Origin: an uncultured Acidobacteriota bacterium
GTDB lineage: Bacteria; Acidobacteriota; JAQAZP01
NCBI GenBank assembly: GCA_963836075.1
Contig: CAWIIB010000009.1
Span: 1,440,001-1,504,000 of the forward strand
DNA: 64,000 nucleotides
Direction: 5' to 3'
Part shown: one piece after another, positions 1 to 64,000 of the stretch
Position numbering within the stretch: the stretch's first letter is position 1
Layout: each line of letters starts with the position of its first letter
The notes under the pieces: model-generated
Database searches by the model: none
What the model saw: the letters and a program-made list of their open reading frames with translations, nothing else
What the model was told of the DNA's origin: nothing
Translations under genes and position numbers: made by a program

Positions 1-1
1 G

Positions 2-433
2 GACCGGGGGCAATACGACCAGCCGGCAGACGTTGACTATGTCACCGGTGCGGCCCTGGCTGTCCGGCGGCAGGTCTGGGATGAACTGGGCGGCCTCGAT
101 CCGGGCTACCGGCCCGGTTACTACGAGGAGACCGAACTCTGCTTGCGGGCACGGCGGAAGGGGTACCGGGTGGCGGTGCTTCCTGCGGCCCGCGCCGTGC
201 ACCATGAGTCGGCCTCCACGGGGAAGCTCAGTTCCCGCTTTTTTTACTGCTACCACCGCAACCGGCTCCGTTTCCTCATCCGGAACTACAGCTTCCTGCA
301 CTGGTTCCTGCGTTTCGCCCCCGCCGAACTCCGCTGGCTCGTCCAGTCCATGCCGGCCGAGCAGAGGGGACCCGTGTTCAAGGCCTACCTGGTGAATCTG
401 GCCCGCTTTCCCCTGACCCTGCTCGGACAATAG
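2..433 (+). CDS. Glycosyltransferase family 2, 3' part (5'-truncated by window edge)
   Basis: Frame open from base 2: DVDYVTGAALAVRRQVWDELGGLDPGY...YYEETELCLRARRKGYRV...HHES, the typical C-terminal half of a rhamnosyltransferase-like GT2. Confidence 0.85.
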   Translation, partial: DRGQYDQPADVDYVTGAALAVRRQVWDELGGLDPGYRPGYYEETELCLRARRKGYRVAVLPAARAVHHESASTGKLSSRFFYCYHRNRLRFLIRNYSFLHWFLRFAPAELRWLVQSMPAEQRGPVFKAYLVNLARFPLTLLGQ

Positions 434-462
434 ACCGTTCTCCCCAAAATATGAGGCGTTAC

Positions 463-491
463 TTGACATTTCCGGGAGCGCTCACTATTAT
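463..491 (+). promoter_or_regulatory. Sigma70-type promoter
   Basis: TTGACA (463-468), 17 nt, TATTAT (486-491), in an AT-richer intergenic region. Confidence 0.7.
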
Positions 492-852
492 GGAAAACAC
501 GTGTTGAGCTTGCGGCGGATGCTCTCACCGTTGCACGGCTTTCTTTCTCGTCAATATTTCAATAATTTCAAGGATATTGTGTGGAAACGCTTTGCTGCAC
601 CCACATGATCCATCTCTTGTGACAACAGTCTGTTTCGGGCCGGGTTTCCAGGTCCGGGCCCTGGTGACAAGGAGGCGTCTCATCGGGCAAACGGCTTCTT
701 CCGGTTGATCTCACCGGTGAAGCAAGAAATACGTTTTGCTGATCAAAGCACCTGTCGGCGCGTCAAGGGGGTTCGGGTGCGGGCGGCTACTTCAGCGCCA
801 GTCGTTGCACCTGGGCAAGAACAGGCCGGCGAAACATTGCGGAGGATGAAAG

Positions 853-1884
853 ATGAAGAGAGTTCTATTGGTGGCTTGCATGATGTTGCTGGTCTGCAGC
901 AGCGCTTCCATGGCCGAACTGGTTGGCGACGACGTGCAGTTCGATGCCCTGTTCGCCGACGAGAGCCCTTACTTCGGTGGAGAGCGGGTTCGGATCTCGG
1001 TACTGGTGATCAACGGCAATGACTTTTACCAGCCGATCCGGCTCCTCTGGCAGATGATGGACCCGCTGGGCAATGTTGCCTCGGGCACGATCCAGAAGAA
1101 CCTTTACCCCTACTGGGCGGGCACGCTCAGCTTTGGCAAGCCCCTCCCCGAAGGTGCCTTCCCCGGCCTCTACACCTGGACCGGAATCCTGATGTCCAAG
1201 GAAGCCGACCTCACCTGGCAGACCGTGGGACAGAAACAGGTCACCTTTTTTGTGGGTGATGAAGGCTCCGCCGGCCCCGGCGGCACCTGGGACTTCTTCT
1301 GCTCGTTGTATCCCGATACCTTTGCCAAGGGTGAGAGCTTCTCCATGGACGCCCTGGTGGGCAACGGTACCGAGAACGAGGCCGATGTCCTGGTGCAGTC
1401 GCTGATCACCGGACCCGGCGGCGCGGAATACATCCTCGGGCCGCACGCGCTGACCGTGCAGCCGGCAAGCAACACCACCGTGCACTTCATCATCAACTCG
1501 TATGTCAACGCCCCCTCCGGCGCGTACACCGTGGCCCAGCAGCTGCTGGACCTGGACAACGAGTTGCTCAACGAAGTGATCACCGGTTTCACCATCACCG
1601 GCACAAGCTTCAGCATGCTTCACGGTGACGCCCTGCTGGCCCTGGCCGCCATTCCGGAAGAGAACAAGCTCGATCCGGAATACAATGTGGCCGCCGACCT
1701 GGACAACATCCTGACGCTGTTCAACGCCGGCGATGTCCAGGGCGCCCTGGACCAGGCCCTGGCGATGATCGAGTATCTGCCGGCGAAGTTCACCACCGCC
1801 GGTGACTTTGCCCCGGCCCTGGATGCCGTCGTGGACTATCTCGAGGCGTCGCTGAACAACAACTTCACCTTCAGCCTGAGCTAG
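853..1884 (+). CDS. Secreted hypothetical protein (signal peptide, probable beta-sandwich domains, helical C-terminus)
   Basis: 343 aa; MKRVLLVACMMLLVCSSASMA signal peptide; GGAGG RBS upstream; followed by an intrinsic terminator. Confidence 0.8.
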   Translation: MKRVLLVACMMLLVCSSASMAELVGDDVQFDALFADESPYFGGERVRISVLVINGNDFYQPIRLLWQMMDPLGNVASGTIQKNLYPYWAGTLSFGKPLPEGAFPGLYTWTGILMSKEADLTWQTVGQKQVTFFVGDEGSAGPGGTWDFFCSLYPDTFAKGESFSMDALVGNGTENEADVLVQSLITGPGGAEYILGPHALTVQPASNTTVHFIINSYVNAPSGAYTVAQQLLDLDNELLNEVITGFTITGTSFSMLHGDALLALAAIPEENKLDPEYNVAADLDNILTLFNAGDVQGALDQALAMIEYLPAKFTTAGDFAPALDAVVDYLEASLNNNFTFSLS

Positions 1885-1909
1885 GCTGTTTCCGGTAGTA
1901 GAGACCACC

Positions 1910-1942
1910 GGCCGCCGGTCATCCGACCGGCGGCCTTTTTTT
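1910..1942 (+). terminator. Rho-independent terminator
   Basis: GGCCGCCGGTC-ATCC-GACCGGCGGCC perfect 11-bp stem followed by T7. Confidence 0.9.
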
Positions 1943-2017
1943 ATGACGACCTCATCTGTTAGAATTTTCACCTGGCAGGAACCTGCGCTGTCCGCGGATG
2001 AGAGGGGGGATCGACCG

Positions 2018-2386
2018 GTGCACGAGATTTCGGTGGAAGTGACCTTTTCCGCGGCCCACCGCATCCGGTTGGGCGAGGGGGAAGTGGACCGCCTGCACGG
2101 GCACAACTGGAAGACGGTGGTCTCCGTCCGGACCGACCGGCTGGACGAGAACGGCCTGGCCCTCGATTTTGGCCGCCTGCGCCAGATCACCCGCGACGTG
2201 ACCCAGAAGCTGGACCACCAGGACGTGAACGCGGTGCCGCCTTTCGACTATCTCAATCCCACTGCCGAGAACGTGGCCCGGTGGATCTTTGAGGAAATCG
2301 CCTCCCGGCTGGCCGAGCCGCACCTGCGGGTATCCCGGGTCCAGGTCTGGGAGGAAGAAGGGGTCTCGGCGTCCTACTTTGCCTGA
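2018..2386 (+). CDS. queD: 6-carboxytetrahydropterin synthase QueD / PTPS family (atypical active-site motif)
   Basis: FSAAH, LHGHNW, DFG, LDH, NPTAENVA and VWE motifs; GTG start at 2018 after a G-rich RBS; first gene of a queD-queE-queC run. Confidence 0.85.
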   Translation: MHEISVEVTFSAAHRIRLGEGEVDRLHGHNWKTVVSVRTDRLDENGLALDFGRLRQITRDVTQKLDHQDVNAVPPFDYLNPTAENVARWIFEEIASRLAEPHLRVSRVQVWEEEGVSASYFA

Positions 2387-3068
2387 CCTGAAGATCAAGC
2401 TGAACGAACTGTTTCACAGCATTCAGGGCGAGTCGACCCTCGCCGGACTGCCCACGGTCTTTGTCCGTTTTCAGGGGTGCAACCTTTCCTGCGGTTACTG
2501 TGATACGCCCCGGGCCCGGGTGGAGGGGCCCGGCCATGCGGTGGAAGCTGAAACACTGGTTGCCCTGATCGTTAAGCGCGGCTGCCGGCACGTCTGCCTC
2601 ACCGGGGGCGAACCACTGCTGCAGCGGGACGCGGTGGTCCTGCTGGCCCGGCGGCTCATCGGGCAGGGCCTCACGGTTTCGCTGGAGACCAACGGCAGCC
2701 TGCCTCTTGCCGGCCTGCCGCCGGGACTGCGCCGGGTGATGGACCTGAAAACGCCGGGCAGCGGCATGGCCGGCCGGAACCTGGCGGAGAATCTCGATCA
2801 ACTGGGGGACGGCGACGAACTGAAATGCGTGATCACCGGCCGTGAAGATTTTCTCTGGGCGGTGGAGCGGGTGCGGGAGGCGAATCTGCCGCAGAGCGTT
2901 GCGGTGCATTTCTCGCCCGCCGGCGGCTTCCTGGAAGCCGCCGTGTTGGCCGGCTGGATCCTGGAAACCGGTTTGCCGCTGCGGCTGCAGCTCCAGTTGC
3001 ACCGTCTGATCTGGCCCGACGGGCGGGACGGATCGCCGCTGGATCTGCTGGCCGGGGCGGAGGAGTGA
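2379..3068 (+). CDS. queE: 7-carboxy-7-deazaguanine synthase QueE (radical SAM)
   Basis: ELFHSIQGE, FVRFQGCNLSCGYCDT, LTGGEPLLQ, ETNGS, QLQLHRLIW; probable TTG start overlapping the queD stop. Confidence 0.9.
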   Translation: MPDLKIKLNELFHSIQGESTLAGLPTVFVRFQGCNLSCGYCDTPRARVEGPGHAVEAETLVALIVKRGCRHVCLTGGEPLLQRDAVVLLARRLIGQGLTVSLETNGSLPLAGLPPGLRRVMDLKTPGSGMAGRNLAENLDQLGDGDELKCVITGREDFLWAVERVREANLPQSVAVHFSPAGGFLEAAVLAGWILETGLPLRLQLQLHRLIWPDGRDGSPLDLLAGAEE

Positions 3069-3072
3069 GACC

Positions 3073-3822
3073 ATGGCCGGGGAGGCAAGAGCGGAAGCGG
3101 TGGTGTTGGCCAGCGGCGGGCTGGACAGCTGTGTCGCCACGGCGCTCACCGTGAAAACCTGTGGCGCCGGCGCCACAGCCATGCTGCACATCAGTTACGG
3201 GCAGCGCACCGCGGCCCGTGAGGAACAGGCCATGACGGCCATCGCCCGGCGCCTCGGCGTGAGCCGGCTGCTGGTCATCCCGCTCCCCGGCCTGGGGGCC
3301 ATGGGCGGGTCGAGCCTCACCGATTCCGACCTGCCGCTGCCGGACGGCGCCGGGGGTGACGGGATGATTCCCAGCACCTATGTGCCGTTCCGCAACACGG
3401 TGCTCTGCTCGCTGGCCGTGGCCTGGGCCGAGGCTCTGGGCGCCTCGCGGGTGGTGCTGGGCGCGGTGCAGTCGGACCGGGCGGGGTACCCCGATTGCCG
3501 AGCCGAATACATCGAGGCTCTGAACCGTCTGGTGGCCACCGGCACCCGGCCCGGGACCGGCATCGAGGTGCAGGCCCCGCTGATCGCCATGAGCAAGGAG
3601 GAGATCGTCCGCCTCGGGACGAGAATCGGAGCTCCATTGGAACTGAGCTGGTCCTGCTACGGGCTGGCGGACCGGGCCTGTGGCCGGTGCGAGAGCTGCC
3701 GGACCCGGTTGGAGGGCTTTCGGGCCGCCGGCCTGGCGGACCCGGTTCCGTACCTGCTCCGGGGAGCTGATCTTCGGCCCGTCCTGTTTGAAGAGACCGG
3801 GCCGGCTGTGATATACCGCTGA
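3073..3822 (+). CDS. queC: 7-cyano-7-deazaguanine synthase QueC
   Basis: SGGLDS PP-loop, YGQR, STYVPFRN, YPDCR, SWSCY...CGRCESCRTR. Confidence 0.95.
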   Translation: MAGEARAEAVVLASGGLDSCVATALTVKTCGAGATAMLHISYGQRTAAREEQAMTAIARRLGVSRLLVIPLPGLGAMGGSSLTDSDLPLPDGAGGDGMIPSTYVPFRNTVLCSLAVAWAEALGASRVVLGAVQSDRAGYPDCRAEYIEALNRLVATGTRPGTGIEVQAPLIAMSKEEIVRLGTRIGAPLELSWSCYGLADRACGRCESCRTRLEGFRAAGLADPVPYLLRGADLRPVLFEETGPAVIYR

Positions 3823-3901
3823 AGCTATCATTTTATTGGGAAACCGGCGGGATACGGGACAGAGGACCGGGCCCCGCCGGTACGAGTTCAAGGAGAGACC
3901 C

Positions 3902-4204
3902 ATGTCGGCACGGAGACCGAGCGAGAACGAAGAGGAATATTTTGCCAGGCAGGAGTTCGAGCGCCTCAAGGCCCGGGCCCGGAAGAACTGTGAGGGCGAA
4001 AAGGAGTCCGAGTGCACCAGGCTCAAGGAACTGCACTACATGTGCTGCCCCAAGTGCGGCCACGCCATGGTGGAGGTGGAGCTGGAGGGCATCAAGGTCG
4101 ACAAGTGCACCTGCTGCAAAGGCATCTACTTCGATGACGGTGAGCTGGAGCAGATCCTGGAGAAGCAGCCCGGCCGGTTCCTGAAGACAGTCTTCCGCTG
4201 GTAA
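3902..4204 (+). CDS. Small zinc-ribbon protein (zf-TFIIB-like)
   Basis: EEEYFARQE coiled N-terminus, CPKC...CTCC, FDDGELE; AGGAG RBS before ATG 3902. Confidence 0.8.
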   Translation: MSARRPSENEEEYFARQEFERLKARARKNCEGEKESECTRLKELHYMCCPKCGHAMVEVELEGIKVDKCTCCKGIYFDDGELEQILEKQPGRFLKTVFRW

Positions 4205-4260
4205 TCGGGCTTGTATCCGCTGCTGATTGGCGATATCCCATTTAACCTTGCGGGGGTTCC

Positions 4261-5754
4261 ATGTCCCGGATTCTGCTCTTCGGGTTCTCCCCTCTGCCGG
4301 TGGAAAACAGTCACCGGCTGCATGCTCCGGGAATCCGAACCTGGCAGATGGCCAGCCCGCTGCTGGCCGACGGCCACGAACTGCTGCTGGTCTGCTGTCG
4401 CTACAGCGCCGGCTACGGGGACCAGGAGCCGGACACCATCGAACTGGAGCGTCCGGAGGCCGGCCTCAAGTGCCTGCTGCTCAGGGATTCCCTGTTCAAT
4501 GATGCCGGGTACCTGCAGACCCTCCACGACCAGTTCCAGCCCGACTGTGTGGTGGGCGCCACGGTGATCCCCTCGGCGGCGGCGGTGAAGCTGGAAACCG
4601 GAGCGCCCATCTGGGCCGACCTCTTTGGCCATTTCATGGCCGAGGGTCAGGCCAAGGCCTCGGTCTACCAGGATGACGAACTGCTGACCAGCTACTTCGG
4701 CATCGCTCGCTCGATCCTCCTCCGGGCGGATATCTTCTCCACGGTGTCCCACGCCCAGGAACTGGCCGCCATCGGTGAACTGGGGCTCTCCGGACGGCTC
4801 AACTCCCGGACGTCCGGCTATGGCTTCACCGTGGAGATCCCCTGTGCCATGGATGCCGAGCCGTTCCCCGAGACGGGTCCGGTGATCCGGGGCGACCTGG
4901 TGGCCGAGGATGATTTCGTGATCCTCTGGAGCGGGGGTTACAATACCTGGGCCGATGTGGACACCCTGTTCAAAGCCCTGGAAACGGCCATGAGCCGCGA
5001 CCCGGGTATCCGTTTCGTCTCCATCGGCGGTGAGCTGACCGGCCAGGACGATCGCACCTACCCCCGTTTCCGCGAGATGGTGGAGCAGTCGTCTTTGCGG
5101 GACCGGTGCTTCTTCAAGGGCTGGATCCCCACGGCGGAGGTGCCGGCGCATTACGCCGACGCCGACGTGGGGATCAACGTGGACAAGGACATCTACGAGG
5201 TCCGGCTGGGGAGCAAGAACAGGATTCTGGACTGGATGCGGGCCGGGCTGCCCGCGCTCTGCTCCAGGGTCTGCGAATTGAGCATCGCCCTGGAGGAGTC
5301 CGGGGTGGGCTTCACCTATCCCCCGGGGGACAGCGCGGCCCTGGCCGAGACCATCCTGCGGCTGGCCGCCGATCGCGAGGGGACCAGGGCCTTGCGCCGG
5401 AGGGTCCGTGAGCACGCGCTCGGCCACTACACGTTTCCGATCACCACCGAGCCGCTGCGCCGCTGGGTCCGCCACCCGGCCCCGGCTCCTGACCGGGACA
5501 ACCCGGTGCGCATCGACCAGAACTGGTATGACCGCTACGTGGACCTGCTCCGGCAAAAGGACCGCATCGTCCTCGACCTCGAGGCCTCGCTGATGAAGCA
5601 GGAGGGGACCTTGCGGCTTCACGAGGAGCGGGTGCGGGAACGCGATGAGGAGATCCGGCGGCACCGGCGCTACCGGGAGCAGGTGGAGGGGGACCGGATT
5701 TACCAGCGGCTGCAGGCACTGCGCCGCTTCTGGTCCCGGATTCGCGGCGGCTGA
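4261..5754 (+). CDS. Glycosyltransferase, GT-B fold (GT4-like), with C-terminal coiled coil
   Basis: ILWSGGYNTWAD, FFKGWIP, ADVGIN, SKNRILDWMRAGLP, GDSAALAETI; charged heptad-rich tail. Confidence 0.85.
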   Translation: MSRILLFGFSPLPVENSHRLHAPGIRTWQMASPLLADGHELLLVCCRYSAGYGDQEPDTIELERPEAGLKCLLLRDSLFNDAGYLQTLHDQFQPDCVVGATVIPSAAAVKLETGAPIWADLFGHFMAEGQAKASVYQDDELLTSYFGIARSILLRADIFSTVSHAQELAAIGELGLSGRLNSRTSGYGFTVEIPCAMDAEPFPETGPVIRGDLVAEDDFVILWSGGYNTWADVDTLFKALETAMSRDPGIRFVSIGGELTGQDDRTYPRFREMVEQSSLRDRCFFKGWIPTAEVPAHYADADVGINVDKDIYEVRLGSKNRILDWMRAGLPALCSRVCELSIALEESGVGFTYPPGDSAALAETILRLAADREGTRALRRRVREHALGHYTFPITTEPLRRWVRHPAPAPDRDNPVRIDQNWYDRYVDLLRQKDRIVLDLEASLMKQEGTLRLHEERVRERDEEIRRHRRYREQVEGDRIYQRLQALRRFWSRIRGG

Positions 5755-5795
5755 ACCGCCGGCCGGGGTCGCAACAGGACGGACGAAGAATACTC

Positions 5796-7499
5796 ATGGC
5801 CGTTGATGACAACTGGGAAATTCTGGACAACGCCAACGTGTGGCACATCAGCCCGGCCGGGGAGCTGGTGCCCGGTGCGGAGCTGGGCCAGTCCTTTGTC
5901 TGCCGCCGGCCGGGGTTGCACCGGGTGGAACTGCTGCTGGCCAATTACCAGCAGCCCATCGACTCCACCGTGCTGGTCCGGTTGCGCGAGGAGGGCCCCG
6001 GGGGGCGGTTGATCTTCCAGCGGCCGTTCAACACGCTGCAGGTGGTGGACAACGCCTGGCAGAGTTTTGATTTCCCGGTGATTCCCCACAGCGCCGGGCG
6101 GCGCTACTACCTGTCGCTCACCTCGCTCCGCGCGGACAGCGGGCGCCACATCACCGCCTGGCACCACCCGAAGCTCAAGCTGGACGGCGGGACCCTCTAT
6201 CGCAACGGGCAGGCCCAGAAACGCGGCGCGCTGAGCCTGCGAGCCTGGGTGCAGCGGGAGGAGCCGGTGCGGCGGCGCTACCACGAGTTCCGGCGGGCCT
6301 ACCGCGACGGCGTGGACGACTACCGGGAACCGCCGCTGCAGCTCTACGTGGAAGTGGCCTCGCGCTGCAACCTCAGCTGCATCATGTGCCGTGACCGGGA
6401 CGGGTCGGTGATGGTCCCCCAGAAAGCCGGCAGCGCCGCCGGGTTCATGGAGTTCGACCTGTTCCGGCAGCTCAGACCGCTGCTGGAGAGCGTCTACACG
6501 GTGAACCTCTTCGGCTGGGGTGAACCGATGCTGCACAAGGAGTTCATCCGCTTCATCGAGTTCACCCGGGAGTGCAGCAACCGCTGCCGGATCAACTTCA
6601 ACACCAACGGCACCCTGCTGAGCGCGCAGAAGGCGGCCCGGCTGGTGGAACTGGATGTGACCCGGGTCTGCTTCTCCATCGACAGCCCGGACCCCGAGAC
6701 CTTCGAAAAGATCCGCCGCGGGGCGAAGTTCGACCGGATCATCACCAACATCGACCGGCTGCGCATGCTTCGCGACGGCCGGCTGGCTTCGGGAGAGGGC
6801 AGCCGGCTGGTGCTGGCCATGGAGCAGGTGGTGATGCAGCCCAATGTGGGCCAGCTGGTGGAGACGGTGAACCTGGCCAGCCGCCTGGGCATCGGCGAAC
6901 TCTATCTCGAGCAGCTCTACGGCCCGTTCCCCGATCTGATCGTGGAGGATCTCGGGCCTCATCTCGAAGGGTACCGAGCCGCCCGGGAGGTTTCCCTGGA
7001 TCTGAACGTGGCCCTGATCGGGCCGATGGTGCGCAGGTTCGAGGCCCTGCTGGAGGGGGGTGGACGTGACGAGCCGGAAGCCGCCGGTCCCGGTGAAGAC
7101 CGGCCGGCACACCTGCCCGCCGCCCGTTGCCCCGAGCCGTGGCAGACCATCTTCGTCGATCGCACCGGCAACGTGATCCCCTGCTGTTTCCAGCAGTTCT
7201 GCACCGCCCTGGGCCGCATCCCGGAGATGACGACGGAGCAGGTCTGGAGGGGCGAGGAATACAATACCCTGCGCCGGGGCGTGGTGGACCAACCGTATTA
7301 CCCGGGCTGTGAAAACTGTATCGCCGCCCAGTTGCCGCCGCCGCCCGTCCTGTCCCCGGAATGGATGAATTCGCTGGAACTGGCCCCCCCGGGGCCGGAG
7401 CCCATCGAGATCCCCCCGGCCCCGCCGTTGCCGCCCCGGGGCGCGGCCCGCATCGCCCGTGCCATCTGGCGCCGCCTGCCCGGCGCGGGCCGGCGCTGA
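5796..7499 (+). CDS. Radical SAM protein with Twitch/SPASM-type C-terminus and an extra N-terminal beta-rich domain
   Basis: CNLSCIMC, FGWGEPMLH, FNTNGTLL, FSIDS; CPEPW...GNVIPCC...CENC auxiliary-cluster cysteines. Confidence 0.9.
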   Translation: MAVDDNWEILDNANVWHISPAGELVPGAELGQSFVCRRPGLHRVELLLANYQQPIDSTVLVRLREEGPGGRLIFQRPFNTLQVVDNAWQSFDFPVIPHSAGRRYYLSLTSLRADSGRHITAWHHPKLKLDGGTLYRNGQAQKRGALSLRAWVQREEPVRRRYHEFRRAYRDGVDDYREPPLQLYVEVASRCNLSCIMCRDRDGSVMVPQKAGSAAGFMEFDLFRQLRPLLESVYTVNLFGWGEPMLHKEFIRFIEFTRECSNRCRINFNTNGTLLSAQKAARLVELDVTRVCFSIDSPDPETFEKIRRGAKFDRIITNIDRLRMLRDGRLASGEGSRLVLAMEQVVMQPNVGQLVETVNLASRLGIGELYLEQLYGPFPDLIVEDLGPHLEGYRAAREVSLDLNVALIGPMVRRFEALLEGGGRDEPEAAGPGEDRPAHLPAARCPEPWQTIFVDRTGNVIPCCFQQFCTALGRIPEMTTEQVWRGEEYNTLRRGVVDQPYYPGCENCIAAQLPPPPVLSPEWMNSLELAPPGPEPIEIPPAPPLPPRGAARIARAIWRRLPGAGRR

Positions 7500-7513
7500 A
7501 CGGAGGACTCCGC

Positions 7514-8800
7514 TTGAGCCGCGTGACACTGATATCGCCCGAACGGATTCGTCTCCGGATGGCTGGAGTGGGTGTGCGCTACCTGGAGATGGCCCGCTTT
7601 CTCAGCCGCCGCCACCAGGTGACCCTGCTGGCGCCCAACGACGACCTGCCGCAGGAGCAGGAGTTCCGTCTCGACACCTGGCGCGAGGGTGAGTTTGTCC
7701 GGCTGACCAGGGACGCCGAGGTGGTGGTGATTCACGGGCACGTGTCCAATCACTATTTTGCCGAGGTGCAGGGCATCCCCACCGTGGTGGATCTCTACGA
7801 TCCGTTCCTGGTGGAAAACATGCACTACGCCGCCGCCATGGGCGAGGAGGTCTTTCTCTTTGACCACGCCACCCTTTCCCGGCAGCTTCACCGGGGCGAT
7901 TTCTTCCTCTGTTTCACGCCCTGGCAACGGCTGTTCTACCTGGGGATGCTGGCCGCCCTGGGCCGGGTGAACCCGGGCAACTTCCCTGGCGACCGGACCC
8001 TGGAGGGCCTGGTGGCACTGGTCCCCTTCGGCGTTCCGGAACACGACCCGCTCCGCGGGGAACCGCTGCTGCGCGGCCGGGTGGCGGGGATCGGCGAGGA
8101 GGACCGCCTGCTTTTTTACGGCGGCATCTACGACTGGCACGACCCGCTCACCGCCCTCCGTGCCGTGGAGCTGTTGTGGGAAGAAAAGGCCGGCGGCGGC
8201 CAGGGGCCGAAGCTGGTTTTCGTGCGCAACCCCAACCTGGAGACCACACCCCAGGAGCGCTACGGTGAGGCCCGTCGCTGGTGCGAGGAGCGGGACTGGC
8301 TCGGCAGCCGCGCCTTCTTCATCGACTGGATCGACTACCAGCGGCGGGAGAGCGCCTACCTCGAGTGTGACCTGGGGCTGGCCACCTTTCCCGCCGGGCT
8401 GGAGGCCGATCTCTCCTTCCGCACCCGGGTGCTGGACTGGCTCTGGTGCGGGCTTCCGGTGGTGGTCACCGACGGGGGATGGACCGGAGAACTGCTGCGC
8501 GGCGAGGGGGCCGGGGCCGTGGCCCAGCCTGGAAACCCCGGGGAGGTGGCCCGGCTGATCGGTGAACTGCTGGAGGATACCGGCCGGCGAGAGGAACTGG
8601 CCCGCAGAGGCCGCCGGCTGGTGGACCGCCGCTTTCGTTGGGAACAGATCCTCGAACCGCTGGACCGCTTCTGCGCGGCCCCGCGGGTTGCCGCGGACAA
8701 GGAACTGGCCGGCCGGACCTCGGGCGCCGCAGATCCCCGGGGCGAAGGGTCCGGCGCCGGCCGCCGGCTGAGAAACTGGTTCACCGGCCGCGGCCGGTGA
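7514..8800 (+). CDS. Glycosyltransferase GT4-like
   Basis: MAGVGVRYLEMA, VVDLYDPF, LFYGGIYDWHDP, SFRTRVLDWLWCGLP; TTG start after GGAGG. Confidence 0.85.
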   Translation: MSRVTLISPERIRLRMAGVGVRYLEMARFLSRRHQVTLLAPNDDLPQEQEFRLDTWREGEFVRLTRDAEVVVIHGHVSNHYFAEVQGIPTVVDLYDPFLVENMHYAAAMGEEVFLFDHATLSRQLHRGDFFLCFTPWQRLFYLGMLAALGRVNPGNFPGDRTLEGLVALVPFGVPEHDPLRGEPLLRGRVAGIGEEDRLLFYGGIYDWHDPLTALRAVELLWEEKAGGGQGPKLVFVRNPNLETTPQERYGEARRWCEERDWLGSRAFFIDWIDYQRRESAYLECDLGLATFPAGLEADLSFRTRVLDWLWCGLPVVVTDGGWTGELLRGEGAGAVAQPGNPGEVARLIGELLEDTGRREELARRGRRLVDRRFRWEQILEPLDRFCAAPRVAADKELAGRTSGAADPRGEGSGAGRRLRNWFTGRGR

Positions 8801-8814
8801 GGGAGCACTGAAGA

Positions 8815-10119
8815 ATGCAGGAAGAACCCCTGATGCCCGAGCCGGATACAGCGCAACCGCTGGTCACCGTGGTGGTGCTGAACTACAACGGCCGTGACCA
8901 CCTGGAGTATTGCCTCCCTTCGCTGCTGGAGCTGGAATTCCCCCGGGACCGGCTGGAACTTCTGGTGGTGGACAACGGTTCCACCGACGGGTCCGACGAG
9001 GTGGTGGCCCGGTTCGCCCCGCAGGTGGAACTGCTCTCCGCCGGGGGCAACATCGGTTTCAGCGCCGGCAACAACCTGGGCGCCCGGCAGGCCCGGGGCC
9101 GCTACGTGGCCTTTCTCAACAATGACACCCGGGTGTCACCCGGCTGGCTCGCCTCGCTCTGCCGGACCATGGACGGTGCCCCCAACGCGGCCGCCGTGGC
9201 GGGCAAACTGCTGTCCTGGGACGGGTCTCGCCTCGATTTCGGCAAGGGGATCATCACCTTTGACGGTCACGCCTTCCAGGAGGGCGCCGGACTGCCGCTG
9301 GACCGCGATCCCCACCACCAGGTGGCCGAGACCTTCATCCCCTGCGGCGGGAACATGCTGGTGCGCCGGGAACTGTTTCTGGAACTGGGCGGGTTTGACG
9401 AGGACTACTTCGCCTATCTCGAGGACGTGGACCTGGCCTGGCGCTTCTGGGCTTCGGGCCACCGGGTGCTCCTGGACCCCGGCGCGGTGGCCTACCATCG
9501 CTCGGAAGGGACTTCCGGCCGGATGGACCCCTTTGACCGCGGTTTTCTTTTCGAACGCAACGCGTTCATCACCGCGGTGAAGAACCTGGACCAGGAATAT
9601 TTCCCCCGGGTGTTTCCAGCGGTGCTGTTGACCTTGATCAACCGCACCATGTGTCTCGGCCCGCGACTGGCCGACCGGGAGGGCCTGCTGGGCCGCTATC
9701 CCTTCACCAGCGAGGGGTACACCGGGGATCTGGGGGCGGCCCGCACCAACAGCGGGCAGAAACCCGGACCGCGGAGGGGCGGGCGCCTGCGGGACATGGC
9801 GGCCCGGATCGGGCGCTGGCTGCTGCCGGAGCAGGAGGATCGCCGGTCGGCCCTGACCATGGACCACCCGCACAGCATCAGCCAGTTGCGGGCGGTGCAC
9901 TACGTCCTGGAAAATCTCGACGCGATCCTGGAGAAGCGCCGGTTGGTGCAGGCCAAACGGCGGGTGGCCGACCGCACGATTTTCGGCCGGTTCCCGCTGC
10001 ACCTGGTGCCCACCTACCCCGGCGATGCGGAGCTGTTCCAGACCCGATTTTTCCAATGGCTGCTGACCGTGGAGACGCAGTGGAAATCCCTCGAGGAGAT
10101 TCAGCACAGCGATGAGTGA
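8815..10119 (+). CDS. Glycosyltransferase family 2
   Basis: VVVLNYNG, VVDNGSTDGS, NIGFSAGNN, FLNNDT, GGFDEDYFAYLEDVDL. Confidence 0.92.
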   Translation: MQEEPLMPEPDTAQPLVTVVVLNYNGRDHLEYCLPSLLELEFPRDRLELLVVDNGSTDGSDEVVARFAPQVELLSAGGNIGFSAGNNLGARQARGRYVAFLNNDTRVSPGWLASLCRTMDGAPNAAAVAGKLLSWDGSRLDFGKGIITFDGHAFQEGAGLPLDRDPHHQVAETFIPCGGNMLVRRELFLELGGFDEDYFAYLEDVDLAWRFWASGHRVLLDPGAVAYHRSEGTSGRMDPFDRGFLFERNAFITAVKNLDQEYFPRVFPAVLLTLINRTMCLGPRLADREGLLGRYPFTSEGYTGDLGAARTNSGQKPGPRRGGRLRDMAARIGRWLLPEQEDRRSALTMDHPHSISQLRAVHYVLENLDAILEKRRLVQAKRRVADRTIFGRFPLHLVPTYPGDAELFQTRFFQWLLTVETQWKSLEEIQHSDE

Positions 10120-11086
10120 GCGCACCGCACTCGTGGAACTTTCGGTGGTCATCCCCACCTACAACCGGCTGGAGATTCTCCGTCGCGCCCTGCGGCTGCT
10201 GGCGGAGGAGGGGGAGGCCTTTGGCGCGCCCCACGAAGTGCTGCTGGTGGACGACGGCTCGACCGACGGCACCGCGGACTACCTGGCCGGCGATACCGTG
10301 CCGCGGGCCTCCACCGCACGGTTGCGGGTGATCAGCCAGGAGAATGCCGGTCCGGCCCGGGCCCGGAACCGCGGCGTGCAGGAAGCCGCCGGCGAACTGG
10401 TGCTCTTTCTCGGCGACGACATCCTGGTCACCCCGGGTCTGCTGGCCCTGCATGTGGAGGCTCACCGGTCCAGGAGCGGTTCCGGCGAGGTGGCGGTCCT
10501 CGGCCGCACCCTCTGGGCGCCGGAGATGCGTCCCAACGCTTTTCTCCGTTTTTTGATGGAGGGCGACCAGTTCGGTTTCAAGCACATCGAGGATCACGAA
10601 AACGTGCCCTATAATTTCTTTTACACCGCCAACGTCTCCCTGCGCCGCCAGGCGATGCTCGACGCCGGACTGTTCGACGAGAGCTTCCCCCACGCGGCCT
10701 GGGAGGATGTGGAACTCTGCTACCGGATGACCCGGGACGGGATGCGGCTGGTCTACGAACCACGGGCCCTGACCCACCACCTGCACCCCACCAGTCTCGC
10801 CTCCTTCTGCCGCCGCCGGGAACTGGTGGGGGTGGATGCGGTGCGGCTCTACCGCACACACCCGGAGACGGAAAAGATGCTCGCCTTCGACTGGCGACCC
10901 ACCGAGGACCCGGCACTCTGGAAACGGCGATCCGCGGAGTGGTTCGAGAGCACGTACGCCTGGCTGGAGCAGCGGCGGCTGGACCGCGGCCCGCTCTGGG
11001 CCTGGCGGTTTTTCTTCCGCCGCCTCTCCTGGTACCATTACTTCAAGGGCGTCCGGCAGGGGCTGGCTGAGGAGGATGGGCAGTGA
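10112..11086 (+). CDS. Glycosyltransferase family 2
   Basis: SVVIPTYNR, VDDGSTDGT, GPARARNRG, FLGDD, FDESF...WEDVEL. Confidence 0.92.
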   Translation: MSERTALVELSVVIPTYNRLEILRRALRLLAEEGEAFGAPHEVLLVDDGSTDGTADYLAGDTVPRASTARLRVISQENAGPARARNRGVQEAAGELVLFLGDDILVTPGLLALHVEAHRSRSGSGEVAVLGRTLWAPEMRPNAFLRFLMEGDQFGFKHIEDHENVPYNFFYTANVSLRRQAMLDAGLFDESFPHAAWEDVELCYRMTRDGMRLVYEPRALTHHLHPTSLASFCRRRELVGVDAVRLYRTHPETEKMLAFDWRPTEDPALWKRRSAEWFESTYAWLEQRRLDRGPLWAWRFFFRRLSWYHYFKGVRQGLAEEDGQ

Positions 11087-12162
11087 TGTTTTCGATTATC
11101 GTTTTCAATTACAACGGCGGCACCCGGCTGGAAAACTGCCTGGCTGCACTGAAGTCGCTCCGGGCCCCCGAGGGGGCGGAGCTGGAGCGGCTGCTGGTGG
11201 ACGTCGACTCGGGCAGCGGGTTGGCCGAACGGATGAAGGCCCAGGATCCCGGGTTACGGCTGCTCAGCATGCCGGTGCGCCTCGGCCTCACCGAGTCGCT
11301 GAACCAGGCGGCCCGCGCCTCCGCCGGGCAGTACCTGGCCATGGTCCACTTCCACCAGGTGCTGCACCCCTCGTGGCTCACCGCCTGTTTCCAGCCCCTG
11401 GAGTCGGCGGGGGCCGCAGGGACACCAGCCTGCACCTTTTCCCACAGCGCCACCGACCTGGCCAGCGGGCGGGTCTGGGAGGCGGGTGACACCAGCGGTC
11501 TGACCGAGGTGCTCCACCCGTCCCCGGGGGCCATGCTGGTCGAGCGGGAAGCTTTTGTCGAATGCGGTGAATTCGACGGTGATTACTATGTTGCCGAGGA
11601 GAACGTGGACCTCGGTTTCCGGCTCTGGCAGCAGGGCCGGACCGTGGTGCGGGTGAGCGGCGACCTGGCCCGGTCCTCCGGGCCGGGGGTTATCGGCCAT
11701 TACGGCAAGGCTGAACAGTCCTTCTTCCACACACGCAACCGTCTGTTCACCGTGATCAAGAACTACGAACTGGACTCCATCTACCGCATTCTCCCCACCC
11801 TGCTGGTGGAAATGTTCAGCGATGTCTGGAGCCGTGCCGGTCTGGACTGGGAGCGCTACCGCTTTGAGCGGGCCGCGAAGAAGTTCGCTGGTGACGAGGC
11901 GAAGATCACCCCCGAGGCCGCGGCGGGACTGCTGGCTCTGGACGACCTGCTGGGCCGTTTCGACCGTCTGCGCTCCACCCGGCGGGCCGTCCAGGCGGCG
12001 CGCCGGCTTTCCGACGCCGAGATCTTTTCCCGGGTGCCCCACCCCTACGACACCCACCGGCCGTCGGAAGCCGGACCGGCGGAGTCCTCGCTCATCGAGC
12101 GCTTTCGCCTCCTGATGGAGGCGCTGGCCGAGGAGGATGGCGGAGGCGCAGCGCGGTCATGA
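11083..12162 (+). CDS. GT2-fold protein with degenerate catalytic motifs
   Basis: SIIVFNYNG, FDGDYY, VDLGFRL and RNRLF keep the GT2 scaffold, but the NND position reads HFH and EDVD reads ENVD. Confidence 0.7.
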   Translation: MMFSIIVFNYNGGTRLENCLAALKSLRAPEGAELERLLVDVDSGSGLAERMKAQDPGLRLLSMPVRLGLTESLNQAARASAGQYLAMVHFHQVLHPSWLTACFQPLESAGAAGTPACTFSHSATDLASGRVWEAGDTSGLTEVLHPSPGAMLVEREAFVECGEFDGDYYVAEENVDLGFRLWQQGRTVVRVSGDLARSSGPGVIGHYGKAEQSFFHTRNRLFTVIKNYELDSIYRILPTLLVEMFSDVWSRAGLDWERYRFERAAKKFAGDEAKITPEAAAGLLALDDLLGRFDRLRSTRRAVQAARRLSDAEIFSRVPHPYDTHRPSEAGPAESSLIERFRLLMEALAEEDGGGAARS

Positions 12163-14099
12163 TTCCAGGTGTTATCCAGTTCCGGGTTTCCACTGCCGCC
12201 TGTCTGCTGGCCGCCCTGCTGGTCCAGGGCTGCGGCGGCCGGGGAGTGCAGCCGGTGGAACTGGTGATCGACCGGCCGCTGGTGCTGCTGGCCGGCCATT
12301 TCCAGCCGCCGGCCACCCCGGAGGGGGAGGACCCACCTCCGGAGCGGCTGACCATCGACGGTGAGTGGCGCGAGGTGGTTCACGCCCACCCGCCATCGGT
12401 CCACCGCTTCCGGATGGTTCCCGGGCCCCAGACGCGCCTGCTCTTCGGCGCTGCGGTGAACCCCGCCGCCTGGCCATTGCTCCGCGGCGACGGTGTCCGC
12501 TTCTCCGTCTCCGTCACCGGGGGCAGCCATCCGGCGGACCCGGCATGGGAGCGGCTGGTGAACCCGCGGGGTAACCCGGAGGACCGGCACTGGTTCGACG
12601 GTGACCTGGACCTCTCGGCCTGGGCCGGTGAGCCGGTGACCGTGGAACTGCGTACCGCGGCGGGGCCGGAAGGGGACGAGGAGTTCGACTGGGCGGTCTG
12701 GAGCGACCCACGCCTGGTCTCCGGGCCGGAGGCCCGTGAGACCCACCCGGAAAACCTGGTCCTGATCACCGCCGACACCCTGCGCGCCGACCACCTCGGC
12801 TGCTATGGCGCTGACCTGCCGCGCACACCGCACCTCGACCGGCTGGCCCGGAGCGGGGCCCAGTTCACCCGCGCCTGGAGCCAGTTCAACACCACCACCG
12901 CCTCCCACTGCTCGATCATGACCTCGCTCTACGGGCCCTCCCACGGAGTGGTGGACAACCTGATGACCCTGCACCAGAGCCGCCTGACCCTGGCCGAGCT
13001 GCTCACCGCCGAGGGCTATTACTGCGGGGCGGTGACCAGCGTGGCCCACCTCGACCCCGCACTGTCGGGCCTGGGGCAGGGGTTCCGTTCCTTCAATGCC
13101 GTGGAGCATGAACGTCTGGCTGAAGACGCGGTGACCACGGCCGCGGCCTGGCTGGACCGCAACGGGAGCAGCCCCTTCTTTCTCTGGCTGCACCTGTTTG
13201 ATCCGCACATCTTTTATGACCCGGGGAGTGAATACCTCCCCCGGCGCGCGGCGGTGGACTGCGGGAACTGGCCGGAGATCATCCGCCGGCAGGAGGAGAT
13301 GCGGGCCGCCGAACTGGCTGCCGGCGGCAGGCTCCGGGCCTACCAGTGGGACGGCCCCTTCTTCATGAACGATGCGATGCGGGCGGAACTGCTGCAGGAG
13401 CAGCGACGTGACCTTCCGGGGCGGGCCTATGCCGGGGAAGTGGCCTATCTCGATTTCTGCATCGGCCGGTTGATGGCACTGCTGGGGACGCTGGGTCTCG
13501 AGGAGAGTACGGCGGTGGTCTTCGTGGCCGACCACGGTGAGAGCCTCGGCGAACACGAGATTTACTTCGACCACCGTGGGTTGTACGATGTGAGCCTTCA
13601 GGTTCCCCTGCTGATGCGGTTGCCCCGCATCGCGGGCCGGGACCTGGTGGAATCTAATCTGGTGGAGACGGTGGACATTCTCCCCACCTGCTGTCAGGCC
13701 CTGGGGTTGGCAGCGCCGGAGGGTGTCCAGGGCCAGAGCCTGCTGCCCCTGCTGGAAGGTGGAGCGCCAGGCGGTCTGCGTGGAGCGGTGTTCGCCCAGC
13801 ACGCCGACAGCCTGGCCTACACCGTCTCCGACGGAACCTGGAAGCTGATCGCCATGGAGAGCGACCAGCCGATGATCACCGCCAGCGGCGGCGACGAGCT
13901 GTACAACCTGGCCGAGGACCCCGGGGAGACGCGCAACCTCCTGCGCGAAAACCCCGAGGAAATGGTGCGCCTGGCGCAGATGCTCCAGCGCTGGCTGACC
14001 CTCACCGTCCGGGACGACCTGCCCGACAGGCCGGCGCTCCCGGCGGAGGAGATGGCCAGGCGAGAGGAAAAGCTGAAAGCGCTCGGCTACCTCCAGTGA
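12159..14099 (+). CDS. Sulfatase-fold (alkaline phosphatase superfamily) lipoprotein, Thr-type, paralog 1
   Basis: Lipobox LVQGC; ADTLRADHLG; NTTTASHCSIMTS; HLFDPH; ADHGES; ends KLKALGYLQ. Confidence 0.85.
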   Translation: MIPGVIQFRVSTAACLLAALLVQGCGGRGVQPVELVIDRPLVLLAGHFQPPATPEGEDPPPERLTIDGEWREVVHAHPPSVHRFRMVPGPQTRLLFGAAVNPAAWPLLRGDGVRFSVSVTGGSHPADPAWERLVNPRGNPEDRHWFDGDLDLSAWAGEPVTVELRTAAGPEGDEEFDWAVWSDPRLVSGPEARETHPENLVLITADTLRADHLGCYGADLPRTPHLDRLARSGAQFTRAWSQFNTTTASHCSIMTSLYGPSHGVVDNLMTLHQSRLTLAELLTAEGYYCGAVTSVAHLDPALSGLGQGFRSFNAVEHERLAEDAVTTAAAWLDRNGSSPFFLWLHLFDPHIFYDPGSEYLPRRAAVDCGNWPEIIRRQEEMRAAELAAGGRLRAYQWDGPFFMNDAMRAELLQEQRRDLPGRAYAGEVAYLDFCIGRLMALLGTLGLEESTAVVFVADHGESLGEHEIYFDHRGLYDVSLQVPLLMRLPRIAGRDLVESNLVETVDILPTCCQALGLAAPEGVQGQSLLPLLEGGAPGGLRGAVFAQHADSLAYTVSDGTWKLIAMESDQPMITASGGDELYNLAEDPGETRNLLRENPEEMVRLAQMLQRWLTLTVRDDLPDRPALPAEEMARREEKLKALGYLQ

Positions 14100-14116
14100 G
14101 CGCGGATGCCTGAGAA

Positions 14117-17100
14117 ATGAAGAACGGACCGACAGCTGAACAGAACGGGAACGGATCGGGCTCGATGCCCGGCCGCGACGGGCGGGAGCACGTGGCCTGC
14201 AACCTCTGCGGGGCGGACCTGCCCGAAATCCTCTTCGAGAAGCAGGGCTACCCCATTGTCCGCTGCACCCGCTGCGGGCTGGTCTACGTCAACCCGCGGC
14301 CGGCCAAGGAGGAACTCTTCTCCCGCTATTCGGACGAGTATTTCGAGAAGGAATACATCCCCTCCATGGAGTCGGTGCTCCACGAACTGCTGGGCTATCA
14401 TGATCCGATCCTGAGCCGGATCAAGGAGTTCAAAAAGAACGGCCGCCTTTTCGACGTGGGGTGCGGGCCGGCCTTTTTCCTTCACCGGGCCATCGACTTC
14501 GGCTGGGAGGTGGGTGGATGCGACATCTCGAGCTTTGCCCAGCGGTACGCCCGGGAGCAATTCGGTATCGATATCCACTGCGGCGAAATTTCCAGCCTCG
14601 ACCTGCCGGCGGAACATTTCGACGCGGTGACCTACCTCGATGTGGTGGAGCACCTGCGAGACCCCAAGGCCGACCTGGCGGTCGGCTACCGGATGGTGCG
14701 CGAGGGCGGAGTGATGGTGGTTTCCTCGCCAAACGTGGACGGCCCATCGTTTCAGAATCTCGGCCCGCGATGGGATGTCATCGGGCCCGAAGAGCACATC
14801 TACTACTTCGGCCCGGAGACCATCACCCGGATGATGATGGATGTGGGGTTCAGCGACGTGGACGTGGACACCGACCGCGACATCTTCATCCTCTACGGCT
14901 GGAAGAAGGAGGGCCGGACCCGCGGGGTGCGGGTGCTTCCCGAGCAGGGGCTGCCCGCGGTATCGGTGATCGTGCTCAACTGGAACGGCAGGGAGCACCT
15001 GCGGGAGTGCCTCCGTTCTCTGGAGGCTCTGGACTATCCCGGGGAGAAGCTGGAGATCCTGGTGCTGGACAACGGCTCCACCGATGGTTCGGTGGAGTAT
15101 ATCCGCAAGACCCATCCCGGCGTGCGCCTGCTGGAGAACCGGGAGAACCTCGGGTTTGCCGGACCGAACAACCGCGCCGCCGCCGAAGCCCGGGGCCGCT
15201 GTCTCGCTTTCCTGAACAACGACATGCGGGTCCGCGAGGACTGGCTCCGGCGGCTGGTGGAGCAGCTGGACCCGCAGCGCCAGGTTTCCTGCGTGGCCTC
15301 CCGGGTCCTCTCCTGGGACGGTACGAGTATCGACTTTGTCGATGCCGGCATCAGTTTCGAGGGCAAGGGGTTCCAGGAGCATTTCCAGAGCAAGGAGCTC
15401 TACCGCCACCAGGAAGTCAAGGAGGTGGTCTTCCCCAACGGCGGCGCCTTCCTGGTCACCAGGGAGGCCTTCGAGGAGGCCGGCGGGTTCGACGAGGACT
15501 ACTTCGCCTACTACGAGGACGTGGACCTCGGCTGGCGCCTGCGGCTGCAGGGCCAGCGGGTGGTGGTGGCCCCCGACGCGGTGGCCTACCACCGGCACGG
15601 CGCCTCCTCGGCGTCACTGCCCGCCGAGGTCAAGCAGTTCCACCTCGAGCGCAACGCCCTCTACTCGGTGCTCAAGAACTACAGCGCCGGATCGCTGCGG
15701 CGTCTGCTGGCCCCGGTGCTGATGCTGCAGGCCAAGCGGGCGATGAACATGTCCGGGCTCACCTTCCACCAGCTGCTCAAGCGGGAGGATACCTGGTTCA
15801 ACCGCCCGGATTTCATGCGCGCCGCCAAGAAGAGCCGGTTGGCGGCCTTTCCCCTGGCCGCCATGAGTGAGGTGTTCCAGCGCCTGGACCGGGTGCTGGA
15901 GCGCCGGGAGGAGGTCCAGGCCGGGCGCCGGGTCACCGACGACAAGGTGCTCTCCACCTTCGGTTCAGAACTGCGGCCGGCCTGCCCGGTGCCGATGCAG
16001 GAGGAATACAACCGCACCCAGGCCCGGCTGCTGCAGTTCATGGACGCTCACACCTGCTTCCTGCCCGCGGGCAAGCGGAGCCGGATTCTCGTCGTGACCC
16101 ACGAGACCCTGGGCACCGACCTGGCCGGTCCGGCGATCCGTGCGGTGGAAATGGGACGGGCGCTCTCCCGCGAGTTCGAGGTAGTGCTGGCCACCCCGCG
16201 GCGGATATTCAACACCGGTGAGCTGCCCTTCCGGGTGGCCACCTACCACATCGGTGACGAACAGTCGCTGCGCACGCTCTGCGAGCTGGTGGACGTGATC
16301 CTGATCCAGGGCTTCACCCTGCAGCGCTTCCCCTTTCTGCACTCCATCGACAAGCCGCTGGTGGTGGACCTCTTCTGTCCCTTCAGCCTGGAAAATCTCG
16401 AGTACCGGGAAACCACGTCCAGCGACGAAGACTTGAAATACGGCCAGTACTCCAATGACCTCGCCGTGGTCAACGAGCAACTGGGGGCGGCCGATTTCTT
16501 CATCTGCGCCACGGAGAAGCAGCGCGATTTCTGGCTGGGCATGCTCCACGCCCTGAACCGCATCACCCCGGCCAACTACCGCAACGACAAGAGCCTCTAC
16601 AACCTGCTCTCCGTGGTCCCCTTCGGCCTGCCCAACCACCCGCCGGTGAAGAGCCGGCCGGCAATCAAGGGGGTGGTCCCCGGCATCGGAACCGGGGACA
16701 AGGTGCTGCTCTGGGGCGGCAGCCTGCTCAACTGGCAGGACCCGCTGACCCTGATCAAGGCCATGGGCCACATCGCCGCCCGGCGGGAGGATCTCAAGCT
16801 CTTTTTCATGGGGGTGCGGCACCCCAATCCCGAAGTGCCGCCGATGACCATCGTCAAGGAGTCGCGGAAGCTGGCCGACCGCCTGGGGCTCACCGACCGG
16901 ACGGTCTTTTTCAACGACTGGGTGCCCTACGGGGAGCGGGCCGACTACCTGCTGGAGTCGGACCTCGGCGTCTGCACCCACCGGGGTCACCTGGAGACCC
17001 GATTCTCCTTCCGCACCCGGCTGCTGGACTGTGTCTGGTCCGGCGTGCCGATGGTGGTCACCGAGGGGGATACCTTCGCCGACCTGGTCAGTTCCCGCGG

Positions 17101-17869
17101 ACTGGGGCTCACCGTGCCCCAGGGAGACCCCCAGGCCCTGGCCGACGCGCTGCTGGCGGCGGTGGAGGACCAGGCTCTGCGGCAGCGCTGGAAAGACAAC
17201 CTGGCCGCCTTTGCCCCGGAACTCTCCTGGGACCGGGTGGTGGAGCCGCTGGCCCAGTTCTGCCGCCGCCCGGTGTTTGCCCGGGACAAGTCGGAGTGGC
17301 CGGCCGAGGTCCAGACCACCCTGCGCCGGAGCATCGGCAGCGGCATGGAGTTGAACCTGAGCATCGCACCGGAGCGGATGGAACGGTTGAAAAAGGGTAC
17401 GCTGGGCTCGCTGATCCGGCGGGGCCTGGCCATCGGCGGAAAACTGACCAGTCGTCGCCGTTCGCCGGTGGCCGGCGAGATCAGGGGCCGCCGAAAAGTG
17501 GCCCAGGCATTCATCGCCGAGCGGGACAACCTGAAGGGGATCAATGTCAACATGGCCACCTTCGCCCGCATCAACAACCATGATGTGATCTTCAGGCTTT
17601 TTGCCGGGCAGGAGGGCGAGGAGATCGCCACCATCATCATCAACGCTTCGCGCATTCTGGACAACCGGTTCCACCCCTTCCACTTCGACCCGATTCTCGA
17701 CTCGCGGGGGCACCTCTTCCGTTTCACCCTCGAGTCGCCGGAATCGTCACCTGGTGACGCGGTCACCGCCTGGATCGACTACGCCGCGCCATCGGGCAAG
17801 GAGGAGGTGCTGCGGATCAACGGCCGCCGGCGTCCCGGCAGGCTCAGCTTCAAGGCCTACTACGCCTGA
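14117..17869 (+). CDS. Multidomain glycan synthase: SAM methyltransferase + GT2 + GT4-like + C-terminal beta domain
   Basis: CNLC/CTRC, FDVGCG, DVVEHLRDP (MTase); VLNWNG, DNGSTDGS, FLNND, YYEDVDL (GT2); AGPAIR, LLWGGS, SFRTRLLD (GT-B). Confidence 0.9.
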   Translation: MKNGPTAEQNGNGSGSMPGRDGREHVACNLCGADLPEILFEKQGYPIVRCTRCGLVYVNPRPAKEELFSRYSDEYFEKEYIPSMESVLHELLGYHDPILSRIKEFKKNGRLFDVGCGPAFFLHRAIDFGWEVGGCDISSFAQRYAREQFGIDIHCGEISSLDLPAEHFDAVTYLDVVEHLRDPKADLAVGYRMVREGGVMVVSSPNVDGPSFQNLGPRWDVIGPEEHIYYFGPETITRMMMDVGFSDVDVDTDRDIFILYGWKKEGRTRGVRVLPEQGLPAVSVIVLNWNGREHLRECLRSLEALDYPGEKLEILVLDNGSTDGSVEYIRKTHPGVRLLENRENLGFAGPNNRAAAEARGRCLAFLNNDMRVREDWLRRLVEQLDPQRQVSCVASRVLSWDGTSIDFVDAGISFEGKGFQEHFQSKELYRHQEVKEVVFPNGGAFLVTREAFEEAGGFDEDYFAYYEDVDLGWRLRLQGQRVVVAPDAVAYHRHGASSASLPAEVKQFHLERNALYSVLKNYSAGSLRRLLAPVLMLQAKRAMNMSGLTFHQLLKREDTWFNRPDFMRAAKKSRLAAFPLAAMSEVFQRLDRVLERREEVQAGRRVTDDKVLSTFGSELRPACPVPMQEEYNRTQARLLQFMDAHTCFLPAGKRSRILVVTHETLGTDLAGPAIRAVEMGRALSREFEVVLATPRRIFNTGELPFRVATYHIGDEQSLRTLCELVDVILIQGFTLQRFPFLHSIDKPLVVDLFCPFSLENLEYRETTSSDEDLKYGQYSNDLAVVNEQLGAADFFICATEKQRDFWLGMLHALNRITPANYRNDKSLYNLLSVVPFGLPNHPPVKSRPAIKGVVPGIGTGDKVLLWGGSLLNWQDPLTLIKAMGHIAARREDLKLFFMGVRHPNPEVPPMTIVKESRKLADRLGLTDRTVFFNDWVPYGERADYLLESDLGVCTHRGHLETRFSFRTRLLDCVWSGVPMVVTEGDTFADLVSSRGLGLTVPQGDPQALADALLAAVEDQALRQRWKDNLAAFAPELSWDRVVEPLAQFCRRPVFARDKSEWPAEVQTTLRRSIGSGMELNLSIAPERMERLKKGTLGSLIRRGLAIGGKLTSRRRSPVAGEIRGRRKVAQAFIAERDNLKGINVNMATFARINNHDVIFRLFAGQEGEEIATIIINASRILDNRFHPFHFDPILDSRGHLFRFTLESPESSPGDAVTAWIDYAAPSGKEEVLRINGRRRPGRLSFKAYYA

Positions 17870-17885
17870 TGGAGGATGACCACCG

Positions 17886-19091
17886 GTGAACCCCTCGCTG
17901 ATCCACCGCCTGATCTGTCCCTACTGCCGCACGCACGGTCTGGGCCTCTACGTGCTGGAGGACGAGCCGCGGGCCGGAGCGGGAGAGCCGGGTGCGGAAC
18001 AGCAGGGGGAGGTGTCGGCCGGACTGATCTCCTGTGGCGGCTGCGGCCGCTTTTTCCGCATCGAGGCCGGTGTGCCGTCGCTGATCTTCGGCGGCGACGG
18101 CGGCTGGCTCGCACCCTTCCTGGCCCGCTGGGGCGATGAGCTGGAAGGGCGGCTGGACCGCACCCTGCCCCGTGACGACTCCCTGGACGAGGTGCTTGCC
18201 GACGGCGATTTCTGGGCCCGGTTCTACCGCCAGGCCATGGAGCGCGGCTATCTCCACTTCCTCGATGTCCAGCAGCCGCTGGCCCCGCTCTACCTCCACG
18301 GCGTGCTGGAAACGCTCCATTTCTCCGGTCCGGATGGCCGTTTCAACTTCGAGCACCAGCCCTTTCTCAAGCAGGTGCTCAGCAGCCTGACCCGGGGGGC
18401 CGGGGCGTTGCCGCCGGGCGGCAGCCTGCTGGAGCTGGGCTGTGGTTCGGGGTGGCTCTGTCTCGAGCTGGCCCGGCGGGGACTGCGGCCGGTGGGTCTG
18501 GACACCGGTTTCCAGTCGCTGGTCCTGGCCCGGCTCTACGCCAGGCAGCAGGGGCTGGACATCGACTACGTTCACGCCGACGGCGGCCGGCTGCCCTTTG
18601 CCCCCCGGAGCTTCGACGGCCTGGTGGGCTTCCAGGCCCTGCACCACATCCCCCGCCTGCTGGAAACGGCCCGTCACCTGCGCACCATACTGCAGCCCGA
18701 CGCGCCGGTGGTGATCTTCGAGCACCGTGCCGAACGGACGCCACGGCTGCAGCGGTTTGCCGAGAACCTGCACCAGCGGCTCCTCCTGCGGGTGGGCGGC
18801 CGCTACCTGATCCACTCCATCTTTCCCTCCCGGGCGTCGGCAAACGAGGACTGTTCGCTGGACCAGGTGGACGAGATGCTGGACGGGTTCCGCTCCCTGC
18901 GGCGCAGGCGCTACTACCTCTTCCTCCAGGACCTGCCGGGGTTTGCCTACCTGCTGGTGGGGCGCAGCCGGCTGGTGTTCAGACTCACGGCGGCAATGAC
19001 CAACGGGGTGGACCGGCTCTTCTCGCTGTTCCGGCCCTCGACCTGCGAGCACATCCTCCAGGTGGGACGGAACCGTGGGGAAACGGGATGA
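17886..19091 (+). CDS. Class I SAM methyltransferase with N-terminal Trm112-like zinc module
   Basis: LICPYC...ISCGGCGRFFRIEAGVP; LLELGCGSG, ADGGRLPF, ALHHIP. Confidence 0.85.
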   Translation: MNPSLIHRLICPYCRTHGLGLYVLEDEPRAGAGEPGAEQQGEVSAGLISCGGCGRFFRIEAGVPSLIFGGDGGWLAPFLARWGDELEGRLDRTLPRDDSLDEVLADGDFWARFYRQAMERGYLHFLDVQQPLAPLYLHGVLETLHFSGPDGRFNFEHQPFLKQVLSSLTRGAGALPPGGSLLELGCGSGWLCLELARRGLRPVGLDTGFQSLVLARLYARQQGLDIDYVHADGGRLPFAPRSFDGLVGFQALHHIPRLLETARHLRTILQPDAPVVIFEHRAERTPRLQRFAENLHQRLLLRVGGRYLIHSIFPSRASANEDCSLDQVDEMLDGFRSLRRRRYYLFLQDLPGFAYLLVGRSRLVFRLTAAMTNGVDRLFSLFRPSTCEHILQVGRNRGETG

Positions 19092-21493
19092 GACACCTGC
19101 TGCTGTTCATCGCCCTGCTTACCCTCTGCTCCGGCTGTGCAGCGCCGGAAAGGGTGGAGCAGGGAAGCCCCCAGGCCCTGGCCACCCTGGCCAGCGGGGT
19201 GGTGGACCTGGTGAGCCTGGCCAGCGCCACGGGGGAGAGCGCCGGCGATGGACGGGCGGAGGTACCGAGGAGACGCTGGAACAGGCGGAGCAGGTGGTTC
19301 GCGAATACGGTTTCGACGGAAACTGGCCGCTGCAGGGGTGGGAGGCCTGGAAGGACTGCGGACGTTTTCTGCCCCGGGACGGGGTCCTGCAGATAGAGGC
19401 CATCGGCGAGGATTTCCAGATGGCCGTGCCTCCCGATTTCGACTGTTCGCGGGTCCAGCGGGTGCTGGTCCGCGCCCGGGTCTCGGACGGCAACCGCGGC
19501 CACCTGTTCTGGATGACCGAGGACCAGCCGACCTATGACGGCCAGCGGTCGATCCAGTACCTGGCTCCATCCCGGAGAGGAGTTCCGTACCTACACCATC
19601 GAGGTGGGGGAGCACCTCAAGTGGGGCGGCCGGATCACCGGCCTGCGTCTGGACCCCATCGACAAACCGGGCACGGTGGAGATCGATTTCATCCGCTTCA
19701 TGGCCGGGCGGAACCGGCTGCGGACCGACCTGCTGGCCGCCCGCTGCGGTCTTCCGGACGCGGCCCTGGCCCTGCGCGACGACCGGCGGCGGGTACTGGC
19801 GGTGGCCCCCGCACAGCCGGTGCAGTTCGACCTCCTGGTACCCGGGGGTGCGGGTGCGGCTTCGCCCGAGCTGCGCTTCGCCATCGGTCTGGCAGCGGCC
19901 GGCCCCGACGGCCGGCAGGCCGTGCCCCGGGCCTCCCACCGGTTCCTGATCCGCACCGGCGACGGCGAGACGATTTTCAACCGGGTGCTCAACCCGGAGA
20001 AAAACCGTGCCCATGGCGGCTGGCGCGAGGAGCGAGTGAACCTGGGCCGGTTCGCCGGGAGCCGGCTGGGGCTCACCTTTGCCGTGGAAGCCCTGGGCGA
20101 CTGGGAAGACCAGGACGGCGTCGCCCTGTTCGCCAACCCGCTGCTCCACCCGGCCCCGGGGGTCTTTTGCCGGCTCAGCGTGCTGGTGGTGCTGGTGGAT
20201 GCCCTGCGCGCCGACCGCCTGGGGTGCTACGGTCACCACCGGGGGACCACGCCGCACATCGACCGGCTTTGCCGGCAGAGCGTGCTCTTCCGCAACGCCC
20301 TCTCCAGCTCCTCGTGGACCGCGCCCTCGGTGGCCTCCCTGTTCACCGGGCTTCACCCTTACCGCCACGGCGTCCGCTACGTCGATACCCTCGACCTGGA
20401 CCGCCGTTTCGAGACCGTGGCTGAGCGGTTTGACGCCGCCGGGTGGTTCACCGGCGCTGTTTCGGACAACCTGCTGATCACTCCGGACAACGGTTTCGAC
20501 CAGGGTTTTCGGACCTTTGTTTCCAAACCGCTCACCACGCACATGCGCAAGGCCCGGGCAGTGACCGACATCGCCCTGGGCTGGCTCGAGCACCACGGCG
20601 ACCGGCCCTTCTTTCTCTACCTGCACTACATGGACCCCCACGCCAACTACCGGCCGCCAAAGCCGTTCCATCCCGGTCCCCCACCGTCCGGCGCCGAAAT
20701 CCGCGACTTTGTGGAAAAGGGCGAGGCCGGGGGCGTGGCCAACCGCTTGCAGAAGAGCCGCCGTTTCCGGCTTTCGGCAGCCGAAGACCAGCGTCTGCTC
20801 GATCTGTACGAGGGCGAGGTGGCATCCACCGATTACCAGGTGGGGCGGCTGCTCTCCTGGCTGGAGCGGTCGGGGCTGGCCGACGGGACAGTGGTTGTTT
20901 TTGTCGCCGACCACGGCGAGGAGTTTGCGGACCACGGCAGGTACGCTCACGCCACCTCGCTGTTCGACGAACTGGTGCGGGTGCCGCTGCTGGTCCGGCT
21001 CCCCGGCCGGCAGCTGCCGGCACGGCAGGTGGAGCAGGTGGTGTGCAGCGCCGACCTGGGGCCCACTCTGCTCAGCCTGGCCGGGGCACCGGGTTTCACC
21101 GGCGAGGTGGACGCCCTCTCCTTCACCGGGCTGCTGGACCAAAGCCGGCCGGCCGCCGAGCAGCGGGAGGCCTATTTCGAGCTGAACCCCTACTCGCGCA
21201 ACCCGCTGGCTCCGGGCACCATTGAAGCCACCCGGGGACTGCGCTTCGGCCGGCTGAAGCTGCTCTACGAAGTGCGCACCGGCCGCTACCGGCTTTACGA
21301 CCTGGCGGCCGATCCCGGTGAGCGGGCGTCGCTCTACGACGAGGAGGACCGCCGGTCGATGGAGATGGCGGCCCGCCTCTCCCGCTACCTGGAAGATGCC
21401 GGACAGGCCGATGGCGCGGGCGTTGCCGACGGGGGGCTGCTGGAAGACCGCCAGCTGCAGCAACTGGACGCTCTGGGCTATCTCGACCGCTAG
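19088..21493 (+). CDS. Sulfatase-fold lipoprotein, Thr-type, paralog 2 (~801 aa; two compensating apparent frameshifts near 19265 and 19560)
   Basis: ATG 19088 MRHLLLFIALLTLCSGC lipoprotein signal overlaps the previous stop; the middle ~100 codons read sensibly only in the 19075 frame; the remainder (19535 frame) has VDALRADRLG, WTAPSVASLFTG, HYMDPH, ADHGEE and ends LDALGYLDR. Confidence 0.75.
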
Positions 21494-21507
21494 GAGAGGG
21501 AGGATCG

Positions 21508-23841
21508 ATGACCGGGAATTGGTGCCGTGGAGTGACGAAGGGGGCTGGACGGGTGGCGGTCGCCGCCCTGCTGCTGGTCCTGCCGATTTTCGGCTGCACC
21601 GTCGGCGGACCGCCGGTCGACAGCGTGATCGACCTGCTCGAGGTCACCCCGTTCCAGGTCCCGGAAGCCGGCAGGGTGGTTCTGGCGCAACAGCGGGCCT
21701 GGGACTTCGGCAGCGGGCTGCCGGTGGGCTGGAGCGCCGGGCCGGCCGGCGTGGTGGTGCACCAGGAGGAGAACGGTATCCGCCTGGAGCACCCCGACGA
21801 GCTTCCCTGGCTCGAACTGAGCTGCGAGGAGGAGATCGACCTCTTGCGCCACGGCCGGCTCAACGTCTGGCTCCGTCCTCTCGACGCCACTGATGGGGCG
21901 CTCTACTACTCCTTCACCGACCCGCCGCGCTACAAACGGAACATCCGTTCATACGTGAAATACCCGCCGGACAAGCCCGGCCAGGCGTACGGCTTCGCCT
22001 TCCCCGGAATCGACGGGTTCGAGACCGGCCTCCGCGTGCTGCGGCTCTACCCCGCGCTCTCCGGCGGCAGCCCGGTGGTCCGCGGGGCGATGCTTTTCCC
22101 GCGGCAGCAGGAGTATCTCGCCGGGCACGTGCTTGAGCGGGAGTGGGTGCCCCTGGAGCAGCAGTATCGCCGCTGCTGGCGGCTGGTGGGCCCGGGAACC
22201 CGCGAGGCGGCTCTTCGTCTGCCCGCCGGGCCCTCGACCCTGTGCGCTGCCGTCGGGTGCCTCGTCGGCGAGGCGCCGGTCCGATTGCGGCTGGAAGTGA
22301 AGACCCGCGGCGGCACGATCCACCGGCTGGCGGCGAGCGGGGTGCGGTCCGGTGAGGGATGGCGGGAACTGGACGCCGATCTCGGCCGTTGGGCCGGCGA
22401 ACCGGTCACCCTGCGCTTCATCGTGGAAAGCGAAGATCCGGGGGCATTGGTCCTCATCGGTTCGCCGTCGGTGGTGCCGCGGTCCGCGAGCGATGACCGC
22501 CGGCCCAACGTCCTGCTGATCGTGGTGGACACGCTGCGGGCCGACCGGCTCTCCCTGTACGGCGCCGGGGAACGCACCTCGCCGCACCTCGACCGCCTGG
22601 CCTCGCGGGGTACTGTCTTCACCGGCGCCCAGGCCCCGTCCTCCTGGACCCTCCCCTCGGTGGCCGCCCTGCTCACCGGGCAGTATCCGGGAACGCTGCC
22701 CATCGGCACCGGCAAAAAGGTACGTCTGCCCGCCGGGATCCCCACAATGGCCGAGGGTTTTGCCCGGGCCGGGTACGATACCGGCGGGTTCAGCGCCAAC
22801 TTCATCCTCAACCCGTTCCACGGATATTCTCGGGGTTTCGACGCCTTCTACTTGGCGCCGATTAAGGACTACACCATGCCGGCGGGCCAGCTGAACCGCA
22901 GGGCCCTGGACTGGCTCTCCCGGCGGGGCGGACGGCCGTTCTTCTGCTACCTGCAGTTCATGGATCCCCACAGTCCCTACGACCCGCCCGGGACGGACCG
23001 CCACCGGACAACCAACGCCGCCACCTTCCATCCCCGGATGGTCACCGGATACCAGGAGGGGGACATCCATCCCCTGGTGATGGGCAAGGAGACCTTCGAC
23101 CCGAATGGCAGCACGGAACAGGTGGTCCGCTTCTACGACGACGAGATCTCCTACGTCGACCTCCAGATCGGCCGTTTGCTGACCGCCCTGGCCCGGCAGG
23201 GGCTGCTGGAAGAGACGGTGGTGGCGGTGGTATCCGACCATGGCGAGGAGCTCCACGATCACGGGTTCTGGTCCCACGGCTACACGCTGTACCAGGAGCA
23301 GCTCCACGTGCCGATGATTCTCCGTCTCCCCCCGGGGTTGCCGGAGCCGCCGGCCGGGGGACAGGTGATCCACACGCCGGTGTCCCTGGTTGACCTTCTG
23401 CCCACCCTCTTTCAGCTGGCCGGACTGGAGACGGCGGGCCGGCCCGTTCCCGGCCAGAACATCTTCGAGGCGTCCCCGGAGCGGGGCCTGATCAGCGAAA
23501 CCTGGGCCGGCGGCGTTCCGCCGCGCCTCTGTCTCCGCCAGGGGCCATACAAGTATGTGTTTTTCAACCGCCAGGCCGCGGACGGGAAAGCGCCTCGCAG
23601 ATACCCTGCCCGCTGGATCTGGGAGAGCGGACCGGCGGAGGAGGAACTCTACAACCTGGACGATGACCCGGGTGAACTGCACAATCTGGCCGCGAAGCTG
23701 CCCGAAGTGGCGCAGCGGATGCGGCAGGAACTGGAGCGCCGGTTCGGCGCGGCAGCGGTGGGTTCCGCCGGCGGCGCAAAAGAGAAGAAGATGGACCGGG
23801 ATACCGAGGAGCGGCTCCGTGCGCTTGGCTACATCGAATAG
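21508..23841 (+). CDS. Sulfatase-fold lipoprotein, Thr-type, paralog 3
   Basis: Lipobox PIFGC; VDTLRADRLS, WTLPSVAALLTG, FMDPHSPY, SDHGEE; ends LRALGYIE. Confidence 0.88.
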   Translation: MTGNWCRGVTKGAGRVAVAALLLVLPIFGCTVGGPPVDSVIDLLEVTPFQVPEAGRVVLAQQRAWDFGSGLPVGWSAGPAGVVVHQEENGIRLEHPDELPWLELSCEEEIDLLRHGRLNVWLRPLDATDGALYYSFTDPPRYKRNIRSYVKYPPDKPGQAYGFAFPGIDGFETGLRVLRLYPALSGGSPVVRGAMLFPRQQEYLAGHVLEREWVPLEQQYRRCWRLVGPGTREAALRLPAGPSTLCAAVGCLVGEAPVRLRLEVKTRGGTIHRLAASGVRSGEGWRELDADLGRWAGEPVTLRFIVESEDPGALVLIGSPSVVPRSASDDRRPNVLLIVVDTLRADRLSLYGAGERTSPHLDRLASRGTVFTGAQAPSSWTLPSVAALLTGQYPGTLPIGTGKKVRLPAGIPTMAEGFARAGYDTGGFSANFILNPFHGYSRGFDAFYLAPIKDYTMPAGQLNRRALDWLSRRGGRPFFCYLQFMDPHSPYDPPGTDRHRTTNAATFHPRMVTGYQEGDIHPLVMGKETFDPNGSTEQVVRFYDDEISYVDLQIGRLLTALARQGLLEETVVAVVSDHGEELHDHGFWSHGYTLYQEQLHVPMILRLPPGLPEPPAGGQVIHTPVSLVDLLPTLFQLAGLETAGRPVPGQNIFEASPERGLISETWAGGVPPRLCLRQGPYKYVFFNRQAADGKAPRRYPARWIWESGPAEEELYNLDDDPGELHNLAAKLPEVAQRMRQELERRFGAAAVGSAGGAKEKKMDRDTEERLRALGYIE

Positions 23842-26107
23842 AACCGGCTGGAGACGGCTGCTGATCTGTGGTGCGCTGCTCCTGGGCTTGACCGGGTGCG
23901 GCGGCCCGGAGCCGGAGCGGTCCGCCGGCTGCCTCGACCTGTTGCCGCTGGCCCGCTGGGACGAGGACCAGCCCCCGGCGTCGATACGGTTGACGGTGGG
24001 TGAGGGGGCGCCGCTGCTGGGCCCGGGCTGGGAAGCCGCGGATGCCGGTGACGGTGACCAGGCCGCGGTGGTCAGCAACGAACGGCACGCCTCGCTCCAC
24101 CTGACGATGTGCCCCGGCGGCAGCGGTCCGGTGAAACTGCGGCTCCGTCTGCGCAACCCGTGGCCGACGCAGGAGATCGACAGCTTCCTGGGAACCATCG
24201 TCTCGTTCAATGGCCGCAAGCTGGCCCACCTGATCCCCTCGGAGCAGTGGGCCGATCACGCCGTGGAACTGCCTGCCGGCTGGTTCCGGCAGGGGACCAG
24301 CGAAGTGGTGCTCACCGGTCTGCCGGGCCGGGTCGCGCTCTCCGGGGTGGACCTCCTGCTTCCCGGACCGCAGGCCGTTTTCACCGCCGGGGATACCACT
24401 CGCCGGGCACTGGTTTCCGCGGCGCCGCTGGTGGTGGACCTGCCCCGACCGCTCCCTGCCGGTGCTCTGCTGGACGTGGCCTTCGCCATGGCCCCGCAGC
24501 TGGAAATCCCCTCGGAACGGCCACACGCCGGCCTGGTCGAGTGGCGTTCCCGGGGGGGGGAGTGGGAGACCCTCCTTGAGCTGGAAACTTCCCACGTGCC
24601 TGGCGGCTGGACCGACCGCACGGTGTCCCTGGACGGCCCGGCCGGCGGTGCGGTGCAGCTCAGGTGCAGTGCCGGGCGGGACCCTGCCGCCTGGGGCACG
24701 CTGACGCTCAGCTGGCCGGGGGCCGGTTCCCGGCGGGACACTGCGGCGGATGACGGGCTGAACCTGATCCTGATCCTCGCTGACACCCTTCGTGCCGACC
24801 GGCTGGGTGCCGGCGGTTCAGCCGTTCGTCTCACCCCCTCGCTGGATGCTCTGGCCGCGGAGAGCGTCCAGTTCCGTGACACCCTGTCCCAGGCGGCCAG
24901 CACGGTCCCCTCGGTCTCCTCGCTGTTCTCCGGACGCTATTTCAACCGGATCTCCCGCTGGGTGGATCAGAAGAGCCTGCCCGCGGCCGTGCCGCTCTTT
25001 GCCGAGACATTGGCCGCCGGGGGCTGCCGGACCCTGGCGGTAGTGACCAACCCGCTGTTGCTGCCGGAGACCGGTTTTGCCCGGGGCTTCGATGAATACC
25101 ACCATCTGCCCGGCAATCCCCGCCAGTTTCACGGGCGGGAGAACCTGCCGGTGCACCAGCCGGCCGAAGCGGTGAACGCCCGTTTCTTCCAGCGGCTGCC
25201 CTCCCTGGCCCGGGGCCGATTCTTCGCCTATCTGCACTACATGGACCCCCACGACCCGTACCTGCTGCAAGAGGAGGGGATCGCCGACCGGCAGTTCAGT
25301 GGCGGGCGTCTCGACGGCCACCCCTGGGAGGGATGGCTCGGCCCGGCGGTGGAGGAGATCCTCGAACATGGCGGCAGCTCCATGGTGGCCCGGGACCGTG
25401 AGATGGTGGTCCGGGCGTACGACAACGAGGTGCGGTGCCTTGACCGGCAACTGGGGCTGCTGCTGGCCCAGCTGCGCCGCCGCGGCCTGCTCTCGCGCAC
25501 GGTGGTGGCGGTGGTGGCTGACCACGGGGAGGAGTTTCTGGAGCACGGCCTGCTGGGGCATGGCCACACGGTATACGAGGAACTGCTGCGGGTGCCGGCC
25601 CTGGTCCGTTTTCCCCGCCGGCCCGGATTCCCCCAACCGGGGGTGGTGCCCCGGCGGGTGGAACTGCTGGATGTGGCCGCCACTTTGCTGGACGTCATGG
25701 ATGCCGGCCCGCCGGAAGGTCATGCCGGGAGGAGCCTGCTGCCAATGCTCCGGGGTGTCGGCACCGTGCCGGAGGCAGGGGCAAGTCATTTCGAGACCCG
25801 CTACCGCGCCTGGGTCGAGCCGCCGCTCAACGACTTCCTGGCCGGGGTGGAAGCGGACGGCTGGAAGCTGGTCCGTAACCGGCTGAGCGGCGTGGTGCGG
25901 CTCTACCATCTGGACACCGATCCGGGAGAGACAACGGACCTCTCCACCACCCGCTCGGAAAAGACCGGCGAGATGATGCGGCAGCTGGATGCCTGGCTTG
26001 CCGGCCAGCAGCCGCTGGATCCCGGGGAGGATGAAGCCCCCCATGCCGGCCAGGAGGTGATGAGGCGGGAAATCGAGGCGCTGAAGGCGCTGGGGTATAT
26101 GCAATGA
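23819..26107 (+). CDS. Sulfatase-fold lipoprotein, Thr-type, paralog 4
   Basis: Likely start GTG 23819 or TTG 23825 after GAGGAG; lipobox GLTGC; ADTLRADRLG, STVPSVSSLFSG, HYMDPH, ADHGEE; ends LKALGYMQ. Confidence 0.85.
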   Translation: MRLATSNRTGWRRLLICGALLLGLTGCGGPEPERSAGCLDLLPLARWDEDQPPASIRLTVGEGAPLLGPGWEAADAGDGDQAAVVSNERHASLHLTMCPGGSGPVKLRLRLRNPWPTQEIDSFLGTIVSFNGRKLAHLIPSEQWADHAVELPAGWFRQGTSEVVLTGLPGRVALSGVDLLLPGPQAVFTAGDTTRRALVSAAPLVVDLPRPLPAGALLDVAFAMAPQLEIPSERPHAGLVEWRSRGGEWETLLELETSHVPGGWTDRTVSLDGPAGGAVQLRCSAGRDPAAWGTLTLSWPGAGSRRDTAADDGLNLILILADTLRADRLGAGGSAVRLTPSLDALAAESVQFRDTLSQAASTVPSVSSLFSGRYFNRISRWVDQKSLPAAVPLFAETLAAGGCRTLAVVTNPLLLPETGFARGFDEYHHLPGNPRQFHGRENLPVHQPAEAVNARFFQRLPSLARGRFFAYLHYMDPHDPYLLQEEGIADRQFSGGRLDGHPWEGWLGPAVEEILEHGGSSMVARDREMVVRAYDNEVRCLDRQLGLLLAQLRRRGLLSRTVVAVVADHGEEFLEHGLLGHGHTVYEELLRVPALVRFPRRPGFPQPGVVPRRVELLDVAATLLDVMDAGPPEGHAGRSLLPMLRGVGTVPEAGASHFETRYRAWVEPPLNDFLAGVEADGWKLVRNRLSGVVRLYHLDTDPGETTDLSTTRSEKTGEMMRQLDAWLAGQQPLDPGEDEAPHAGQEVMRREIEALKALGYMQ

Positions 26108-28398
26108 CCGCAGCCGGAGGAACCAGGCACGGAGCGATCGCCGGTCTGCTGCTGGCCCTGCTGGCGCTCACCGCCTGCGGGCCGGTACCCGAGGCCGGCC
26201 CGCAGGGTCTCGACCTTCTCGAGCTCCTGCCCCCGGAAACCCGGATGGCTGATCTGGGTCTGGCGGCGGTGAAGACCAAGCACTGGTCTCTGGCCGAAGG
26301 GCTTCCCCGGGAGTGGCACCCCGGCCCGCAGGGTGTGACCGCGGAACGGGGGCCGGACGGTGTCCGGCTCTCCGCGGCGGAGCCGCCCTGGCTGGAGATC
26401 CGGATCGGCATCGACCCCCTGCGCTACGAGAAACTGAAAGTGGTCTTTGCCGAGGGCGAGGGTGAAGCCGCCGAACTGTTCTACTCCTACAGCAAGCCGC
26501 CGGTCTACCGCCTGGCCGGCCGGGTGGAGTCGAAACCGGCTTCCGCCGCCGCCGGTCACGAACGCCTCTTTCTGTTGCCGCACCCCGACGGCGCCCAGGA
26601 GCGGTTGCGGGCTTTCCGTCTCTACCCCGGCGGCAGGGGTGGTGGAGCCGCCACGGTGAAGGAGATCAGCCTGCTGCCCCGGCGGGGCCGGTTCATCGAG
26701 GAGGCGATCCTCTCCCGCCAGCGGATCGACCTCAACCAGGAATACCGGCGCTGCTGGAGGATCGGCGGCAACGGAGAGCGGCGGGTCACCTTCCGCGTGC
26801 CGCCGGAAGGTGCGGTGCTCCGTTTCGGCACCGGTACCCTGCTGGGGGGCGGGGAGTCGATGCTCCGTCTGCTGGCCTCGGCCCCTGGCCGGACCGCCGA
26901 GGAACTGCTGGCCGTGGCCATCGGCCGCCGGGACGACGGCTGGGCCGACCACCGGGTGGACCTCTCCGCCTGGGCCGGGGAAAAGTTGACCCTCCGGTTC
27001 CAGGTCGAGTCGACGGTGAACAGCGGGGCCATCCGTCTCATCGGATCCCCGGTGGTCCGGGCCGCCGCCGGGCGAACCAGGCCCAACGTGGTGCTGCTGG
27101 TGGTGGACACCCTGCGGGCGGACCGCCTCTCCTGCTACGGGCACCCGCAGCGGCTCTCGCCCCATCTGGACCGGCTGGCCCGCGGGGGCCTGCTCTTCAG
27201 CCGGGTCCGGGCCCCCTCCTCCTGGACCATTCCCTCCACCGCCGCCCTGTTCACCGGCTGTTATTCCAGGACGCCGGGGGCGGAGAAGGGAGAAGTTGCG
27301 GCGGTGGATCCCGGGACGCTCACCCTGGCCGAGCGATTTTCCCGCCAGGGGTATGCCACCGGGGGCTTTTCGGCCAACTTCGTTCTCGACGGGTTCCGGG
27401 GATTCGCCCGCGGGTTCGAGACCTGGTATCTGGCCCCGTACCAGGATGCCCACCTCACCGCCCGGCAGCTGAACCAACGTGCCCTGGAGTGGGTGCGTGC
27501 CCCGCGGGAGGAGCCGTTCTTCCTCTTCCTGCAGTACATGGACCCCCACGAGCCGTATGACGCACCCACGGCGGAACACCCCCGGGGCAAGAGCGCCGGG
27601 CCGTTCAGCATCCGGCGGGGCCACCGCTGGCAGGACGGCACCATCGTGCCCCTGATCATGGGCTGGGACCGGCTGGCCGGGCCGGAGGAGCAGTCGCGTC
27701 TCGAGGGCTACTATCACGAGGAAGTGACCTACGTGGACCGCTGCCTGGGCCACCTGCTGGCCTCCCTGCGGGCCGCGGGACTGCTGGAGGACGCGCTGGT
27801 GCTGGTCACCGCGGACCATGGCGAGGAACTGGGTGACCACGGCCACTGGTCCCACGGTTACACCCTGTACCGCGAAGTGCTTCACGTGCCGCTGGTCCTT
27901 GCCGCATCCCGATTGGGCCGGCAGGCCGGAACGGTGACCCGCGCCCCGGTGTCGCTGGTGGACGCCGCACCCACCCTGGCCGGCCTGGCCGGCCTGGATC
28001 CCGTTGGCGGCCCGGTGGATGGGCAGCGCCTGCTGGATGCCGCGGCCGGCCGCACCCTCTATTCCGCCACCGCCGCCTGCGGCCTGCCCACGCGATATGC
28101 GGCTTATGACGGACGCTATGCCTACATCCGCTTTGACCGCGAGGCCGCCGGGGCGAGCCGTCCCGGTTCCCGGGCGGCCAGCTGGCTGCTCCACGCCGAC
28201 CCGCCGGGCGAGGCGCTCTACGACCTCCAGGCAGACCCGCTGGAGCGGCAAAACCTGGCCCGGCACCTCCCGGATGTGGCCTCCCGCCTCTGCGCTGCGC
28301 TGGAAGCGCAATACCCCCGCATGGCGGATGATGCCGCGGCTCCGCCGGTGGACGAAGCCGATCTGGAGCGGCTGCGAGCCATTGGGTATATTCAATAA
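26104..28398 (+). CDS. Sulfatase-fold lipoprotein, Thr-type, paralog 5
   Basis: Lipobox ALTAC; VDTLRADRLS, WTIPSTAALFTG, YMDPHEPY, ADHGEE; ends LRAIGYIQ; ATGA overlap with paralog 4. Confidence 0.88.
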   Translation: MTAAGGTRHGAIAGLLLALLALTACGPVPEAGPQGLDLLELLPPETRMADLGLAAVKTKHWSLAEGLPREWHPGPQGVTAERGPDGVRLSAAEPPWLEIRIGIDPLRYEKLKVVFAEGEGEAAELFYSYSKPPVYRLAGRVESKPASAAAGHERLFLLPHPDGAQERLRAFRLYPGGRGGGAATVKEISLLPRRGRFIEEAILSRQRIDLNQEYRRCWRIGGNGERRVTFRVPPEGAVLRFGTGTLLGGGESMLRLLASAPGRTAEELLAVAIGRRDDGWADHRVDLSAWAGEKLTLRFQVESTVNSGAIRLIGSPVVRAAAGRTRPNVVLLVVDTLRADRLSCYGHPQRLSPHLDRLARGGLLFSRVRAPSSWTIPSTAALFTGCYSRTPGAEKGEVAAVDPGTLTLAERFSRQGYATGGFSANFVLDGFRGFARGFETWYLAPYQDAHLTARQLNQRALEWVRAPREEPFFLFLQYMDPHEPYDAPTAEHPRGKSAGPFSIRRGHRWQDGTIVPLIMGWDRLAGPEEQSRLEGYYHEEVTYVDRCLGHLLASLRAAGLLEDALVLVTADHGEELGDHGHWSHGYTLYREVLHVPLVLAASRLGRQAGTVTRAPVSLVDAAPTLAGLAGLDPVGGPVDGQRLLDAAAGRTLYSATAACGLPTRYAAYDGRYAYIRFDREAAGASRPGSRAASWLLHADPPGEALYDLQADPLERQNLARHLPDVASRLCAALEAQYPRMADDAAAPPVDEADLERLRAIGYIQ

Positions 28399-28631
28399 AG
28401 TCAATAAACAAGACCGTTTCGGCCGGGCCCGGGCCATTTTGTGGATGCTGCTCCACCGGCCTTGTGGTATTGTGAATTTCACCCCCCGCGGCAATCGGGT
28501 GTGGCGCATGCCCCGGCCGGGGCTGGCCAGACGTCATCTCCATCCGGTTCCGGTCAGGATTTCCAACAGACATGCCGATAAGCAGGGGGGGGAGAATTGC
28601 GGCAATACTGAGCCTTTTGGAGGTGACACCG

Positions 28632-31600
28632 GTGTATCCTTACCGTATACAAGAGAGCAGCGGTCCGCGGCGGTCCCGTTCGGGGCGGCGGGCCTTTCTG
28701 ATGGTCCTGATTCCTGTCGTGCTGGTGCTGGCCGGGGCTCTGCCCTGTGCGGCGCAATACACGGCACCAACCATCACGGTCACCGAACCGGACGGTGTGG
28801 CGGACAAGGTGGTGACGGCGGACAGCTACGCCGAAAAAATACTCCAGGACCCCTGGGACATGGACCAGGAGACCGATCTCCACTATTTCATCGACCAGTT
28901 CCGCGACAGCGGTTTCACCACCAGCAGCGGGGACTCGGTCTGGACCGGCGTGTCGCTGCCCACCCCGCAGACCGGTGACCCGTCGACCACCTCCGACTGC
29001 TCGATCATCATCCTCCACCCGGGCCACTCGAGCGCGGTGAACGCCGGACGCAAAGGGGTTAACCACCCGATCATCGCCTCCACCTACCGCTACCTCTCGT
29101 TCCGGATGTATGTCTCCCGCGACACCAAGTCACAGCTGATCTGGTACAACGACGTGATTAACGTGCCGCCTGAGGACGGTGCCGTCAGTGCTTCGGAGTT
29201 CTTCCAGTCCTACGAGGGCTGGCAGGTCTACACCGTTGACCTGGCCGCCCTGGGCACGCTCTCCGGTCCGGCGTGGGGCGGGGAGGTCTACGGCCTGCGT
29301 CTCGACCCGGCCAACGAGAAGGACGTGCGGGTGACCATCGACTGGATCCGCCTGCACAGCGCGGTCAGCGGCAGCAACGTCAAAACCGTGCGCTGGAACC
29401 ACAGCGACCCCAACGGCCAGGCGGTGGTCAGCCTCTTTGCCAGCCGGGAGGACCAGCTGGGCCGGGGTCTCGACGCGGTTTATGACGTGGCGACCATGGC
29501 GGTGGACGCCAGTTCCGGCAGCTACAACTACAACGTGGGCCACCTGGCCGGCGAATCGTTCAACCTCTTCGCCCTGATCGGGGAGGAGTACGCCCAGGTG
29601 GTGCTCAACGACGGTTGGGACATGAGCCAGGCCACCGACCTGGAGGGCTACGGGAACGTCTCCGGGGTCTCGTTCAGCAACGGCATTTTCCGCTGCACCT
29701 CCACCGGCGGCGACCCCTATGTCATGCCTCGCATCGCGGGGCGCTACCCGATCTCGGCCGGCACGTTCCCCGTGCTCTCCTTCCGCATGTATCTCAGCCA
29801 GGCCAACAGCTACGAGGTGCTGTTCCGCCGCGAGGGCAGCACCGCCTGGCACAGTATCGGCTTCCATACCGCGCAGACCGGCTGGCAGACCTACACCGTG
29901 GACATGCGGGAGAGTTCGGCCTGGACGGGGGACATCAGCACCCTGCGCATTGACCCCATCTTCGACACCGGGTCGGTGGACATCCGTTTTGACTGGGTGG
30001 CCCTCAGCACGCCCAACTCCAGCACTGCCGGAGAAGACACCACCGACCTGAGCCGCAGCCCGGGGCCGCTCACGGTGAACCACGCCCCGACGATCCAGTT
30101 CACGGCGCCCTCCTGGGACACCGGTGCCGATTATGCCACCACCGTGCTGGGCAATGCCTGGGACATGGCCCAGGAATCCGACCTGCGGAGCTACAGCGAG
30201 CTGACCAACGTGTCCTTCACCCCGACCAACGGCCTCACCGCCACTACCACCCACTCCGATTCGCAGATGATCTACCGCGACCTCACCGGACAGCCCATCG
30301 ATGGCGACTACTTCAACACGCTCAGTTTCGACCTGTTTCTGGAGGACCCCATCGCCGATCCGGCGGACACCGCCAGCGGCACGCTGCGCTTCGACGTGGC
30401 CCGGGTGCTCTTCCGCACCAGCCATGACGTGCAGGAGACGTGCACCGACGACCTGGTGCTCTATTTCGGCTACCAGGACCACCCGACCATCAGCGGTCTG
30501 AGAAGTCAGGACCGCAGCGGCTGGGTCCGCCACCACCTGTACCTGCCCGACGCCCAGCTGGAGCCGGACAGCGACGTCTTCGACCACATCCCCTGGGGGG
30601 GCAGCGAGGGCTGGTTCCGTCTCGACGCTTCGGAGTATGGCCAGGGCATCGGCGGTGGACGGAAATACCGCCTGCGCAACGTCAAGCTCACCGCGGACGA
30701 CGAGTCCTTTGGCGAGTATGTGATCCGCTGGGCCGATCTCGACCCGGACGACAACGCCCGGATCACCTTCTTTTACGACGACAACAACACCGGCTACGAC
30801 GGCATCCAGATCAACGAGTCCCTGATCTACGAGAACGAGGACGGCACCGGAGGGAGCTACACCTGGCAGACCGGCGGCATCCCCGAGGGCCTCTACTGGC
30901 TCCACGCCCGGATCACCGACACCACCGCGGTGACCAAGGTCTACGCGCCGCGGCCGGTCTACATCCATTACACCGATATCCCCGACACCGATCCGCCTTA
31001 CCTGGCGGACCAGTATCCACCGCCCGGCTCGGTGGGAGCGTCCCCCTACAACCGGATCCTGACCCACGTGCGCGACGACTATTCCGGGCCCGATCCCGGC
31101 TCGCTGATCATGCGGGTGGACGGCGGCATCGTCACGCCGTCCGTCTCCGGCGGCGGTCGCGACCTGGTGCTGGAATACGACCCCTCGGGCACGCTCTCCT
31201 TCGGCCAGAATGTCACCGTGTGGGTCATCGCCCGGGACCAGGCCGCCGACCCGCACCTGATGGACGAGGTCTACAGCTACCAGGTCACATCCTCCCAGGA
31301 TTCGGACGGCGACGGCCTGCCTGACGAGTGGGAGACGATGAACGGTCTCGACCCGGGTGATGGCACCGGCGATCACGGCGCCGACGGCGACGCCGATGGC
31401 GACGGCCGGAGCAACCGGGACGAGTACGAGGGGGGCGCAGACCCCACCAGCCCGGCGCTGATCCTCGCCGCCCCGGGATCCGGGCCGGAAAACCCGCCGG
31501 AAGGCCGTGGCTACTACACCGACGGCACGCCGGTGGACTGGCTGCAGTTCACCGCCTACGGGGTGATCGCCTGGGGTCTCAACCTGGCCGGCGGGGACAT

Positions 31601-32471
31601 TGACGGTGACGGCATCGACGAGGTGATCACCGGACCCGGTCCGGGCGCGGTGTTCGGACCCCACGTGCGCGGCTGGAAGATGGCCAACGACACGGCGGCG
31701 CCCATGCCCCAGGTGAACTACTTTGCTTACGGCACCTTGAAGTACGGGGTGAACGTGGCCTGCGGCGACGTGGACGGCGACGGGTACGAGGAGATCATCA
31801 CCGGCGCCGGTCCCGGCGCGGTGTTCGGCCCCCACGTGCGCGGCTGGAACTACGACGGCTCGGCGATCAGCGCCATCAGCGCCATCAGTTACTTTGCCTA
31901 CGGCACGCCCAAGTACGGGGTCAACGTCACCCTGGGGGACATCGACGGCGACGGGTACGAGGAGATCATCACCGGCGCCGGACCGGGCACGGTGTACGGC
32001 CCCCACGTCCGCGGCTGGAACTATGACAACTCGGCCATCGCCGCCATCCCCAGCGTCAGTTTCCTGGCCTACTCCACCAACCAGTGGGGGGTCAACGTGG
32101 CCTGCGGCGACATCGACGGTGACGGCATCGACGAGATCGTCACCGGCGCCGGACCGGGAACCGTTTTCGGTCCCCACGTCCGCGGCTGGAACGTGGACGG
32201 CGGCCAGGCCGTCCCCCTCAGCCAGGTCAGCTTCTTCGCCTTCGACACCACCAGGTGGGGGGTCAATGTGGCCTGCGGCGACTTTGACGGTGACGGCGTG
32301 GACGAGATCGTGGCCGGCCCCGGGCCGGGATCCGAGTTCACCACCGATGTGCGGGCCTTCAACTGGGACGGCAGCGGTGCGGTGAGCCAGATGGAAAACG
32401 CCAGCTTCCGGGCCTACGATCCCTCGGTGACCCACGGCGCGAAGGTGGGAGCGGTGCGGCTGGGAGACTGA
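28632..32471 (+). CDS. Large secreted surface protein (three repeated WDM-containing modules, Ca-binding DxDxDG repeats, C-terminal FG-GAP repeats)
   Basis: GTG 28632 after GGAGGTG; GRRAFL plus hydrophobic signal; three YA..VL..AWDM.Q..DL-type modules; DSDGDGLPDEWE, DADGDGRSNRDE; five G[VL]N[VL]..GD.DGDG..E[IV]..G.GPG repeats. Confidence 0.85.
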   Translation: MYPYRIQESSGPRRSRSGRRAFLMVLIPVVLVLAGALPCAAQYTAPTITVTEPDGVADKVVTADSYAEKILQDPWDMDQETDLHYFIDQFRDSGFTTSSGDSVWTGVSLPTPQTGDPSTTSDCSIIILHPGHSSAVNAGRKGVNHPIIASTYRYLSFRMYVSRDTKSQLIWYNDVINVPPEDGAVSASEFFQSYEGWQVYTVDLAALGTLSGPAWGGEVYGLRLDPANEKDVRVTIDWIRLHSAVSGSNVKTVRWNHSDPNGQAVVSLFASREDQLGRGLDAVYDVATMAVDASSGSYNYNVGHLAGESFNLFALIGEEYAQVVLNDGWDMSQATDLEGYGNVSGVSFSNGIFRCTSTGGDPYVMPRIAGRYPISAGTFPVLSFRMYLSQANSYEVLFRREGSTAWHSIGFHTAQTGWQTYTVDMRESSAWTGDISTLRIDPIFDTGSVDIRFDWVALSTPNSSTAGEDTTDLSRSPGPLTVNHAPTIQFTAPSWDTGADYATTVLGNAWDMAQESDLRSYSELTNVSFTPTNGLTATTTHSDSQMIYRDLTGQPIDGDYFNTLSFDLFLEDPIADPADTASGTLRFDVARVLFRTSHDVQETCTDDLVLYFGYQDHPTISGLRSQDRSGWVRHHLYLPDAQLEPDSDVFDHIPWGGSEGWFRLDASEYGQGIGGGRKYRLRNVKLTADDESFGEYVIRWADLDPDDNARITFFYDDNNTGYDGIQINESLIYENEDGTGGSYTWQTGGIPEGLYWLHARITDTTAVTKVYAPRPVYIHYTDIPDTDPPYLADQYPPPGSVGASPYNRILTHVRDDYSGPDPGSLIMRVDGGIVTPSVSGGGRDLVLEYDPSGTLSFGQNVTVWVIARDQAADPHLMDEVYSYQVTSSQDSDGDGLPDEWETMNGLDPGDGTGDHGADGDADGDGRSNRDEYEGGADPTSPALILAAPGSGPENPPEGRGYYTDGTPVDWLQFTAYGVIAWGLNLAGGDIDGDGIDEVITGPGPGAVFGPHVRGWKMANDTAAPMPQVNYFAYGTLKYGVNVACGDVDGDGYEEIITGAGPGAVFGPHVRGWNYDGSAISAISAISYFAYGTPKYGVNVTLGDIDGDGYEEIITGAGPGTVYGPHVRGWNYDNSAIAAIPSVSFLAYSTNQWGVNVACGDIDGDGIDEIVTGAGPGTVFGPHVRGWNVDGGQAVPLSQVSFFAFDTTRWGVNVACGDFDGDGVDEIVAGPGPGSEFTTDVRAFNWDGSGAVSQMENASFRAYDPSVTHGAKVGAVRLGD
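31570..32365 (+). repeat. Five intragenic FG-GAP-type tandem repeats (~174-180 nt period)
   Basis: Recurring nucleotide and protein unit, e.g. GGGGTCAACGTGGCCTGCGGCGAC...CCCCACGTCCGCGGCTGGAAC (GVNVACGD.DGDG..EI.TGAGPG.VFGPHVRGWN). Confidence 0.9.
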
Positions 32472-32492
32472 CCGGACGAGAAACGTATTCTT

Positions 32493-32535
32493 CGGCGCCG
32501 GGTGTTCGCCGCTTCAACAGGCGGGACCCGGCGTC
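32493..32535. terminator. Hairpin between convergent genes (possible bidirectional terminator)
   Basis: GGCGCCGGGT...ACCCGGCGTC outer stem with inner CGCC/GGCG; lies between the stops at 32471 (+) and 32538 (-); no strong U-tract. Confidence 0.45.
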
Positions 32536-32537
32536 TT

Positions 32538-34826
32538 CTACTGTACATACCCCAGGGCGCGGAGCCGCTCCAGCTCCTGCTCGTCGAGCACCTCGGAGTT
32601 CTGCGGAACGGAGTTCAGGAGGTCTGAGCCGGCTTCGGCAAACCAGGCCTCCATCCGCCCGCGCATCTCGGCTTCAACCTCGGGCACGGTTCCCATCAGG
32701 TCCTTTCGCTCACCCGGGTCATCCTCGATATTGAACAGCTGTTCCGCCGGCGGCCCGTGACTCATCAGCCAGCGGCCCTGGGCTGTCTGCGGCACTTCCC
32801 CGTCGAAGGCCTTGCGGTTGAAGTAGATATATTTCCAGGGCGGCCGGATGACGGAAAAGCGGAGCGGCGCGTGAGCCGAGGTGAACGAGAAGAGCGTGCG
32901 GGCGTCATCAAACCGGCAAATGTTCCGGCCGTCACCGCGGTCCGGGTTGGCCGGCAGCCCGGCGATGGCGCTCAGAGTCGGGGCCACATCCACCAGCGAC
33001 ACCGGCGTGTGCACCACGCTGCCCGCTTCGGGGCCCGGCTCCGGCAGCCGGAGGATCAGCGGCACGTGCAGCACCTCCTGGTAGAGGGTACTGCCATGAC
33101 CCCAGTAGCCGTGATCGTGCAGTTCATCCCCGTGATCGGCGGTGACCAGCAGTGCAGTGCCCTCCAGCAGCCCTTCCCGGCGCAGGACGGCCAGCAGACG
33201 GCCCAGCTGGAAGTCGGTGTACTCGCTCCCCCGGTCATAGAGCCGGCCAACATGTTCCACCCCGGCGGGACCGGGCCGCTCCACCCCGCTTTGCAAAGAT
33301 CGGAGAAAGCCCTCCCCCCAGCCCGGCCTGATCCACGGATCGCTGGATGCCCGGATGTCAGGGGGTGGCCCGGGCCAGGGGGCGTTGTACGGGGCGTGGG
33401 GATCCATGTAGTGGATGTAGCAGAAGGTCTGCTCGCCGCGGTGTGCGCGGAGCCAGCGGAGAACTTTCCGGTTCAGGTCCCCGGCGGTGGGGGGACCGTC
33501 CAGGTGCGGGGCCACATACCAGGTGTGGAAGCCCCGGGGGAAGCCCTTGTTACTGGTGAGCAGGCAGTTGGCCGAGAAGCCGCCGGTGGTGTATCCGGCG
33601 TCGGAGAACCGTTGGGCCAGGGTGGTGTGATCGGTCAACCGGCCGCCGTGGCCCCGGGCCAGCTGTTCCGGGCCGGGGTGGCGGCCGGTGAAGGTGGAGG
33701 CCACCGAGGGGATGGTCCAGGAGCAGGGGGCGGTGGTGGCGCTGAACAGCATCCCCTCCCCGGCCAGCCGGGCCAGGTGCGGGGAGGTCCGGCGGTGGTG
33801 GCCGTAGAGCGAGAGCCGGTCGGCCCGCTGGGCATCCAGCACCACCAGCAGCACCGACGGGCGGGGAGGACCGTCTCCCCCCCGGACCTCCGGCGTGCCG
33901 ATGAGCCGTATCGCCCCGGGACTGCTGTCCCGGATGCTGAAGCGGAGGGAGACCTCCTGGCCAGACCAGGAGGAGAGGTCCACCTGCACTTCCTGCCACC
34001 CGCTGCCGGGGAGGGGAAGGGAGTGCTGGGACAGCTCCGCCAACAGCGTTTCTCCCCGGAACAGCTCCACGGTCAGTTCCGCCGGGCTCCGGCCGCGCAG
34101 GGTTCCCAGGGCAAAGCTCAATTGTGCCTGCTGTTCGGGCAGGCAGAGGGTGACCGTGCGGTCAGCCGTACCGGCCAGACGCCAGCAGCGCCGGTACTGG
34201 TGCTCCAGGCCGATCCTCGACCGGGAGAGCACGTGCCGGGCAAGGAATTCGTCCTGCCGGGGGATGATGGCCAGTCTTTTGAGCACCGACGACCTTCTGC
34301 CGGTGCCGGGGTAGAGCCGCAGGGCCTCGATCGGTTTTGCCAGGGCCTCCGGCGCGGGGAGCCTGAAAGCCATGATCTGCTGTCCCCTGTCCGGATCGCT
34401 CTCCACCCTGATCCGGTTTGACGGCCGGTATCCGGGCGGGTCAGCGCTGGTATAGAGCATGATCGCCGGCTGCCCCTGATCCGGGTCCAGCACCGCCAAT
34501 AGCTGCTGGTAGTGGAGCAGGTCCACGGTGACCTGTTTCTCCACCCATGGTGGTGAGCCGTCCGCAGATTCCAGCCGGAGTCCCCCCGACCGCAGTTCGA
34601 CCTTCACCCCCTCGGGGCCGGCGGTCCAGCCCTCGGGCAGGCCCCGGTCAAAGTTCCAGACCATGCGGGGAGCGCGGGTTCCGACGAAATCCATTGCCAG
34701 GTCGGGCGGCAGGAGATCGAGCAGGTCGATCACCCGGAAATCGTCCGGTGTGGCCGGGGGGCCGCAGCCGACCGCGGTCAGGATCAGCACCAGGGTCAGT
34801 GCAATGGAAATCGTTGACGTCTGCAT
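32538..34826 (-). CDS. Sulfatase-fold lipoprotein, Thr-type, paralog 6
   Basis: Lipobox TAVGC; LDAQRADRLS, WTIPSVASTFTG, HYMDPHAPY, ADHGDE; ends LRALGYVQ. Confidence 0.88.
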   Translation of the reverse strand: MQTSTISIALTLVLILTAVGCGPPATPDDFRVIDLLDLLPPDLAMDFVGTRAPRMVWNFDRGLPEGWTAGPEGVKVELRSGGLRLESADGSPPWVEKQVTVDLLHYQQLLAVLDPDQGQPAIMLYTSADPPGYRPSNRIRVESDPDRGQQIMAFRLPAPEALAKPIEALRLYPGTGRRSSVLKRLAIIPRQDEFLARHVLSRSRIGLEHQYRRCWRLAGTADRTVTLCLPEQQAQLSFALGTLRGRSPAELTVELFRGETLLAELSQHSLPLPGSGWQEVQVDLSSWSGQEVSLRFSIRDSSPGAIRLIGTPEVRGGDGPPRPSVLLVVLDAQRADRLSLYGHHRRTSPHLARLAGEGMLFSATTAPCSWTIPSVASTFTGRHPGPEQLARGHGGRLTDHTTLAQRFSDAGYTTGGFSANCLLTSNKGFPRGFHTWYVAPHLDGPPTAGDLNRKVLRWLRAHRGEQTFCYIHYMDPHAPYNAPWPGPPPDIRASSDPWIRPGWGEGFLRSLQSGVERPGPAGVEHVGRLYDRGSEYTDFQLGRLLAVLRREGLLEGTALLVTADHGDELHDHGYWGHGSTLYQEVLHVPLILRLPEPGPEAGSVVHTPVSLVDVAPTLSAIAGLPANPDRGDGRNICRFDDARTLFSFTSAHAPLRFSVIRPPWKYIYFNRKAFDGEVPQTAQGRWLMSHGPPAEQLFNIEDDPGERKDLMGTVPEVEAEMRGRMEAWFAEAGSDLLNSVPQNSEVLDEQELERLRALGYVQ

Positions 34827-34838
34827 GAGGTATCGATG

Positions 34839-37214
34839 CTACTGGATATAGCCCAGCGCTTCCAGGGCTTCCCGCTCCCGCCGGTCCAGGGCCTCGCTGG
34901 CGGGACCGGCTTCCGTCTGGTCGAGAACGGTATTCACCATGTTCTTCAACTCCCCGACCTTGTCCGGCCGGTCCCCGGCCAGGTCCGAGGTTTCACCCGG
35001 ATCCACCGACAGGTCGAAGAGTTCGTCTTCACCGGTCAGCCTGTTGTGAATCAGCTTCCACCGGCCGTAATGGATCCCCGACAGGTTGCTGTTGAACGGT
35101 GGGTTGACCCAGGATCGCTTGCGGGTCTCGAAGAACCTGGGCTGACCGGTCTCACCCGCACCCTGTGGCTCTGCCCCGGCGTCCCCGAGCAGCAGGGGCA
35201 GGCGGCTCCGGCCCCGGAACAGTTCGGGGAGCGGGATGTCCATGAAATCGAACAGCGTGGGAACAATGTCGAGCAACTCGATCGGCCGGGCCACCTGCTG
35301 CGGCTGCTCGATCCCGCAGCCGGGAGGGAAGAGGATCAGCGCCGGTACGTGGACCAGTTCCCGGTAGAGCGACTGGCCGTGGTTGACCAGGCCGTGCTCG
35401 AAGAACTCCTCGCCGTGGTCGGCGATGACGACGACGATGGTGTTGGAGAGGATCCCCCGCTGGTCGAGAGATGCCAGCAGCCGGGCCAGTTGCCGGTCCC
35501 AGTAGCCGATGCCCTCGTCGTACTGCCCGGCCATGGTGCTCCGGTCATGCCGGTCAAGGGAGCACTGGCCGTGTTCCACGAACTCCCTGACAACGGGAAG
35601 CAGTCCGCCGTCCCAGGCCTGCCCCTTCAGCCGGCCGCTGCCAAACACCTCCGGTGCCGTCGATTCGGGTGAGCCGTACGGTGCGTGGATGTCCATGTAG
35701 TGCAGCCAGGCGAAGAACCGGGTTCTGTCCAGGGTCGGCAGATACTTGAGCAGCCGCCGGTTGATTTGCGGGGCGTCCTCGAAGACCAGGCTGTTGTCGA
35801 AACGGTGAAACCCCCGCGAGAACCCGGCTTCGGGGCGCATCAACGGGTTGGAGACGATGGCCACGGTCTGGAACCCGTTTGCGGAAAAAATTTCGCCGAT
35901 GGTCGGGGCCCCGGCGGGCAGCCTCCCGGCCTGCGCCTCCTGGCTGATCCCGCTGTAGTAGTTGCCGCAAAACATGGAGCACATCGAGGGGTAGGTTTCC
36001 GGGGCCTGGGCGGCTGCATCGCAAAAGGTGACGGCCTGCCGTGAGAGGCGGTCGAGGTGCGGGGTGAGCCGTTGACCGGCCCCCCCCGGTCCGGTGCGGT
36101 CGGCACGGAGGGTATCGGCCAGGACAATGATGACATTGTACGGCCGGTGGTCAGGCCCTGCTCCCGCGGGCCAGGTGAGGACCAGCGGGCCCCAGGCGTG
36201 CAGCGGCGGGTGTGAGGCGCTTTTTCCCTCCTCTTCCGCGGTGAGCTCCAGCCGGATCTTCCTGCCGGCCAGTTCTGCCAGCGGGAGCTGCCGGTTGACC
36301 CACCGGATGCCTGCGGCCTGGTTTGTCCTCTGCTCCTTCGAACAGACCAGGGTGGACTCTTTTCCGGCTGTCGTGTCCGGGGCCCCGTTGTCTGCGGGGA
36401 GCGGTCGGGCGGTGACCCGGCAGATCACCGGCCCGGCCGCTGCGGGTGAGAAGTGCGGCAGCTGGGCCACGGAATAGTGCAGCACAGTCCCCTCCGGGAG
36501 GGCCGCCGCAAGCTCGATGGTCACCGGGCCCGTTGAGACGATGGCCTGATGCTGGATCCTCTCCAGCAGCAGTCCGGCCCGTGTCCGGGGCAGGGTCAGT
36601 TCGATTTCGGAGAGGGCCAGGCGGCCCGATTCCTCCGGCACCAGCACTCCCTCCTGCCGTTTTCTCACGCTGAGCAGTATCTCGTTCTCCCCCTGGTGGA
36701 ACCGGGAGGCCGGGATGATCAGGTTGAAGGGGAACCAGCCGGGGTCCATGGGGCGGGCGAGCAGGCGCTGACCATTGAGGCTGACCACGACCCGCGGTCG
36801 GTCGTCACCGCGATCGGCACGGTCCCCGTGGAAGACCTGGACGTCCAGGCAAACCTTCACCTTGCCCCCCTCCCCCGGCCAGAAGGGCAGGTGGATGCCG
36901 GCCTCGGGGCCGGTGGAGAGCACGCAGGGCTGCCCGTCCCGCTGATGATCTCCGGCGGCCCAGCCCTGGGAAAGGATGGGGCTTCCCGCCCGGGCGGGGA
37001 TGTTGATCGGTACGGGTGACTCCGACGATCCCGCCCAGTGGAAATCAGGGGCCAGCAGGTCCAGAGCGTTCGGACCCAGGTTCCCCTGGAGGAGTTCCCC
37101 GCCCCGGTCGCTGCGGCACGAAAAGCAGAGGAGCAGGGCCAGGATCAGGGCGGCCGGGGAGATGGCCAGACAGAACAGCTGGTTTCTTGATACTGTGATC
37201 TTCAGCGTTCTCAT
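34839..37214 (-). CDS. Sulfatase-fold lipoprotein, Thr-type, paralog 7
   Basis: Hydrophobic signal ending LCFSC; ADTLRADRTG, ETYPSMCSMFCG, HYMDIHAPY, ADHGEE; ends LEALGYIQ. Confidence 0.88.
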   Translation of the reverse strand: MRTLKITVSRNQLFCLAISPAALILALLLCFSCRSDRGGELLQGNLGPNALDLLAPDFHWAGSSESPVPINIPARAGSPILSQGWAAGDHQRDGQPCVLSTGPEAGIHLPFWPGEGGKVKVCLDVQVFHGDRADRGDDRPRVVVSLNGQRLLARPMDPGWFPFNLIIPASRFHQGENEILLSVRKRQEGVLVPEESGRLALSEIELTLPRTRAGLLLERIQHQAIVSTGPVTIELAAALPEGTVLHYSVAQLPHFSPAAAGPVICRVTARPLPADNGAPDTTAGKESTLVCSKEQRTNQAAGIRWVNRQLPLAELAGRKIRLELTAEEEGKSASHPPLHAWGPLVLTWPAGAGPDHRPYNVIIVLADTLRADRTGPGGAGQRLTPHLDRLSRQAVTFCDAAAQAPETYPSMCSMFCGNYYSGISQEAQAGRLPAGAPTIGEIFSANGFQTVAIVSNPLMRPEAGFSRGFHRFDNSLVFEDAPQINRRLLKYLPTLDRTRFFAWLHYMDIHAPYGSPESTAPEVFGSGRLKGQAWDGGLLPVVREFVEHGQCSLDRHDRSTMAGQYDEGIGYWDRQLARLLASLDQRGILSNTIVVVIADHGEEFFEHGLVNHGQSLYRELVHVPALILFPPGCGIEQPQQVARPIELLDIVPTLFDFMDIPLPELFRGRSRLPLLLGDAGAEPQGAGETGQPRFFETRKRSWVNPPFNSNLSGIHYGRWKLIHNRLTGEDELFDLSVDPGETSDLAGDRPDKVGELKNMVNTVLDQTEAGPASEALDRREREALEALGYIQ

Positions 37215-37268
37215 AAGGGAGAGGATACGTCCATCCGTGGGGACAATTCCAGTACCCTGGATCCAGTT

Positions 37269-37296
37269 TTGCTCCCCCCGGGCCCTGTGCTATGAT
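37269..37296 (+). promoter_or_regulatory. Probable sigma70 promoter (extended -10) for the MMPL gene
   Basis: TTGCTC, 16 nt, TATGAT with a preceding TG (TGCTATGAT), in the divergent intergenic region. Confidence 0.5.
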
Positions 37297-37382
37297 TCGC
37301 GCGCCCTGAATGCCCCGTCATCAGGGCCATGGGGGCTTTTTTTCCGTTATCCGGGCGGCGGCAGACAAGGTTTCAGAGGCAG

Positions 37383-39914
37383 ATGATCTCCCGATTCCTC
37401 CAACTCTGGGCCAAGGTGGTCTATCGGTACTACCTGGTGGTCCTGTCCCTGGCCCTGATACTCACCCTGGCCTGTTTTTCCTTCCTCAGCCGCATCGAGT
37501 TCCGCACCGACGTGATGGCCCTGCTGCCCCACGATCTGCCGGCAGTGCGGTATCTTCTGGAAGCGCGGGACGATTTTGGCGCCGACCTGGTGCTGATGGT
37601 GGTCACCAGGACCGACGGCGGCCAGGTGATCGACTCCACCGACGTGGTGGAGGACCTGGCCGAGCTGATCGGGGAGAGCGAACTGGTGGCCGGGGTTGAC
37701 TACAACCTCCTGGCCGACCTGCCCTACGACGCTATCCTGCGCCACCTGCCGGTGCTGATGGAACCGGGCTCTCTTCCCCGGCTGGCCGAGCGGCTCACAG
37801 ACCATGCCATTGCCGACCAGGTGGCCAAGGACCGGCTGGCCCTGATCTCCATTCCGGCGCCGATGGTCCAGGAACTGATCCGGCGTGACCCGCTGGACCT
37901 GTTCGGCCTGATCCGGGGCAGGTTCACCAGCTGGGGCGGCAGCGAGAAGCTGGCCACCACCGACGGCTACTTCATCAATGGCGACGGCGACTGCCTGCTG
38001 GCCCTGATCCGGCCCACCCAGAGCAGCGACGACGTGGACTACGACGAGGCGCTGATGGCGATGCTCAACAGCAGCCGTGATGAACTGCTGGCCGAGTATG
38101 TGGAGCAGGACGAGCTGGAGCCGGGACTGCTGCAGGTGGCGTTCACCGGCCCGCATATCATCGCCGCCATCGAGGCGAACCTGATTCGCCGGGAGATGCT
38201 CCAGGCGGTGCTGCTCTCCCTGCTGGGTGTGCTGGTCCTCTTTGCCGTGGCCTTCAAGCGGGTGGGTTCCTTCCTCTACATCGGGTTGCCGCTGGTGGCT
38301 GCCGGCTCCTGGACCATGGGCTTCTGCTACCTCTACACCGGTTCCATCACCCTGCTGGGCGGGGCGGTGCTGGCGATCATGATCGGGCTGGGCGTCGACT
38401 TTGCGATCCACATCTTCAGCCGTTTTCTCGACTACCGGGGCGACGGCAAGAGCCCGCTGGAGTCGCTTTCCATCGCCATGGGCGAAACCGGGCGCAGCGT
38501 TTTCACCGGGGCGGTGACCACGGCAATGGCCTTCTACGCCATGTCGCTCTACGACTTCAAGGGCATTCGCGAGTTCGGGGTGATCACCGGCACCGGCGTG
38601 CTGCTCTGCATGATCTCCATGTTCACCGTGCTGCCGGCGATGCTCACCTTCCGGGCCAAGATCGTCAAGCGCTACCACCACAAGAAGCTGTTCACCTTCG
38701 GCACCGAGCAGCTGGCCCGCACGGTGCAGCAGCACTACCGCCTGGTGCTGGTCCTCTTTGCCCTGCTGACCCTCTTTCTCGGCTGGCAGGCGCTGCACCT
38801 GGACGTGGAGGAAGGCTTTGCCGCCACGCGGGCGGAGATCAACCCGGCCTACCGGCTGATGGGCGAGGTACAGCAGTCTTTCGGCATCAACTTCCAGCCG
38901 ATCATCCTCACCCTGGAGGGGCAGGACCTGGCCCGGGTGGAGGAGATGGCTGCCGCGGCCGACCGGCAACTGGGTCCGCTGGTCCAGCGGGGGTTGCTGC
39001 GCTCCTTCGACTCGATCTTCAACTATCTGCCCACCCGCTCCCAGCAGGAAGTCAATGTGGCGGGGACGCTGGAGATGTGCTCGTACCTCGATCCGGAGAG
39101 GGTGGAACGGGTGTTCCTGGAGGAACTGGAGGCCGGCGATTTCGATACCGGGATGTTCAGCCACTATGCGGCCACGGTCCGCTCGGCCCTGGAGGACCCG
39201 CGGGTGCTGACGGTGAACCACGTCCTGCGCACCGAGTCGCTCTACCGCTACTTCTTCCGTTACATGGCCTTCAAGGGCGACGGCTCGATCCGGCTGGCCT
39301 ACTACCTCTACCCGGCCCGCCGGCCGGCCGGCGAGGAACTGCTGGGCGAGCTGGAGCAGATGACCGCCGCTCTATCCGGCCTGGGCGGCGGGGCCCACGT
39401 CTCGGGGATTCCCATCCTGACCGACGAGTTGAAACGGCTGACCCGCCACGGCTACAAGGTTGTGTCACTGCTGGCCCTGGGCCTGGTAGTCCTGGTGCTC
39501 AGCATCCATTTCCGCAAGCCGGGCCGGGTGGCCCTGGTGCTGGCGCCGCTGGTGCTGGCCGTGATCTGGCTCACCGGGATCATGGCCCTCTTCGACGTGC
39601 GGTTGAACATCATGAACGTGGCGGTGACACCGATGATCCTCGGCATCGGCATCGACTACGCCGTCTACACCATGCACCTCTATTTCCAGAGCAAGGGCAC
39701 CAGCCTGCCCCTGGTGTTGCGCACCAGCGGCAAGGCGCTGGTGCTGAGCACCATCACCACCACCGTCGGGTTCGGCTCGCTGGTCATCGCCCGCCACCCC
39801 GGCCTCTCCACCATGGGCCTGCTGGCCACCATCGGCGTCTCGCTCTGCCTGCTGGCCACCATCTGCTTCCTGCCGGCGGCGATCACCCTCCGCGAGCGGA
39901 TTCTTGATCGATGA
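37383..39914 (+). CDS. MMPL/RND-family inner-membrane exporter
   Basis: Two-fold repeated architecture (1 TM, periplasmic loop, 5 TM); GLGVDFAIH and GIGIDYAVY motifs; TTTVGFGSL. Confidence 0.9.
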   Translation: MISRFLQLWAKVVYRYYLVVLSLALILTLACFSFLSRIEFRTDVMALLPHDLPAVRYLLEARDDFGADLVLMVVTRTDGGQVIDSTDVVEDLAELIGESELVAGVDYNLLADLPYDAILRHLPVLMEPGSLPRLAERLTDHAIADQVAKDRLALISIPAPMVQELIRRDPLDLFGLIRGRFTSWGGSEKLATTDGYFINGDGDCLLALIRPTQSSDDVDYDEALMAMLNSSRDELLAEYVEQDELEPGLLQVAFTGPHIIAAIEANLIRREMLQAVLLSLLGVLVLFAVAFKRVGSFLYIGLPLVAAGSWTMGFCYLYTGSITLLGGAVLAIMIGLGVDFAIHIFSRFLDYRGDGKSPLESLSIAMGETGRSVFTGAVTTAMAFYAMSLYDFKGIREFGVITGTGVLLCMISMFTVLPAMLTFRAKIVKRYHHKKLFTFGTEQLARTVQQHYRLVLVLFALLTLFLGWQALHLDVEEGFAATRAEINPAYRLMGEVQQSFGINFQPIILTLEGQDLARVEEMAAAADRQLGPLVQRGLLRSFDSIFNYLPTRSQQEVNVAGTLEMCSYLDPERVERVFLEELEAGDFDTGMFSHYAATVRSALEDPRVLTVNHVLRTESLYRYFFRYMAFKGDGSIRLAYYLYPARRPAGEELLGELEQMTAALSGLGGGAHVSGIPILTDELKRLTRHGYKVVSLLALGLVVLVLSIHFRKPGRVALVLAPLVLAVIWLTGIMALFDVRLNIMNVAVTPMILGIGIDYAVYTMHLYFQSKGTSLPLVLRTSGKALVLSTITTTVGFGSLVIARHPGLSTMGLLATIGVSLCLLATICFLPAAITLRERILDR

Positions 39915-40059
39915 CCGTTCATTTGCTACTCTCCAACCAGTTTTTTTGTGAATCGGCATAAACCTCGAATGGTTGCCGGCGTATCATATTGAGAGAAGAG
40001 CACCTATTCAGTCCGGAACAGGCCATACATCGCACCACACCCAGGGAGCTGGAATACCA

Positions 40060-41382
40060 GTGATCATCAAAAATAGCTACCGAAGCGGACGATCCGCGGC
40101 CGCCGTGCCGCTGGTCCTCCTCCTCGCCCTCCTGCCCTTCTGTGCCGGGTGCGGTCCCGGCGGTGTGAGCGAGGTCCCCACCCACTCCGTGGCCCGGGGC
40201 GAATTCCGGATCAGCGTTGTGGAGAGCGGGGAACTGAAGGCCCAGAACTCCATCGTCCTCTCCGCGCCGCGGACCCGCTTCGGCACGGTGCAGATCGTCG
40301 ACCTGGTGGAGGAGGGGAGCCAGGTGGCCGAAGGTGATTTCGTGATCCAGTTCGACACCACCGAACCGCAGAAACGGATCGATGACAAGCAGGCCGAGCT
40401 GGAGATCTCCCTTGCCGACCAGCGCAAGATGAAAACAGACCAGGATTCCCGGATGAAGGACCTGGGCCACGCGCTGGTCAACCAGGAGGCCTCGCTGGAG
40501 CTCCAGGAGCTGCGCCAGGAGCGGATGCGCTTCGAGGCCGAATCCTCCCGCCGGGAAGTGGAGCTGGAGGTGACCCGGGCCCGGCTGGCCGTGGAGCAGG
40601 CGCGGGAAAAGATCGAGACCCAGGGGATCATCGACACCGAGGAGCGGCGCAAACTGGAGTTGAAGCTGCAGCAGGTGCGCAACGAACTGAACGCGGCGCT
40701 GAAGGACATGGGCAAGCTGACCCTGACGGCGCCGGCCCCGGGGCTGGTGGTCTACCGTGAGAACTGGTCCACCGACACCAAGGTCCAGGTGGGGGACAAC
40801 CCCTGGCCCGGTATGCCGCTGGTCGAGCTGCCCGACCTCTCGCGGATCGTCGCCGCGACCCAGATCAACGAGGTGGACGTGAGCAAGGTGGCCGAGGATC
40901 TGGACGTGATCGTCACCCTCGATGCCTTCCCCGAGAAATCGTTCACCGGCAAGATCTCCGACATCGCTACCCTGGCCACCGAGAAGGAGCGGCGCTCCTC
41001 AGTGAAGGTCTTCACTGTTGAGGCGGTGCTCGACCAGTCGGACCCGATCATGAAGCCGGGGATGACGGTCAAGGTGGAGGTGGTGGTGGAACGGATTCCC
41101 GACGTGATCTACGTGCCGCTGGAGTCGGTGTTCGAACGGGGTGACGGGATGATCTGCTACGTGCGCGCCAACGGGTCGTTCGAAGAGCGCCAGGTGACCC
41201 TGGGCAAGCGCAACGACAACTTCGTCGTGGTGGAGCAGGGTCTGGAGGAGAGCGAGCGGGTGGCGCTGCGTGACCCCAACCTGGCCCTGGAAGCCATCGG
41301 GCTGCCTGACGACTCTGACACCGAGGAGGACGCACCCGCGCCCGCCGCGGCGCCCGAGGGCCGAGTGATGATCGTGGGCTGA
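40060..41382 (+). CDS. Periplasmic adaptor / membrane fusion protein (MacA-like)
   Basis: Signal ending CAGC; VEEGSQVAEGD lipoyl half; long coiled coil; APAPGLV; MKPGMTVKV; VEQGLEESERV. Confidence 0.9.
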   Translation: MIIKNSYRSGRSAAAVPLVLLLALLPFCAGCGPGGVSEVPTHSVARGEFRISVVESGELKAQNSIVLSAPRTRFGTVQIVDLVEEGSQVAEGDFVIQFDTTEPQKRIDDKQAELEISLADQRKMKTDQDSRMKDLGHALVNQEASLELQELRQERMRFEAESSRREVELEVTRARLAVEQAREKIETQGIIDTEERRKLELKLQQVRNELNAALKDMGKLTLTAPAPGLVVYRENWSTDTKVQVGDNPWPGMPLVELPDLSRIVAATQINEVDVSKVAEDLDVIVTLDAFPEKSFTGKISDIATLATEKERRSSVKVFTVEAVLDQSDPIMKPGMTVKVEVVVERIPDVIYVPLESVFERGDGMICYVRANGSFEERQVTLGKRNDNFVVVEQGLEESERVALRDPNLALEAIGLPDDSDTEEDAPAPAAAPEGRVMIVG

Positions 41383-41409
41383 CCTGGTTGCTCACCCGGG
41401 ACGTGAACC

Positions 41410-42696
41410 ATGAAACTGACCGAAAACCTCTCCGTGGGCCTCGGCGGCCTCATCGACCACAAACTGCGCACCCTGCTGACCATGCTGGGCATCATCTTCG
41501 GTGTGGCCGCGGTGGTGTCCATGCTCTCCATCGGTGAAGGCGCCCGGCAGGAGGCGCTGAAGAAATACGAGATGCTCGGGGTGAACAACATCATCGTCCG
41601 GGAGAAGCCGATGAACCAGGACGAGCTGGAAAAGGTCCGGGCCGCCTTCTCCCGGGGGCTCTCGGTCCGTGACGCCGAGAGCCTCACCGAGATCGTGCCT
41701 TACGTGGTTGTGGCCGCGCCCCAGCGCGAGGTGGAACTGGACGTCAAGTACCGCGATGTCAGCACCAGCCGGATGGTGGTGGGCACGGTGATTTCCTACC
41801 AGCAGCTGATCAACTACTACGTGGAGAAGGGCTCCTTCTTCAACCACACCCAGTACGAGCAGTGCGAAAAGGTGTGCGTGCTCGGGGCGGGGGTCAAGCG
41901 CAAGCTCTTCCCGCTGGAGGACGCGCTGGACAAGATGGTCAAGCTGGGGGACCAGTGGTTCAGGGTCATCGGGGTGATGGAGCGCAAGGGGCAGTATCTG
42001 GAGGCCAGCGGGGTGGCGGCGATCCGCGACCTGGACGAGGACATTTACATCCCGCTGAGCACCTCCACCGAGCGGCTGGAGATGGCGGCCACTTCCATGG
42101 GGCGGGGGGCCCGTCGCGGGTCCGGCTACGAACGCACCAGGCTGAGCAGCGAGATCGACCAGATCACCATCCGGGTGAAGCAGAGTGAAGACCTGCCCGA
42201 GGCGGCCAACCTGATCAAGCGGATCCTGCTGCGCCGCCACCACAACAACAAGGACTTCGAGGTTATCGTCCCCGAAGCCCTGCTGGCCCAGGAGCGGAAG
42301 GAGAAGCGGATTTTCGACATCGTCATGGCCTGCATCGCCGGTATCTCGCTGCTGGTGGGCGGTATCGGCATCATGAACATCATGCTGGCCACGGTGCTGG
42401 AGCGGACCAGGGAGATCGGGGTGCGCCGGGCCATCGGCGCCACCCGGTCCGACATATTGGGCCAGTTCGTGGTGGAGGCATCGCTGATCAGTTTCATCGG
42501 CGGTGCCATCGGCATTTTCGTCGGTTTTGCCATGGCCTTCACCATCGACCAGGTGGCCAATTTCCGGGCGGTGGTGACCCTGTCCTCGATCATCGTCGCC
42601 TTTGGCGTGTCCACCCTGGTGGGCCTGGTATTCGGTATCTACCCGGCGCGGAAGGCGGCGCAGCTGGACCCCATCGAGGCTCTGCGATACGAGTGA
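41410..42696 (+). CDS. MacB/FtsX-type ABC permease (no nucleotide-binding domain)
   Basis: KLRTLLTMLGIIFGVAAV, ISLLVGGIGIMNIMLATVLERTREIGVRRAIGA, FGIYPARKAAQLDPIEALRYE. Confidence 0.95.
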   Translation: MKLTENLSVGLGGLIDHKLRTLLTMLGIIFGVAAVVSMLSIGEGARQEALKKYEMLGVNNIIVREKPMNQDELEKVRAAFSRGLSVRDAESLTEIVPYVVVAAPQREVELDVKYRDVSTSRMVVGTVISYQQLINYYVEKGSFFNHTQYEQCEKVCVLGAGVKRKLFPLEDALDKMVKLGDQWFRVIGVMERKGQYLEASGVAAIRDLDEDIYIPLSTSTERLEMAATSMGRGARRGSGYERTRLSSEIDQITIRVKQSEDLPEAANLIKRILLRRHHNNKDFEVIVPEALLAQERKEKRIFDIVMACIAGISLLVGGIGIMNIMLATVLERTREIGVRRAIGATRSDILGQFVVEASLISFIGGAIGIFVGFAMAFTIDQVANFRAVVTLSSIIVAFGVSTLVGLVFGIYPARKAAQLDPIEALRYE

Positions 42697-42720
42697 GGCG
42701 ACTGCACACTGGAGGCGTTG

Positions 42721-44214
42721 ATGAAGAGAATGGACCTGCGCGAGATCGTTCCGTTGCGGCCGACTCTGCTGTCAGTGATGCTGGCGGTGATGCTGGTGTC
42801 CGCCGGCGCGCCGGCCGCTGCCGGTGAGGAGGCGGCGGAGACCATCCAGGCGGGGCGGCTGCTGACGCTGGAGGAGAGTGTGGGCATCGCCCTGGAGCGC
42901 AACTTCGGCATCCGCCAGCAGCGGCGCAGCCATCTCTCCGCGGTGCAGGACCTGAAGCACGCCCGGGCCGAACGTTTCTACCCCCGGGCCTGGTCCGAGT
43001 TCCTGCTCCCCTCGTACCGCAAGGATACTATCAGCCAGTTTGACCTGGACACCGGGATCGAGGTGTTCGTCCCCAGCGATACCACCACGTACGACGGGTC
43101 GGTCTACGTGGCCCTGCCGATATTCACCGGCGGCTACTTCCAGGCCAGCTACGACGCGTTTCGCCTTGACCAGACCTCCGGCGACAACGAGGTCCACACC
43201 TGGTCCAGCACCAGCCGCCTCTCCTTCATCCAGCCCTTTCTTGGCGACAACGAGAACAAGCTGGCCGAGACCCGGGCCGAGACCGGTCTGCAGATCGCCG
43301 AGGAAGCCCTGCGGCGGCAGGTGGCCGGGCTGACCTACAATGTGGCCGCCGCGTACTACGGGCTGGTGCGGGCGATCAAGCGGGAGGAGATCGGCCGCGA
43401 CCGGATGGAGCAGGCCCGGGCGAGCTACGAGATCGCTTCCAACAAGTACGCCGCCGGGCTGATCCCCGAGGTGGAGGCGATGCAGCTGGAAGTGGAGGTG
43501 GCCCGGGCCGAGGCCGACCAGGAGAGTTTCAAGGCCACCCGGCAGGGAAACGAGGACCAGTTCCGGGACCTGCTCGGCCTGGGTCTGGACGATGACGTGG
43601 GCGTGGTCACCGAGATCCCGCAGGTGGCGGAGGAGATCGACCTCCAGGCCGCGGTGCAGCAGGCACTGGCCACCCGCAGCGATATCCGGGAACAGGAGCT
43701 CCAGATCCAGATATCCCATCTGGACCTGCGCAGCGTGCGCCGGGAGAACAACCTCAGGGGCAACCTCTCCATGTATTACGGATACGACGGCAAGGAGGAG
43801 AGCTACTCCGACACGCTGGACACATGGCGGCCCAACGAGGGGTTGACCTTCAACCTCACCCTGCCGATCTTCGATTCGGGGCGCAACAAGGCCCGGGTCA
43901 CCCAGCAGCGGCTCTCCCTGGAAAGCCTCGAACTGGGGCTGACCGACCTGCGGCGGCGGGTGGAACTGGAAGTGCGCGAGGCGGTGCGGGCGGTGGAAGA
44001 GGCGAAAACCAGGTTGGATATTCTCGCCTCCACCATGCGGGTGGCCGAGCGGACCTACGACATCAACCTCCAGCGCTTCGAGGTGGGAATCCTGACCAGC
44101 CAGAATCTCTTCCAGGAAGAGGTCCGCCTCAACGAGACCCGGCTGGAGCACCTCAACGCCGTCATCGACCTCAACCTGGCCTGGGCCCGCTACGAGCGGG
44201 TGGTGAACCAGTAG
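42721..44214 (+). CDS. TolC-family outer-membrane channel
   Basis: Signal peptide; LTLEESVGIALERN; AAYYGL; LTLPIFDSG; RFEVGILT repeat pattern of outer-membrane efflux proteins. Confidence 0.9.
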   Translation: MKRMDLREIVPLRPTLLSVMLAVMLVSAGAPAAAGEEAAETIQAGRLLTLEESVGIALERNFGIRQQRRSHLSAVQDLKHARAERFYPRAWSEFLLPSYRKDTISQFDLDTGIEVFVPSDTTTYDGSVYVALPIFTGGYFQASYDAFRLDQTSGDNEVHTWSSTSRLSFIQPFLGDNENKLAETRAETGLQIAEEALRRQVAGLTYNVAAAYYGLVRAIKREEIGRDRMEQARASYEIASNKYAAGLIPEVEAMQLEVEVARAEADQESFKATRQGNEDQFRDLLGLGLDDDVGVVTEIPQVAEEIDLQAAVQQALATRSDIREQELQIQISHLDLRSVRRENNLRGNLSMYYGYDGKEESYSDTLDTWRPNEGLTFNLTLPIFDSGRNKARVTQQRLSLESLELGLTDLRRRVELEVREAVRAVEEAKTRLDILASTMRVAERTYDINLQRFEVGILTSQNLFQEEVRLNETRLEHLNAVIDLNLAWARYERVVNQ

Positions 44215-44243
44215 GTTTCTGCCATCTGCGGGTCACCAAGCGT

Positions 44244-44270
44244 TAACTTTCCGGCCGGTTGTGCCGTAGA
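44244..44270 (+). promoter_or_regulatory. Possible sigma28 (FliA)-type promoter
   Basis: TAAC, 15 nt, GCCGTAGA versus consensus TAAA-N15-GCCGATAA; lies upstream of the FlgM-like gene. Confidence 0.35.
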
Positions 44271-44344
44271 GCAGGAAAGAGAGCTGCCATGAACCGGCCG
44301 CTCCGCAAACGGGCGGGAAGCTGATCTCCCGGGAGGAGTGCGTG

Positions 44345-44536
44345 ATGAGCGAGGAGCAGAAGAAGATCGATCGCCGTGCGCCCGCCTCTCCCCTGGACCG
44401 ACCGCCGGACCCCACCGACGAGGAAGCCCGCGAAGCCTATCTGCGCCGCCTGCGCAACGAAATCGAAGAAGGCCTGTACAAGGTCCCCGCCGAGTGGATC
44501 GCCGAAAAGATCATCGAATCCGAGATGGACGAGTAA
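44345..44536 (+). CDS. FlgM-like anti-sigma28 factor (short)
   Basis: 63 aa; REAYLRRLRNEIEEGLYKVPAEWIAEKII matches the FlgM C-terminal pattern R...L...I..G.Y.V....IA.K; GGAGGAG RBS. Confidence 0.65.
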   Translation: MSEEQKKIDRRAPASPLDRPPDPTDEEAREAYLRRLRNEIEEGLYKVPAEWIAEKIIESEMDE

Positions 44537-44689
44537 CCGCCCAGTCTCCGAGACGCCTCGGGTATCCACTCCGAACGCTGATTCGTCCCGCTACGAGTGC
44601 CGTGCCGCATCCGTCCATCCGTGCCACTGTCGGTCCACGGGCCGAATCTTGATCCGTTCTTCGTGGATGCCCGAGGCGTCCAGTGATGG

Positions 44690-46774
44690 TCAGCTGGTGT
44701 TGGTCTTGCGGCCGGACTCGTCGAAGCGGTGGAATTCCATGGTGTAGGAACCGCGGCCCTGGGTCAGGGAACGGAAGGTGGTGGAGTAGTTGAAGAGGTC
44801 GGAGAGCGTGGCATAGGCTTCCACCAGCTTGAGCTGGCGGTCGCCCGCCAGGGCGTCATCGTCTCCCTGGGCCATCCCCTCGATCTTGCCCCCCCGGGAC
44901 ATCAGGTCGCGGATCACCTCGCCGGTGGCGTCCTCGGGCACCTCGAGACTGATCCGCATCACCGGCTCCAGCAGCAGTGGTGAGGCCTCGCGGAAGGCCG
45001 CGTCAAGGGCCTTTCCGGCGGCCACCTTGAAGGCCAGTGCGGAAGCGTCGTTCTCTTTCAATTCGCCTTCGGCCAGCGCGGCCTTGATGTCGGTCATGGG
45101 ATAGCCCATGATCTGCCCGCTCTGTGCGGAATCGCGGATCCCTTCCAGCGCTGCGGCAGCATAGGTCTCGGGGATATCTTCCACCGGCGCCCGGTTCACC
45201 ACCCGGAACCCGCCGGCACGCTCCAGCGGAGTCAGACTCACCCGCACCCGGGCATAGTGCTGTTTGCCGGCGATCTCCTTGTTGAACTCGCCCCAGCCGT
45301 CGGCGGCGGCGGCGATGGTCTCGCGGTAGACCACCTGCGGCTTGCCGGTCTTGACCTCGACGTTGAACAGCTGCTTCAGGCGGTCGACGATGATCTCCAG
45401 GTGCAGTTCGCCCATTCCCGAGATCACGTTCTGTCCTGTCTCCTCCTCAAGCTTGAAGATGAAGGTCGGGTCGTCGGCGGTGAGCTTTTTCAGCGCTTCC
45501 TGCAGCCGGTCCAGGTCGCCCACCGTTCGCGGCTCGATGGCCATGGAGATCACCGGTACCGGCCGGTCGATGTTCTCCAACTGGATCGGGTGGTCCGGGT
45601 GGCAGAGGGTGTCGCCGGTGCTGCACTGTTTGAGGCCGGCCACGGTGACGATGTCGCCGGCCCGCATCACGTCCTGGCGTTCGCGGCGGTCGGCGTGCAT
45701 ACGGAAGATGCGCGCCACCCGTTCCTTTGCCTCGTTGGTGGCGTTGAGCGCGATGGCGCCCTTTTCGATGCTGCCGGAATAGACCCGCAGGTAGGTCAGC
45801 CGGGTTTCCGGAGTGCTCACCACCTTGAAGGCCAGGGCACAGAACGGCTCGGAGAACTCGGGCGAGCGCTGCACCCGCCCACCGGTCAGCGGGTTGATCC
45901 CCTCCACCGGCGGCAGGTCGATGGGCGAGGGCAGGTAGTCCACCACCGCGTCCAGCAGCGGCTGGATGCAGCGGTTGCGCAGGGCCGAACCGCAGAGCAC
46001 CGGCATCAGTTTCCCGGCGATGGTGCCCGAGCGCAGGGCGGCGACGATTTCCTTCTCCTCCAGCTCTTCGCCGGTGAGGTACTTCTCCATCAGCGTGTCA
46101 TCCACGTCGCACGCCGCTTCCAGCAGAGCCTCCCGCGCGGCGCGGCAGCTTTCCTCCAGTTCCTGCGGGATCTCCGTTTCGCGGTAACTGGCGCCCAGCT
46201 CGTCGGTGTCGTAGATCAGCGCCCGGTTGCGCACCAGGTCCACCGCGCCGGTGAAGTTTCCTTCCTCGCCGATGGGCAGCTGCACCGGCACCGCGTTGGC
46301 CCCCAGGACACGGCGGATCGAGTGCACCGCCCGCTCGAAACTGGCCCCGATGCGGTCCAGCTTGTTGATGATGGCAATCCGCGGGACGCCGTAGCGGGTG
46401 GCCTGGCGCCAGACCGTCTCGGACTGCGGCTGGACTCCCGCCACGCCGCAGAAGACCACCACCGCGCCGTCGAGCACCCGCAGGGACCGCTCCACCTCGA
46501 TGGTGAAGTCCACGTGGCCCGGAGTGTCGATGATGTTCACCTGGTGGTCTTTCCAGGAGACGGTGGTGGCGGCGGAGGTGATGGTGATCCCCTTGGCCTG
46601 TTCCTGGGGCAGGTAGTCCATCACCGCGGCCCCGTCGTGGACCTCGCCCATCTTGTGGGTCACGCCGGCGTAGTAGAGCACCCTTTCGGTGACCGTGGTC
46701 TTGCCGGCGTCGATGTGCGCAATGATCCCCACGTTGCGCAGCCGGTTCAGGATTTTCCCGGGTTTGGATGCCAT
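44690..46774 (-). CDS. fusA: Elongation factor G paralog (stand-alone)
   Basis: [62 protein letters not shown]. Confidence 0.92.
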
Positions 46775-46958
46775 CTTTCGAACCACCCATGATGAGGCTG
46801 GGCCAGGCCGGTGCAACGGACCGTTTCGGGACAGGAATTGCCGAAAAGGAAGTCAACGGCGGCGCAGCAGCAGGAGGAATCATACCGGATCGGTGCGCGT
46901 CAAATCAACGAACCGGGCACGGGTTACCGCGGCATGCACATTTGTTTTATCATGGGGC

Positions 46959-47612
46959 ATGACTACCGGGCAGCGATCATTCTGGGACGGGCAGGCCGCG
47001 GAGAGGACTCGCTTCACCGCCCCGGGGCCCGGGGAGGCCTTCTTCGATCTAGTCCCTCCGGGTTGCCGTCTGCTGGATCTCGGCTGCGGCTACGGACGCA
47101 CCCTGCACCAGCTTGCCCGCCGCGGATACGGACGTCTCAACGGCATCGACTTCTCTCCCTCCATGCTTCGCCGGGCCCGGGAGGGCGGGGTGGCCGGCGG
47201 TCTGGCCGCGGCCTCGGCGTCGGCCCTGCCCTTTGCCGATGGAGTTTTCGACGCCGTGCTGGCCGTGGCCCTCTTTACCTGCATCCCGGATCTCGAGGCC
47301 CAGCGCCGGGTTGCCGCCGAAGCCCACCGGGTGCTCCGTCCAGGTGGTGTCTTGTGCGCCAGCCTCTTCCTGCTCAACCGCGACACACGAAACCGTGAGC
47401 GCTACCGCCGGCTGGCCCGACCGGGGAGCCGGGACTGGGGCCTCTTTCACCTGAAGCCGGACGGGCTGCTGCGCCATCACGCCCTGGGCCGCCTGCGGCG
47501 GCTCTTTCACCGCTTCCGCTGGCTTAAGGCCGAGATACGGAATTTCGACACCATGGGCGGTCACAGCTCCCGCGGGCTGATGCTGCTGGCCTGCAAGGAG
47601 GAGGGGCGATGA
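46959..47612 (+). CDS. Class I SAM-dependent methyltransferase
   Basis: LLDLGCGYGR, GIDFSPSML, LPFADGVFDAV, RVLRPGG; ATGA overlap with the next gene. Confidence 0.88.
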   Translation: MTTGQRSFWDGQAAERTRFTAPGPGEAFFDLVPPGCRLLDLGCGYGRTLHQLARRGYGRLNGIDFSPSMLRRAREGGVAGGLAAASASALPFADGVFDAVLAVALFTCIPDLEAQRRVAAEAHRVLRPGGVLCASLFLLNRDTRNRERYRRLARPGSRDWGLFHLKPDGLLRHHALGRLRRLFHRFRWLKAEIRNFDTMGGHSSRGLMLLACKEEGR

Positions 47613-48442
47613 ACAACCGCCGCACCAGGGGCCTGGTGGACCTGCACCTGCATTCCACCTTTTCCCCCGATGCCAGGGTCACCGTGGAGCAGCACTGCCG
47701 CACCGCCCTGGCGCTGGGCCTGCGCCGCATCGGCTTCAGCGAACACCTGGAGCTGGACCCCGCGGACAAGGGGTACGGCTACTTGAACTACCCGGTGTAC
47801 CTGGCCGAGATCAGGCGCTGCCGGCGCCTGTTCCAGGGGCGGCTGGAGATCACCGCCGGGGTTGAGGTGACCTGGCTCCCCGAGCTGGAACAGCTGATCG
47901 CGGAGACGCTGGCGGCGATGCCCGACCTGGATCACGTGATCGGGTCGGTGCACCTGGTGGAAGGGGGAAACATGACCGACCCCCGCGAGGTGGGCGACTT
48001 TTTCCGCCGCCGCTCAGCTGCCGAGGTCTACGGCCCCTATTTTCAGCTGGTGGGCCAGGCGGCTTCCTGCGGGCTCTTCGACATCCTCGGTCACTTTGAC
48101 GTGGCCAAGAAGTTCGGCGTGACCGAGTATGGCCCCTTTGAATACGGTGAGTGGGCCCACCTGGCCGAACCGGTGCTGCGCCTGGCAGCGGATGCCGGCC
48201 TGGTGCTGGAAATCAACGCCTCGGGCCTGCGCCAGTATCCCGACGAGACCTATCCCACCGTCGAAGCGCTGGACCGGTTCCGCCAGCTGGGCGGGGTGGG
48301 AGTGACCCTCGGTTCGGACGGCCACGTGCGCCGTCACGGCTGCTGGGGTCTGGATACAGCCGCGGCCACGGCCCGGGCCGCCGGGTTCCGCCGGCTGGCG
48401 GTCTTCCTCAACAGGAAACTGAGCTTCTACCCGCTACCCTAA
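47609..48442 (+). CDS. PHP-domain histidinol-phosphatase, HisJ family
   Basis: DLHLHS, GFSEH, GVE, IGSVH, GHFD, EINASG, LGSDGH. Confidence 0.85.
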   Translation: MNNRRTRGLVDLHLHSTFSPDARVTVEQHCRTALALGLRRIGFSEHLELDPADKGYGYLNYPVYLAEIRRCRRLFQGRLEITAGVEVTWLPELEQLIAETLAAMPDLDHVIGSVHLVEGGNMTDPREVGDFFRRRSAAEVYGPYFQLVGQAASCGLFDILGHFDVAKKFGVTEYGPFEYGEWAHLAEPVLRLAADAGLVLEINASGLRQYPDETYPTVEALDRFRQLGGVGVTLGSDGHVRRHGCWGLDTAAATARAAGFRRLAVFLNRKLSFYPLP

Positions 48443-48461
48443 GACGTGACTGTCACCGTTA

Positions 48462-48857
48462 TTAGAGGTCCAGACCCCGGGCTTCGGGGGCGGGGAAGTG
48501 GTCGCGGACCTTCTTGATCCGGTTCTTGCGGTCCACCAGGACGACACGGGGCTGGCGGGAGAGCATTTCCTGCTCTTCCATCCAGGCATAGGAGGCGATG
48601 ATCACCAGGTCGCCGGGGCCGGCCAGGTGGGCCGCGGCGCCGTTGATGCAGACCGTTCCCGATCCGCGCTGGCCCTTGATCACATAGGTCTCGAACCGCG
48701 AGCCGTTGGTGATGTTGTAGACCGCAATCCCCTCGAACTCCTGCAGGTCGGCGGCGTCCATCAACTCCTGGTCCAGGGTCAGGCTGCCCTCGTAGTCGAG
48801 GTCGGCCTCGGTGACCGTGGCCCGGTGCACTTTTGATTTGAGCATAAGTCGAAGCAT
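48462..48857 (-). CDS. panD: Aspartate 1-decarboxylase
   Basis: [18 protein letters not shown] (G-S autocleavage site), [15 protein letters not shown]. Confidence 0.97.
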
Positions 48858-48860
48858 GTT

Positions 48861-49732
48861 CTATCCCTCGCCGGTGTCCGGAAGTTCTCCGGCGTCCACA
48901 ATCACATTGTCGATCAGCCGCGTGTTGCCGAGGGTGATGGCGGCGGCCACCAGCACCGTTCCGGAGAGCTGGCGCAGCTCGTCCAGCGTCTCCCAGCCGA
49001 CAGTGGAGATGTAGTCGATCTCCAGGTCCTCGTCAGGCGCGATGATCTCCTTCATCCGGGCCACCACCGGGTCCGTATCGTGCTCTCCGCCCGCGATCAT
49101 CTCCGCCGCGGCCAGGAGGCTCCTGGACAGGCAGAGCGCCCGTTGCCGCTCCTCGGCCGAGAGGTAGCGGTTGCGCGAGCTGAGCGCCAGGCCGTCGGCC
49201 TCGCGCACGATGGGCATCGGCCGGATCTCCACGCCCATGTTCAGGTCACGGACAATGGTCTCCACCACCCGCACCTGCTGGGCATCCTTGAGCCCGAAAT
49301 AGGCGCGGTGGGGCCGGATGATGTTGAACAGCTTGGCCACCACCGTGGCCACGCCGTCGAAATGCCCGGGGCGGCTGGCGCCGCAGAGGTTTTCGGTGAC
49401 CTTCTTCACCCGCACGCTGGTGTGGAAACGGGGCGGGTAGATCTCGTCCGGCTGGGGGAGAAAGAGCAGGTCCACCCCCTCGCTCTGCAGCAGCATGCGG
49501 TCCTGTTCCGGATCGCGGGGGTAGCTCTCGAAATCCTCCTCCGGGCCGAACTGTGTCGGGTTGACAAAGACGCTGGCCACGGAGATGTCGTTCTCCTCGC
49601 CGGAGGCCCGCACCAGGCTGAGGTGCCCCTGGTGCAGGGAACCCATGGTGGGGGTGAACCCCACCGGTTTCCCGCCGTCCGGGTTCAGCTGCTGCAGTGC
49701 GGCCCGGGCCTCTTCAATGGTCGTTGCGATGA

Positions 49733-49736
<4 letters not shown>
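48861..49736 (-). CDS. panC: Pantoate-beta-alanine ligase
   Basis: PTMGSLHQGH, SVFVNPTQF, RPGHFDGV, KDAQQ, GLALSSRN, RLIDN. Confidence 0.97.
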
Positions 49737-50611
<875 letters not shown>

Positions 50612-50660
50612 CGGTGGTCGCTCCTTTTTCTCCCCTCCCGGGCCACCTGGCCACCTGGGG

Positions 50661-50698
50661 TAGAGGGAATCGGGGATCCAAACGATCCAGTCTCTCTA
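50661..50698 (-). promoter_or_regulatory. Interrupted hairpin in the panB leader (candidate pan-motif-like cis element)
   Basis: mRNA UAGAGAGACUGGAUC-GUUUG-GAUCCCCGAUUCCCUCUA, within the 128-nt gap directly before panB. Confidence 0.3.
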
Positions 50699-50739
50699 GG
50701 CTGTGCGGTCGAGGCGCCCGGACCCCGCTGCCGTCCCGG

Positions 50740-51393
50740 TCAGCTGGCTGATCCAAGCGGCAGGTAGTGCCGGGTGCCTTCGGTCATCGTCTCGATCTGA
50801 ACGATCAGGTCGAGCAGTTTGCTGCGGTCCTCCACGAAGTTGACGCCGTCGGTCTGAACCACCAGCAGCGGCGCTTCGGAGTAGTGGGAAAAGAAATAAC
50901 TGTAAGCCCGGTTCAACTCGAGAATGTACTCGTCGCTGATGTCGCTCTCGTAGATCCGATTCCGTTTTTCGATACGCCGGCGCAGTGTCTCGTCCGAGGC
51001 CTGGAGATAGATCACCAGCTCGGGCACCGGCACGCTCTGGGCCAGCATGTTGTAAAGCTTCTCGTAGAGCGCCAGTTCGCTGTCCTCCAGGCTGAGATAG
51101 GCGAAGATCTTGTCCTTCTCGAACAGATAGTCGCAGATCATCATCTGCTGGAAGAGGTCGGACTGGTTCAGCTCGGCCTGCTGCCGGTGGCGGCTGAGCA
51201 GAAAGAAGAGCTGGGCCTGGAACGCGGCGCCCCGCTTGTCCTCGTAGTAGTCCTTTAGAAACGGATTGTCCGATTCGTCCAGAACCACCCGGGCGTCCAG
51301 CTTGGCGGCGAGCAGGTTCACCAGGGTTGTCTTACCCGATCCGATACACCCCTCGACGGCGATGTAGCGGTGCTGAATATTATGCTTAACCAT
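50740..51393 (-). CDS. Deoxynucleoside kinase (dCK/dGK family)
   Basis: YIAVEGCIGSGKTT P-loop, QLFFLLSR, KDKIFA, VIYLQAS, RIEKRNR. Confidence 0.92.
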   Translation of the reverse strand: MVKHNIQHRYIAVEGCIGSGKTTLVNLLAAKLDARVVLDESDNPFLKDYYEDKRGAAFQAQLFFLLSRHRQQAELNQSDLFQQMMICDYLFEKDKIFAYLSLEDSELALYEKLYNMLAQSVPVPELVIYLQASDETLRRRIEKRNRIYESDISDEYILELNRAYSYFFSHYSEAPLLVVQTDGVNFVEDRSKLLDLIVQIETMTEGTRHYLPLGSAS

Positions 51394-51429
51394 TCATTAT
51401 CAACGAATTGAGCGATCTATAAAAAAAGA

Positions 51430-51458
51430 AGTATACCGTTTTTGGGGCCTGATTTCAA
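51430..51458 (-). promoter_or_regulatory. Sigma70 promoter for dNK-panBCD
   Basis: Minus strand TTGAAA (51458-51453), 17 nt, TATACT (51435-51430). Confidence 0.65.
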
Positions 51459-51486
51459 GGTAATGATCAGGGTGGGCCGGAGTGCC

Positions 51487-51516
51487 TTGACAGGGAAACA
51501 ATTTTTCCTTTATTAT
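51487..51516 (+). promoter_or_regulatory. Divergent sigma70 promoter for the FG-GAP gene
   Basis: TTGACA (51487-51492), 18 nt, TATTAT (51511-51516). Confidence 0.55.
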
Positions 51517-51623
51517 TCCCTGTAATCCTACTTATAAAGTAGACAATTTTGGGGTTCGCCTCATCTCGTCCTGGAATGAGGTCGCTCATACCTGAAGTTG
51601 CTTGACGAAGAGGAGCAGGAAAC

Positions 51624-53213
51624 ATGAAGAAATTCAGTCGTTTATATGTCGCTCTGGCCGCTATGTTGCTGGTTGGCGCCTTCACGGTCAGTGAGCCCGT
51701 CACGGCGCTTACCGGAATGGCCTATGACGGCGTCCTGCTGGTGGACGACGCGTCGTTCTACTCCAACTACGGCGAGAGCATCGCTCTCAGCGGCGATTGG
51801 GCCTTTGTCGGCGCGCCCGATGACCAGATCGACGGGATGAACTACATGGGGTCGGTCTATGCCTTTGAAAAGACGGCCACGGGCTGGGTTGAGCGGCAAA
51901 AGCTCACCGCTTCGGACGGTTCGCTCTTTTACACCTTCGGGCACGCGCTTGCCGCCGATGGCCAGCGGCTGGTGGTGGGTGCGCCCAATACCCTGGGCGG
52001 CGGCAACGGTGGTGTCTATGTGTTCGAGTTCGACGGTTCCAGCTGGGTAGAGACTCAGATCCTGTCGGAGACCACCGGCTACAGTGGCGACTGGTTCGGC
52101 TGGTCGGTGGATATTCAGGGCGATCGCATTGCCGTCGGCTCCATGTGGTCCCGGCAGCCGGGCATCTACTGGGGCTCCGCGAACCACGCGGGCGCGGCCT
52201 GGGTTTTCCGCTACAACGGCACAAGCTGGGTCCTGGAACAGGAACTCGGCGCTTCGGATATGGACGGCTACGACCTCTTTGGCGTCTCGGTCGCTCTTGA
52301 CGACACGACGGTCATTGTCGGCGCCCGCGGGGAAGGTGACGACCTTGGCGGCGGAGATGTGCTGGGCTATATCGGAGCGGCCTATGTTTTCGACCTGGTC
52401 GGTGGGGTGTGGACGGAGACTCAAAAACTGCGGGCCAGCAACTTTGAGGAAAACGCCTGGTTTGGTGAAGCGGTGGCTCTGGACGGCGACTGGCTGCTGG
52501 TGGGTTCCCCCGGTAAAACCGGCGGCGGCATTTACGGCAAGGGCGCCTGCTACATGTTTCAGCGGACAGGAGGCGCCTGGGCCGAGACGGCCAAGATCGA
52601 ATCATACGCCACCAACCAGTATGGCCACGCGGTGGCCTTGCATGCCGACCTCGCCGTGATCGCCAGCTTTGGCCGCGATCAGCTGGGCAACGAGCAGGGT
52701 GCGGTTCACCCGCTGCGCCGCGATGGCATTCAGTGGAATCTGGAGCCGGCCATCAACACCGGCAACCTCGGCCCCTGGGACATCTTCGCCCAGGATGTCG
52801 ACCTCGATGGGACGCAGATGGCGACCTGTGCCTATGTGGAGTCGATGCCGCCGCCGAACAGCACGGGCGCTGGTGTTGTCTACGACCTGTCCGAGAGTTT
52901 CCACCTGATGGTCTCGCCGTACCCGCTGGATGTCATCGAGGACGCCAAACTGGAAGTGCGTTTCGGTGCGCCGGATAAAAATACGTGGATGCTTTACTCC
53001 TTGAGCGGCCCGGGCAGCACGCCTGTGCCGGCCCTGGGGGTCACCGTTGACCTGGTGAATCCGCGGCGACTGCTCACACCGTTGCAGACCGATGCCGCCG
53101 GCTACACCAAATGGGAGTTTCCGCTGCCTCCGGGTGCGCAGGGGCGTACCGTCTGGTTCCAGGGCGTGCAGGCGGGCCGGAAAACCAACCTGGTCATGGC
53201 CGAAATTCAGTAA
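51624..53213 (+). CDS. Secreted FG-GAP repeat beta-propeller protein with ~100-aa C-terminal domain
   Basis: Signal peptide; about seven [FY]G.[SA][VI]A[LI].GD...VGAP...G.[AV]Y.F repeats; C-terminal YSLSGPG...TVWFQGVQ segment. Confidence 0.85.
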   Translation: MKKFSRLYVALAAMLLVGAFTVSEPVTALTGMAYDGVLLVDDASFYSNYGESIALSGDWAFVGAPDDQIDGMNYMGSVYAFEKTATGWVERQKLTASDGSLFYTFGHALAADGQRLVVGAPNTLGGGNGGVYVFEFDGSSWVETQILSETTGYSGDWFGWSVDIQGDRIAVGSMWSRQPGIYWGSANHAGAAWVFRYNGTSWVLEQELGASDMDGYDLFGVSVALDDTTVIVGARGEGDDLGGGDVLGYIGAAYVFDLVGGVWTETQKLRASNFEENAWFGEAVALDGDWLLVGSPGKTGGGIYGKGACYMFQRTGGAWAETAKIESYATNQYGHAVALHADLAVIASFGRDQLGNEQGAVHPLRRDGIQWNLEPAINTGNLGPWDIFAQDVDLDGTQMATCAYVESMPPPNSTGAGVVYDLSESFHLMVSPYPLDVIEDAKLEVRFGAPDKNTWMLYSLSGPGSTPVPALGVTVDLVNPRRLLTPLQTDAAGYTKWEFPLPPGAQGRTVWFQGVQAGRKTNLVMAEIQ

Positions 53214-53229
53214 CCATTCGAAGCCCGGT

Positions 53230-53718
53230 TCACCCGATGCGCATGATCAGCGCCGGGTCGTCGCAGTTCTCCAGCAGGTGTGAGACCGTACGGCCCAGCT
53301 GCGGGTGCACGAGGTCCGGGGCCAGCTCGCCCAGCGGCGCGAGGACGAAGCGCCGCAGGTGCAGAGTGGGGTGGGGGACGGTGAGCCGGGGGTCGTCGAT
53401 GGTCAGGTCGCCGTAGAGCAGGATGTCCACGTCGGCGGTGCGGGCCCGGGTGGTGGTGAGACGCTTGCGGCCCATGGCCACCTCAACGTCGAGACAGCGG
53501 TCCAGCAGTTCGAAGGGGCCGAGGATGGTGGCGATCTCCACCGCCGAGTTGACGAACCACTCCGGCCCCGCCCCGTCCACCGGTTCGGTGAGCCAGAGCC
53601 CGGAGGAACGGGTGACCTGCAGGCCGGGCCCCTCCAGCAGCCGGGCCGCCTCCCGCACGTGGTTTGACTTGTTGCCCAGGTTCGAGCCGAGGCTGATGTA
53701 GGCGATGGTTTCCGTCAT
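53230..53718 (-). CDS. folK: 2-amino-4-hydroxy-6-hydroxymethyldihydropteridine diphosphokinase
   Basis: AYISLGSNLG, FVNSAV, RTADVDILLY, LTVPHP...RRFVLAPL. Confidence 0.95.
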   Translation of the reverse strand: MTETIAYISLGSNLGNKSNHVREAARLLEGPGLQVTRSSGLWLTEPVDGAGPEWFVNSAVEIATILGPFELLDRCLDVEVAMGRKRLTTTRARTADVDILLYGDLTIDDPRLTVPHPTLHLRRFVLAPLGELAPDLVHPQLGRTVSHLLENCDDPALIMRIG

Positions 53719-55409
53719 CGTCCGGCCTCCGGCGCCGGGTAGGGGGGCAGCAGCTCCGATCCCCGTTCCGGGATGTCCTTCCCCACCACGAAGTGGTAGA
53801 GGCTCTGGGGCCCGCTGATTTCGTCACTGCCCAGCAGCTTGTGCACCCCGTCATCAAAGTAGCAGCCGATGCCGCAGCCCCTCAGGCCGGCGGCTTCGGC
53901 CTCCAGGTAGAGCACCTGGCCGATCATCCCCGCCTCCTGGTAGAGGCGGCGGTAGACCGGGGCGCCGAAACGCTCCAGGGCCGAATCCAGATTGGCGGTC
54001 ATGCCCAGGCTGAACAGGGCGTTACCGGCCATCTCCTGGCCGCAACTGAGGCCCTGGGCCAGGTCGGTGAGGTCACCGGCCAGATTGAGGAAGAGCGGCA
54101 GCCACTGTGGGCAGCCGGCCGGTTTCTGCCAGTCGAATTCCGGGTTGAGCTCCCGGGCCAGTTCCTGGTGGCCGCCCGGGCGGCGGACCAGGGTGTAGAG
54201 ACCGGGATCCAGCCCCTCCACCCGGTGCACGGTGAGGTGCAGGTCCACCAGCGGCCCGGAGCCGAGGGCGTCCCAGGGGCTGGCGAACCGTGAGGGCAGC
54301 AGACGGCCCAGCATGCGGAAGAACGTGCCGGCATCCATCCTCCCCCGGCGGTCCAGTGCGGTGGCGCTTCTGCGGCGGCGGATGATCTCCAGGGCGGGTG
54401 CGGGGTTACTGTCCGGATCGGATTTTTGTGATTTTTGGGCTTTGGCGGCAGGGCCGGGCTGCGGGACGTCCTCCAGACGGCAGGCATGCTCCACGGTGTC
54501 GATGGCCGGCCACTCGCGGTGCCGTCCGTGCTTCTCCGGGCACGCCGCCTCGCCTTCCCAGTCCCCCTGGGCGATCCGCTCCACCGCCGACTCAGGCAGG
54601 ATCCGGGCCGGCCAGTCTGCCGTCCCGCCCCCGGGAAACACCACGGCCAGCAGCTCCGGGGTCTCGCGCTCGTGGGCCGGGAGGTTCTGCTGACGGTGCA
54701 GGCCAAGGAGACCCAGCATCTGTTCGTGCGGCAGGTCCAGCAACTGCAGCCGCCAGCCCAGGGCGGCGGCGGAGAAGCGCAGGGCGGCCAGGGCGTGGCC
54801 GGCGTCGAGGCGGCAGTAGCGCCAGGCCCGCTCGCCGTATTTCCAGCTGCAGCGCCAGTGGATGGCGGTGATACCAACCAGAAACGCCTCTTCGGGCAGT
54901 TCGGCGGTCAACTGCTCCCAGAGGCCGCTCTCCAGCCGCTGGAGCCGCTCCAGGGCGTGATCCCGGGGCGAGTAGTGGTAGATCGCTGGCGTGTCTTCCA
55001 GGCCGGCCTGTCCGGGCAGAGCCAGGTAGGCCTCCAGGGGGTGCAGGTTGCCGCTGGAGGGATTGATCCGCAGGGCCCAGCAGGCCCCGGACCGCAGTTT
55101 CCAGGCTGACACGGCCAGTGAGTGGTGGAAGAAGCTGGAAACGCTCCCCGGTTCCAGTTCCAGTGGCGGCCGGTGCGGGCCGTACAGGGTGCTATACTCC
55201 GGCCCCTGTTCCGCTCCCCGCGGGTCAAGGGGTATTTTGTGGGTGCCGCTGTAGTTGCGGAATTCCTCGGGCTGGCTGGCCCAGTCCATCCGCCCCGGGC
55301 CGGGGGCAAAGGCGCGGAAGTGGTGTTTGGTCCGCTGGTGATACCAGTGGACGACCTCTTCCCGACTGCTGGTTTCCGGTGGGGGCGGGGGCCCGTTCCT
55401 GCTGCTCAT
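53715..55409 (-). CDS. Two-domain nitroreductase-fold protein (SagB/ThcOx-like)
   Basis: YHQRTKH, LRINPSSGNLHPLEAY, WKYGERAWRY..LDAGH, IRRRRSA, LYLEAEAAG..GCGIGCYFDD; ATGA overlap with folK. Confidence 0.85.
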   Translation of the reverse strand: MSSRNGPPPPPETSSREEVVHWYHQRTKHHFRAFAPGPGRMDWASQPEEFRNYSGTHKIPLDPRGAEQGPEYSTLYGPHRPPLELEPGSVSSFFHHSLAVSAWKLRSGACWALRINPSSGNLHPLEAYLALPGQAGLEDTPAIYHYSPRDHALERLQRLESGLWEQLTAELPEEAFLVGITAIHWRCSWKYGERAWRYCRLDAGHALAALRFSAAALGWRLQLLDLPHEQMLGLLGLHRQQNLPAHERETPELLAVVFPGGGTADWPARILPESAVERIAQGDWEGEAACPEKHGRHREWPAIDTVEHACRLEDVPQPGPAAKAQKSQKSDPDSNPAPALEIIRRRRSATALDRRGRMDAGTFFRMLGRLLPSRFASPWDALGSGPLVDLHLTVHRVEGLDPGLYTLVRRPGGHQELARELNPEFDWQKPAGCPQWLPLFLNLAGDLTDLAQGLSCGQEMAGNALFSLGMTANLDSALERFGAPVYRRLYQEAGMIGQVLYLEAEAAGLRGCGIGCYFDDGVHKLLGSDEISGPQSLYHFVVGKDIPERGSELLPPYPAPEAGR

Positions 55410-55518
55410 GGCCTGTCGGCGGTTCGTGATGCGGCGGCTGGCCTCGCCAGCCCCGGGGGTGACAATTCTCTCTGAGTGCAAAAGGCTATCATTGGCGCCG
55501 GAACAATGCAATTTTGGT

Positions 55519-55547
55519 TTGACAGATCAGGGGCCGTATGGTAAAAG
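55519..55547 (+). promoter_or_regulatory. Probable promoter of the rplU-rpmA-obgE operon
   Basis: TTGACA (55519-55524), 17 nt, TAAAAG with a preceding TG. Confidence 0.45.
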
Positions 55548-55600
55548 AATCCCCTTTCGGCAACACGCTGGCCGTGCAAGAAGGTGAATTGGAGAAAACG

Positions 55601-55912
55601 ATGTACGCCATTATCAATTCCGGCGGCAAACAGTTCCGGGTGGAGGAAGGTGAAACCCTCCGACTGGAAAAGCTGGATGCCCAGCCCGGAGACAAGATCG
55701 AGCTGGACCAGGTCCTCTTTGTCAAGACCGAGGATGGAGTGAAGGTGGGTGCCCCCCTGGTGGAGAACGCCAAGGTCACCGCCACCATTCTCGCCGAAGG
55801 CAAGGGACGCAAGGTCATTATCTTCAAGAAGAAGCGCAGGAAGCAGTACCGCCGCAAGACCGGGCATCGTCAGCTCTACACCGAGGTGCTGGTCGATTCG
55901 ATTACGGTCTGA
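55601..55912 (+). CDS. rplU: 50S ribosomal protein L21
   Basis: [17 protein letters not shown]...[16 protein letters not shown]. Confidence 0.97.
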
Positions 55913-55971
55913 TCGTACTGCGGCTGAGCGGCGGCGCCGGCAGGTTGCCGGCGGGGCGCCAGGAGAATCTC

Positions 55972-56232
55972 ATGGCTCACAAAAAGGCGGGAGGAAGCTC
56001 CCGAAACGGCAGGGACAGTAATGCCCAGCGTCTGGGTGTCAAACGCTTCTCGGGTCAGACCGTGAGCGGTGGCTCGATCCTGGTCCGCCAGCGGGGCACC
56101 AGGTTCAAACCAGGAAAGAACGTGGGTCGGGGCAAGGACGACACGTTGTTTGCCAAGATCGGCGGTTTGGTCAAATTCGAGGATAAGGGCCGGCAGGGCC
56201 GTTTCATCAGCGTATATCCCCAGTCTGCCTGA
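55972..56232 (+). CDS. rpmA: 50S ribosomal protein L27
   Basis: [22 protein letters not shown]...RQRGT. Confidence 0.98.
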
Positions 56233-57327
<1,095 letters not shown>

Positions 57328-57349
57328 GCGCTGACAGCGCGGGAGGACC

Positions 57350-58000
57350 ATGCTCAAGGTCGGGCTGTTTGGCGGGACATTCGATCCCATACACCGTGGC
57401 CACCTGGAGATGGCCGGCCGGGCCCTCACTGTTTTCGGCCTGGACCGGATCTGGTTCATCCCCTGCAGGATTCCGCCGCACAAGGATGCATCGGGGGTCA
57501 GCGACCCCTATCACCGTTACGCCATGGTGGCGCTGGCCACCCAGGACAACCAGCGCTTCGTGCCTTCAGCCATGGAACTGCGGTCCACGGGCACGTCGTA
57601 CACCATTCGTACGGTGAGCCGGGTCCGTGACCTGCTGGGACCCGGTGCTGAGATATACTTTCTGATGGGCATGGATTCCTGGCGGGAGATCGAGACCTGG
57701 AAGGATTACCGCCGGTTGCTGGACAGCTGCAGCGTCATTTTGCTGCCGCGAGGCGGCAAGGAGGAGCCGGAGACCGCTCCCGCCATCATCGAGGTCCGCG
57801 ATACCGGTGATGGCGACCCGCCGGCCTTGCCCGAGGGGCCGGCCGTGTTCAGCCTGGTGACCGGGGAGGTAACCGTCTCCTCCACCTCGGTCAGGGAAAT
57901 GGCCGTCCAGGGCGAACCGCTCACCGGGCTGGTTCCGGAAAGCGTTGAGCGATATCTGAAGAAACATGATCTGTATGGGAAGACCGCTGCCGGCCTCTGA
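57350..58000 (+). CDS. nadD: Nicotinate-nucleotide adenylyltransferase
   Basis: GLFGGTFDPIHRGH, PPHK, SYTI.T, FLMGMD, VSSTSVR. Confidence 0.95.
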   Translation: MLKVGLFGGTFDPIHRGHLEMAGRALTVFGLDRIWFIPCRIPPHKDASGVSDPYHRYAMVALATQDNQRFVPSAMELRSTGTSYTIRTVSRVRDLLGPGAEIYFLMGMDSWREIETWKDYRRLLDSCSVILLPRGGKEEPETAPAIIEVRDTGDGDPPALPEGPAVFSLVTGEVTVSSTSVREMAVQGEPLTGLVPESVERYLKKHDLYGKTAAGL

Positions 58001-58027
58001 GCCCGCGGCGCGGTCGAGCGAGGTAAC

Positions 58028-58432
58028 GTGCTCGAAAAGAAGATGATCCCCGATGGGGAGACGCAAAAACATCTCCAGTCCGCCAGCCGGGCGGCCGAAG
58101 AGAAACTGGCCAGCAATGTGGCGGTGCTCGACCTGCGGGGGCTGGCATCGTTCACCGATTATTTCCTCATCTGTCACGGCCGGTCGGAGAGGCAGGTCCA
58201 GGCCATTGCCGACCAGGTGATGGACGATCTGAGGGATGAGAAACAGCGCCCCCTGAGCGTGGAAGGGTACCGGTTGGCGGAGTGGATTCTCATCGATTAC
58301 GGTGATTTTGTGGTCCACGTTTTCTCCGAGAGCCGGCGGGAATTTTATGGTCTTGAACGGCTATGGAGTGATGCACCTTTGATCTTCCGGTCGGCGGAAG
58401 GAACAACCCGGGAGGAAGCCTCCTCACCCTGA
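58028..58432 (+). CDS. rsfS: Ribosome silencing factor
   Basis: VLDLR..ASFTDYFLIC.G.SERQV.AIAD, WILIDYGDFVVHVF, REFYGLERLW. Confidence 0.95.
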   Translation: MLEKKMIPDGETQKHLQSASRAAEEKLASNVAVLDLRGLASFTDYFLICHGRSERQVQAIADQVMDDLRDEKQRPLSVEGYRLAEWILIDYGDFVVHVFSESRREFYGLERLWSDAPLIFRSAEGTTREEASSP

Positions 58433-58496
58433 CCCGGGCACTGCGCCCGGGCGAAACAGAGGCCGGTGACGGCCGGGAGTTAGCGGAGAATCAGAC

Positions 58497-59139
58497 ATGG
58501 CAACAAAAAAGAAAGCAGCGAAGAAGGCTGCGCCCAAAAAGGCCGCAGTGAAGAAAACCGCAGCGAAAAAAAAGGTCGTGAAAAAGGCTGCGCCGAAAAA
58601 AGCCGCGGTGAAGAAGAAGGCCGTGAAAAAGGCCGCGCCGAAAAAAGCCGCGGTGAAGAAGAAGGCCGTGAAAAAGGCCGCACCGAAAAAAGCCGCGGTA
58701 AAGAAGAAGGCTGTGGCAAAAAAGGCTGTGGTAAAGAAGGTTGCGCCAAAGAAAAAACCTGCGCGGAAGAAGAAGTCGCAGATGAAGAAGTACGGCCAGG
58801 TACTATTCGGCACTGAGCGAAAAGCGGAAGCACCTCACCGAGGGGCTGAGCAAGAGCAGGTCCGAAGTTCAGAGCCACAGCGCCAACGACGGCATTCGCG
58901 ACTATGCCGACGTGGCCCAGCGGGCCTACACCAAGGAGTTCCTTTACTCGCTCAGCGCCGCGGAACGCCGGCTGCTGCAGCTGGTGGACGAGGCCCGGAC
59001 CCGGATCGAGAACGGCGAGTATGGCTTCTGCGCCAACTGCGGCAATGCCGTGCAGGTGAAGCGGCTCGACGCCATCCCTTGGGCCCGCCACTGCATCCAG
59101 TGCCAGGAACTGTGGGACGAGGGCAAACTGCACGACTGA
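58497..59139 (+). CDS. dksA: DksA/TraR C4-zinc-finger protein with histone H1-like N-terminus (apparent +1 frameshift near 58790-58803)
   Basis: ATG 58497 K/A-rich repeats; from ~58795 the other frame reads ARYYSALSEKRKHL...DYADVA (DxxDxA tip)...YGFCANC...RLDAIPWARHCIQCQE; removing one base gives one 213-aa ORF. Confidence 0.75.
58581..58715 (+). repeat. Three near-identical 45-nt tandem repeats (KKAAPKKAAVKKKAV)
   Basis: AAAAAGGC[TC]GC[GA]CCGAAAAAAGCCGCGGT[GA]AAGAAGAAGGC[CT]GTG x3, with degenerate flanking copies. Confidence 0.9.
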
Positions 59140-59146
59140 AACGATG

Positions 59147-59155
59147 TGATATAAT
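59147..59155 (+). promoter_or_regulatory. Extended -10 element upstream of lapAB
   Basis: TGATATAAT (TGn-TATAAT) just after the dksA stop. Confidence 0.55.
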
Positions 59156-59286
59156 ATGCCGGATTCCGTCCGGCGGCCGGCAGATAGTAATCGCGCACCG
59201 GTGACCGGGACTTCCAGGGCCAGCACCCGCAGTTGGCCGTCACCTTCCTTGGCGTGCGCCGTTGCGGGCGACGGACCGGGGGTATC

Positions 59287-60693
59287 ATGAATCTCAAGGC
59301 CTTTCTCGTTCTTCTCGCCGCGCTGGTGCTTGTTTTCGGCACCTCCTTCCTGATCATCGGAAACCACGAAGTCCTCAAGCAGGACTTTACGGTGTACAAG
59401 GATCTCGTGATCCCGATGTACATCATGCTCGCCCTGTCCTTTGGGTGCGGCCTGCTGATCTCCTTTGTCTGGATCCTGCTCAGCGGGTTCCGGACCTCGT
59501 TCATCAACTGGCGGCGCAACCGCCAGTTGCGGGCCGGAGAGGCGGTGGAACTGGAATATGGCCGGGGGGTGGAGGAGATCCTCAGCGGCCGGGACGAGAT
59601 GGCCTTGAAGCACTTCCAGAAAGCGCTGGAGCGTGACCCGAAGCACCTCAAGTCGTTGCTGCGGTCGGGCGAGACGGAACGGAAACTGGGCCGTCTGGAC
59701 GAGGCGGCTGAACTGCACCAGAAGGCCCACCACCTGGCCGAAGAAGAGGTGGCCCCGCTGTACGCCCTGGCCGATGATTACGAGGCCATGGAGGACTGGG
59801 GCCGGCTGGAAAACTGCCTGAAGAAGATCGTGGAACTGAAGCCCAAGGTCAGTTTCACCTCGTATCGCCGCCTGCGGGATCTCTACATCCGTCTTAATCG
59901 CTGGGAGGAGGCCGAAGCGGTGCAGAGCCGCATCCACTCCTGGCGGGGACGTGACGGCGGGGTCAAGGACGAGGAGAACGAACTGCTGGGGATCCGTTAT
60001 CAGCTCGGCCAGCAGAAAAGGGCCGCCATGCAGCTCAAGGAGGCGATCTCGGAGTTCCGCAAGCTGCTTAAAAAGCGGCCCGATTTCATCCCGGCCCACC
60101 TGGCCATGGGCGAAACGCAGCTGGAGAACGAGAACCACCGCCTGGCCCTGGAAACCTGGGAAAAGGGCTTCCTGGCCACCAACTCTCCCATTTTCCTCGA
60201 GCGGATCTCGGAGTTTCTGCTGGAGCGCGACGACCCGCAGACGGCCATCGAGATTCACCGCCGGGTGGCCGCCCGGTCACGCAAGGACATCATCTCCCGT
60301 TTCATGCTCGGCAAGCTGTACTACCGCCTGGAGATGGTGGACGACGCCAACGACGTCTTCATTTCCCTGCGGGAGGAGATGGCCCATTCACCCACTCTGC
60401 ACTACCTGCTGGCGCGCATCCAGCAGCGGCGGGGCGACTTCGAGGGGGCGGTGAACTCGTACCGCCAGGTGATTCGCGAGCTGCAGTCCGTGGAACTGAA
60501 CTACGAGTGCACCAGCTGCCACACCGAGTACGAGAACTGGACCGACCGCTGCGCCGGTTGCAACTCCTGGGGCACCATCGAGGTGCTGATGAAGGAGAAC
60601 GTCGCGGCCGAGGCGCTGGGGTTGAGCAGCCGCCCGATCTATCTCCCCCGGCGGGATGACCGGTTGCTGCTGGGCGGCAAAAGTCCGGTCTGA
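59287..60693 (+). CDS. LapA-LapB-like fusion (N-terminal TM hairpin, TPR repeats, C-terminal rubredoxin-like Cys motif)
   Basis: Two N-terminal TM segments; TPR helices; YECTSC...CAGCNSWGT as in LapB/YciM. Confidence 0.75.
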   Translation: MNLKAFLVLLAALVLVFGTSFLIIGNHEVLKQDFTVYKDLVIPMYIMLALSFGCGLLISFVWILLSGFRTSFINWRRNRQLRAGEAVELEYGRGVEEILSGRDEMALKHFQKALERDPKHLKSLLRSGETERKLGRLDEAAELHQKAHHLAEEEVAPLYALADDYEAMEDWGRLENCLKKIVELKPKVSFTSYRRLRDLYIRLNRWEEAEAVQSRIHSWRGRDGGVKDEENELLGIRYQLGQQKRAAMQLKEAISEFRKLLKKRPDFIPAHLAMGETQLENENHRLALETWEKGFLATNSPIFLERISEFLLERDDPQTAIEIHRRVAARSRKDIISRFMLGKLYYRLEMVDDANDVFISLREEMAHSPTLHYLLARIQQRRGDFEGAVNSYRQVIRELQSVELNYECTSCHTEYENWTDRCAGCNSWGTIEVLMKENVAAEALGLSSRPIYLPRRDDRLLLGGKSPV

Positions 60694-60768
60694 ACCCGAG
60701 CCCTGCTTCACTCGCCTGCCACCCTGGCTGACAGTTGCGTCACGCCTGATCCCTGTACCCCGATACCC

Positions 60769-61557
60769 ATGGCCGGGCATCACCGCAGACCTGCGAGACC
60801 TCTTATCGCCGCGGCGCTCCGCCGGGCCGGACAGGCTTCCGCTGCGGCAGCCACCGTCCTGGTGGAGGGCGCCCTTGCCCTGCTCTATCCGCCGGCCTGC
60901 GCCGTGTGTGACACGCCCCTTGCCGGCCACGACGGTTTGCGTGCCGGGTTCTGCTGCCGCTGTCTGGCCGCCATGCCGCTGGTCCGGGAGACCGATTCGC
61001 CGGGCGCGGCGGTGGCTTCGGCGGAGGCCGGGTTCCCGGTGGCGGCGGCGGGGGAATATGGCGGCCCGCTGCGCGATGCTGTCCACCTGCTGAAATACTC
61101 CCGCCGGGACGATCTGGCCCGGCCACTGGCCGCCCTGATGGGCGACCTGGTGATCCGGCTGGAGCGCGAGCGGGGAGGTGCCTGGACACGGTCCCGGCTG
61201 CTGGTGCCGGTGCCGCTTCACCCGGGACGGGAGCGGCAGCGGGGATACAACCAGGCGCGGCTGCTGGCCGCCCGGCTTTCCCGCCGTTTTGGCATTCCTC
61301 TGGCCCCCGGGAGGGCCCTGCGCCGGCGCTGGCGCACCGTGCCCCAGACCGGCCGCGGGGCGGGCTGGCGGCGGGAAAACATGCGTGGAGCCTTTCGCGC
61401 CGGCTGGCGCAAGGGTCTGGCCGGAAAACGGGTGCTGCTGGTGGATGACGTGATCACCACCGGAGCGACGCTGGAAGCGTGCGCCGCAGCGTTGCGCGCT
61501 GCCGGCGCCGGCCCGGTGACCGGACTGGTGCTGGCCCGCACCCCGAAGAAAAAATGA
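60769..61557 (+). CDS. comF: ComF-family phosphoribosyltransferase-like protein
   Basis: LYPPACAVC...CCRC, VPVPLHP.R.RQRGYNQ, VLLVDDVITTGAT. Confidence 0.88.
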   Translation: MAGHHRRPARPLIAAALRRAGQASAAAATVLVEGALALLYPPACAVCDTPLAGHDGLRAGFCCRCLAAMPLVRETDSPGAAVASAEAGFPVAAAGEYGGPLRDAVHLLKYSRRDDLARPLAALMGDLVIRLERERGGAWTRSRLLVPVPLHPGRERQRGYNQARLLAARLSRRFGIPLAPGRALRRRWRTVPQTGRGAGWRRENMRGAFRAGWRKGLAGKRVLLVDDVITTGATLEACAAALRAAGAGPVTGLVLARTPKKK

Positions 61558-61598
61558 CGGGGAACCCGTCATGACAAGAGGTGTCACCACTTGTCATG
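61554..61598. terminator. Two overlapping inverted repeats between convergent comF and the TlpA gene
   Basis: ATGACGGG-GAA-CCCGTCAT and CATGACAAG...CTTGTCATG, flanked by A- and T-runs. Confidence 0.5.
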
Positions 61599-61601
61599 CC
61601 C

Positions 61602-62834
61602 CTATTTTTTCTGCTGCAGCAGCTTGATCGCCAGTTCCTCGATCTGCCGCCGTACCGGGGCGGTCTCCCCGAGGAAGGTGCCGCGCACCACGCCCTGGCG
61701 GTCGACGAGGATGAAGTTGGGGATGCCGGCCACACCGAGAGAGGCGAAGAGGGTGTCGCCCTCGGCCGCCACGCCCACCGGCCAGGTCAGCTGGTGGGAA
61801 GCGGCGAACGCTTCGATCAGCTCCAGCTCCTTCTCCGGCGGGGTGTCGTCGATTCTGGTCTCCTCGTCCTCGTAGTAGCCGTAGAGACGGGTCAGGCCCA
61901 CCACCCGCAGCCCCGCAGCACCGTGGCGCTGCTGCAGCTCGCGGAGGAAGGGGAACGATTTGCGGCAGGGAGGGCACCAGGGGGCCCAGAGGTCGAGGAG
62001 GCCCACCTCTCCGTCCAGCAGGGTGGCCAGGTCGGCGACGTTCGGTTCCGTGCCGACCCAGGTCAGTTCGGGCAACTGGGGCAGGGGCTGTTTCACCAGG
62101 CCGTGCTGGTGGATGAAGTTCACCATCCGGGTGTTCAGGTTCTGGTCATCGGGAAAGCGGGCCATGGCGTCGCGGGCCGCCGCCGCGGCCAGATCCTCGC
62201 TGCCTGCGTCGCGGTGGATGTAGGCGATCCACCTTGCGGCCACCGGGGCCAGGCGCTGGTCCCCGCTGTCCCGCACCAGCTCCAGCAGGGGCAGGGTGTC
62301 GGCCCAGCGGCTCTCCTCCTCGTAGGCCTCCACCAGCTGGAACACCAGGCCGTTGAAACTGCCGGTGACCGCGGGGGTGACGCTTCTGTCGGCCACCGCC
62401 ATCAGGTGCTCCTGTGCCCGGTCGGGGTCGCCGGTGTCCAGGCGGGCGTCCGCCGCAGCCATCCGGGCCAGGTCGGACATCTCACCTTCAAAACCGGGGA
62501 GGTTGGTTTCCAGCAGGGTCCGGGCATCTTCCGGCCGCCCGGCGGCCTGCAGCAGGGACCCGGCATAGAACGCGGCATCGCCCTGCAGGCCGGGCACTTC
62601 TTCGCCCAGCAGCCGCACGGCCTCTTCCTTCAGTTTCCCGGCCCGCGCTTCACGGTCGGCCGCGGTCTCGCCTTCAGGTTGGGCCTCGGAATAGGCGATC
62701 CACTCCTGGTAGGCATTCTCGAAACGAGCGGAGTGGTCAACCATGCAGCCGGCCATGGTGAGCAGCAGGACGATTCCCGGGAGGGCGGTGAATAGTGCCG
62801 GCAGGGCCGGCTTCACGCAGTGTTCAGTTGTCAT
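61602..62834 (-). CDS. TlpA/ResA-like thioredoxin-fold lipoprotein with N-terminal helical repeats
   Basis: Lipobox TMAGC; DLWAPWCPPC; GIPNFILVDRQGVVR. Confidence 0.85.
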   Translation of the reverse strand: MTTEHCVKPALPALFTALPGIVLLLTMAGCMVDHSARFENAYQEWIAYSEAQPEGETAADREARAGKLKEEAVRLLGEEVPGLQGDAAFYAGSLLQAAGRPEDARTLLETNLPGFEGEMSDLARMAAADARLDTGDPDRAQEHLMAVADRSVTPAVTGSFNGLVFQLVEAYEEESRWADTLPLLELVRDSGDQRLAPVAARWIAYIHRDAGSEDLAAAAARDAMARFPDDQNLNTRMVNFIHQHGLVKQPLPQLPELTWVGTEPNVADLATLLDGEVGLLDLWAPWCPPCRKSFPFLRELQQRHGAAGLRVVGLTRLYGYYEDEETRIDDTPPEKELELIEAFAASHQLTWPVGVAAEGDTLFASLGVAGIPNFILVDRQGVVRGTFLGETAPVRRQIEELAIKLLQQKK

Positions 62835-62845
62835 GGTCACTCTCC

Positions 62846-63688
62846 TCAGTGCTCGCGGTGTTCGCCGTGGCCGTGGCGGCACTGGTGGTCATGCTCTTCA
62901 TGGCAGTCGTGATCGTGTTTTTCGTGGCATCCGTGATGCTGGTGTCCGCACCCCGTATCAGCCGCCACCCCGAGGGTCGCCCGCAGCAGATTGGGCAGCC
63001 CGGGGAAAGTGCGCTGGCCGCAGCCGTACCCGGTGCGTTCGGGGCGGATGGAGAGGGCCAGCCGTTCCTCGCTGAGGGTGCAGAGCAGGGCGGCGCCGGT
63101 GGGGGTGGTCAGTTCCCCCTCCAGGTCGAGATAGTCGAGGGTCCGGCCCTGGACCAGGGCCAGGGTGGCGGGCGCCGGAACCGGGATCACCCCGTGGGCC
63201 GCCCGGATGGTCCCGCGACCGGTCTTCAGCGGACCGGCAAAGACCCGCTCCACCCCCAGGTGGTGGATCCCCAGGCAGGTGCCGGTGATGTCGGCGATGG
63301 CGTCCACCGCGCCCACCTCGTGGAAGTGGACCTTTTCCGGCGGCACGCCGTGGACGTGGCCTTCGGCGTCGGCCAGCCGGCGAAAAACCGCCGAGGAGGC
63401 CGCCTTCACCTGGTCGGGGAGGGTCGAGTCACCGATCATGCCGAGGATCTTCCCCAGGTGCCGGTGATGGGTCGATTCCTCCAGGACATCCACGGCCAGC
63501 TGCGTGGCTCTGATGCCGTGCTCTTCGCGGTGTCCGTGTCCGAAAGCCACCACGCCGGGGCCCAGCAGGCCGTCCATCGCCTCCTGGAGCAGTTCCACGG
63601 GGACACCGAGGTCCACCAGGGCGCCGAGGCACATATCACCGCTGGCGCCGCCCACGCATTCAAAGTAGAGATCTTTGCCCACGGCCAT
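62846..63688 (-). CDS. larC: LarC N-terminal part (nickel-pincer cofactor metallase family) with His/Cys-rich tail
   Basis: GASGDMCLGALVDLG, HRHL, AE.HVHG...VHFHEVGAVDAIADI, HG.IPVPAPAT, ELTTPTGAA, GYG.G, PNLLR; 280 aa, ending in HQHHGCHEKHDHDCHEEHDHQCRHGHGEHREH. Confidence 0.88.
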   Translation of the reverse strand: MAVGKDLYFECVGGASGDMCLGALVDLGVPVELLQEAMDGLLGPGVVAFGHGHREEHGIRATQLAVDVLEESTHHRHLGKILGMIGDSTLPDQVKAASSAVFRRLADAEGHVHGVPPEKVHFHEVGAVDAIADITGTCLGIHHLGVERVFAGPLKTGRGTIRAAHGVIPVPAPATLALVQGRTLDYLDLEGELTTPTGAALLCTLSEERLALSIRPERTGYGCGQRTFPGLPNLLRATLGVAADTGCGHQHHGCHEKHDHDCHEEHDHQCRHGHGEHREH

Positions 63689-63778
63689 CCCCCTCCACTA
63701 GAATAATTGCTTCCCAGCCCTTGCTCACACAGTAGACCACGGTCCCCCCGGGGGTCAAGTTAACACCGCCCGGGACAA

Positions 63779-63807
63779 TTGACTGACCCTGGCCCTTGGC
63801 ATATAAT
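63779..63807 (+). promoter_or_regulatory. Sigma70 promoter
   Basis: TTGACT (63779-63784), 17 nt, TATAAT (63802-63807). Confidence 0.7.
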
Positions 63808-63919
63808 TGATTTGTAATAGTTTCTGCGATAAGTGCAGTTCTGGCAGAGACTTCCGCCACCCGGGCCTTCCCGCCCGGGCAGGGGAGCCTGCGGAGCTTG
63901 GAATGAAAGAGCGAAACCA

Positions 63920-64000
63920 ATGAAATCAATAGAAATCATGAAGCTGATGATCCTGGTTGGACCGATCGTCGGCGGGGTGATCGGCTACACCATCGCCCTC
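63920..64000 (+). CDS. Membrane protein, 5' fragment (runs off window)
   Basis: MKSIEIMKLMILVGPIVGGVIGYTIAL, hydrophobic, downstream of the strong promoter. Confidence 0.55.
   Translation, partial: MKSIEIMKLMILVGPIVGGVIGYTIAL

Follow-up and report, generated by a model that had tools for sequence, protein, structure and literature searches.

A candidate surface glycoconjugate locus with threonine-type sulfatase-fold lipoproteins in an uncultured deep-branching diderm

A cluster of ~40 kb (positions 4261-44214 of the window, the 64,000-nucleotide stretch of DNA analysed here) is tentatively explained as an operon-like surface glycoconjugate locus of an uncultured deep-branching diderm, in which cytoplasmic enzymes would assemble a methylated glycan and metal-dependent phospho(di)esterases would process it once it is outside the cytoplasm. 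Genes for eight soluble cytoplasmic enzymes run head to tail, encoding two GT4 and three GT2 glycosyltransferases (GTs), a methyltransferase (MTase)-GT2-GT4 fusion, a further MTase and one radical SAM/SPASM enzyme, and seven lipoprotein genes (S1 to S7) are interleaved with these or located downstream. The first-pass annotation had proposed a methyl-capped glycan edited outside the cytoplasm by the lipoproteins; the gene anatomy, the threonine site and the linkage in close relatives are borne out, whereas family-wide linkage and kinship with LtaS, EptA and OpgB are not.

Organization and cytoplasmic enzymes of the cluster

The genes of the cluster were mapped from their ORFs, from third-position GC (0.82-0.90 for the frames that were called) and from Pfam matches; housekeeping genes border the cluster. 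ORFs and Pfam give six GT genes with seven GT domains, the gene number that the first-pass annotation had reported with one fused to an MTase, and the separate MTase, radical SAM enzyme and seven lipoprotein paralogs that it listed, the latter all PF00884 proteins, were all found (Pfam, BLASTP). The cluster also contains genes for a 1299-aa FG-GAP protein, an MMPL transporter, an adaptor, a MacB-type permease and a TolC channel. From 4261 to 28398 the + strand genes are separated by intergenic gaps of -8 to +41 nt, taking TTG 7514 as the GT4b start, and the overlaps reported earlier between two lipoprotein genes and GT or MTase stop codons are real, with ATGA start/stop overlaps confirmed at 12159 (GT2c/S1) and 19088 (MTase/S2).

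GT4a (4261..5754; this and the other enzyme genes of this section are on the + strand) encodes a soluble GT4-family glycosyltransferase of 497 aa (Pfam Glyco_trans_1_4 6e-14, Glycos_transf_1 1e-10) with no hydrophobic segment. GT4b (7514..8800), with Pfam GT1-group matches, lies in an ORF that opens at 7361, the likely start being the TTG at 7514 after GGAGGA. Next are GT2a (8815..10119; 434 aa; Pfam Glycos_transf_2 2e-23), GT2b (10112..11086; 324 aa; Pfam GT2 2e-22), which matches NCBIfam EPS_EpsD at 1.7e-55 yet remains below its cut-off, and GT2c (11083..12162; 359 aa; Pfam GT2 3e-11), the stop of which overlaps the S1 start at 12159-12162. The fusion (14117..17869; 1250 aa) has a Zn-ribbon N-terminus and Methyltransf_23 (residues 99-248), Glycos_transf_2 (283-454) and Glyco_trans_1_4 (862-1018) domains (Pfam), and the second MTase (17886..19091), a SAM methyltransferase of 401 aa (Pfam Methyltransf_11 2e-15) whose stop overlaps the S2 start, has a Trm112-like Zn-ribbon N-terminus (NCBIfam Trm112_arch 2.6e-4). 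Membrane segments are absent from the GT proteins of the cluster, and all are soluble. The radical SAM/SPASM enzyme (5796..7499; 567 aa; Pfam Radical_SAM 9e-16, SPASM 6e-11) has a CX3CX2C motif and a ~170-aa N-terminal domain of no recognised family, within which residues 21-151 resemble residues 1119-1248 of the C-terminal domain of the fusion (E 2e-8). Its best NCBIfam matches, all below cut-off, are to maturases of metalloenzymes and of the tungsten cofactor and to twitch radical SAM proteins.

In domain layout, the fusion resembles WsaE, an MTase plus two-GT enzyme that makes and caps the rhamnan of the Geobacillus stearothermophilus S-layer glycan (PMC2943079). Both are single soluble polypeptides with an N-terminal MTase and two GT domains, and in both cases the neighbouring genes overlap one another (PMC2943079; Pfam layout). 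The earlier suggestion that the fusion makes a methyl-capped glycan fits this layout. Unlike WsaE, whose partners are Wzm/Wzt, WsaP and the rml genes, the fusion has none of these in the window. As the first-pass annotation had also stated, no flippase, Wzm/Wzt or nucleotide-sugar gene is present among the window ORFs scanned; nor is there a priming transferase. Members of the GT2-GT4 family without the MTase are widespread, and some are named rhamnosyltransferase by some sources. At the inner membrane face, a carrier would receive a methylated sugar chain assembled by the GTs and, by analogy with WsaE, this chain would probably be capped by O-methylation.

Active site and ancestry of the lipoproteins

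All seven S proteins have a PF00884 match (E 3e-35 to 3e-50) and a hydrophobic leader with a lipobox Cys at its end, are mutually paralogous (pairwise BLASTP E 5e-32 to 0) and have one or more N-terminal beta-sandwich modules, of three types (S3/S5/S6, S4/S7, and S1 and S2). S1 (12159..14099, + strand; 646 aa; PF00884 3e-37, PF01663 2.5e-14) is located amid the GT run, and has a lipobox, T-T-A-S-H at the nucleophile site and the C-terminal end KALGYLQ. S2 (19088..21493, + strand; PF00884 2e-47 for 19535-21493) is interrupted. A lipoprotein leader is encoded from the ATG at 19088, there are in-frame stops at 19394 and 19514, and the coding signal switches frame at ~19250, near a G5 run at 19231, and returns by ~19540. 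The single open frame assumed in the first-pass annotation is ruled out by these stops and the frame shift, and the two frame breaks reflect either a pseudogene or assembly indels. S3 (21508..23841, +; 777 aa; 3e-50) is followed by S4 (~23819..26107, +; 3e-37), which has an LTGC lipobox and a likely GTG start at 23819 that overlaps the S3 end, and by S5 (26104..28398, +; 764 aa; 9e-44). S6 (32538..34826; 762 aa; 8e-41) and S7 (34839..37214; 791 aa; 3e-35) are on the - strand. S5 and S6 are each 43% identical to S3, and S4 and S7 align along their whole length at 38% identity (BLASTP).

The AF2 model of S3 (pLDDT 79.6, pTM 0.84) has beta-sandwiches at residues 63-198 and 213-324. Foldseek matched its catalytic part to carbohydrate S1 sulfatases (the enzyme class, not gene S1; TM to target 0.64-0.68) and its N-terminal part, modelled with pLDDT 89.8, to tandem CBM22 (E 1e-8), CBM51 and SGBP-B, the tandem CBM match having a TM of 0.33-0.36, 10% identity and Atlas leads below 0.9. 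S3 is thus predicted to carry a tandem CBM-like beta-sandwich, an assignment that derives from fold alone.

As the first-pass annotation had recognised, the lipoproteins are of a threonine type. The nucleophile site is T-x-P/A-S-[V/T/M/H] in all seven and C/S-x-P-x-R is absent from all seven; in alignments with solved sulfatases, the Thr takes the place of the nucleophile Cys/Ser and the Val/His that of the motif Arg. D-x-L-R-A-D, D-P-H, D-H-G-E and (D/E)-H-G...H are conserved in every paralog, which preserves the Asp and Asp-His that bind metal together with two other His; the motif Arg is lost. In a set of 120 homologs, Thr occupies the nucleophile site in 92 and another residue in 3, and 25 were unmatched by the pattern. 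With Thr at this position the S lipoproteins cannot be formylglycine sulfatases and, according to the SulfAtlas paper (PMC5066984), a PF00884 member with Thr cannot be assumed to be a sulfatase. That they are nonetheless classical sulfatases, with the radical SAM/SPASM enzyme as their anaerobic maturase, is brought to mind by the PF00884 matches, the presence of both genes in one cluster and the carbohydrate sulfatases that are their nearest structures. It is contradicted by the motif in all seven, NCBIfam sulfatase models reach only 95-174 bits against a cut-off of 481, no sulfatase-maturase model is among the best 25 NCBIfam matches of the radical SAM enzyme, and the N-terminal domain of that enzyme is common to the cytoplasmic GT fusion; this can hardly be the correct explanation.

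By sequence and fold, the catalytic domain is derived from S1 sulfatases/phosphonate monoester hydrolases (PMH), not from LtaS/EptA. The nearest sequence is PDB 7oz8 (1.2e-35), with half-domain matches to 4upl, 6hhm and 2vqr at ~1e-12, and the metal-binding Asp, Asp-His, P-H His and SGSH_C-type C-terminal subdomain of the AS/PMH branch of the alkaline phosphatase superfamily are kept. The S proteins differ from that branch in having Thr in place of a Cys/Ser-derived formylglycine and Val/Thr/Met/His in place of the motif Arg, and in being lipoproteins, with extra beta-sandwich modules at the N-terminus and the domain-end L-x-A-L-G-Y. The earlier comparison with LtaS, EptA and OpgB is therefore not upheld, the catalytic domain being nearest to formylglycine sulfatases/PMH. 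A Thr nucleophile, a single-metal type of ligand set and the Pfam family are shared with LtaS, EptA/MCR and OpgB, which work on envelope polymers outside the cytoplasm, but these have an N-terminal multi-pass membrane domain that the S proteins lack; in the D-H-G-E ... H-G region, matches to NCBIfam EptA/MCR/LtaS models have E 1e-8 to 1e-10 (20-38 bits, cut-offs >=500), and PDB EptA-type chains match the S domain at E 0.01-0.03 only. Thr is also the nucleophile of the NPP family (PF01663), for which the Pfam Phosphodiest match exceeds the gathering score in S1-S3 (best 2.5e-14) and NPP1 structures match the N-terminal half of S1 at 2.5e-7; this match is, however, weaker than that to sulfatases, and the C-terminal half is sulfatase-like.

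The Phosphodiest, NPP1 and EptA matches, together with NPP-family neighbours at other loci, lean towards phosphoesterase activity. For both halves of the S domain, sulfatases/PMH are the closest matches (E ~1e-12), ahead of NPP and EptA, so a substrate with a sulfate ester, or a loss of function, may also be considered from these similarities. After export of the glycan, the lipoproteins would bind it via their CBM-like modules and the metal-activated Thr would attack a phosphate (di)ester; water would then resolve the resulting phospho-Thr intermediate, with phospho-substituents trimmed or remodelled, or the chain released from its carrier, as the outcome. The three N-terminal module types could confer different substrate specificities. 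Of the transferase and hydrolase activities proposed earlier, the hydrolase needs fewer assumptions; an acceptor could instead receive the group, but this is less likely, since the S proteins lack the membrane domain by which LtaS/EptA/OpgB reach lipid donors.

Linkage of the lipoproteins with glycosyltransferases

The S proteins belong to a large, widely mis-annotated Thr-type family, found in many phyla, rich in lipoproteins, ending in L-x-A-L-G-Y and annotated as "arylsulfatase", whose members look like sulfatases without the sulfatase catalytic residue. Homologs of the fusion, 85-91% identical, are present in five relatives. In at least four close relatives the fusion and S3/S5-type lipoproteins are linked, co-location being inferred from the contig sizes (70316, 74262, 436878 and 35073) at which both kinds of homolog occur. 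In L001-L004 and L015 (Thermoanaerobaculia/Acidobacteriota; L005 is cut), Thr-type genes occur within an orthologous GT4b-GT2a-GT2b block, identities to the window proteins being 38-42% for GT4b, 43-48% for GT2a and, in L004 and L015, 46-51% for GT2b. This block contains one or two Thr-type genes, a radical SAM/SPASM gene, an MTase gene, a GtrB-like GT2 gene and YfhO, and in L004 an S1-like gene (37% identity) lies between GT2a and GT2b. A 241-aa GT2 and YfhO directly before the Thr-type gene recall CsbB/GtrB-YfhO extracytoplasmic glycosylation, although the window has neither gene. Fatty-acid hydroxylase genes are found in L004 and L044.

Across the family as a whole the picture differs. Homologs of the window GT/MTase/radical SAM genes were detected by tblastn in 16 of 80 family loci and a GT among the nearest genes, by Pfam, in 7 of 39 sampled loci. 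The lack of conserved GT linkage, named earlier as what would refute the proposal, thus applies to most of the wider family and not to the close relatives and the Thermoanaerobaculia cluster; GT linkage is conserved only in part and does not characterise the family at large. The 64 of 80 and 32 of 39 loci without such genes are what would be expected if the S lipoproteins were general extracytoplasmic scavenging or degradative esterases, acting on environmental organic esters for phosphate or sulfate, or on foreign glycans, in a pathway separate from the adjoining GTs. Paralog arrays are common (two or more in 25/80 loci), often beside NPP-type genes (nearest neighbours in 8/39), and in L053 (KSB1) four paralogs lie between GH39 and heparinase II/III-like genes, a degradative setting. 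S3 orthologs in close relatives are 57-68% identical, against 85-91% for the fusion and 84-87% for EF-G, as expected for fast-evolving substrate-facing enzymes. Scavenging is nevertheless rather unlikely to be the function here: the S1 and S2 start codons overlap the GT2c and MTase stops, an S1-type gene is inside the orthologous GT block of a different phylum-level lineage, 12/39 loci have a glycan-related neighbour of some kind, and no Pst/PhoU-type gene is present among the 237 neighbour proteins of the 39 loci.

Exporters and the large FG-GAP protein

Divergent from S7 is a gene for an MMPL/HAE3-type RND transporter (37329..39914, + strand; 861 aa; Pfam MMPL 8e-31) with nine hydrophobic segments, followed on the same strand by genes for a periplasmic adaptor (membrane fusion protein; 39973..41382; Pfam HlyD_D23), a MacB-type permease (41410..42696; MacB_PCD and FtsX, Pfam 1.4e-36 and 1.5e-22) and a TolC-family outer-membrane channel (42718..44214; Pfam OEP 7e-46). 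In domain content these four genes resemble HpnN/MmpL lipid exporters and MacAB-TolC or DevBCA-TolC pumps, and the adaptor exceeds the NCBIfam RND_mfp cut-off (101.1 bits, cut-off 94.9). They depart from HpnN/MmpL and MacAB-TolC in that the HpnN (1.6e-65), HAE3 (5e-55) and MacB scores, and that for BstA (4e-49), are below cut-off and the permease has no ATPase domain. The exporter genes noted in the first-pass annotation are thus present, but no ABC ATPase gene that could partner the adaptor-permease-TolC set is among the window ORFs scanned.

The MacB-type DevBCA-TolC system exports heterocyst glycolipids, and the product of the cluster could itself be a glycolipid rather than an undecaprenyl-phosphate polymer, with the soluble GT4/GT2 enzymes glycosylating and methylating a membrane lipid, the MMPL/HAE3 and DevBC-like adaptor-permease-TolC proteins carrying it to the outer membrane and the lipoproteins acting there. 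Every GT is soluble, and the window ORFs scanned include no flippase, no Wzm/Wzt and no priming phosphoglycosyl transferase; both observations agree with this, as do the hopanoid/sterol lipid transporters (HpnN, BstA) that best match the MMPL protein, weak matches of the adaptor to DevB (3.7e-6) and of GT4b to a GlcN-phosphatidylglycerol synthase model (NCBIfam, 3e-7), and the L004 and L044 hydroxylase genes. All of these model scores are, however, far below cut-off, the permease lacks its ATPase in the window, none of the 80 family loci has an MMPL homolog within 10 kb, the GtrB-like GT2 and YfhO of the Thermoanaerobaculia cluster point to a polyprenol-phosphate sugar route and the MTase-GT-GT layout is typical of polymer makers. 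A glycolipid product is therefore improbable.

As part of the methylated-glycan system that we favour, the exporters and the FG-GAP protein may have a place, and this is its weakest link. The FG-GAP protein (28572..32471, + strand; 1299 aa; Pfam FG-GAP 4e-12, FG-GAP_3 7e-9) is a large secreted protein with a single N-terminal hydrophobic segment. Its beta-sandwich modules are repeated, its Asp-rich repeats are Ca-binding-like, and its C-terminal part is an FG-GAP propeller. The first-pass annotation had described a domain common to this protein and one of the lipoproteins, and BLASTP and phmmer identify the partner as S2, the N-terminus of which matches modules with L-R-x-D-P ... I-D-W-I-R-L (BLASTP, 36 aa at E 8e-5; phmmer with the S2 piece, E 4e-13, at three sites in the FG-GAP protein).

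Organization of the cluster and its cytoplasmic enzymes

The G+C content of the window is 60-71%, and a third-codon-position G+C of 0.82-0.90 singles out one clear coding frame per gene. Fourteen forward-strand genes follow in succession from 4261 to 28398, with gaps of -8 to +41 nt when the glycosyltransferase (GT) gene GT4b is started at the TTG at 7514, a codon preceded by GGAGGA. In Pfam terms the order is GT4a (4261), a radical SAM + SPASM gene (rSAM; 5796-7499), GT4b, GT2a (8815), GT2b (10112), GT2c (11083), the lipoprotein gene S1 (12159), a methyltransferase (MTase)-GT2-GT4 fusion (14117-17869), a second MTase (17886-19091), the lipoprotein genes S2, S3, S4 and S5 (19088, 21508, 23819 and 26104) and a gene for a 1299-aa FG-GAP protein (28572-32471). 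The start of S4 is most likely the GTG at 23819, which overlaps the end of S3. Two further lipoprotein genes, S6 (32538) and S7 (34839), are on the reverse strand, convergent with the large FG-GAP gene and divergent from an MMPL transporter gene (37329), 3′ of which are genes for an adaptor (39973), a MacB_PCD/FtsX permease (41410) and an OEP channel (42718). As the flanking genes are housekeeping genes, QueD, QueC and a Zn-ribbon protein to the left and EF-G, panBCD, dNK, folK, Obg and NadD to the right, 4261-44214 are sound limits for the cluster. Gene order, coupling and domain content are established, and the ORFs, third-position G+C and Pfam matches agree with the gene inventory of the first-pass annotation, save at S2. 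There were no Rfam matches at the gathering score across the 64 kb, and a scan of 26000-45000 returned no promoter-like sites and 16 weak terminator-like sites where 7.5 were expected.

S2 has a good lipoprotein leader from the ATG at 19088, but stops at 19394 and 19514 interrupt this frame; the high third-position G+C shifts to another frame from ~19250 to ~19540 and then back, and a run of five G residues is present at 19231. The explanation is either a pseudogene or two compensating indels in the assembly. The adaptor, permease and TolC-type channel genes listed in the first-pass annotation are present, and Pfam assigns them the adaptor, MacB_PCD/FtsX permease and OEP channel families of MacAB-TolC and DevBCA-TolC systems. 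The 428-aa permease, however, aligns to MacB positions 254-646 only, and neither an ABC ATPase domain within it nor an ATPase gene among the scanned ORFs of the window was found.

Hydrophobic segments are absent from the GTs, MTases and rSAM enzyme, apart from one marginal window in GT2b. The 1250-aa fusion has methyltransferase, GT2 and GT4 domains at residues 99-248, 283-454 and 862-1018, respectively (Pfam), the same layout within one soluble protein as in WsaE. Passages of the WsaE report (PMC2943079) describe an N-terminal methyltransferase followed by two rhamnosyltransferase domains, an enzyme that assembles the rhamnan repeat of the S-layer and ends the chain with a 2-O-methyl group ahead of export by Wzm/Wzt. 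The likeness is one of domain layout, and the Wzm/Wzt, priming transferase and dTDP-rhamnose genes that accompany WsaE are absent among the scanned ORFs of the window. Relatives that have the GT2-GT4 part but lack the MTase abound in Acidobacteriota, Actinomycetota and Chloroflexota, some of them under the name rhamnosyltransferase at source. That priming and flippase genes are missing from the window would also fit a glycolipid as the product, as would the MMPL/HpnN-like pump and DevBC-like gene set, for which model scores are weak. Against a glycolipid, an MMPL homolog is found near none of 80 loci that encode distant relatives of the lipoproteins (the best 80 of at least 574), and we consider this product improbable.

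The rSAM enzyme has a Radical SAM + SPASM core (Pfam) with a CX3CX2C motif. Its best NCBIfam models, all scoring below cut-off, describe metalloenzyme maturases, tungsten-cofactor maturases and twitch enzymes; no sulfatase-maturase model is present among the best 25 of its 40 NCBIfam matches, and the motif that is the substrate of such enzymes occurs in none of the seven S proteins. Homology links the first 150 residues of rSAM (5796-6300) with the final 130 of the fusion (17470-17869; E = 2e-8), a shared domain that has no named relatives and that in the Atlas matches hypothetical proteins only, with scores up to 0.86, below the 0.9 level and so a lead only. This homology between an N-terminal and a C-terminal domain suggests that the two enzymes may recognise the same cytoplasmic substrate or partner. 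A RiPP pathway as an explanation for the rSAM, GT and MTase genes was rejected, as there is no room for a precursor ORF beside rSAM, where the upstream gap is 41 nt and the downstream gene either overlaps or starts 14 nt away.

Sulfatase-fold lipoproteins with threonine at the formylglycine position

All seven S proteins have an extracytoplasmic lipoprotein leader, established by a lipobox Cys that closes a hydrophobic segment. S3, S5 and S6 (41-43% identical over their full length) and S4 and S7 (38%) form subgroups, with S1 and S2 each alone. The catalytic site of sulfatases is C/S-x-P-x-R. The formylglycine motif C/S-x-P/A-x-R is present in none of the seven, which have Thr at position one and V, T, M or H at the Arg position; S1 has T-T-A-S-H, and the remaining six read T-x-P-S with V, T or M as the next residue. 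When aligned by HMMER to solved sulfatases, Thr falls over the nucleophile and Val or His over the Arg, and nothing in the active site takes the place of this lost Arg. The sulfatase fold with a metal-binding Asp ... Asp-His/Asn is readily recognised (PF00884, E = 3e-35 to 3e-50), and D-x-L-R-A-D, D-P-H (D-I-H in S7), D-H-G-E/D and a following (D/E)-H-G...H are kept in all seven. The exchange of Thr for formylglycine with retention of the metal site is established and, because these residues are kept, the S proteins look like working metal enzymes. Fold and metal site are thus held in common with the S1-family formylglycine sulfatases, whereas the formylglycine motif is not, and none of the curated NCBIfam sulfatase models (arylsulfatase, choline-sulfatase, PehA, Mn-arylsulfatase) reaches its cut-off, the best being PRK13759 at 95-174 bits against 481. 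The Thr motif in 7/7 and the models matched by rSAM led us to reject the S proteins as classical sulfatases activated by rSAM as their maturase, a reading to which we give almost no weight. Statements in the SulfAtlas paper (PMC5066984) also hold that PF00884 proteins bearing Thr are not countable as sulfatases. The Mn-dependent arylsulfatase EfAS, whose NCBIfam model was also matched, was rejected as a precedent for the Thr type because it uses Cys61/formylglycine (PMC12421950).

The first-pass annotation had placed the S proteins with LtaS, EptA and OpgB, and the Thr nucleophile and metal ligands are indeed common to both. These transferases, however, have an N-terminal multi-pass membrane domain that the S proteins lack, S1, S3 and S5-S7 having a signal-peptide hydrophobic segment only, and the EptA/MCR/LtaS NCBIfam models match only the D-H-G-E region (18-38 bits against cut-offs of 404-1250). 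All seven pass the 23-bit gathering cut-off of the nucleotide pyrophosphatase-type (NPP) family PF01663 (S1, 54.1; S2, 49.7; S3, 45.6; S5, 35.9; S4, 33.3; S6, 30.6; S7, 26.4 bits), but in every case with a score below that for PF00884. With the whole protein and with both domain halves, the nearest solved structures are formylglycine sulfatases and phosphonate monoester hydrolases (PMH; 7oz8, 1.2e-35; 4upl, 6hhm and 2vqr, ~1e-12); for NPP1 the match is to the N-terminal half, at 2.5e-7, and EptA-type chains match the C-terminal half at 0.01-0.03 only. An AlphaFold model of S3, from a 23-sequence alignment, has a pLDDT of 79.6 and pTM of 0.84, and its Foldseek matches are carbohydrate sulfatases of family S1 (TM to target 0.64-0.68). 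Since the nearest sequences and folds are sulfatases and PMH, the catalytic domain is an offshoot of the sulfatase/PMH branch in which formylglycine was exchanged for Thr, and does not belong to the LtaS/EptA/OpgB lineage.

The β-sandwich modules N-terminal to the catalytic domain are also established. In the S3 model, residues 40-325 are all-β and form two sandwiches with pLDDT above 90; modelled alone, the N-terminal part has a pLDDT of 89.8 and matches the tandem CBM22 of a xylanase (E = 1e-8), tandem CBM51 and a Bacteroides surface glycan-binding protein, together with jelly-roll domains of several toxins and of reelin. For the sandwich pair, TM values are 0.33-0.36 at ~10% identity, low values that are to be expected when the inter-domain angle differs. 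The predicted fold is carbohydrate-binding-like, an assignment of fold only, and the Atlas scores of 0.84-0.88 (GH98 CBM/NPCBM) are below the 0.9 level and serve as leads only. The S3 module is rare: of 1.84 billion cluster representatives, 21 match it at E ≤ 1e-3. Eight reach E ≤ 1e-30, and these are proteins of 740-790 aa except for one truncated case of 342 aa. A second type of module, ending L-R-x-D-P ... I-D-W/F-I-R-L/F, is present at the N-terminus of S2 and at three sites in the FG-GAP protein, and so accounts for the domain that the large protein had been noted to share with one lipoprotein paralog. At the other end of the catalytic domain, a stretch predicted with low confidence in the S3 model has the sequence L-x-A-L-G-Y. 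As L-x-[A/S]-L-G-Y lies inside the protein, where the catalytic domain ends, in 6/6 TPR-fused homologs, it is a domain-end signature, and a role as a sorting or TPR-docking tail was rejected.

Distribution of the family and linkage to glycosyltransferase genes

A word-indexed search with S3 scored 8000 candidates, of which 844 had E ≤ 1e-3. Among the 120 matches listed, ~24 cover >90% of S3 at 40-68% identity and the others match the catalytic domain only. Simple sequence patterns, on which all motif counts for the family rest, assign a Thr nucleophile to 92 of these 120, with 25 outside the pattern and 3 having another letter; in 103 the sequence closes with [L/M]-G-Y inside the final 14 residues, and 75 start with a lipobox-like leader. 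When one genome per species was scanned, at least 574 relatives were confirmed. The best 80 of these, 27-39% identical, come from Thermoanaerobaculia, other Acidobacteriota, Planctomycetota, Myxococcota and other "delta" MAGs, and also from KSB1, LCP-89, Binatia, Gemmatimonadales, Fermentibacteria and others. In these 80 loci the nucleophile is Thr in 55, Ser in 1 and unmatched by the pattern in 24, the L-G-Y ending occurs in 65, and 25 have two or more Thr-type genes. Public databases list Thr-type proteins with L-x-A-L-G-Y as "arylsulfatase A-like enzyme" or "sulfatase", and full-text literature searches, supplements aside, turned up no description of the family or of this type of cluster.

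In close relatives, fusion homologs 85-91% identical are present on contigs of 70316, 74262, 32399, 436878 and 35073 bp, and S3/S5-type homologs occur on contigs of four of these sizes: 70316, 74262 and 35073 bp, and 436878 bp with three paralogs. With contigs equated by size in bp, these four coincidences make it likely that fusion and S-type genes are co-located in at least four close relatives. EF-G homologs with 84-87% identity come from contigs that measure 108319, 51400 and 436878 bp, and contigs of the same sizes bear S-type homologs. In the same relatives the S3 orthologs are only 57-68% identical, and the lipoproteins, by this comparison, appear to evolve much faster than the fusion enzyme and EF-G.

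Co-location is also established in a second lineage. Within the best 80 of the at least 574 relatives, tblastn identified orthologs of GT4b (38-41%), GT2a (43-48%) and GT2c beside the Thr-type gene in five Thermoanaerobaculia/Acidobacteriota loci (L001, L002, L003, L004 and L015), two of which also have a GT2b ortholog (47-51%). In L004, an Acidobacteriota chromosome, the order is rSAM/SPASM, GT2, GT4, fatty-acid hydroxylase, 2OG oxygenase, MTase, a 241-aa GT2, YfhO, an ORF without a Pfam family, the Thr-type gene, PIG-L+GT2, GT4b, GT2a, an S1-like Thr-type gene, GT2b and a PEGA protein, and this order is retained in L001-L003, L015 and the covered part of L005, with 57-76% protein identity. 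At L004 5754-8719 and in L001-L003, the 241-aa GT2, which is GtrB-like, and YfhO are 5′ of the Thr-type gene and the PIG-L deacetylase-GT2 fusion is 3′.

The presence of a radical SAM/SPASM gene in both clusters, including all five loci of the second, bears on a different chemistry in which rSAM would convert the invariant Thr of W-T-x-P-S by oxidation into a 3-oxo residue, which is the ketone counterpart of formylglycine. Of the motif that maturases recognise, the P-S part is still present, and the SulfAtlas text (PMC5066984) allows that oxidation of Thr would give a ketone, while adding that such oxidation was never demonstrated. The two rSAM enzymes are, however, only 22% identical (E = 8e-5), and so need not be orthologs, and 75 of the best 80 loci (of at least 574) have no homolog of either cluster's rSAM within 10 kb. 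The domain shared with the cytoplasmic GT fusion and the loss of the sulfate-binding Arg also argue against this chemistry, which we regard as highly improbable; if true, it would represent a new protein-derived cofactor and a second class of sulfate/phosphate esterases editing surface glycans.

Outside these clusters, linkage is sparse. By tblastn (E ≤ 1e-5), 64 of the best 80 loci (of at least 574) have no homolog of any GT, MTase or rSAM gene of the window, and 9 have two or more. Neighbouring genes were called as the longest non-overlapping ORFs with a third-position G+C filter, an approximate procedure, especially above 70% G+C. This gave three genes on each side in 41 of the other 75 loci, and 39 loci (237 proteins) were scanned with Pfam, covering three genes on each side and the genes between paralogs, with L075 scanned on one side and L077 and L078 left out. 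As raw counts without a matched control set, GT families occur in 7/39 loci (L006, L009, L017, L056, L057, L059, L074), sugar-nucleotide enzymes in 5/39 (L038, L043, L069, L074, L075), FG-GAP proteins in 5/39 (L011, L024, L032, L052, L068) and PF01663 NPP-type proteins in 8/39 (L009, L010, L017, L038, L053, L056, L060, L075). The association of the lipoproteins with GT genes anticipated in the first-pass annotation is therefore real in two lineages and occasional elsewhere, and does not extend family-wide; the commonest regular companions are other alkaline-phosphatase-superfamily enzymes.

These neighbours also bear on whether the lipoproteins are scavenging or degradative esterases. Pst, PhoU or similar phosphate-starvation markers occur in 0/39 loci (237 neighbour proteins), and a glycoside hydrolase with a heparinase II/III-like protein in 1/39 (L053). 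We consider such a role unlikely, while according it appreciable weight. At L053 (834-18318; a KSB1 MAG), four Thr-type paralogs have GH39 and Golvesin_C genes on one side and heparinase II/III-like and NPP-type genes on the other, a degradative-looking setting unlike that in the window. At L065 (6198-8738; a Phycisphaerales MAG), an 846-aa protein with an FGE-sulfatase domain (formylglycine-generating-enzyme-like) is encoded just upstream of the Thr-type member.

Proposed glycan processing and the surroundings of the cluster

The reading we prefer, tentatively and at somewhat short of an even chance, is that a methylated glycan is built inside the cell and that the lipoproteins process a phosphate (di)ester outside. 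The GT set would assemble a methylated, probably methyl-capped, glycan on a carrier and, after export, the lipoproteins would dock on this glycan through their N-terminal modules. The metal-activated Thr would then attack the phosphate (di)ester, generating a phospho-Thr intermediate. Transferases with this fold get at their lipid donors through the membrane domain. As the S proteins lack such a domain, and the usual neighbours of the family are NPP-type esterases, we favour hydrolysis over transfer; a sulfate ester also remains conceivable as substrate. The logic is familiar, build inside and modify outside, and no new principle is involved. The parts, a GT operon, a capping methyltransferase and alkaline-phosphatase-superfamily enzymes, all belong to known superfamilies, and it is their arrangement that was not found described.

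What gives the finding its value is a Thr-type family that is uncharacterised and widely mis-annotated, together with a locus where such enzymes and their probable substrate pathway occur side by side. If these proteins act as phospho(di)esterases or edit glycans, the sulfatase counts from which degradation of sulfated polysaccharides is deduced in metagenomes are too high, and a widespread activity of soil and sediment bacteria, in the envelope or outside the cell, still lacks a name. The window offers a good test case: one operon-like unit combines seven paralogs, with binding modules of three kinds, and the enzymes that probably make their substrate; a second lineage keeps this association; and the lipoprotein ectodomains are soluble and lend themselves to expression and assay.

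The C-terminal part of a GT2 glycosyltransferase is encoded at 2-433, crossing the left edge of the window, with the queuosine genes between it and the cluster, and further glycan genes may be located upstream. To the right, EF-G (44690-46816) is 53-54% identical to its homologs in the closest named taxa (Deltaproteobacteria, Binatia, Nitrospirota and Firmicutes MAGs), and the host lineage is sparsely sampled. A second FG-GAP protein (51624-53213; FG-GAP_2, E = 4e-55) is encoded 7 kb past the cluster, and a 598-aa protein (53715-55511), the sole Pfam match of which is a C-terminal nitroreductase domain (E = 8e-12), adjoins folK. A 235-aa protein (58497-59204) matches the histone H1-like nucleoprotein HC2 family (E = 3e-11) and is followed by a LapA-domain/TPR protein (59233-60693) which, with the outer-membrane channel and the lipoproteins, fits a diderm cell.

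Follow-up and report, generated by a model that had tools for sequence, protein, structure and literature searches.

Sulfatase-Fold Lipoproteins of an Acidobacteriota Bacterium with Threonine at the Nucleophile Position and a Predicted Phosphotransferase/NPP-like Active Site

Organization of the Locus

The window, that is, the whole stretch of 64,000 nucleotides that was analysed from a contig of an uncultured Acidobacteriota bacterium, carries seven genes (S1–S7) whose ORFs all match the Pfam Sulfatase family PF00884, with E-values from 2.6e-35 to 2.9e-50, and whose products share a pairwise identity of only 26–44%. Five of them (S1–S5) form, together with GT1, GT2, and methyltransferase genes, one co-directional and partly overlapping string that extends from 4261 to 32471. 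Overlaps of 4 nt link the stop of a GT2 gene to the start of S1, the stop of the methyltransferase gene to the start codon of S2 (ATGA), and the end of S4 to S5. The neighbors of S1–S7 listed here are named by their Pfam and NCBIfam matches, unless stated otherwise.

4261-5754, + strand, GT1
5796-7499, + strand, radical SAM/SPASM
7361-8800, + strand, GT1
8815-10119, 10112-11086, and 11083-12162, + strand, three GT2 genes
12159-14099, + strand, S1, 646 aa, PF00884 3.3e-37, lipobox-like LLVQGC
14117-17869, + strand, fused methyltransferase-GT2-GT1 protein, 1250 aa (Pfam)
17886-19091, + strand, methyltransferase (Pfam)
19088-21493, + strand, S2, PF00884 2e-47, two frameshifts
21508-23841, + strand, S3, 777 aa, the modelled copy
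23819-26107, + strand, S4, lipobox LTGC
26104-28398, + strand, S5, 764 aa, lipobox LTAC
28572-32471, + strand, FG-GAP repeat protein, 1299 aa, last of the co-directional string (PF01839 4.4e-12, PF13517)
32538-34826, - strand, S6, 762 aa, lipobox AVGC
34839-37214, - strand, S7, 791 aa, lipobox-like CFSC
37329-39914, + strand, MMPL/HpnN-like RND protein, divergent from S7
39973-41382, + strand, HlyD-type adaptor
41410-42696, + strand, MacB_PCD/FtsX permease
42718-44214, + strand, outer-membrane efflux protein

A first-pass annotation of the window had attributed a lipobox-type Cys to every copy. A lipobox-like signal is indeed found in all seven, although those of S1 (VQGC) and S7 (CFSC) are non-canonical and that of S2 is split from the body of the protein by frameshifts. 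The S2 signal (MRHLLLFIALLTLCSGC), with its ATG at 19088, lies in the same frame as the S2 body, but the DNA reads in a shifted frame from ~19259 to 19561, and the body resumes the original frame from ~19562. In a tblastn alignment with S2, an intact orthologue from the same genus splits into three collinear segments (frames 3, 2, and 3), pointing to two compensating frameshifts; either S2 is a pseudogene or the assembly is wrong here. The start of S4 is most likely GTG 23819 or TTG 23825, not 23555. The claim that S1–S7 have no multi-TM domain holds, since a hydropathy scan detected no TM segment beyond the signal peptide in any of them, and the modelled N terminus is a β-sandwich rather than helical.

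The AF2 model of S3 (pLDDT 88.6, pTM 0.90) predicts a signal with the lipobox, two CBM-like β-sandwiches (residues ~60–324), a catalytic domain (334–750), and a C-terminal helix, LRALGYIE. The best structural matches of the N-terminal jelly-roll sandwiches, which were also modelled separately (pLDDT 92.2), are CBM51, CBM29, and CBM22 at Z 10–12, with a tandem CBM22 match at a Foldseek E of 4e-9. These Z-scores are middling, and a common fold is no proof of function. Protein Atlas gave for the N-terminal part only leads below 0.9, among them a GH98 CBM-type cluster (0.88).

The Active Site

The catalytic columns were read from an HMM built from the family and aligned to the ORFs of the genome. 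For each copy they are given below in the order metal motif, nucleophile motif, histidine motif, and DHG motif, followed by the residues in the column of the sulfatase GKxH motif.

S1: DTRD/T-TTASH/DPH/DHGES; TSVA
S2: DARD/W-TAPSV/DPH/DHGEE; SDNL
S3: DTRD/W-TLPSV/DPH/DHGEE; SANF
S4: DTRD/S-TVPSV/DPH/DHGEE; VTNP
S5: DTRD/W-TIPST/DPH/DHGEE; SANF
S6: DARD/W-TIPSV/DPH/DHGDE; SANC
S7: DTRD/E-TYPSM/DIH/DHGEE; VSNP

The nucleophile motifs reported earlier for S1–S7 (TTASH, TAPSV, TLPSV, TVPSV, TIPST, TIPSV, and TYPSM) recur as identical strings in these columns, and the metal-ligand motifs described as intact are so, the Asp...Asp-His columns being kept in S1–S7 in the family HMM and in 117–120 of 120 database homologues. 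In phmmer alignments with PDB sulfatases (7oz8, 4upi, 6hhm), Thr381 of S3 (nt 22648-22650) falls on the Cys/Ser position that yields formylglycine and Val385 on that of the motif Arg. Both the HMM and these alignments thus place Thr at the nucleophile position in 7/7 copies, as had been claimed. The sulfatase α/β fold with metal-binding Asp...Asp-His/Asn is present (PF00884; VIA Z 30–39; D341, D577, and H578 conserved), whereas the motif C/S-x-P/A-x-R, by which passages of PMC12421950 and PMC5066984 define type I sulfatases, is absent from all seven copies, Thr replacing Cys/Ser and V, T, M, or H replacing Arg.

The Cys-type paralogues of the same genome carry GKWH or GKNH in the GKxH column and a Lys after DHG, which in the alignment with 7oz8 corresponds to His590 of S3. 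In S1-family sulfatases, the motif Arg, the Lys and His of GKxH, and this second Lys bind sulfate. All four classes of sulfate-handling residue are absent from the S1–S7 products in the phmmer alignments and the HMM columns, bearing out the proposal that these are not type I sulfatases. Automatic naming as sulfatases had also been foreseen, and database homologues are labelled 'sulfatase' or 'arylsulfatase A-like enzyme'.

Among the 120 homologues, the nucleophile is Thr in 119 and Ser in one, and none has Arg at the motif position. Counts for the other residues (S3 numbering) are 120 for D341, 119 for H488, 117 for D577, 118 for H578, 117 for E580, and 117 for H590. Within the genome itself, Thr occupies the nucleophile column in ~70 of the 76 ORF rows that span it, the raw HMM count having been 72 T and 4 C, with two of the T rows being misregistered Cys-type 'CTAG-R' genes. 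Thr in every window copy, in most rows of the genome, and in nearly all homologues is not due to chance, and, judging from the 120 homologues and the low identity among S1–S7, the catalytic residues are under purifying selection.

Comparison with Known Enzymes

The best sequence and fold matches to the family are type I sulfatases, PMH, and choline sulfatases (7oz8, 4upi/4uph, 7pth), with phmmer reaching 1.2e-35 to 7oz8, Foldseek E-values of ~1e-24, and VIA Z-scores of 30–39 over 340–385 residues. A phmmer search of the PDB returned 91 sequences, and the best 60 consist entirely of sulfatases, choline sulfatases, and PMH, some of them only putative. The family and type I sulfatases have in common the DxxRxD metal motif, the xPH histidine, the DHG metal pair, and an SGSH_C-type C-terminal subdomain. 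They differ in Thr for Cys/Ser, in the replacement of the motif Arg and of the GKxH Lys and His, and in the Lys after DHG that becomes His. Additions of the family are a lipobox signal, CBM-like modules at the N terminus, and an LRALGY tail at the C terminus. The Mn-dependent arylsulfatase was considered as a precedent and rejected, as it uses Cys/FGly (PMC12421950). According to the relevant portion of the SulfAtlas account of 2016 (PMC5066984), PF00884 contains many Thr-type non-sulfatases.

In a structural comparison with LtaS, NPP, and arylsulfatase the resemblance is uneven, VIA Z being 30–39 for sulfatases against 26–30 for EptA, EptC, LtaS, and MCR-1, and ~25 for NPP. The nearest counterparts of S1–S7, in sequence as in fold, are arylsulfatase, choline sulfatase, and PMH; LtaS and EptA are more distant. 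The kinship with EptA and MCR-1 (and their relatives EptC, LtaS, and OpgB) is remote, with hhalign E-values of ~1e-8 and structural matches over fewer residues than for the sulfatases, and the five-helix membrane domain of EptA/MCR-1 is absent from S1–S7. The NCBIfam models for EptA, MCR, and LtaS give S1–S7 only 18–38 bits against cut-offs of 500–1250, and no NCBIfam model is matched above its curated cut-off by any of the seven copies.

The likeness to these enzymes lies in the active site, where the Thr nucleophile, the Zn1 ligands (an acidic residue, Asp, and His), the two-His second site, and the Glu of DHGE align. In hhalign, the family profile matches MCR-1.1 (Prob 95.9, E 5.6e-9) with the pairs D341–E246, H488–H395, D577–D465, H578–H466, E580–E468, and H590–H478 (S3 numbering first). 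The ligands in MCR-1, as listed in the portion of PMC5175174 concerned, are Glu246, Thr285, Asp465, and His466 for Zn1 and His395 and His478 for Zn2. The nucleophile segment of this alignment is offset by three residues, with Thr381 on Ser288 and Thr285 in an insertion, whereas against E. coli EptA (Prob 95.6, E 1.2e-8) Thr381 falls on the nucleophile Thr; the correspondence of Thr with Thr is accordingly taken from the EptA and sulfatase alignments. As in EptA and MCR-1, whose catalytic domain faces the periplasm and whose target is an envelope glycoconjugate in the known cases, the family would act on the envelope side.

The NPP family PF01663 scores 26.4–54.1 bits in 7/7 copies (the maximum in S1) against a cut-off of 23, each best stretch being a part of the profile, and the matches mainly cover the N-terminal Asp...Thr segment and the DHG region. 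Candidate residues for an NPP-type bimetallo Zn site are present (D486, H488, and H590, together with D341, T381, D577, and H578), and D/E-x-H plus His could form the second Zn site. The nucleophile motif of NPP is TFPNH, which the commonest variant in the family, T-L-P-S-H-x-S-x-x-T-G, resembles; His stands at this position in 19 of the 120 homologues, but 6/7 window copies carry V, T, or M after P-S. The fold match is also weaker, with Xac NPP at Z 24.7 over 260 residues. The first-pass annotation had proposed a Thr nucleophile of the NPP/EptA type in phosphodiesterases or in phospho- or sulfo-transferases. The first part is supported, in that the residues map onto the Thr, Zn1, and two-His set and PF01663 is above its cut-off in all copies, but nothing favors sulfo-transfer. 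Read from these alignments, the family combines a scaffold like that of sulfatases and PMH with an active site like that of phosphotransferases and NPP.

Another envelope-facing domain of the sulfatase fold that is no sulfatase, the periplasmic domain of YejM/PbgA/LapC, is matched by 6vat (Z 33.4, rmsd 2.9, 317 residues) and 6xlp (Z 33.0). YejM is anchored by TM helices, whereas S1–S7 have none and conserve the full catalytic set, and the LapC_YejM_PbgA model NF038282 gives S1–S7 only 18–30 bits against a cut-off of 825. A literature search, weak on subscription journals, found, beyond the general SulfAtlas remark, no account of a Thr-type, TM-less clade of sulfatase-like lipoproteins, which appears to be uncharacterised.

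Genome-Wide Family and Gene Neighborhood

The genome holds ~51 full-length Thr-type paralogues, S1–S7 among them, against ~6 of the Cys type, so that S1–S7 are part of a genome-wide expansion and not a local oddity. Of its 88 PF00884 matches, sulfatase chemistry is found in only ~6 ORFs, and FGE-domain genes are present (five PF03781 matches). Nearly all Thr-type paralogues end with L-R-A-L-G-Y at the C terminus; in fused relatives this peptide is located at the junction to TPR domains.

In all three distant relatives examined, S3-like genes sit among GT1, GT2, methyltransferase, radical SAM/SPASM, UDP-glucose dehydrogenase, and PMT_2 genes. Neighbors for glycan assembly or export occur at 7 of 20 sampled paralogue loci and flanking FG-GAP genes at 4, while no glycoside hydrolase was found near the paralogues at any of the 20 at E<=1e-8. 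Across the genome, Thr-type ORFs from outside the window show no enrichment in the vicinity of GT1/GT2 genes: 4/60 lie within 5 kb and 4/60 within 10 kb, where random positions give 4.9% and 9.3%, respectively. The GT set behind these figures is phmmer-based and small (49 ORFs) and misses the GT-C and GT4 families.

Functional Interpretation

The reading that we favor, with a probability of about 0.6, is that S1–S7 would be lipid-anchored phosphoryl-transfer enzymes with a Thr nucleophile, acting on envelope glycans by hydrolysis or transfer. With the sulfate-handling residues lost and the Thr/two-His phosphate-transfer set in place, their most likely role is the attachment or removal of phosphate-linked groups on envelope sugars.

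It could be argued instead that S1–S7 have little or no catalytic activity and, in the manner of the YejM/PbgA/LapC periplasmic domain, serve as binding proteins or sensors that bind an envelope glycan or lipid without converting it. That domain is among the top structural matches, the modelled CBM-like modules suggest binding, and surface lipoproteins that form large paralogue families frequently function in binding. However, the nucleophile and all metal ligands are kept in 117–120 of 120 homologues and across the divergent paralogues, which is hard to explain without catalysis, and neither the YejM model score nor the lack of a TM domain speaks for such a role, which we regard as unlikely.

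Less probable still are sulfatases or sulfotransferases that use Thr without formylglycine. Sulfatases provide both the scaffold and the nearest characterised relatives, an arylsulfotransferase (ASST) gene lies 8 kb upstream at one related locus (L001), and one paralogue (L017) has an APS kinase gene nearby, but every residue that binds sulfate is replaced, and superfamily members with a Ser or Thr nucleophile are known to have only a weak, promiscuous sulfatase activity. The canonical Cys-type sulfatases and FGE-domain genes of the genome also indicate that a normal sulfatase system coexists with the Thr-type family. Oxidation of Thr to a keto residue, the methyl analogue of formylglycine, perhaps by a radical SAM/SPASM enzyme, which would restore a sulfatase-like hydrate chemistry, is very improbable: a radical SAM/SPASM gene is present in the operon (5796-7499) and another near the S3-like gene of L001, and a part of the SulfAtlas paper (PMC5066984) notes that oxidised Thr would yield a ketone, but the anSME model TIGR03942 gives 13 weak matches in the genome, none over the cut-off and none of them the radical SAM protein of the window, whose best NCBIfam matches are generic maturase models below their cut-offs, Arg and the other partner residues of formylglycine are absent, and one maturase would have to serve ~51 dispersed paralogues.

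For phosphoryl transfer by S1–S7, which we infer to be phosphodiesterases or transferases, the following course may be envisaged. These members of the alkaline-phosphatase superfamily would face the periplasm or the cell surface, their sulfatase catalytic set having presumably been swapped for a phosphoryl-transfer set. A metal held by Asp341, Asp577, and His578 would activate Thr381 (S3 numbering), which would attack a phosphate ester to give a covalent phospho-Thr intermediate, while His488 and His590, possibly with Asp486, could bind a second metal or the leaving group, in analogy to EptA, MCR-1, and NPP. The intermediate would then be resolved by water, as in a phosphodiesterase, or by a sugar hydroxyl, as in a phospho-alcohol transferase. 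The glycan would be held by the paired CBM-like modules at the N terminus of S3-type copies, and the likely substrate would be a methylated glycan or glycolipid that the GT1, GT2, and methyltransferase products of the co-transcribed genes build and that is exported nearby.

A more specific version can be put forward only tentatively. In it, an arylsulfatase/PMH scaffold refitted with Thr and a two-metal site, in a lipoprotein with its own CBM-like modules, would install or swap phosphodiester decorations on an exported methylated glycan without a membrane domain, and the LRALGY tail would recruit the enzymes to a partner as a docking or sorting peptide. To our knowledge, the known Thr-type transferases all depend on a TM domain for access to lipid donors; should S1–S7 turn out to be transferases, no earlier enzyme of this kind would be known to work without one, implying a new donor and a new glycan decoration.

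The clade represents a natural swap of nucleophile and binding site on a sulfatase-type scaffold, with residues converging on the EptA/NPP set, and is useful to studies of how promiscuous enzymes of the alkaline-phosphatase superfamily are. If such genes were taken for sulfatases, the ability of these lineages to degrade sulfated polysaccharides would be greatly overestimated, the named homologues coming from Acidobacteriota, Thermoanaerobaculia, and Planctomycetota.

Genes and N-terminal signals

Seven ORFs spanning positions 12159–37214 carry the PF00884 sulfatase domain (Pfam E-values 2.6e-35 to 2.9e-50), which in all seven copies starts 200–400 residues into the protein.

Thr-type sulfatase-fold genes of the window
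S1: 12159–14099, + strand, PF00884
S2 (body): 19535–21493, + strand, PF00884
S3: 21508–23841, + strand, PF00884
S4: ORF from 23555, likely start 23819 or 23825, end 26107, + strand, PF00884
S5: 26104–28398, + strand, PF00884
S6: 32538–34826, - strand, PF00884
S7: 34839–37214, - strand, PF00884

In a hydropathy scan, S1, S3, S5, S6, and S7 show a single N-terminal hydrophobic stretch followed by a lipobox-like Cys, with no further membrane-like segment. The sole such stretch of S2 (residues 203–224) immediately precedes the sulfatase domain, and none reaches the scan threshold in S4, where a lipobox-like LTGC follows the likely start, probably GTG 23819 or TTG 23825. The first-pass annotation had placed a lipobox-type Cys in every copy; lipobox-like signals are present, but those of S1 and S7 are non-canonical, that of S2 is parted from the body by two frameshifts, and the start of S4 had to be revised.

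At the DNA level, the signal and lipobox of S2 (ATG 19088) share the frame of the S2 body, with ~19267–19560 lying in another frame. An intact same-genus orthologue aligns to the window as three collinear pieces in frames 3, 2, and 3, so that S2 contains two compensating frameshifts, ~300 nt apart (19259–19562) relative to that orthologue, which are either real (a pseudogene) or an assembly indel error.

Active-site residues

The stop-to-stop ORFs of the genome were all aligned to an HMM of the family catalytic domain, with the Cys-type sulfatases among them serving as an internal control. The nucleophile motifs first read from the DNA (TTASH, TAPSV, TLPSV, TVPSV, TIPST, TIPSV, and TYPSM in S1–S7) were recovered exactly in the HMM columns, and none of the metal-ligand motifs described as intact (D-x-x-R-A-D, D-[PI]-H, and DHG-[ED]) is lost. 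In phmmer alignments of S3, the numbering of which is used throughout, with the PDB chains 7oz8, 4upi, and 6hhm, Thr381 falls on the Cys/Ser (formylglycine) position and Val385 on the motif Arg; the sulfatase motif is C/S-x-P/A-x-R as given in PMC12421950 (section 6) and PMC5066984. Where the Cys-type sulfatases have DDxG, C-x-P-x-R, GK[WN]H, DNG, and a downstream Lys, the same columns of S1–S7 read D[TA]xRxD, T-x-[PA]-S-[VTMH], and DHGE, with His in place of Lys, a swap also seen in the 7oz8 alignment; the Lys/His pair of GK[WN]H is absent from its columns in all seven. The sulfate-handling residue classes are all lost in S1–S7, and the metal ligands are retained.

LtaS, EptA, and MCR are the well-known transferases with a Thr nucleophile. 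A family profile of 40 sequences, subjected to profile–profile alignment, matched MCR-1.1 (Prob 95.9, E 5.6e-9) and E. coli EptA (Prob 95.6, E 1.2e-8). The residues paired with MCR-1.1 are Asp341–Glu246, His488–His395, Asp577–Asp465, His578–His466, Glu580–Glu468, and His590–His478; in MCR-1 (PMC5175174), Zn1 is bound by Glu246, Thr285, Asp465, and His466, and Zn2 by His395 and His478. Thr381 lies on the nucleophilic Thr of EptA, whereas in the MCR-1 alignment the nucleophile segment is offset by three residues, putting Thr381 on Ser288 and Thr285 inside an insertion; because of this offset, the Thr-on-Thr equivalence rests on EptA and on the sulfatase alignments, which are far stronger. Partial matches to PF01663, the NPP family, also score above the Pfam cut-off in all seven proteins (26.4–54.1 bits vs 23).

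Fold and domain organization

The AlphaFold2 model of S3 (pLDDT 88.6, pTM 0.90) consists of a signal helix, β-sandwiches at ~60–200 and 213–324, a catalytic domain at 334–750, and a low-confidence C-terminal helix at 764–773. Only S1 sulfatases, PMH, and choline sulfatase appear among its top Foldseek matches in the PDB (E ~1e-24 to 1e-22), and the VIA-align comparison covered 48,161 representatives.

VIA-align Z scores against the S3 model
S1 sulfatases: 30–39
YejM/PbgA: 33.0–33.4
LtaP: 30.2
EptC: 30.0
EptA: 27.5
LtaS: 27.3
MCR-1: 26.3
Xac NPP: 24.7

NCBIfam is in line with the fold matches: the best models of the seven proteins are arylsulfatase PRK13759 (94.6–174.2 bits) and choline-sulfatase, all far under their cut-offs, and those of EptA, MCR, and LtaS reach 18–38 bits. 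The proteins combine a sulfatase/PMH-like scaffold with phosphotransferase/NPP-like catalytic residues.

Modelled separately, the N-terminal 294 residues of S3 (pLDDT 92.2) best match carbohydrate-binding modules, at middling scores: Z 10–12 for CBM51, CBM29, CBM22, and CBM15, and a Foldseek E of 4e-9 for a tandem CBM22. The Protein Atlas lead, a GH98 CBM-type cluster, scores 0.88, under the reliability line. This modelling of the N terminus covers the S3 type only.

Family size and conservation

The genome (6.23 Mb, 10 contigs; the window is G000:C9:1440001–1504000) contains 88 PF00884 matches. The nucleophile column of the family HMM is covered by 76 ORF rows, some of them pieces of split genes, with 72 Thr and 4 Cys as printed; two of the Thr rows are misregistered Cys-type genes (CTAG-R), giving ~70 Thr-type and ~6 Cys-type rows. 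A "sulfatase count" for this organism would be inflated about ten-fold. Five PF03781 (FGE-domain) matches, four of them strong, are present for the Cys-type sulfatases.

Full-length Thr-type ORFs number 51, including 44 outside the window, and 47 of the 51 have L-G-Y within their last 25 residues (0/4 for full-length Cys-type ORFs), in a tail that typically reads L-[RK]-A-L-G-Y-[ILVM]-[QED]. The tail is seen at the C termini of S1–S7; in S3 it is encoded at 23815–23838 and appears in the model as a detached, low-confidence helix. It may be a peptide for docking or sorting, or else an oligomerization arm.

A protein homology search returned 844 matches at E<=1e-3 among 8000 scored. In the 120 listed, the nucleophile column holds 119 Thr and 1 Ser, the Arg position is occupied by Val (66), His (19), Thr (16), Met (10), Ile (5), Phe (3), or Ala (1), and His590 is conserved in 117. 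Of the 120, 106 have LGY within their final 20 residues; in 7 of the other 14 the motif is internal, in 5 of those 7 just ahead of a C-terminal TPR domain. As anticipated, source names among the matches listed include "sulfatase" and "arylsulfatase A-like enzyme", as well as "tetratricopeptide repeat protein"; the named taxa among them are Acidobacteriota, Thermoanaerobaculia, Planctomycetota, and one Saccharimonadales record.

S1–S7 are old paralogues, sharing 26–44% pairwise identity and forming the groups {S3, S5, S6}, {S4, S7}, S1, and S2. S1–S5 have recognizable orthologues among ten same-genus and distant ORFs checked, all ten being Thr-type and LGY-ended. Counting the source genome, an S3-like match reaching E<=1e-60 was found in 6 of 31 genomes; two of the 30 relatives searched belong to the same genus and the others share the phylum only.

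Gene neighbourhood

S1–S5 belong to a co-directional + strand string (4261–32471) that runs GT1, radical SAM/SPASM, GT1, three GT2, S1, a 1250-residue methyltransferase–GT2–GT1 fusion, a methyltransferase, S2–S5, and a 1299-residue FG-GAP protein, with ATGA-type 4-nt overlaps at GT2/S1, methyltransferase/S2, and S4/S5. S7 and S6, on the opposite strand, diverge from a run of genes that opens with an HpnN-like MMPL transporter and continues with HlyD, MacB/FtsX, and outer-membrane efflux genes. The radical SAM/SPASM gene between the GT1 genes (5796–7499) best matches, under the cut-off, the NCBIfam "putative metalloenzyme maturase" TIGR04311; another lies at L001:3386–4141, in a related Acidobacteriota MAG.

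In all three distant relatives examined (L001, G024, and G013), the S3-like gene stands among glycan-biosynthesis genes: GT1, GT2 or GT4, methyltransferase, radical SAM/SPASM, a PIG-L–GT2–GT1 fusion, UDP-glucose dehydrogenase, PMT_2, and GDSL. Outside the window, Thr-type ORFs are not enriched near GT1/GT2 genes detected by phmmer, either within 5 kb (4/60 vs 4.9% of random positions) or within 10 kb (4/60 vs 9.3%). The neighbourhoods of 20 sampled paralogue loci (105 of 114 neighbour ORFs scanned) are mixed: glycan-assembly or export genes (STT3, PMT_2, a Wzx-type flippase, GT1, Glycos_transf_4 with DegT, Poly_export) occur at seven, FG-GAP genes at four, and a full-length PF01663 NPP at one, and no glycoside hydrolase, lyase, or Sus-type gene was found across the 20 at E<=1e-8. 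From this sample the Thr-type family therefore looks envelope-associated rather than catabolic. The proximity result and the mixed neighbourhoods go against a general biosynthetic link, and the tight tie to GT genes is limited to the subfamily of the window locus.

Proposed mechanism and alternatives

With a probability of roughly 0.6, we read S1–S7 as metal-dependent enzymes: Thr381 would attack a phosphate ester, yielding a phospho-Thr intermediate. A second metal or leaving-group site would be made up of His488 and His590, perhaps together with Asp486, and the phospho-Thr would be resolved by water (a phosphodiesterase) or by a glycan hydroxyl (a transferase). Lipid anchor and CBM-like modules may together keep the enzyme at the membrane surface, attached to a glycan that is putatively assembled by the products of the co-transcribed GT and methyltransferase genes. 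That S1–S7 have no transmembrane domain speaks against their using a phospholipid donor as EptA and LtaS do. OpgB has a soluble periplasmic form that transfers phosphoglycerol from one glucan to another.

That the seven are inactive binding or sensor proteins resembling YejM, which is close to S3 in fold, seems unlikely with the metal ligands retained. Thr-based sulfate chemistry on the sulfatase scaffold, set beside the lost sulfate-handling residues, is more doubtful still. An oxidized Thr would be a ketone according to the SulfAtlas paper (PMC5066984), and such oxidation by the radical SAM enzyme of the operon is very improbable, since that enzyme is not anSME-like.

The SulfAtlas paper already describes PF00884 as including Thr-type proteins not classifiable as sulfatases, and counts Thr in 30 of 59 Pfam seed sequences. 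In full-text literature largely limited to papers outside subscription journals, we found no account of the Thr-type lipoprotein clade. The clade joins an EptA/NPP-like residue set to a sulfatase/PMH scaffold; its members are lipoproteins free of transmembrane segments, with CBM-like N-terminal modules and the LRALGY tail, and number dozens of paralogues per genome. It is a real, sizeable annotation trap and a good target for enzymology, not a conceptual surprise.

Other genes near Thr-type loci

Large FG-GAP proteins are encoded at 28572–32471 and 51624–53213 of the window, and recur beside the own-genome paralogues at L019, L020, L026, and L032. The gene at 53715–55511 (- strand) encodes a SagB-type peptide dehydrogenase domain of the nitroreductase fold (TIGR03605, 7e-28, over the cut-off) and may belong to a RiPP (azoline) cluster. 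The S3-like gene of L001 is preceded, at a distance of 8 kb, by an arylsulfotransferase gene (ASST, PF14269, 7.7e-29; L001:17–1696) that adjoins an ABC ATPase. The NPP-type phosphodiesterase directly adjoining a paralogue is L034:7656–9458 (locus at C9:3166630–3180630; PF01663, 2.4e-38), with PMT_2 and TPR genes nearby. Gingipain-type Peptidase_C25 genes adjoin paralogues at L020 (C1:2032856–2046856) and L027 (C9:2036424–2050424), where at the latter a Wzx-type flippase and a further Thr-type gene are also adjacent to them.
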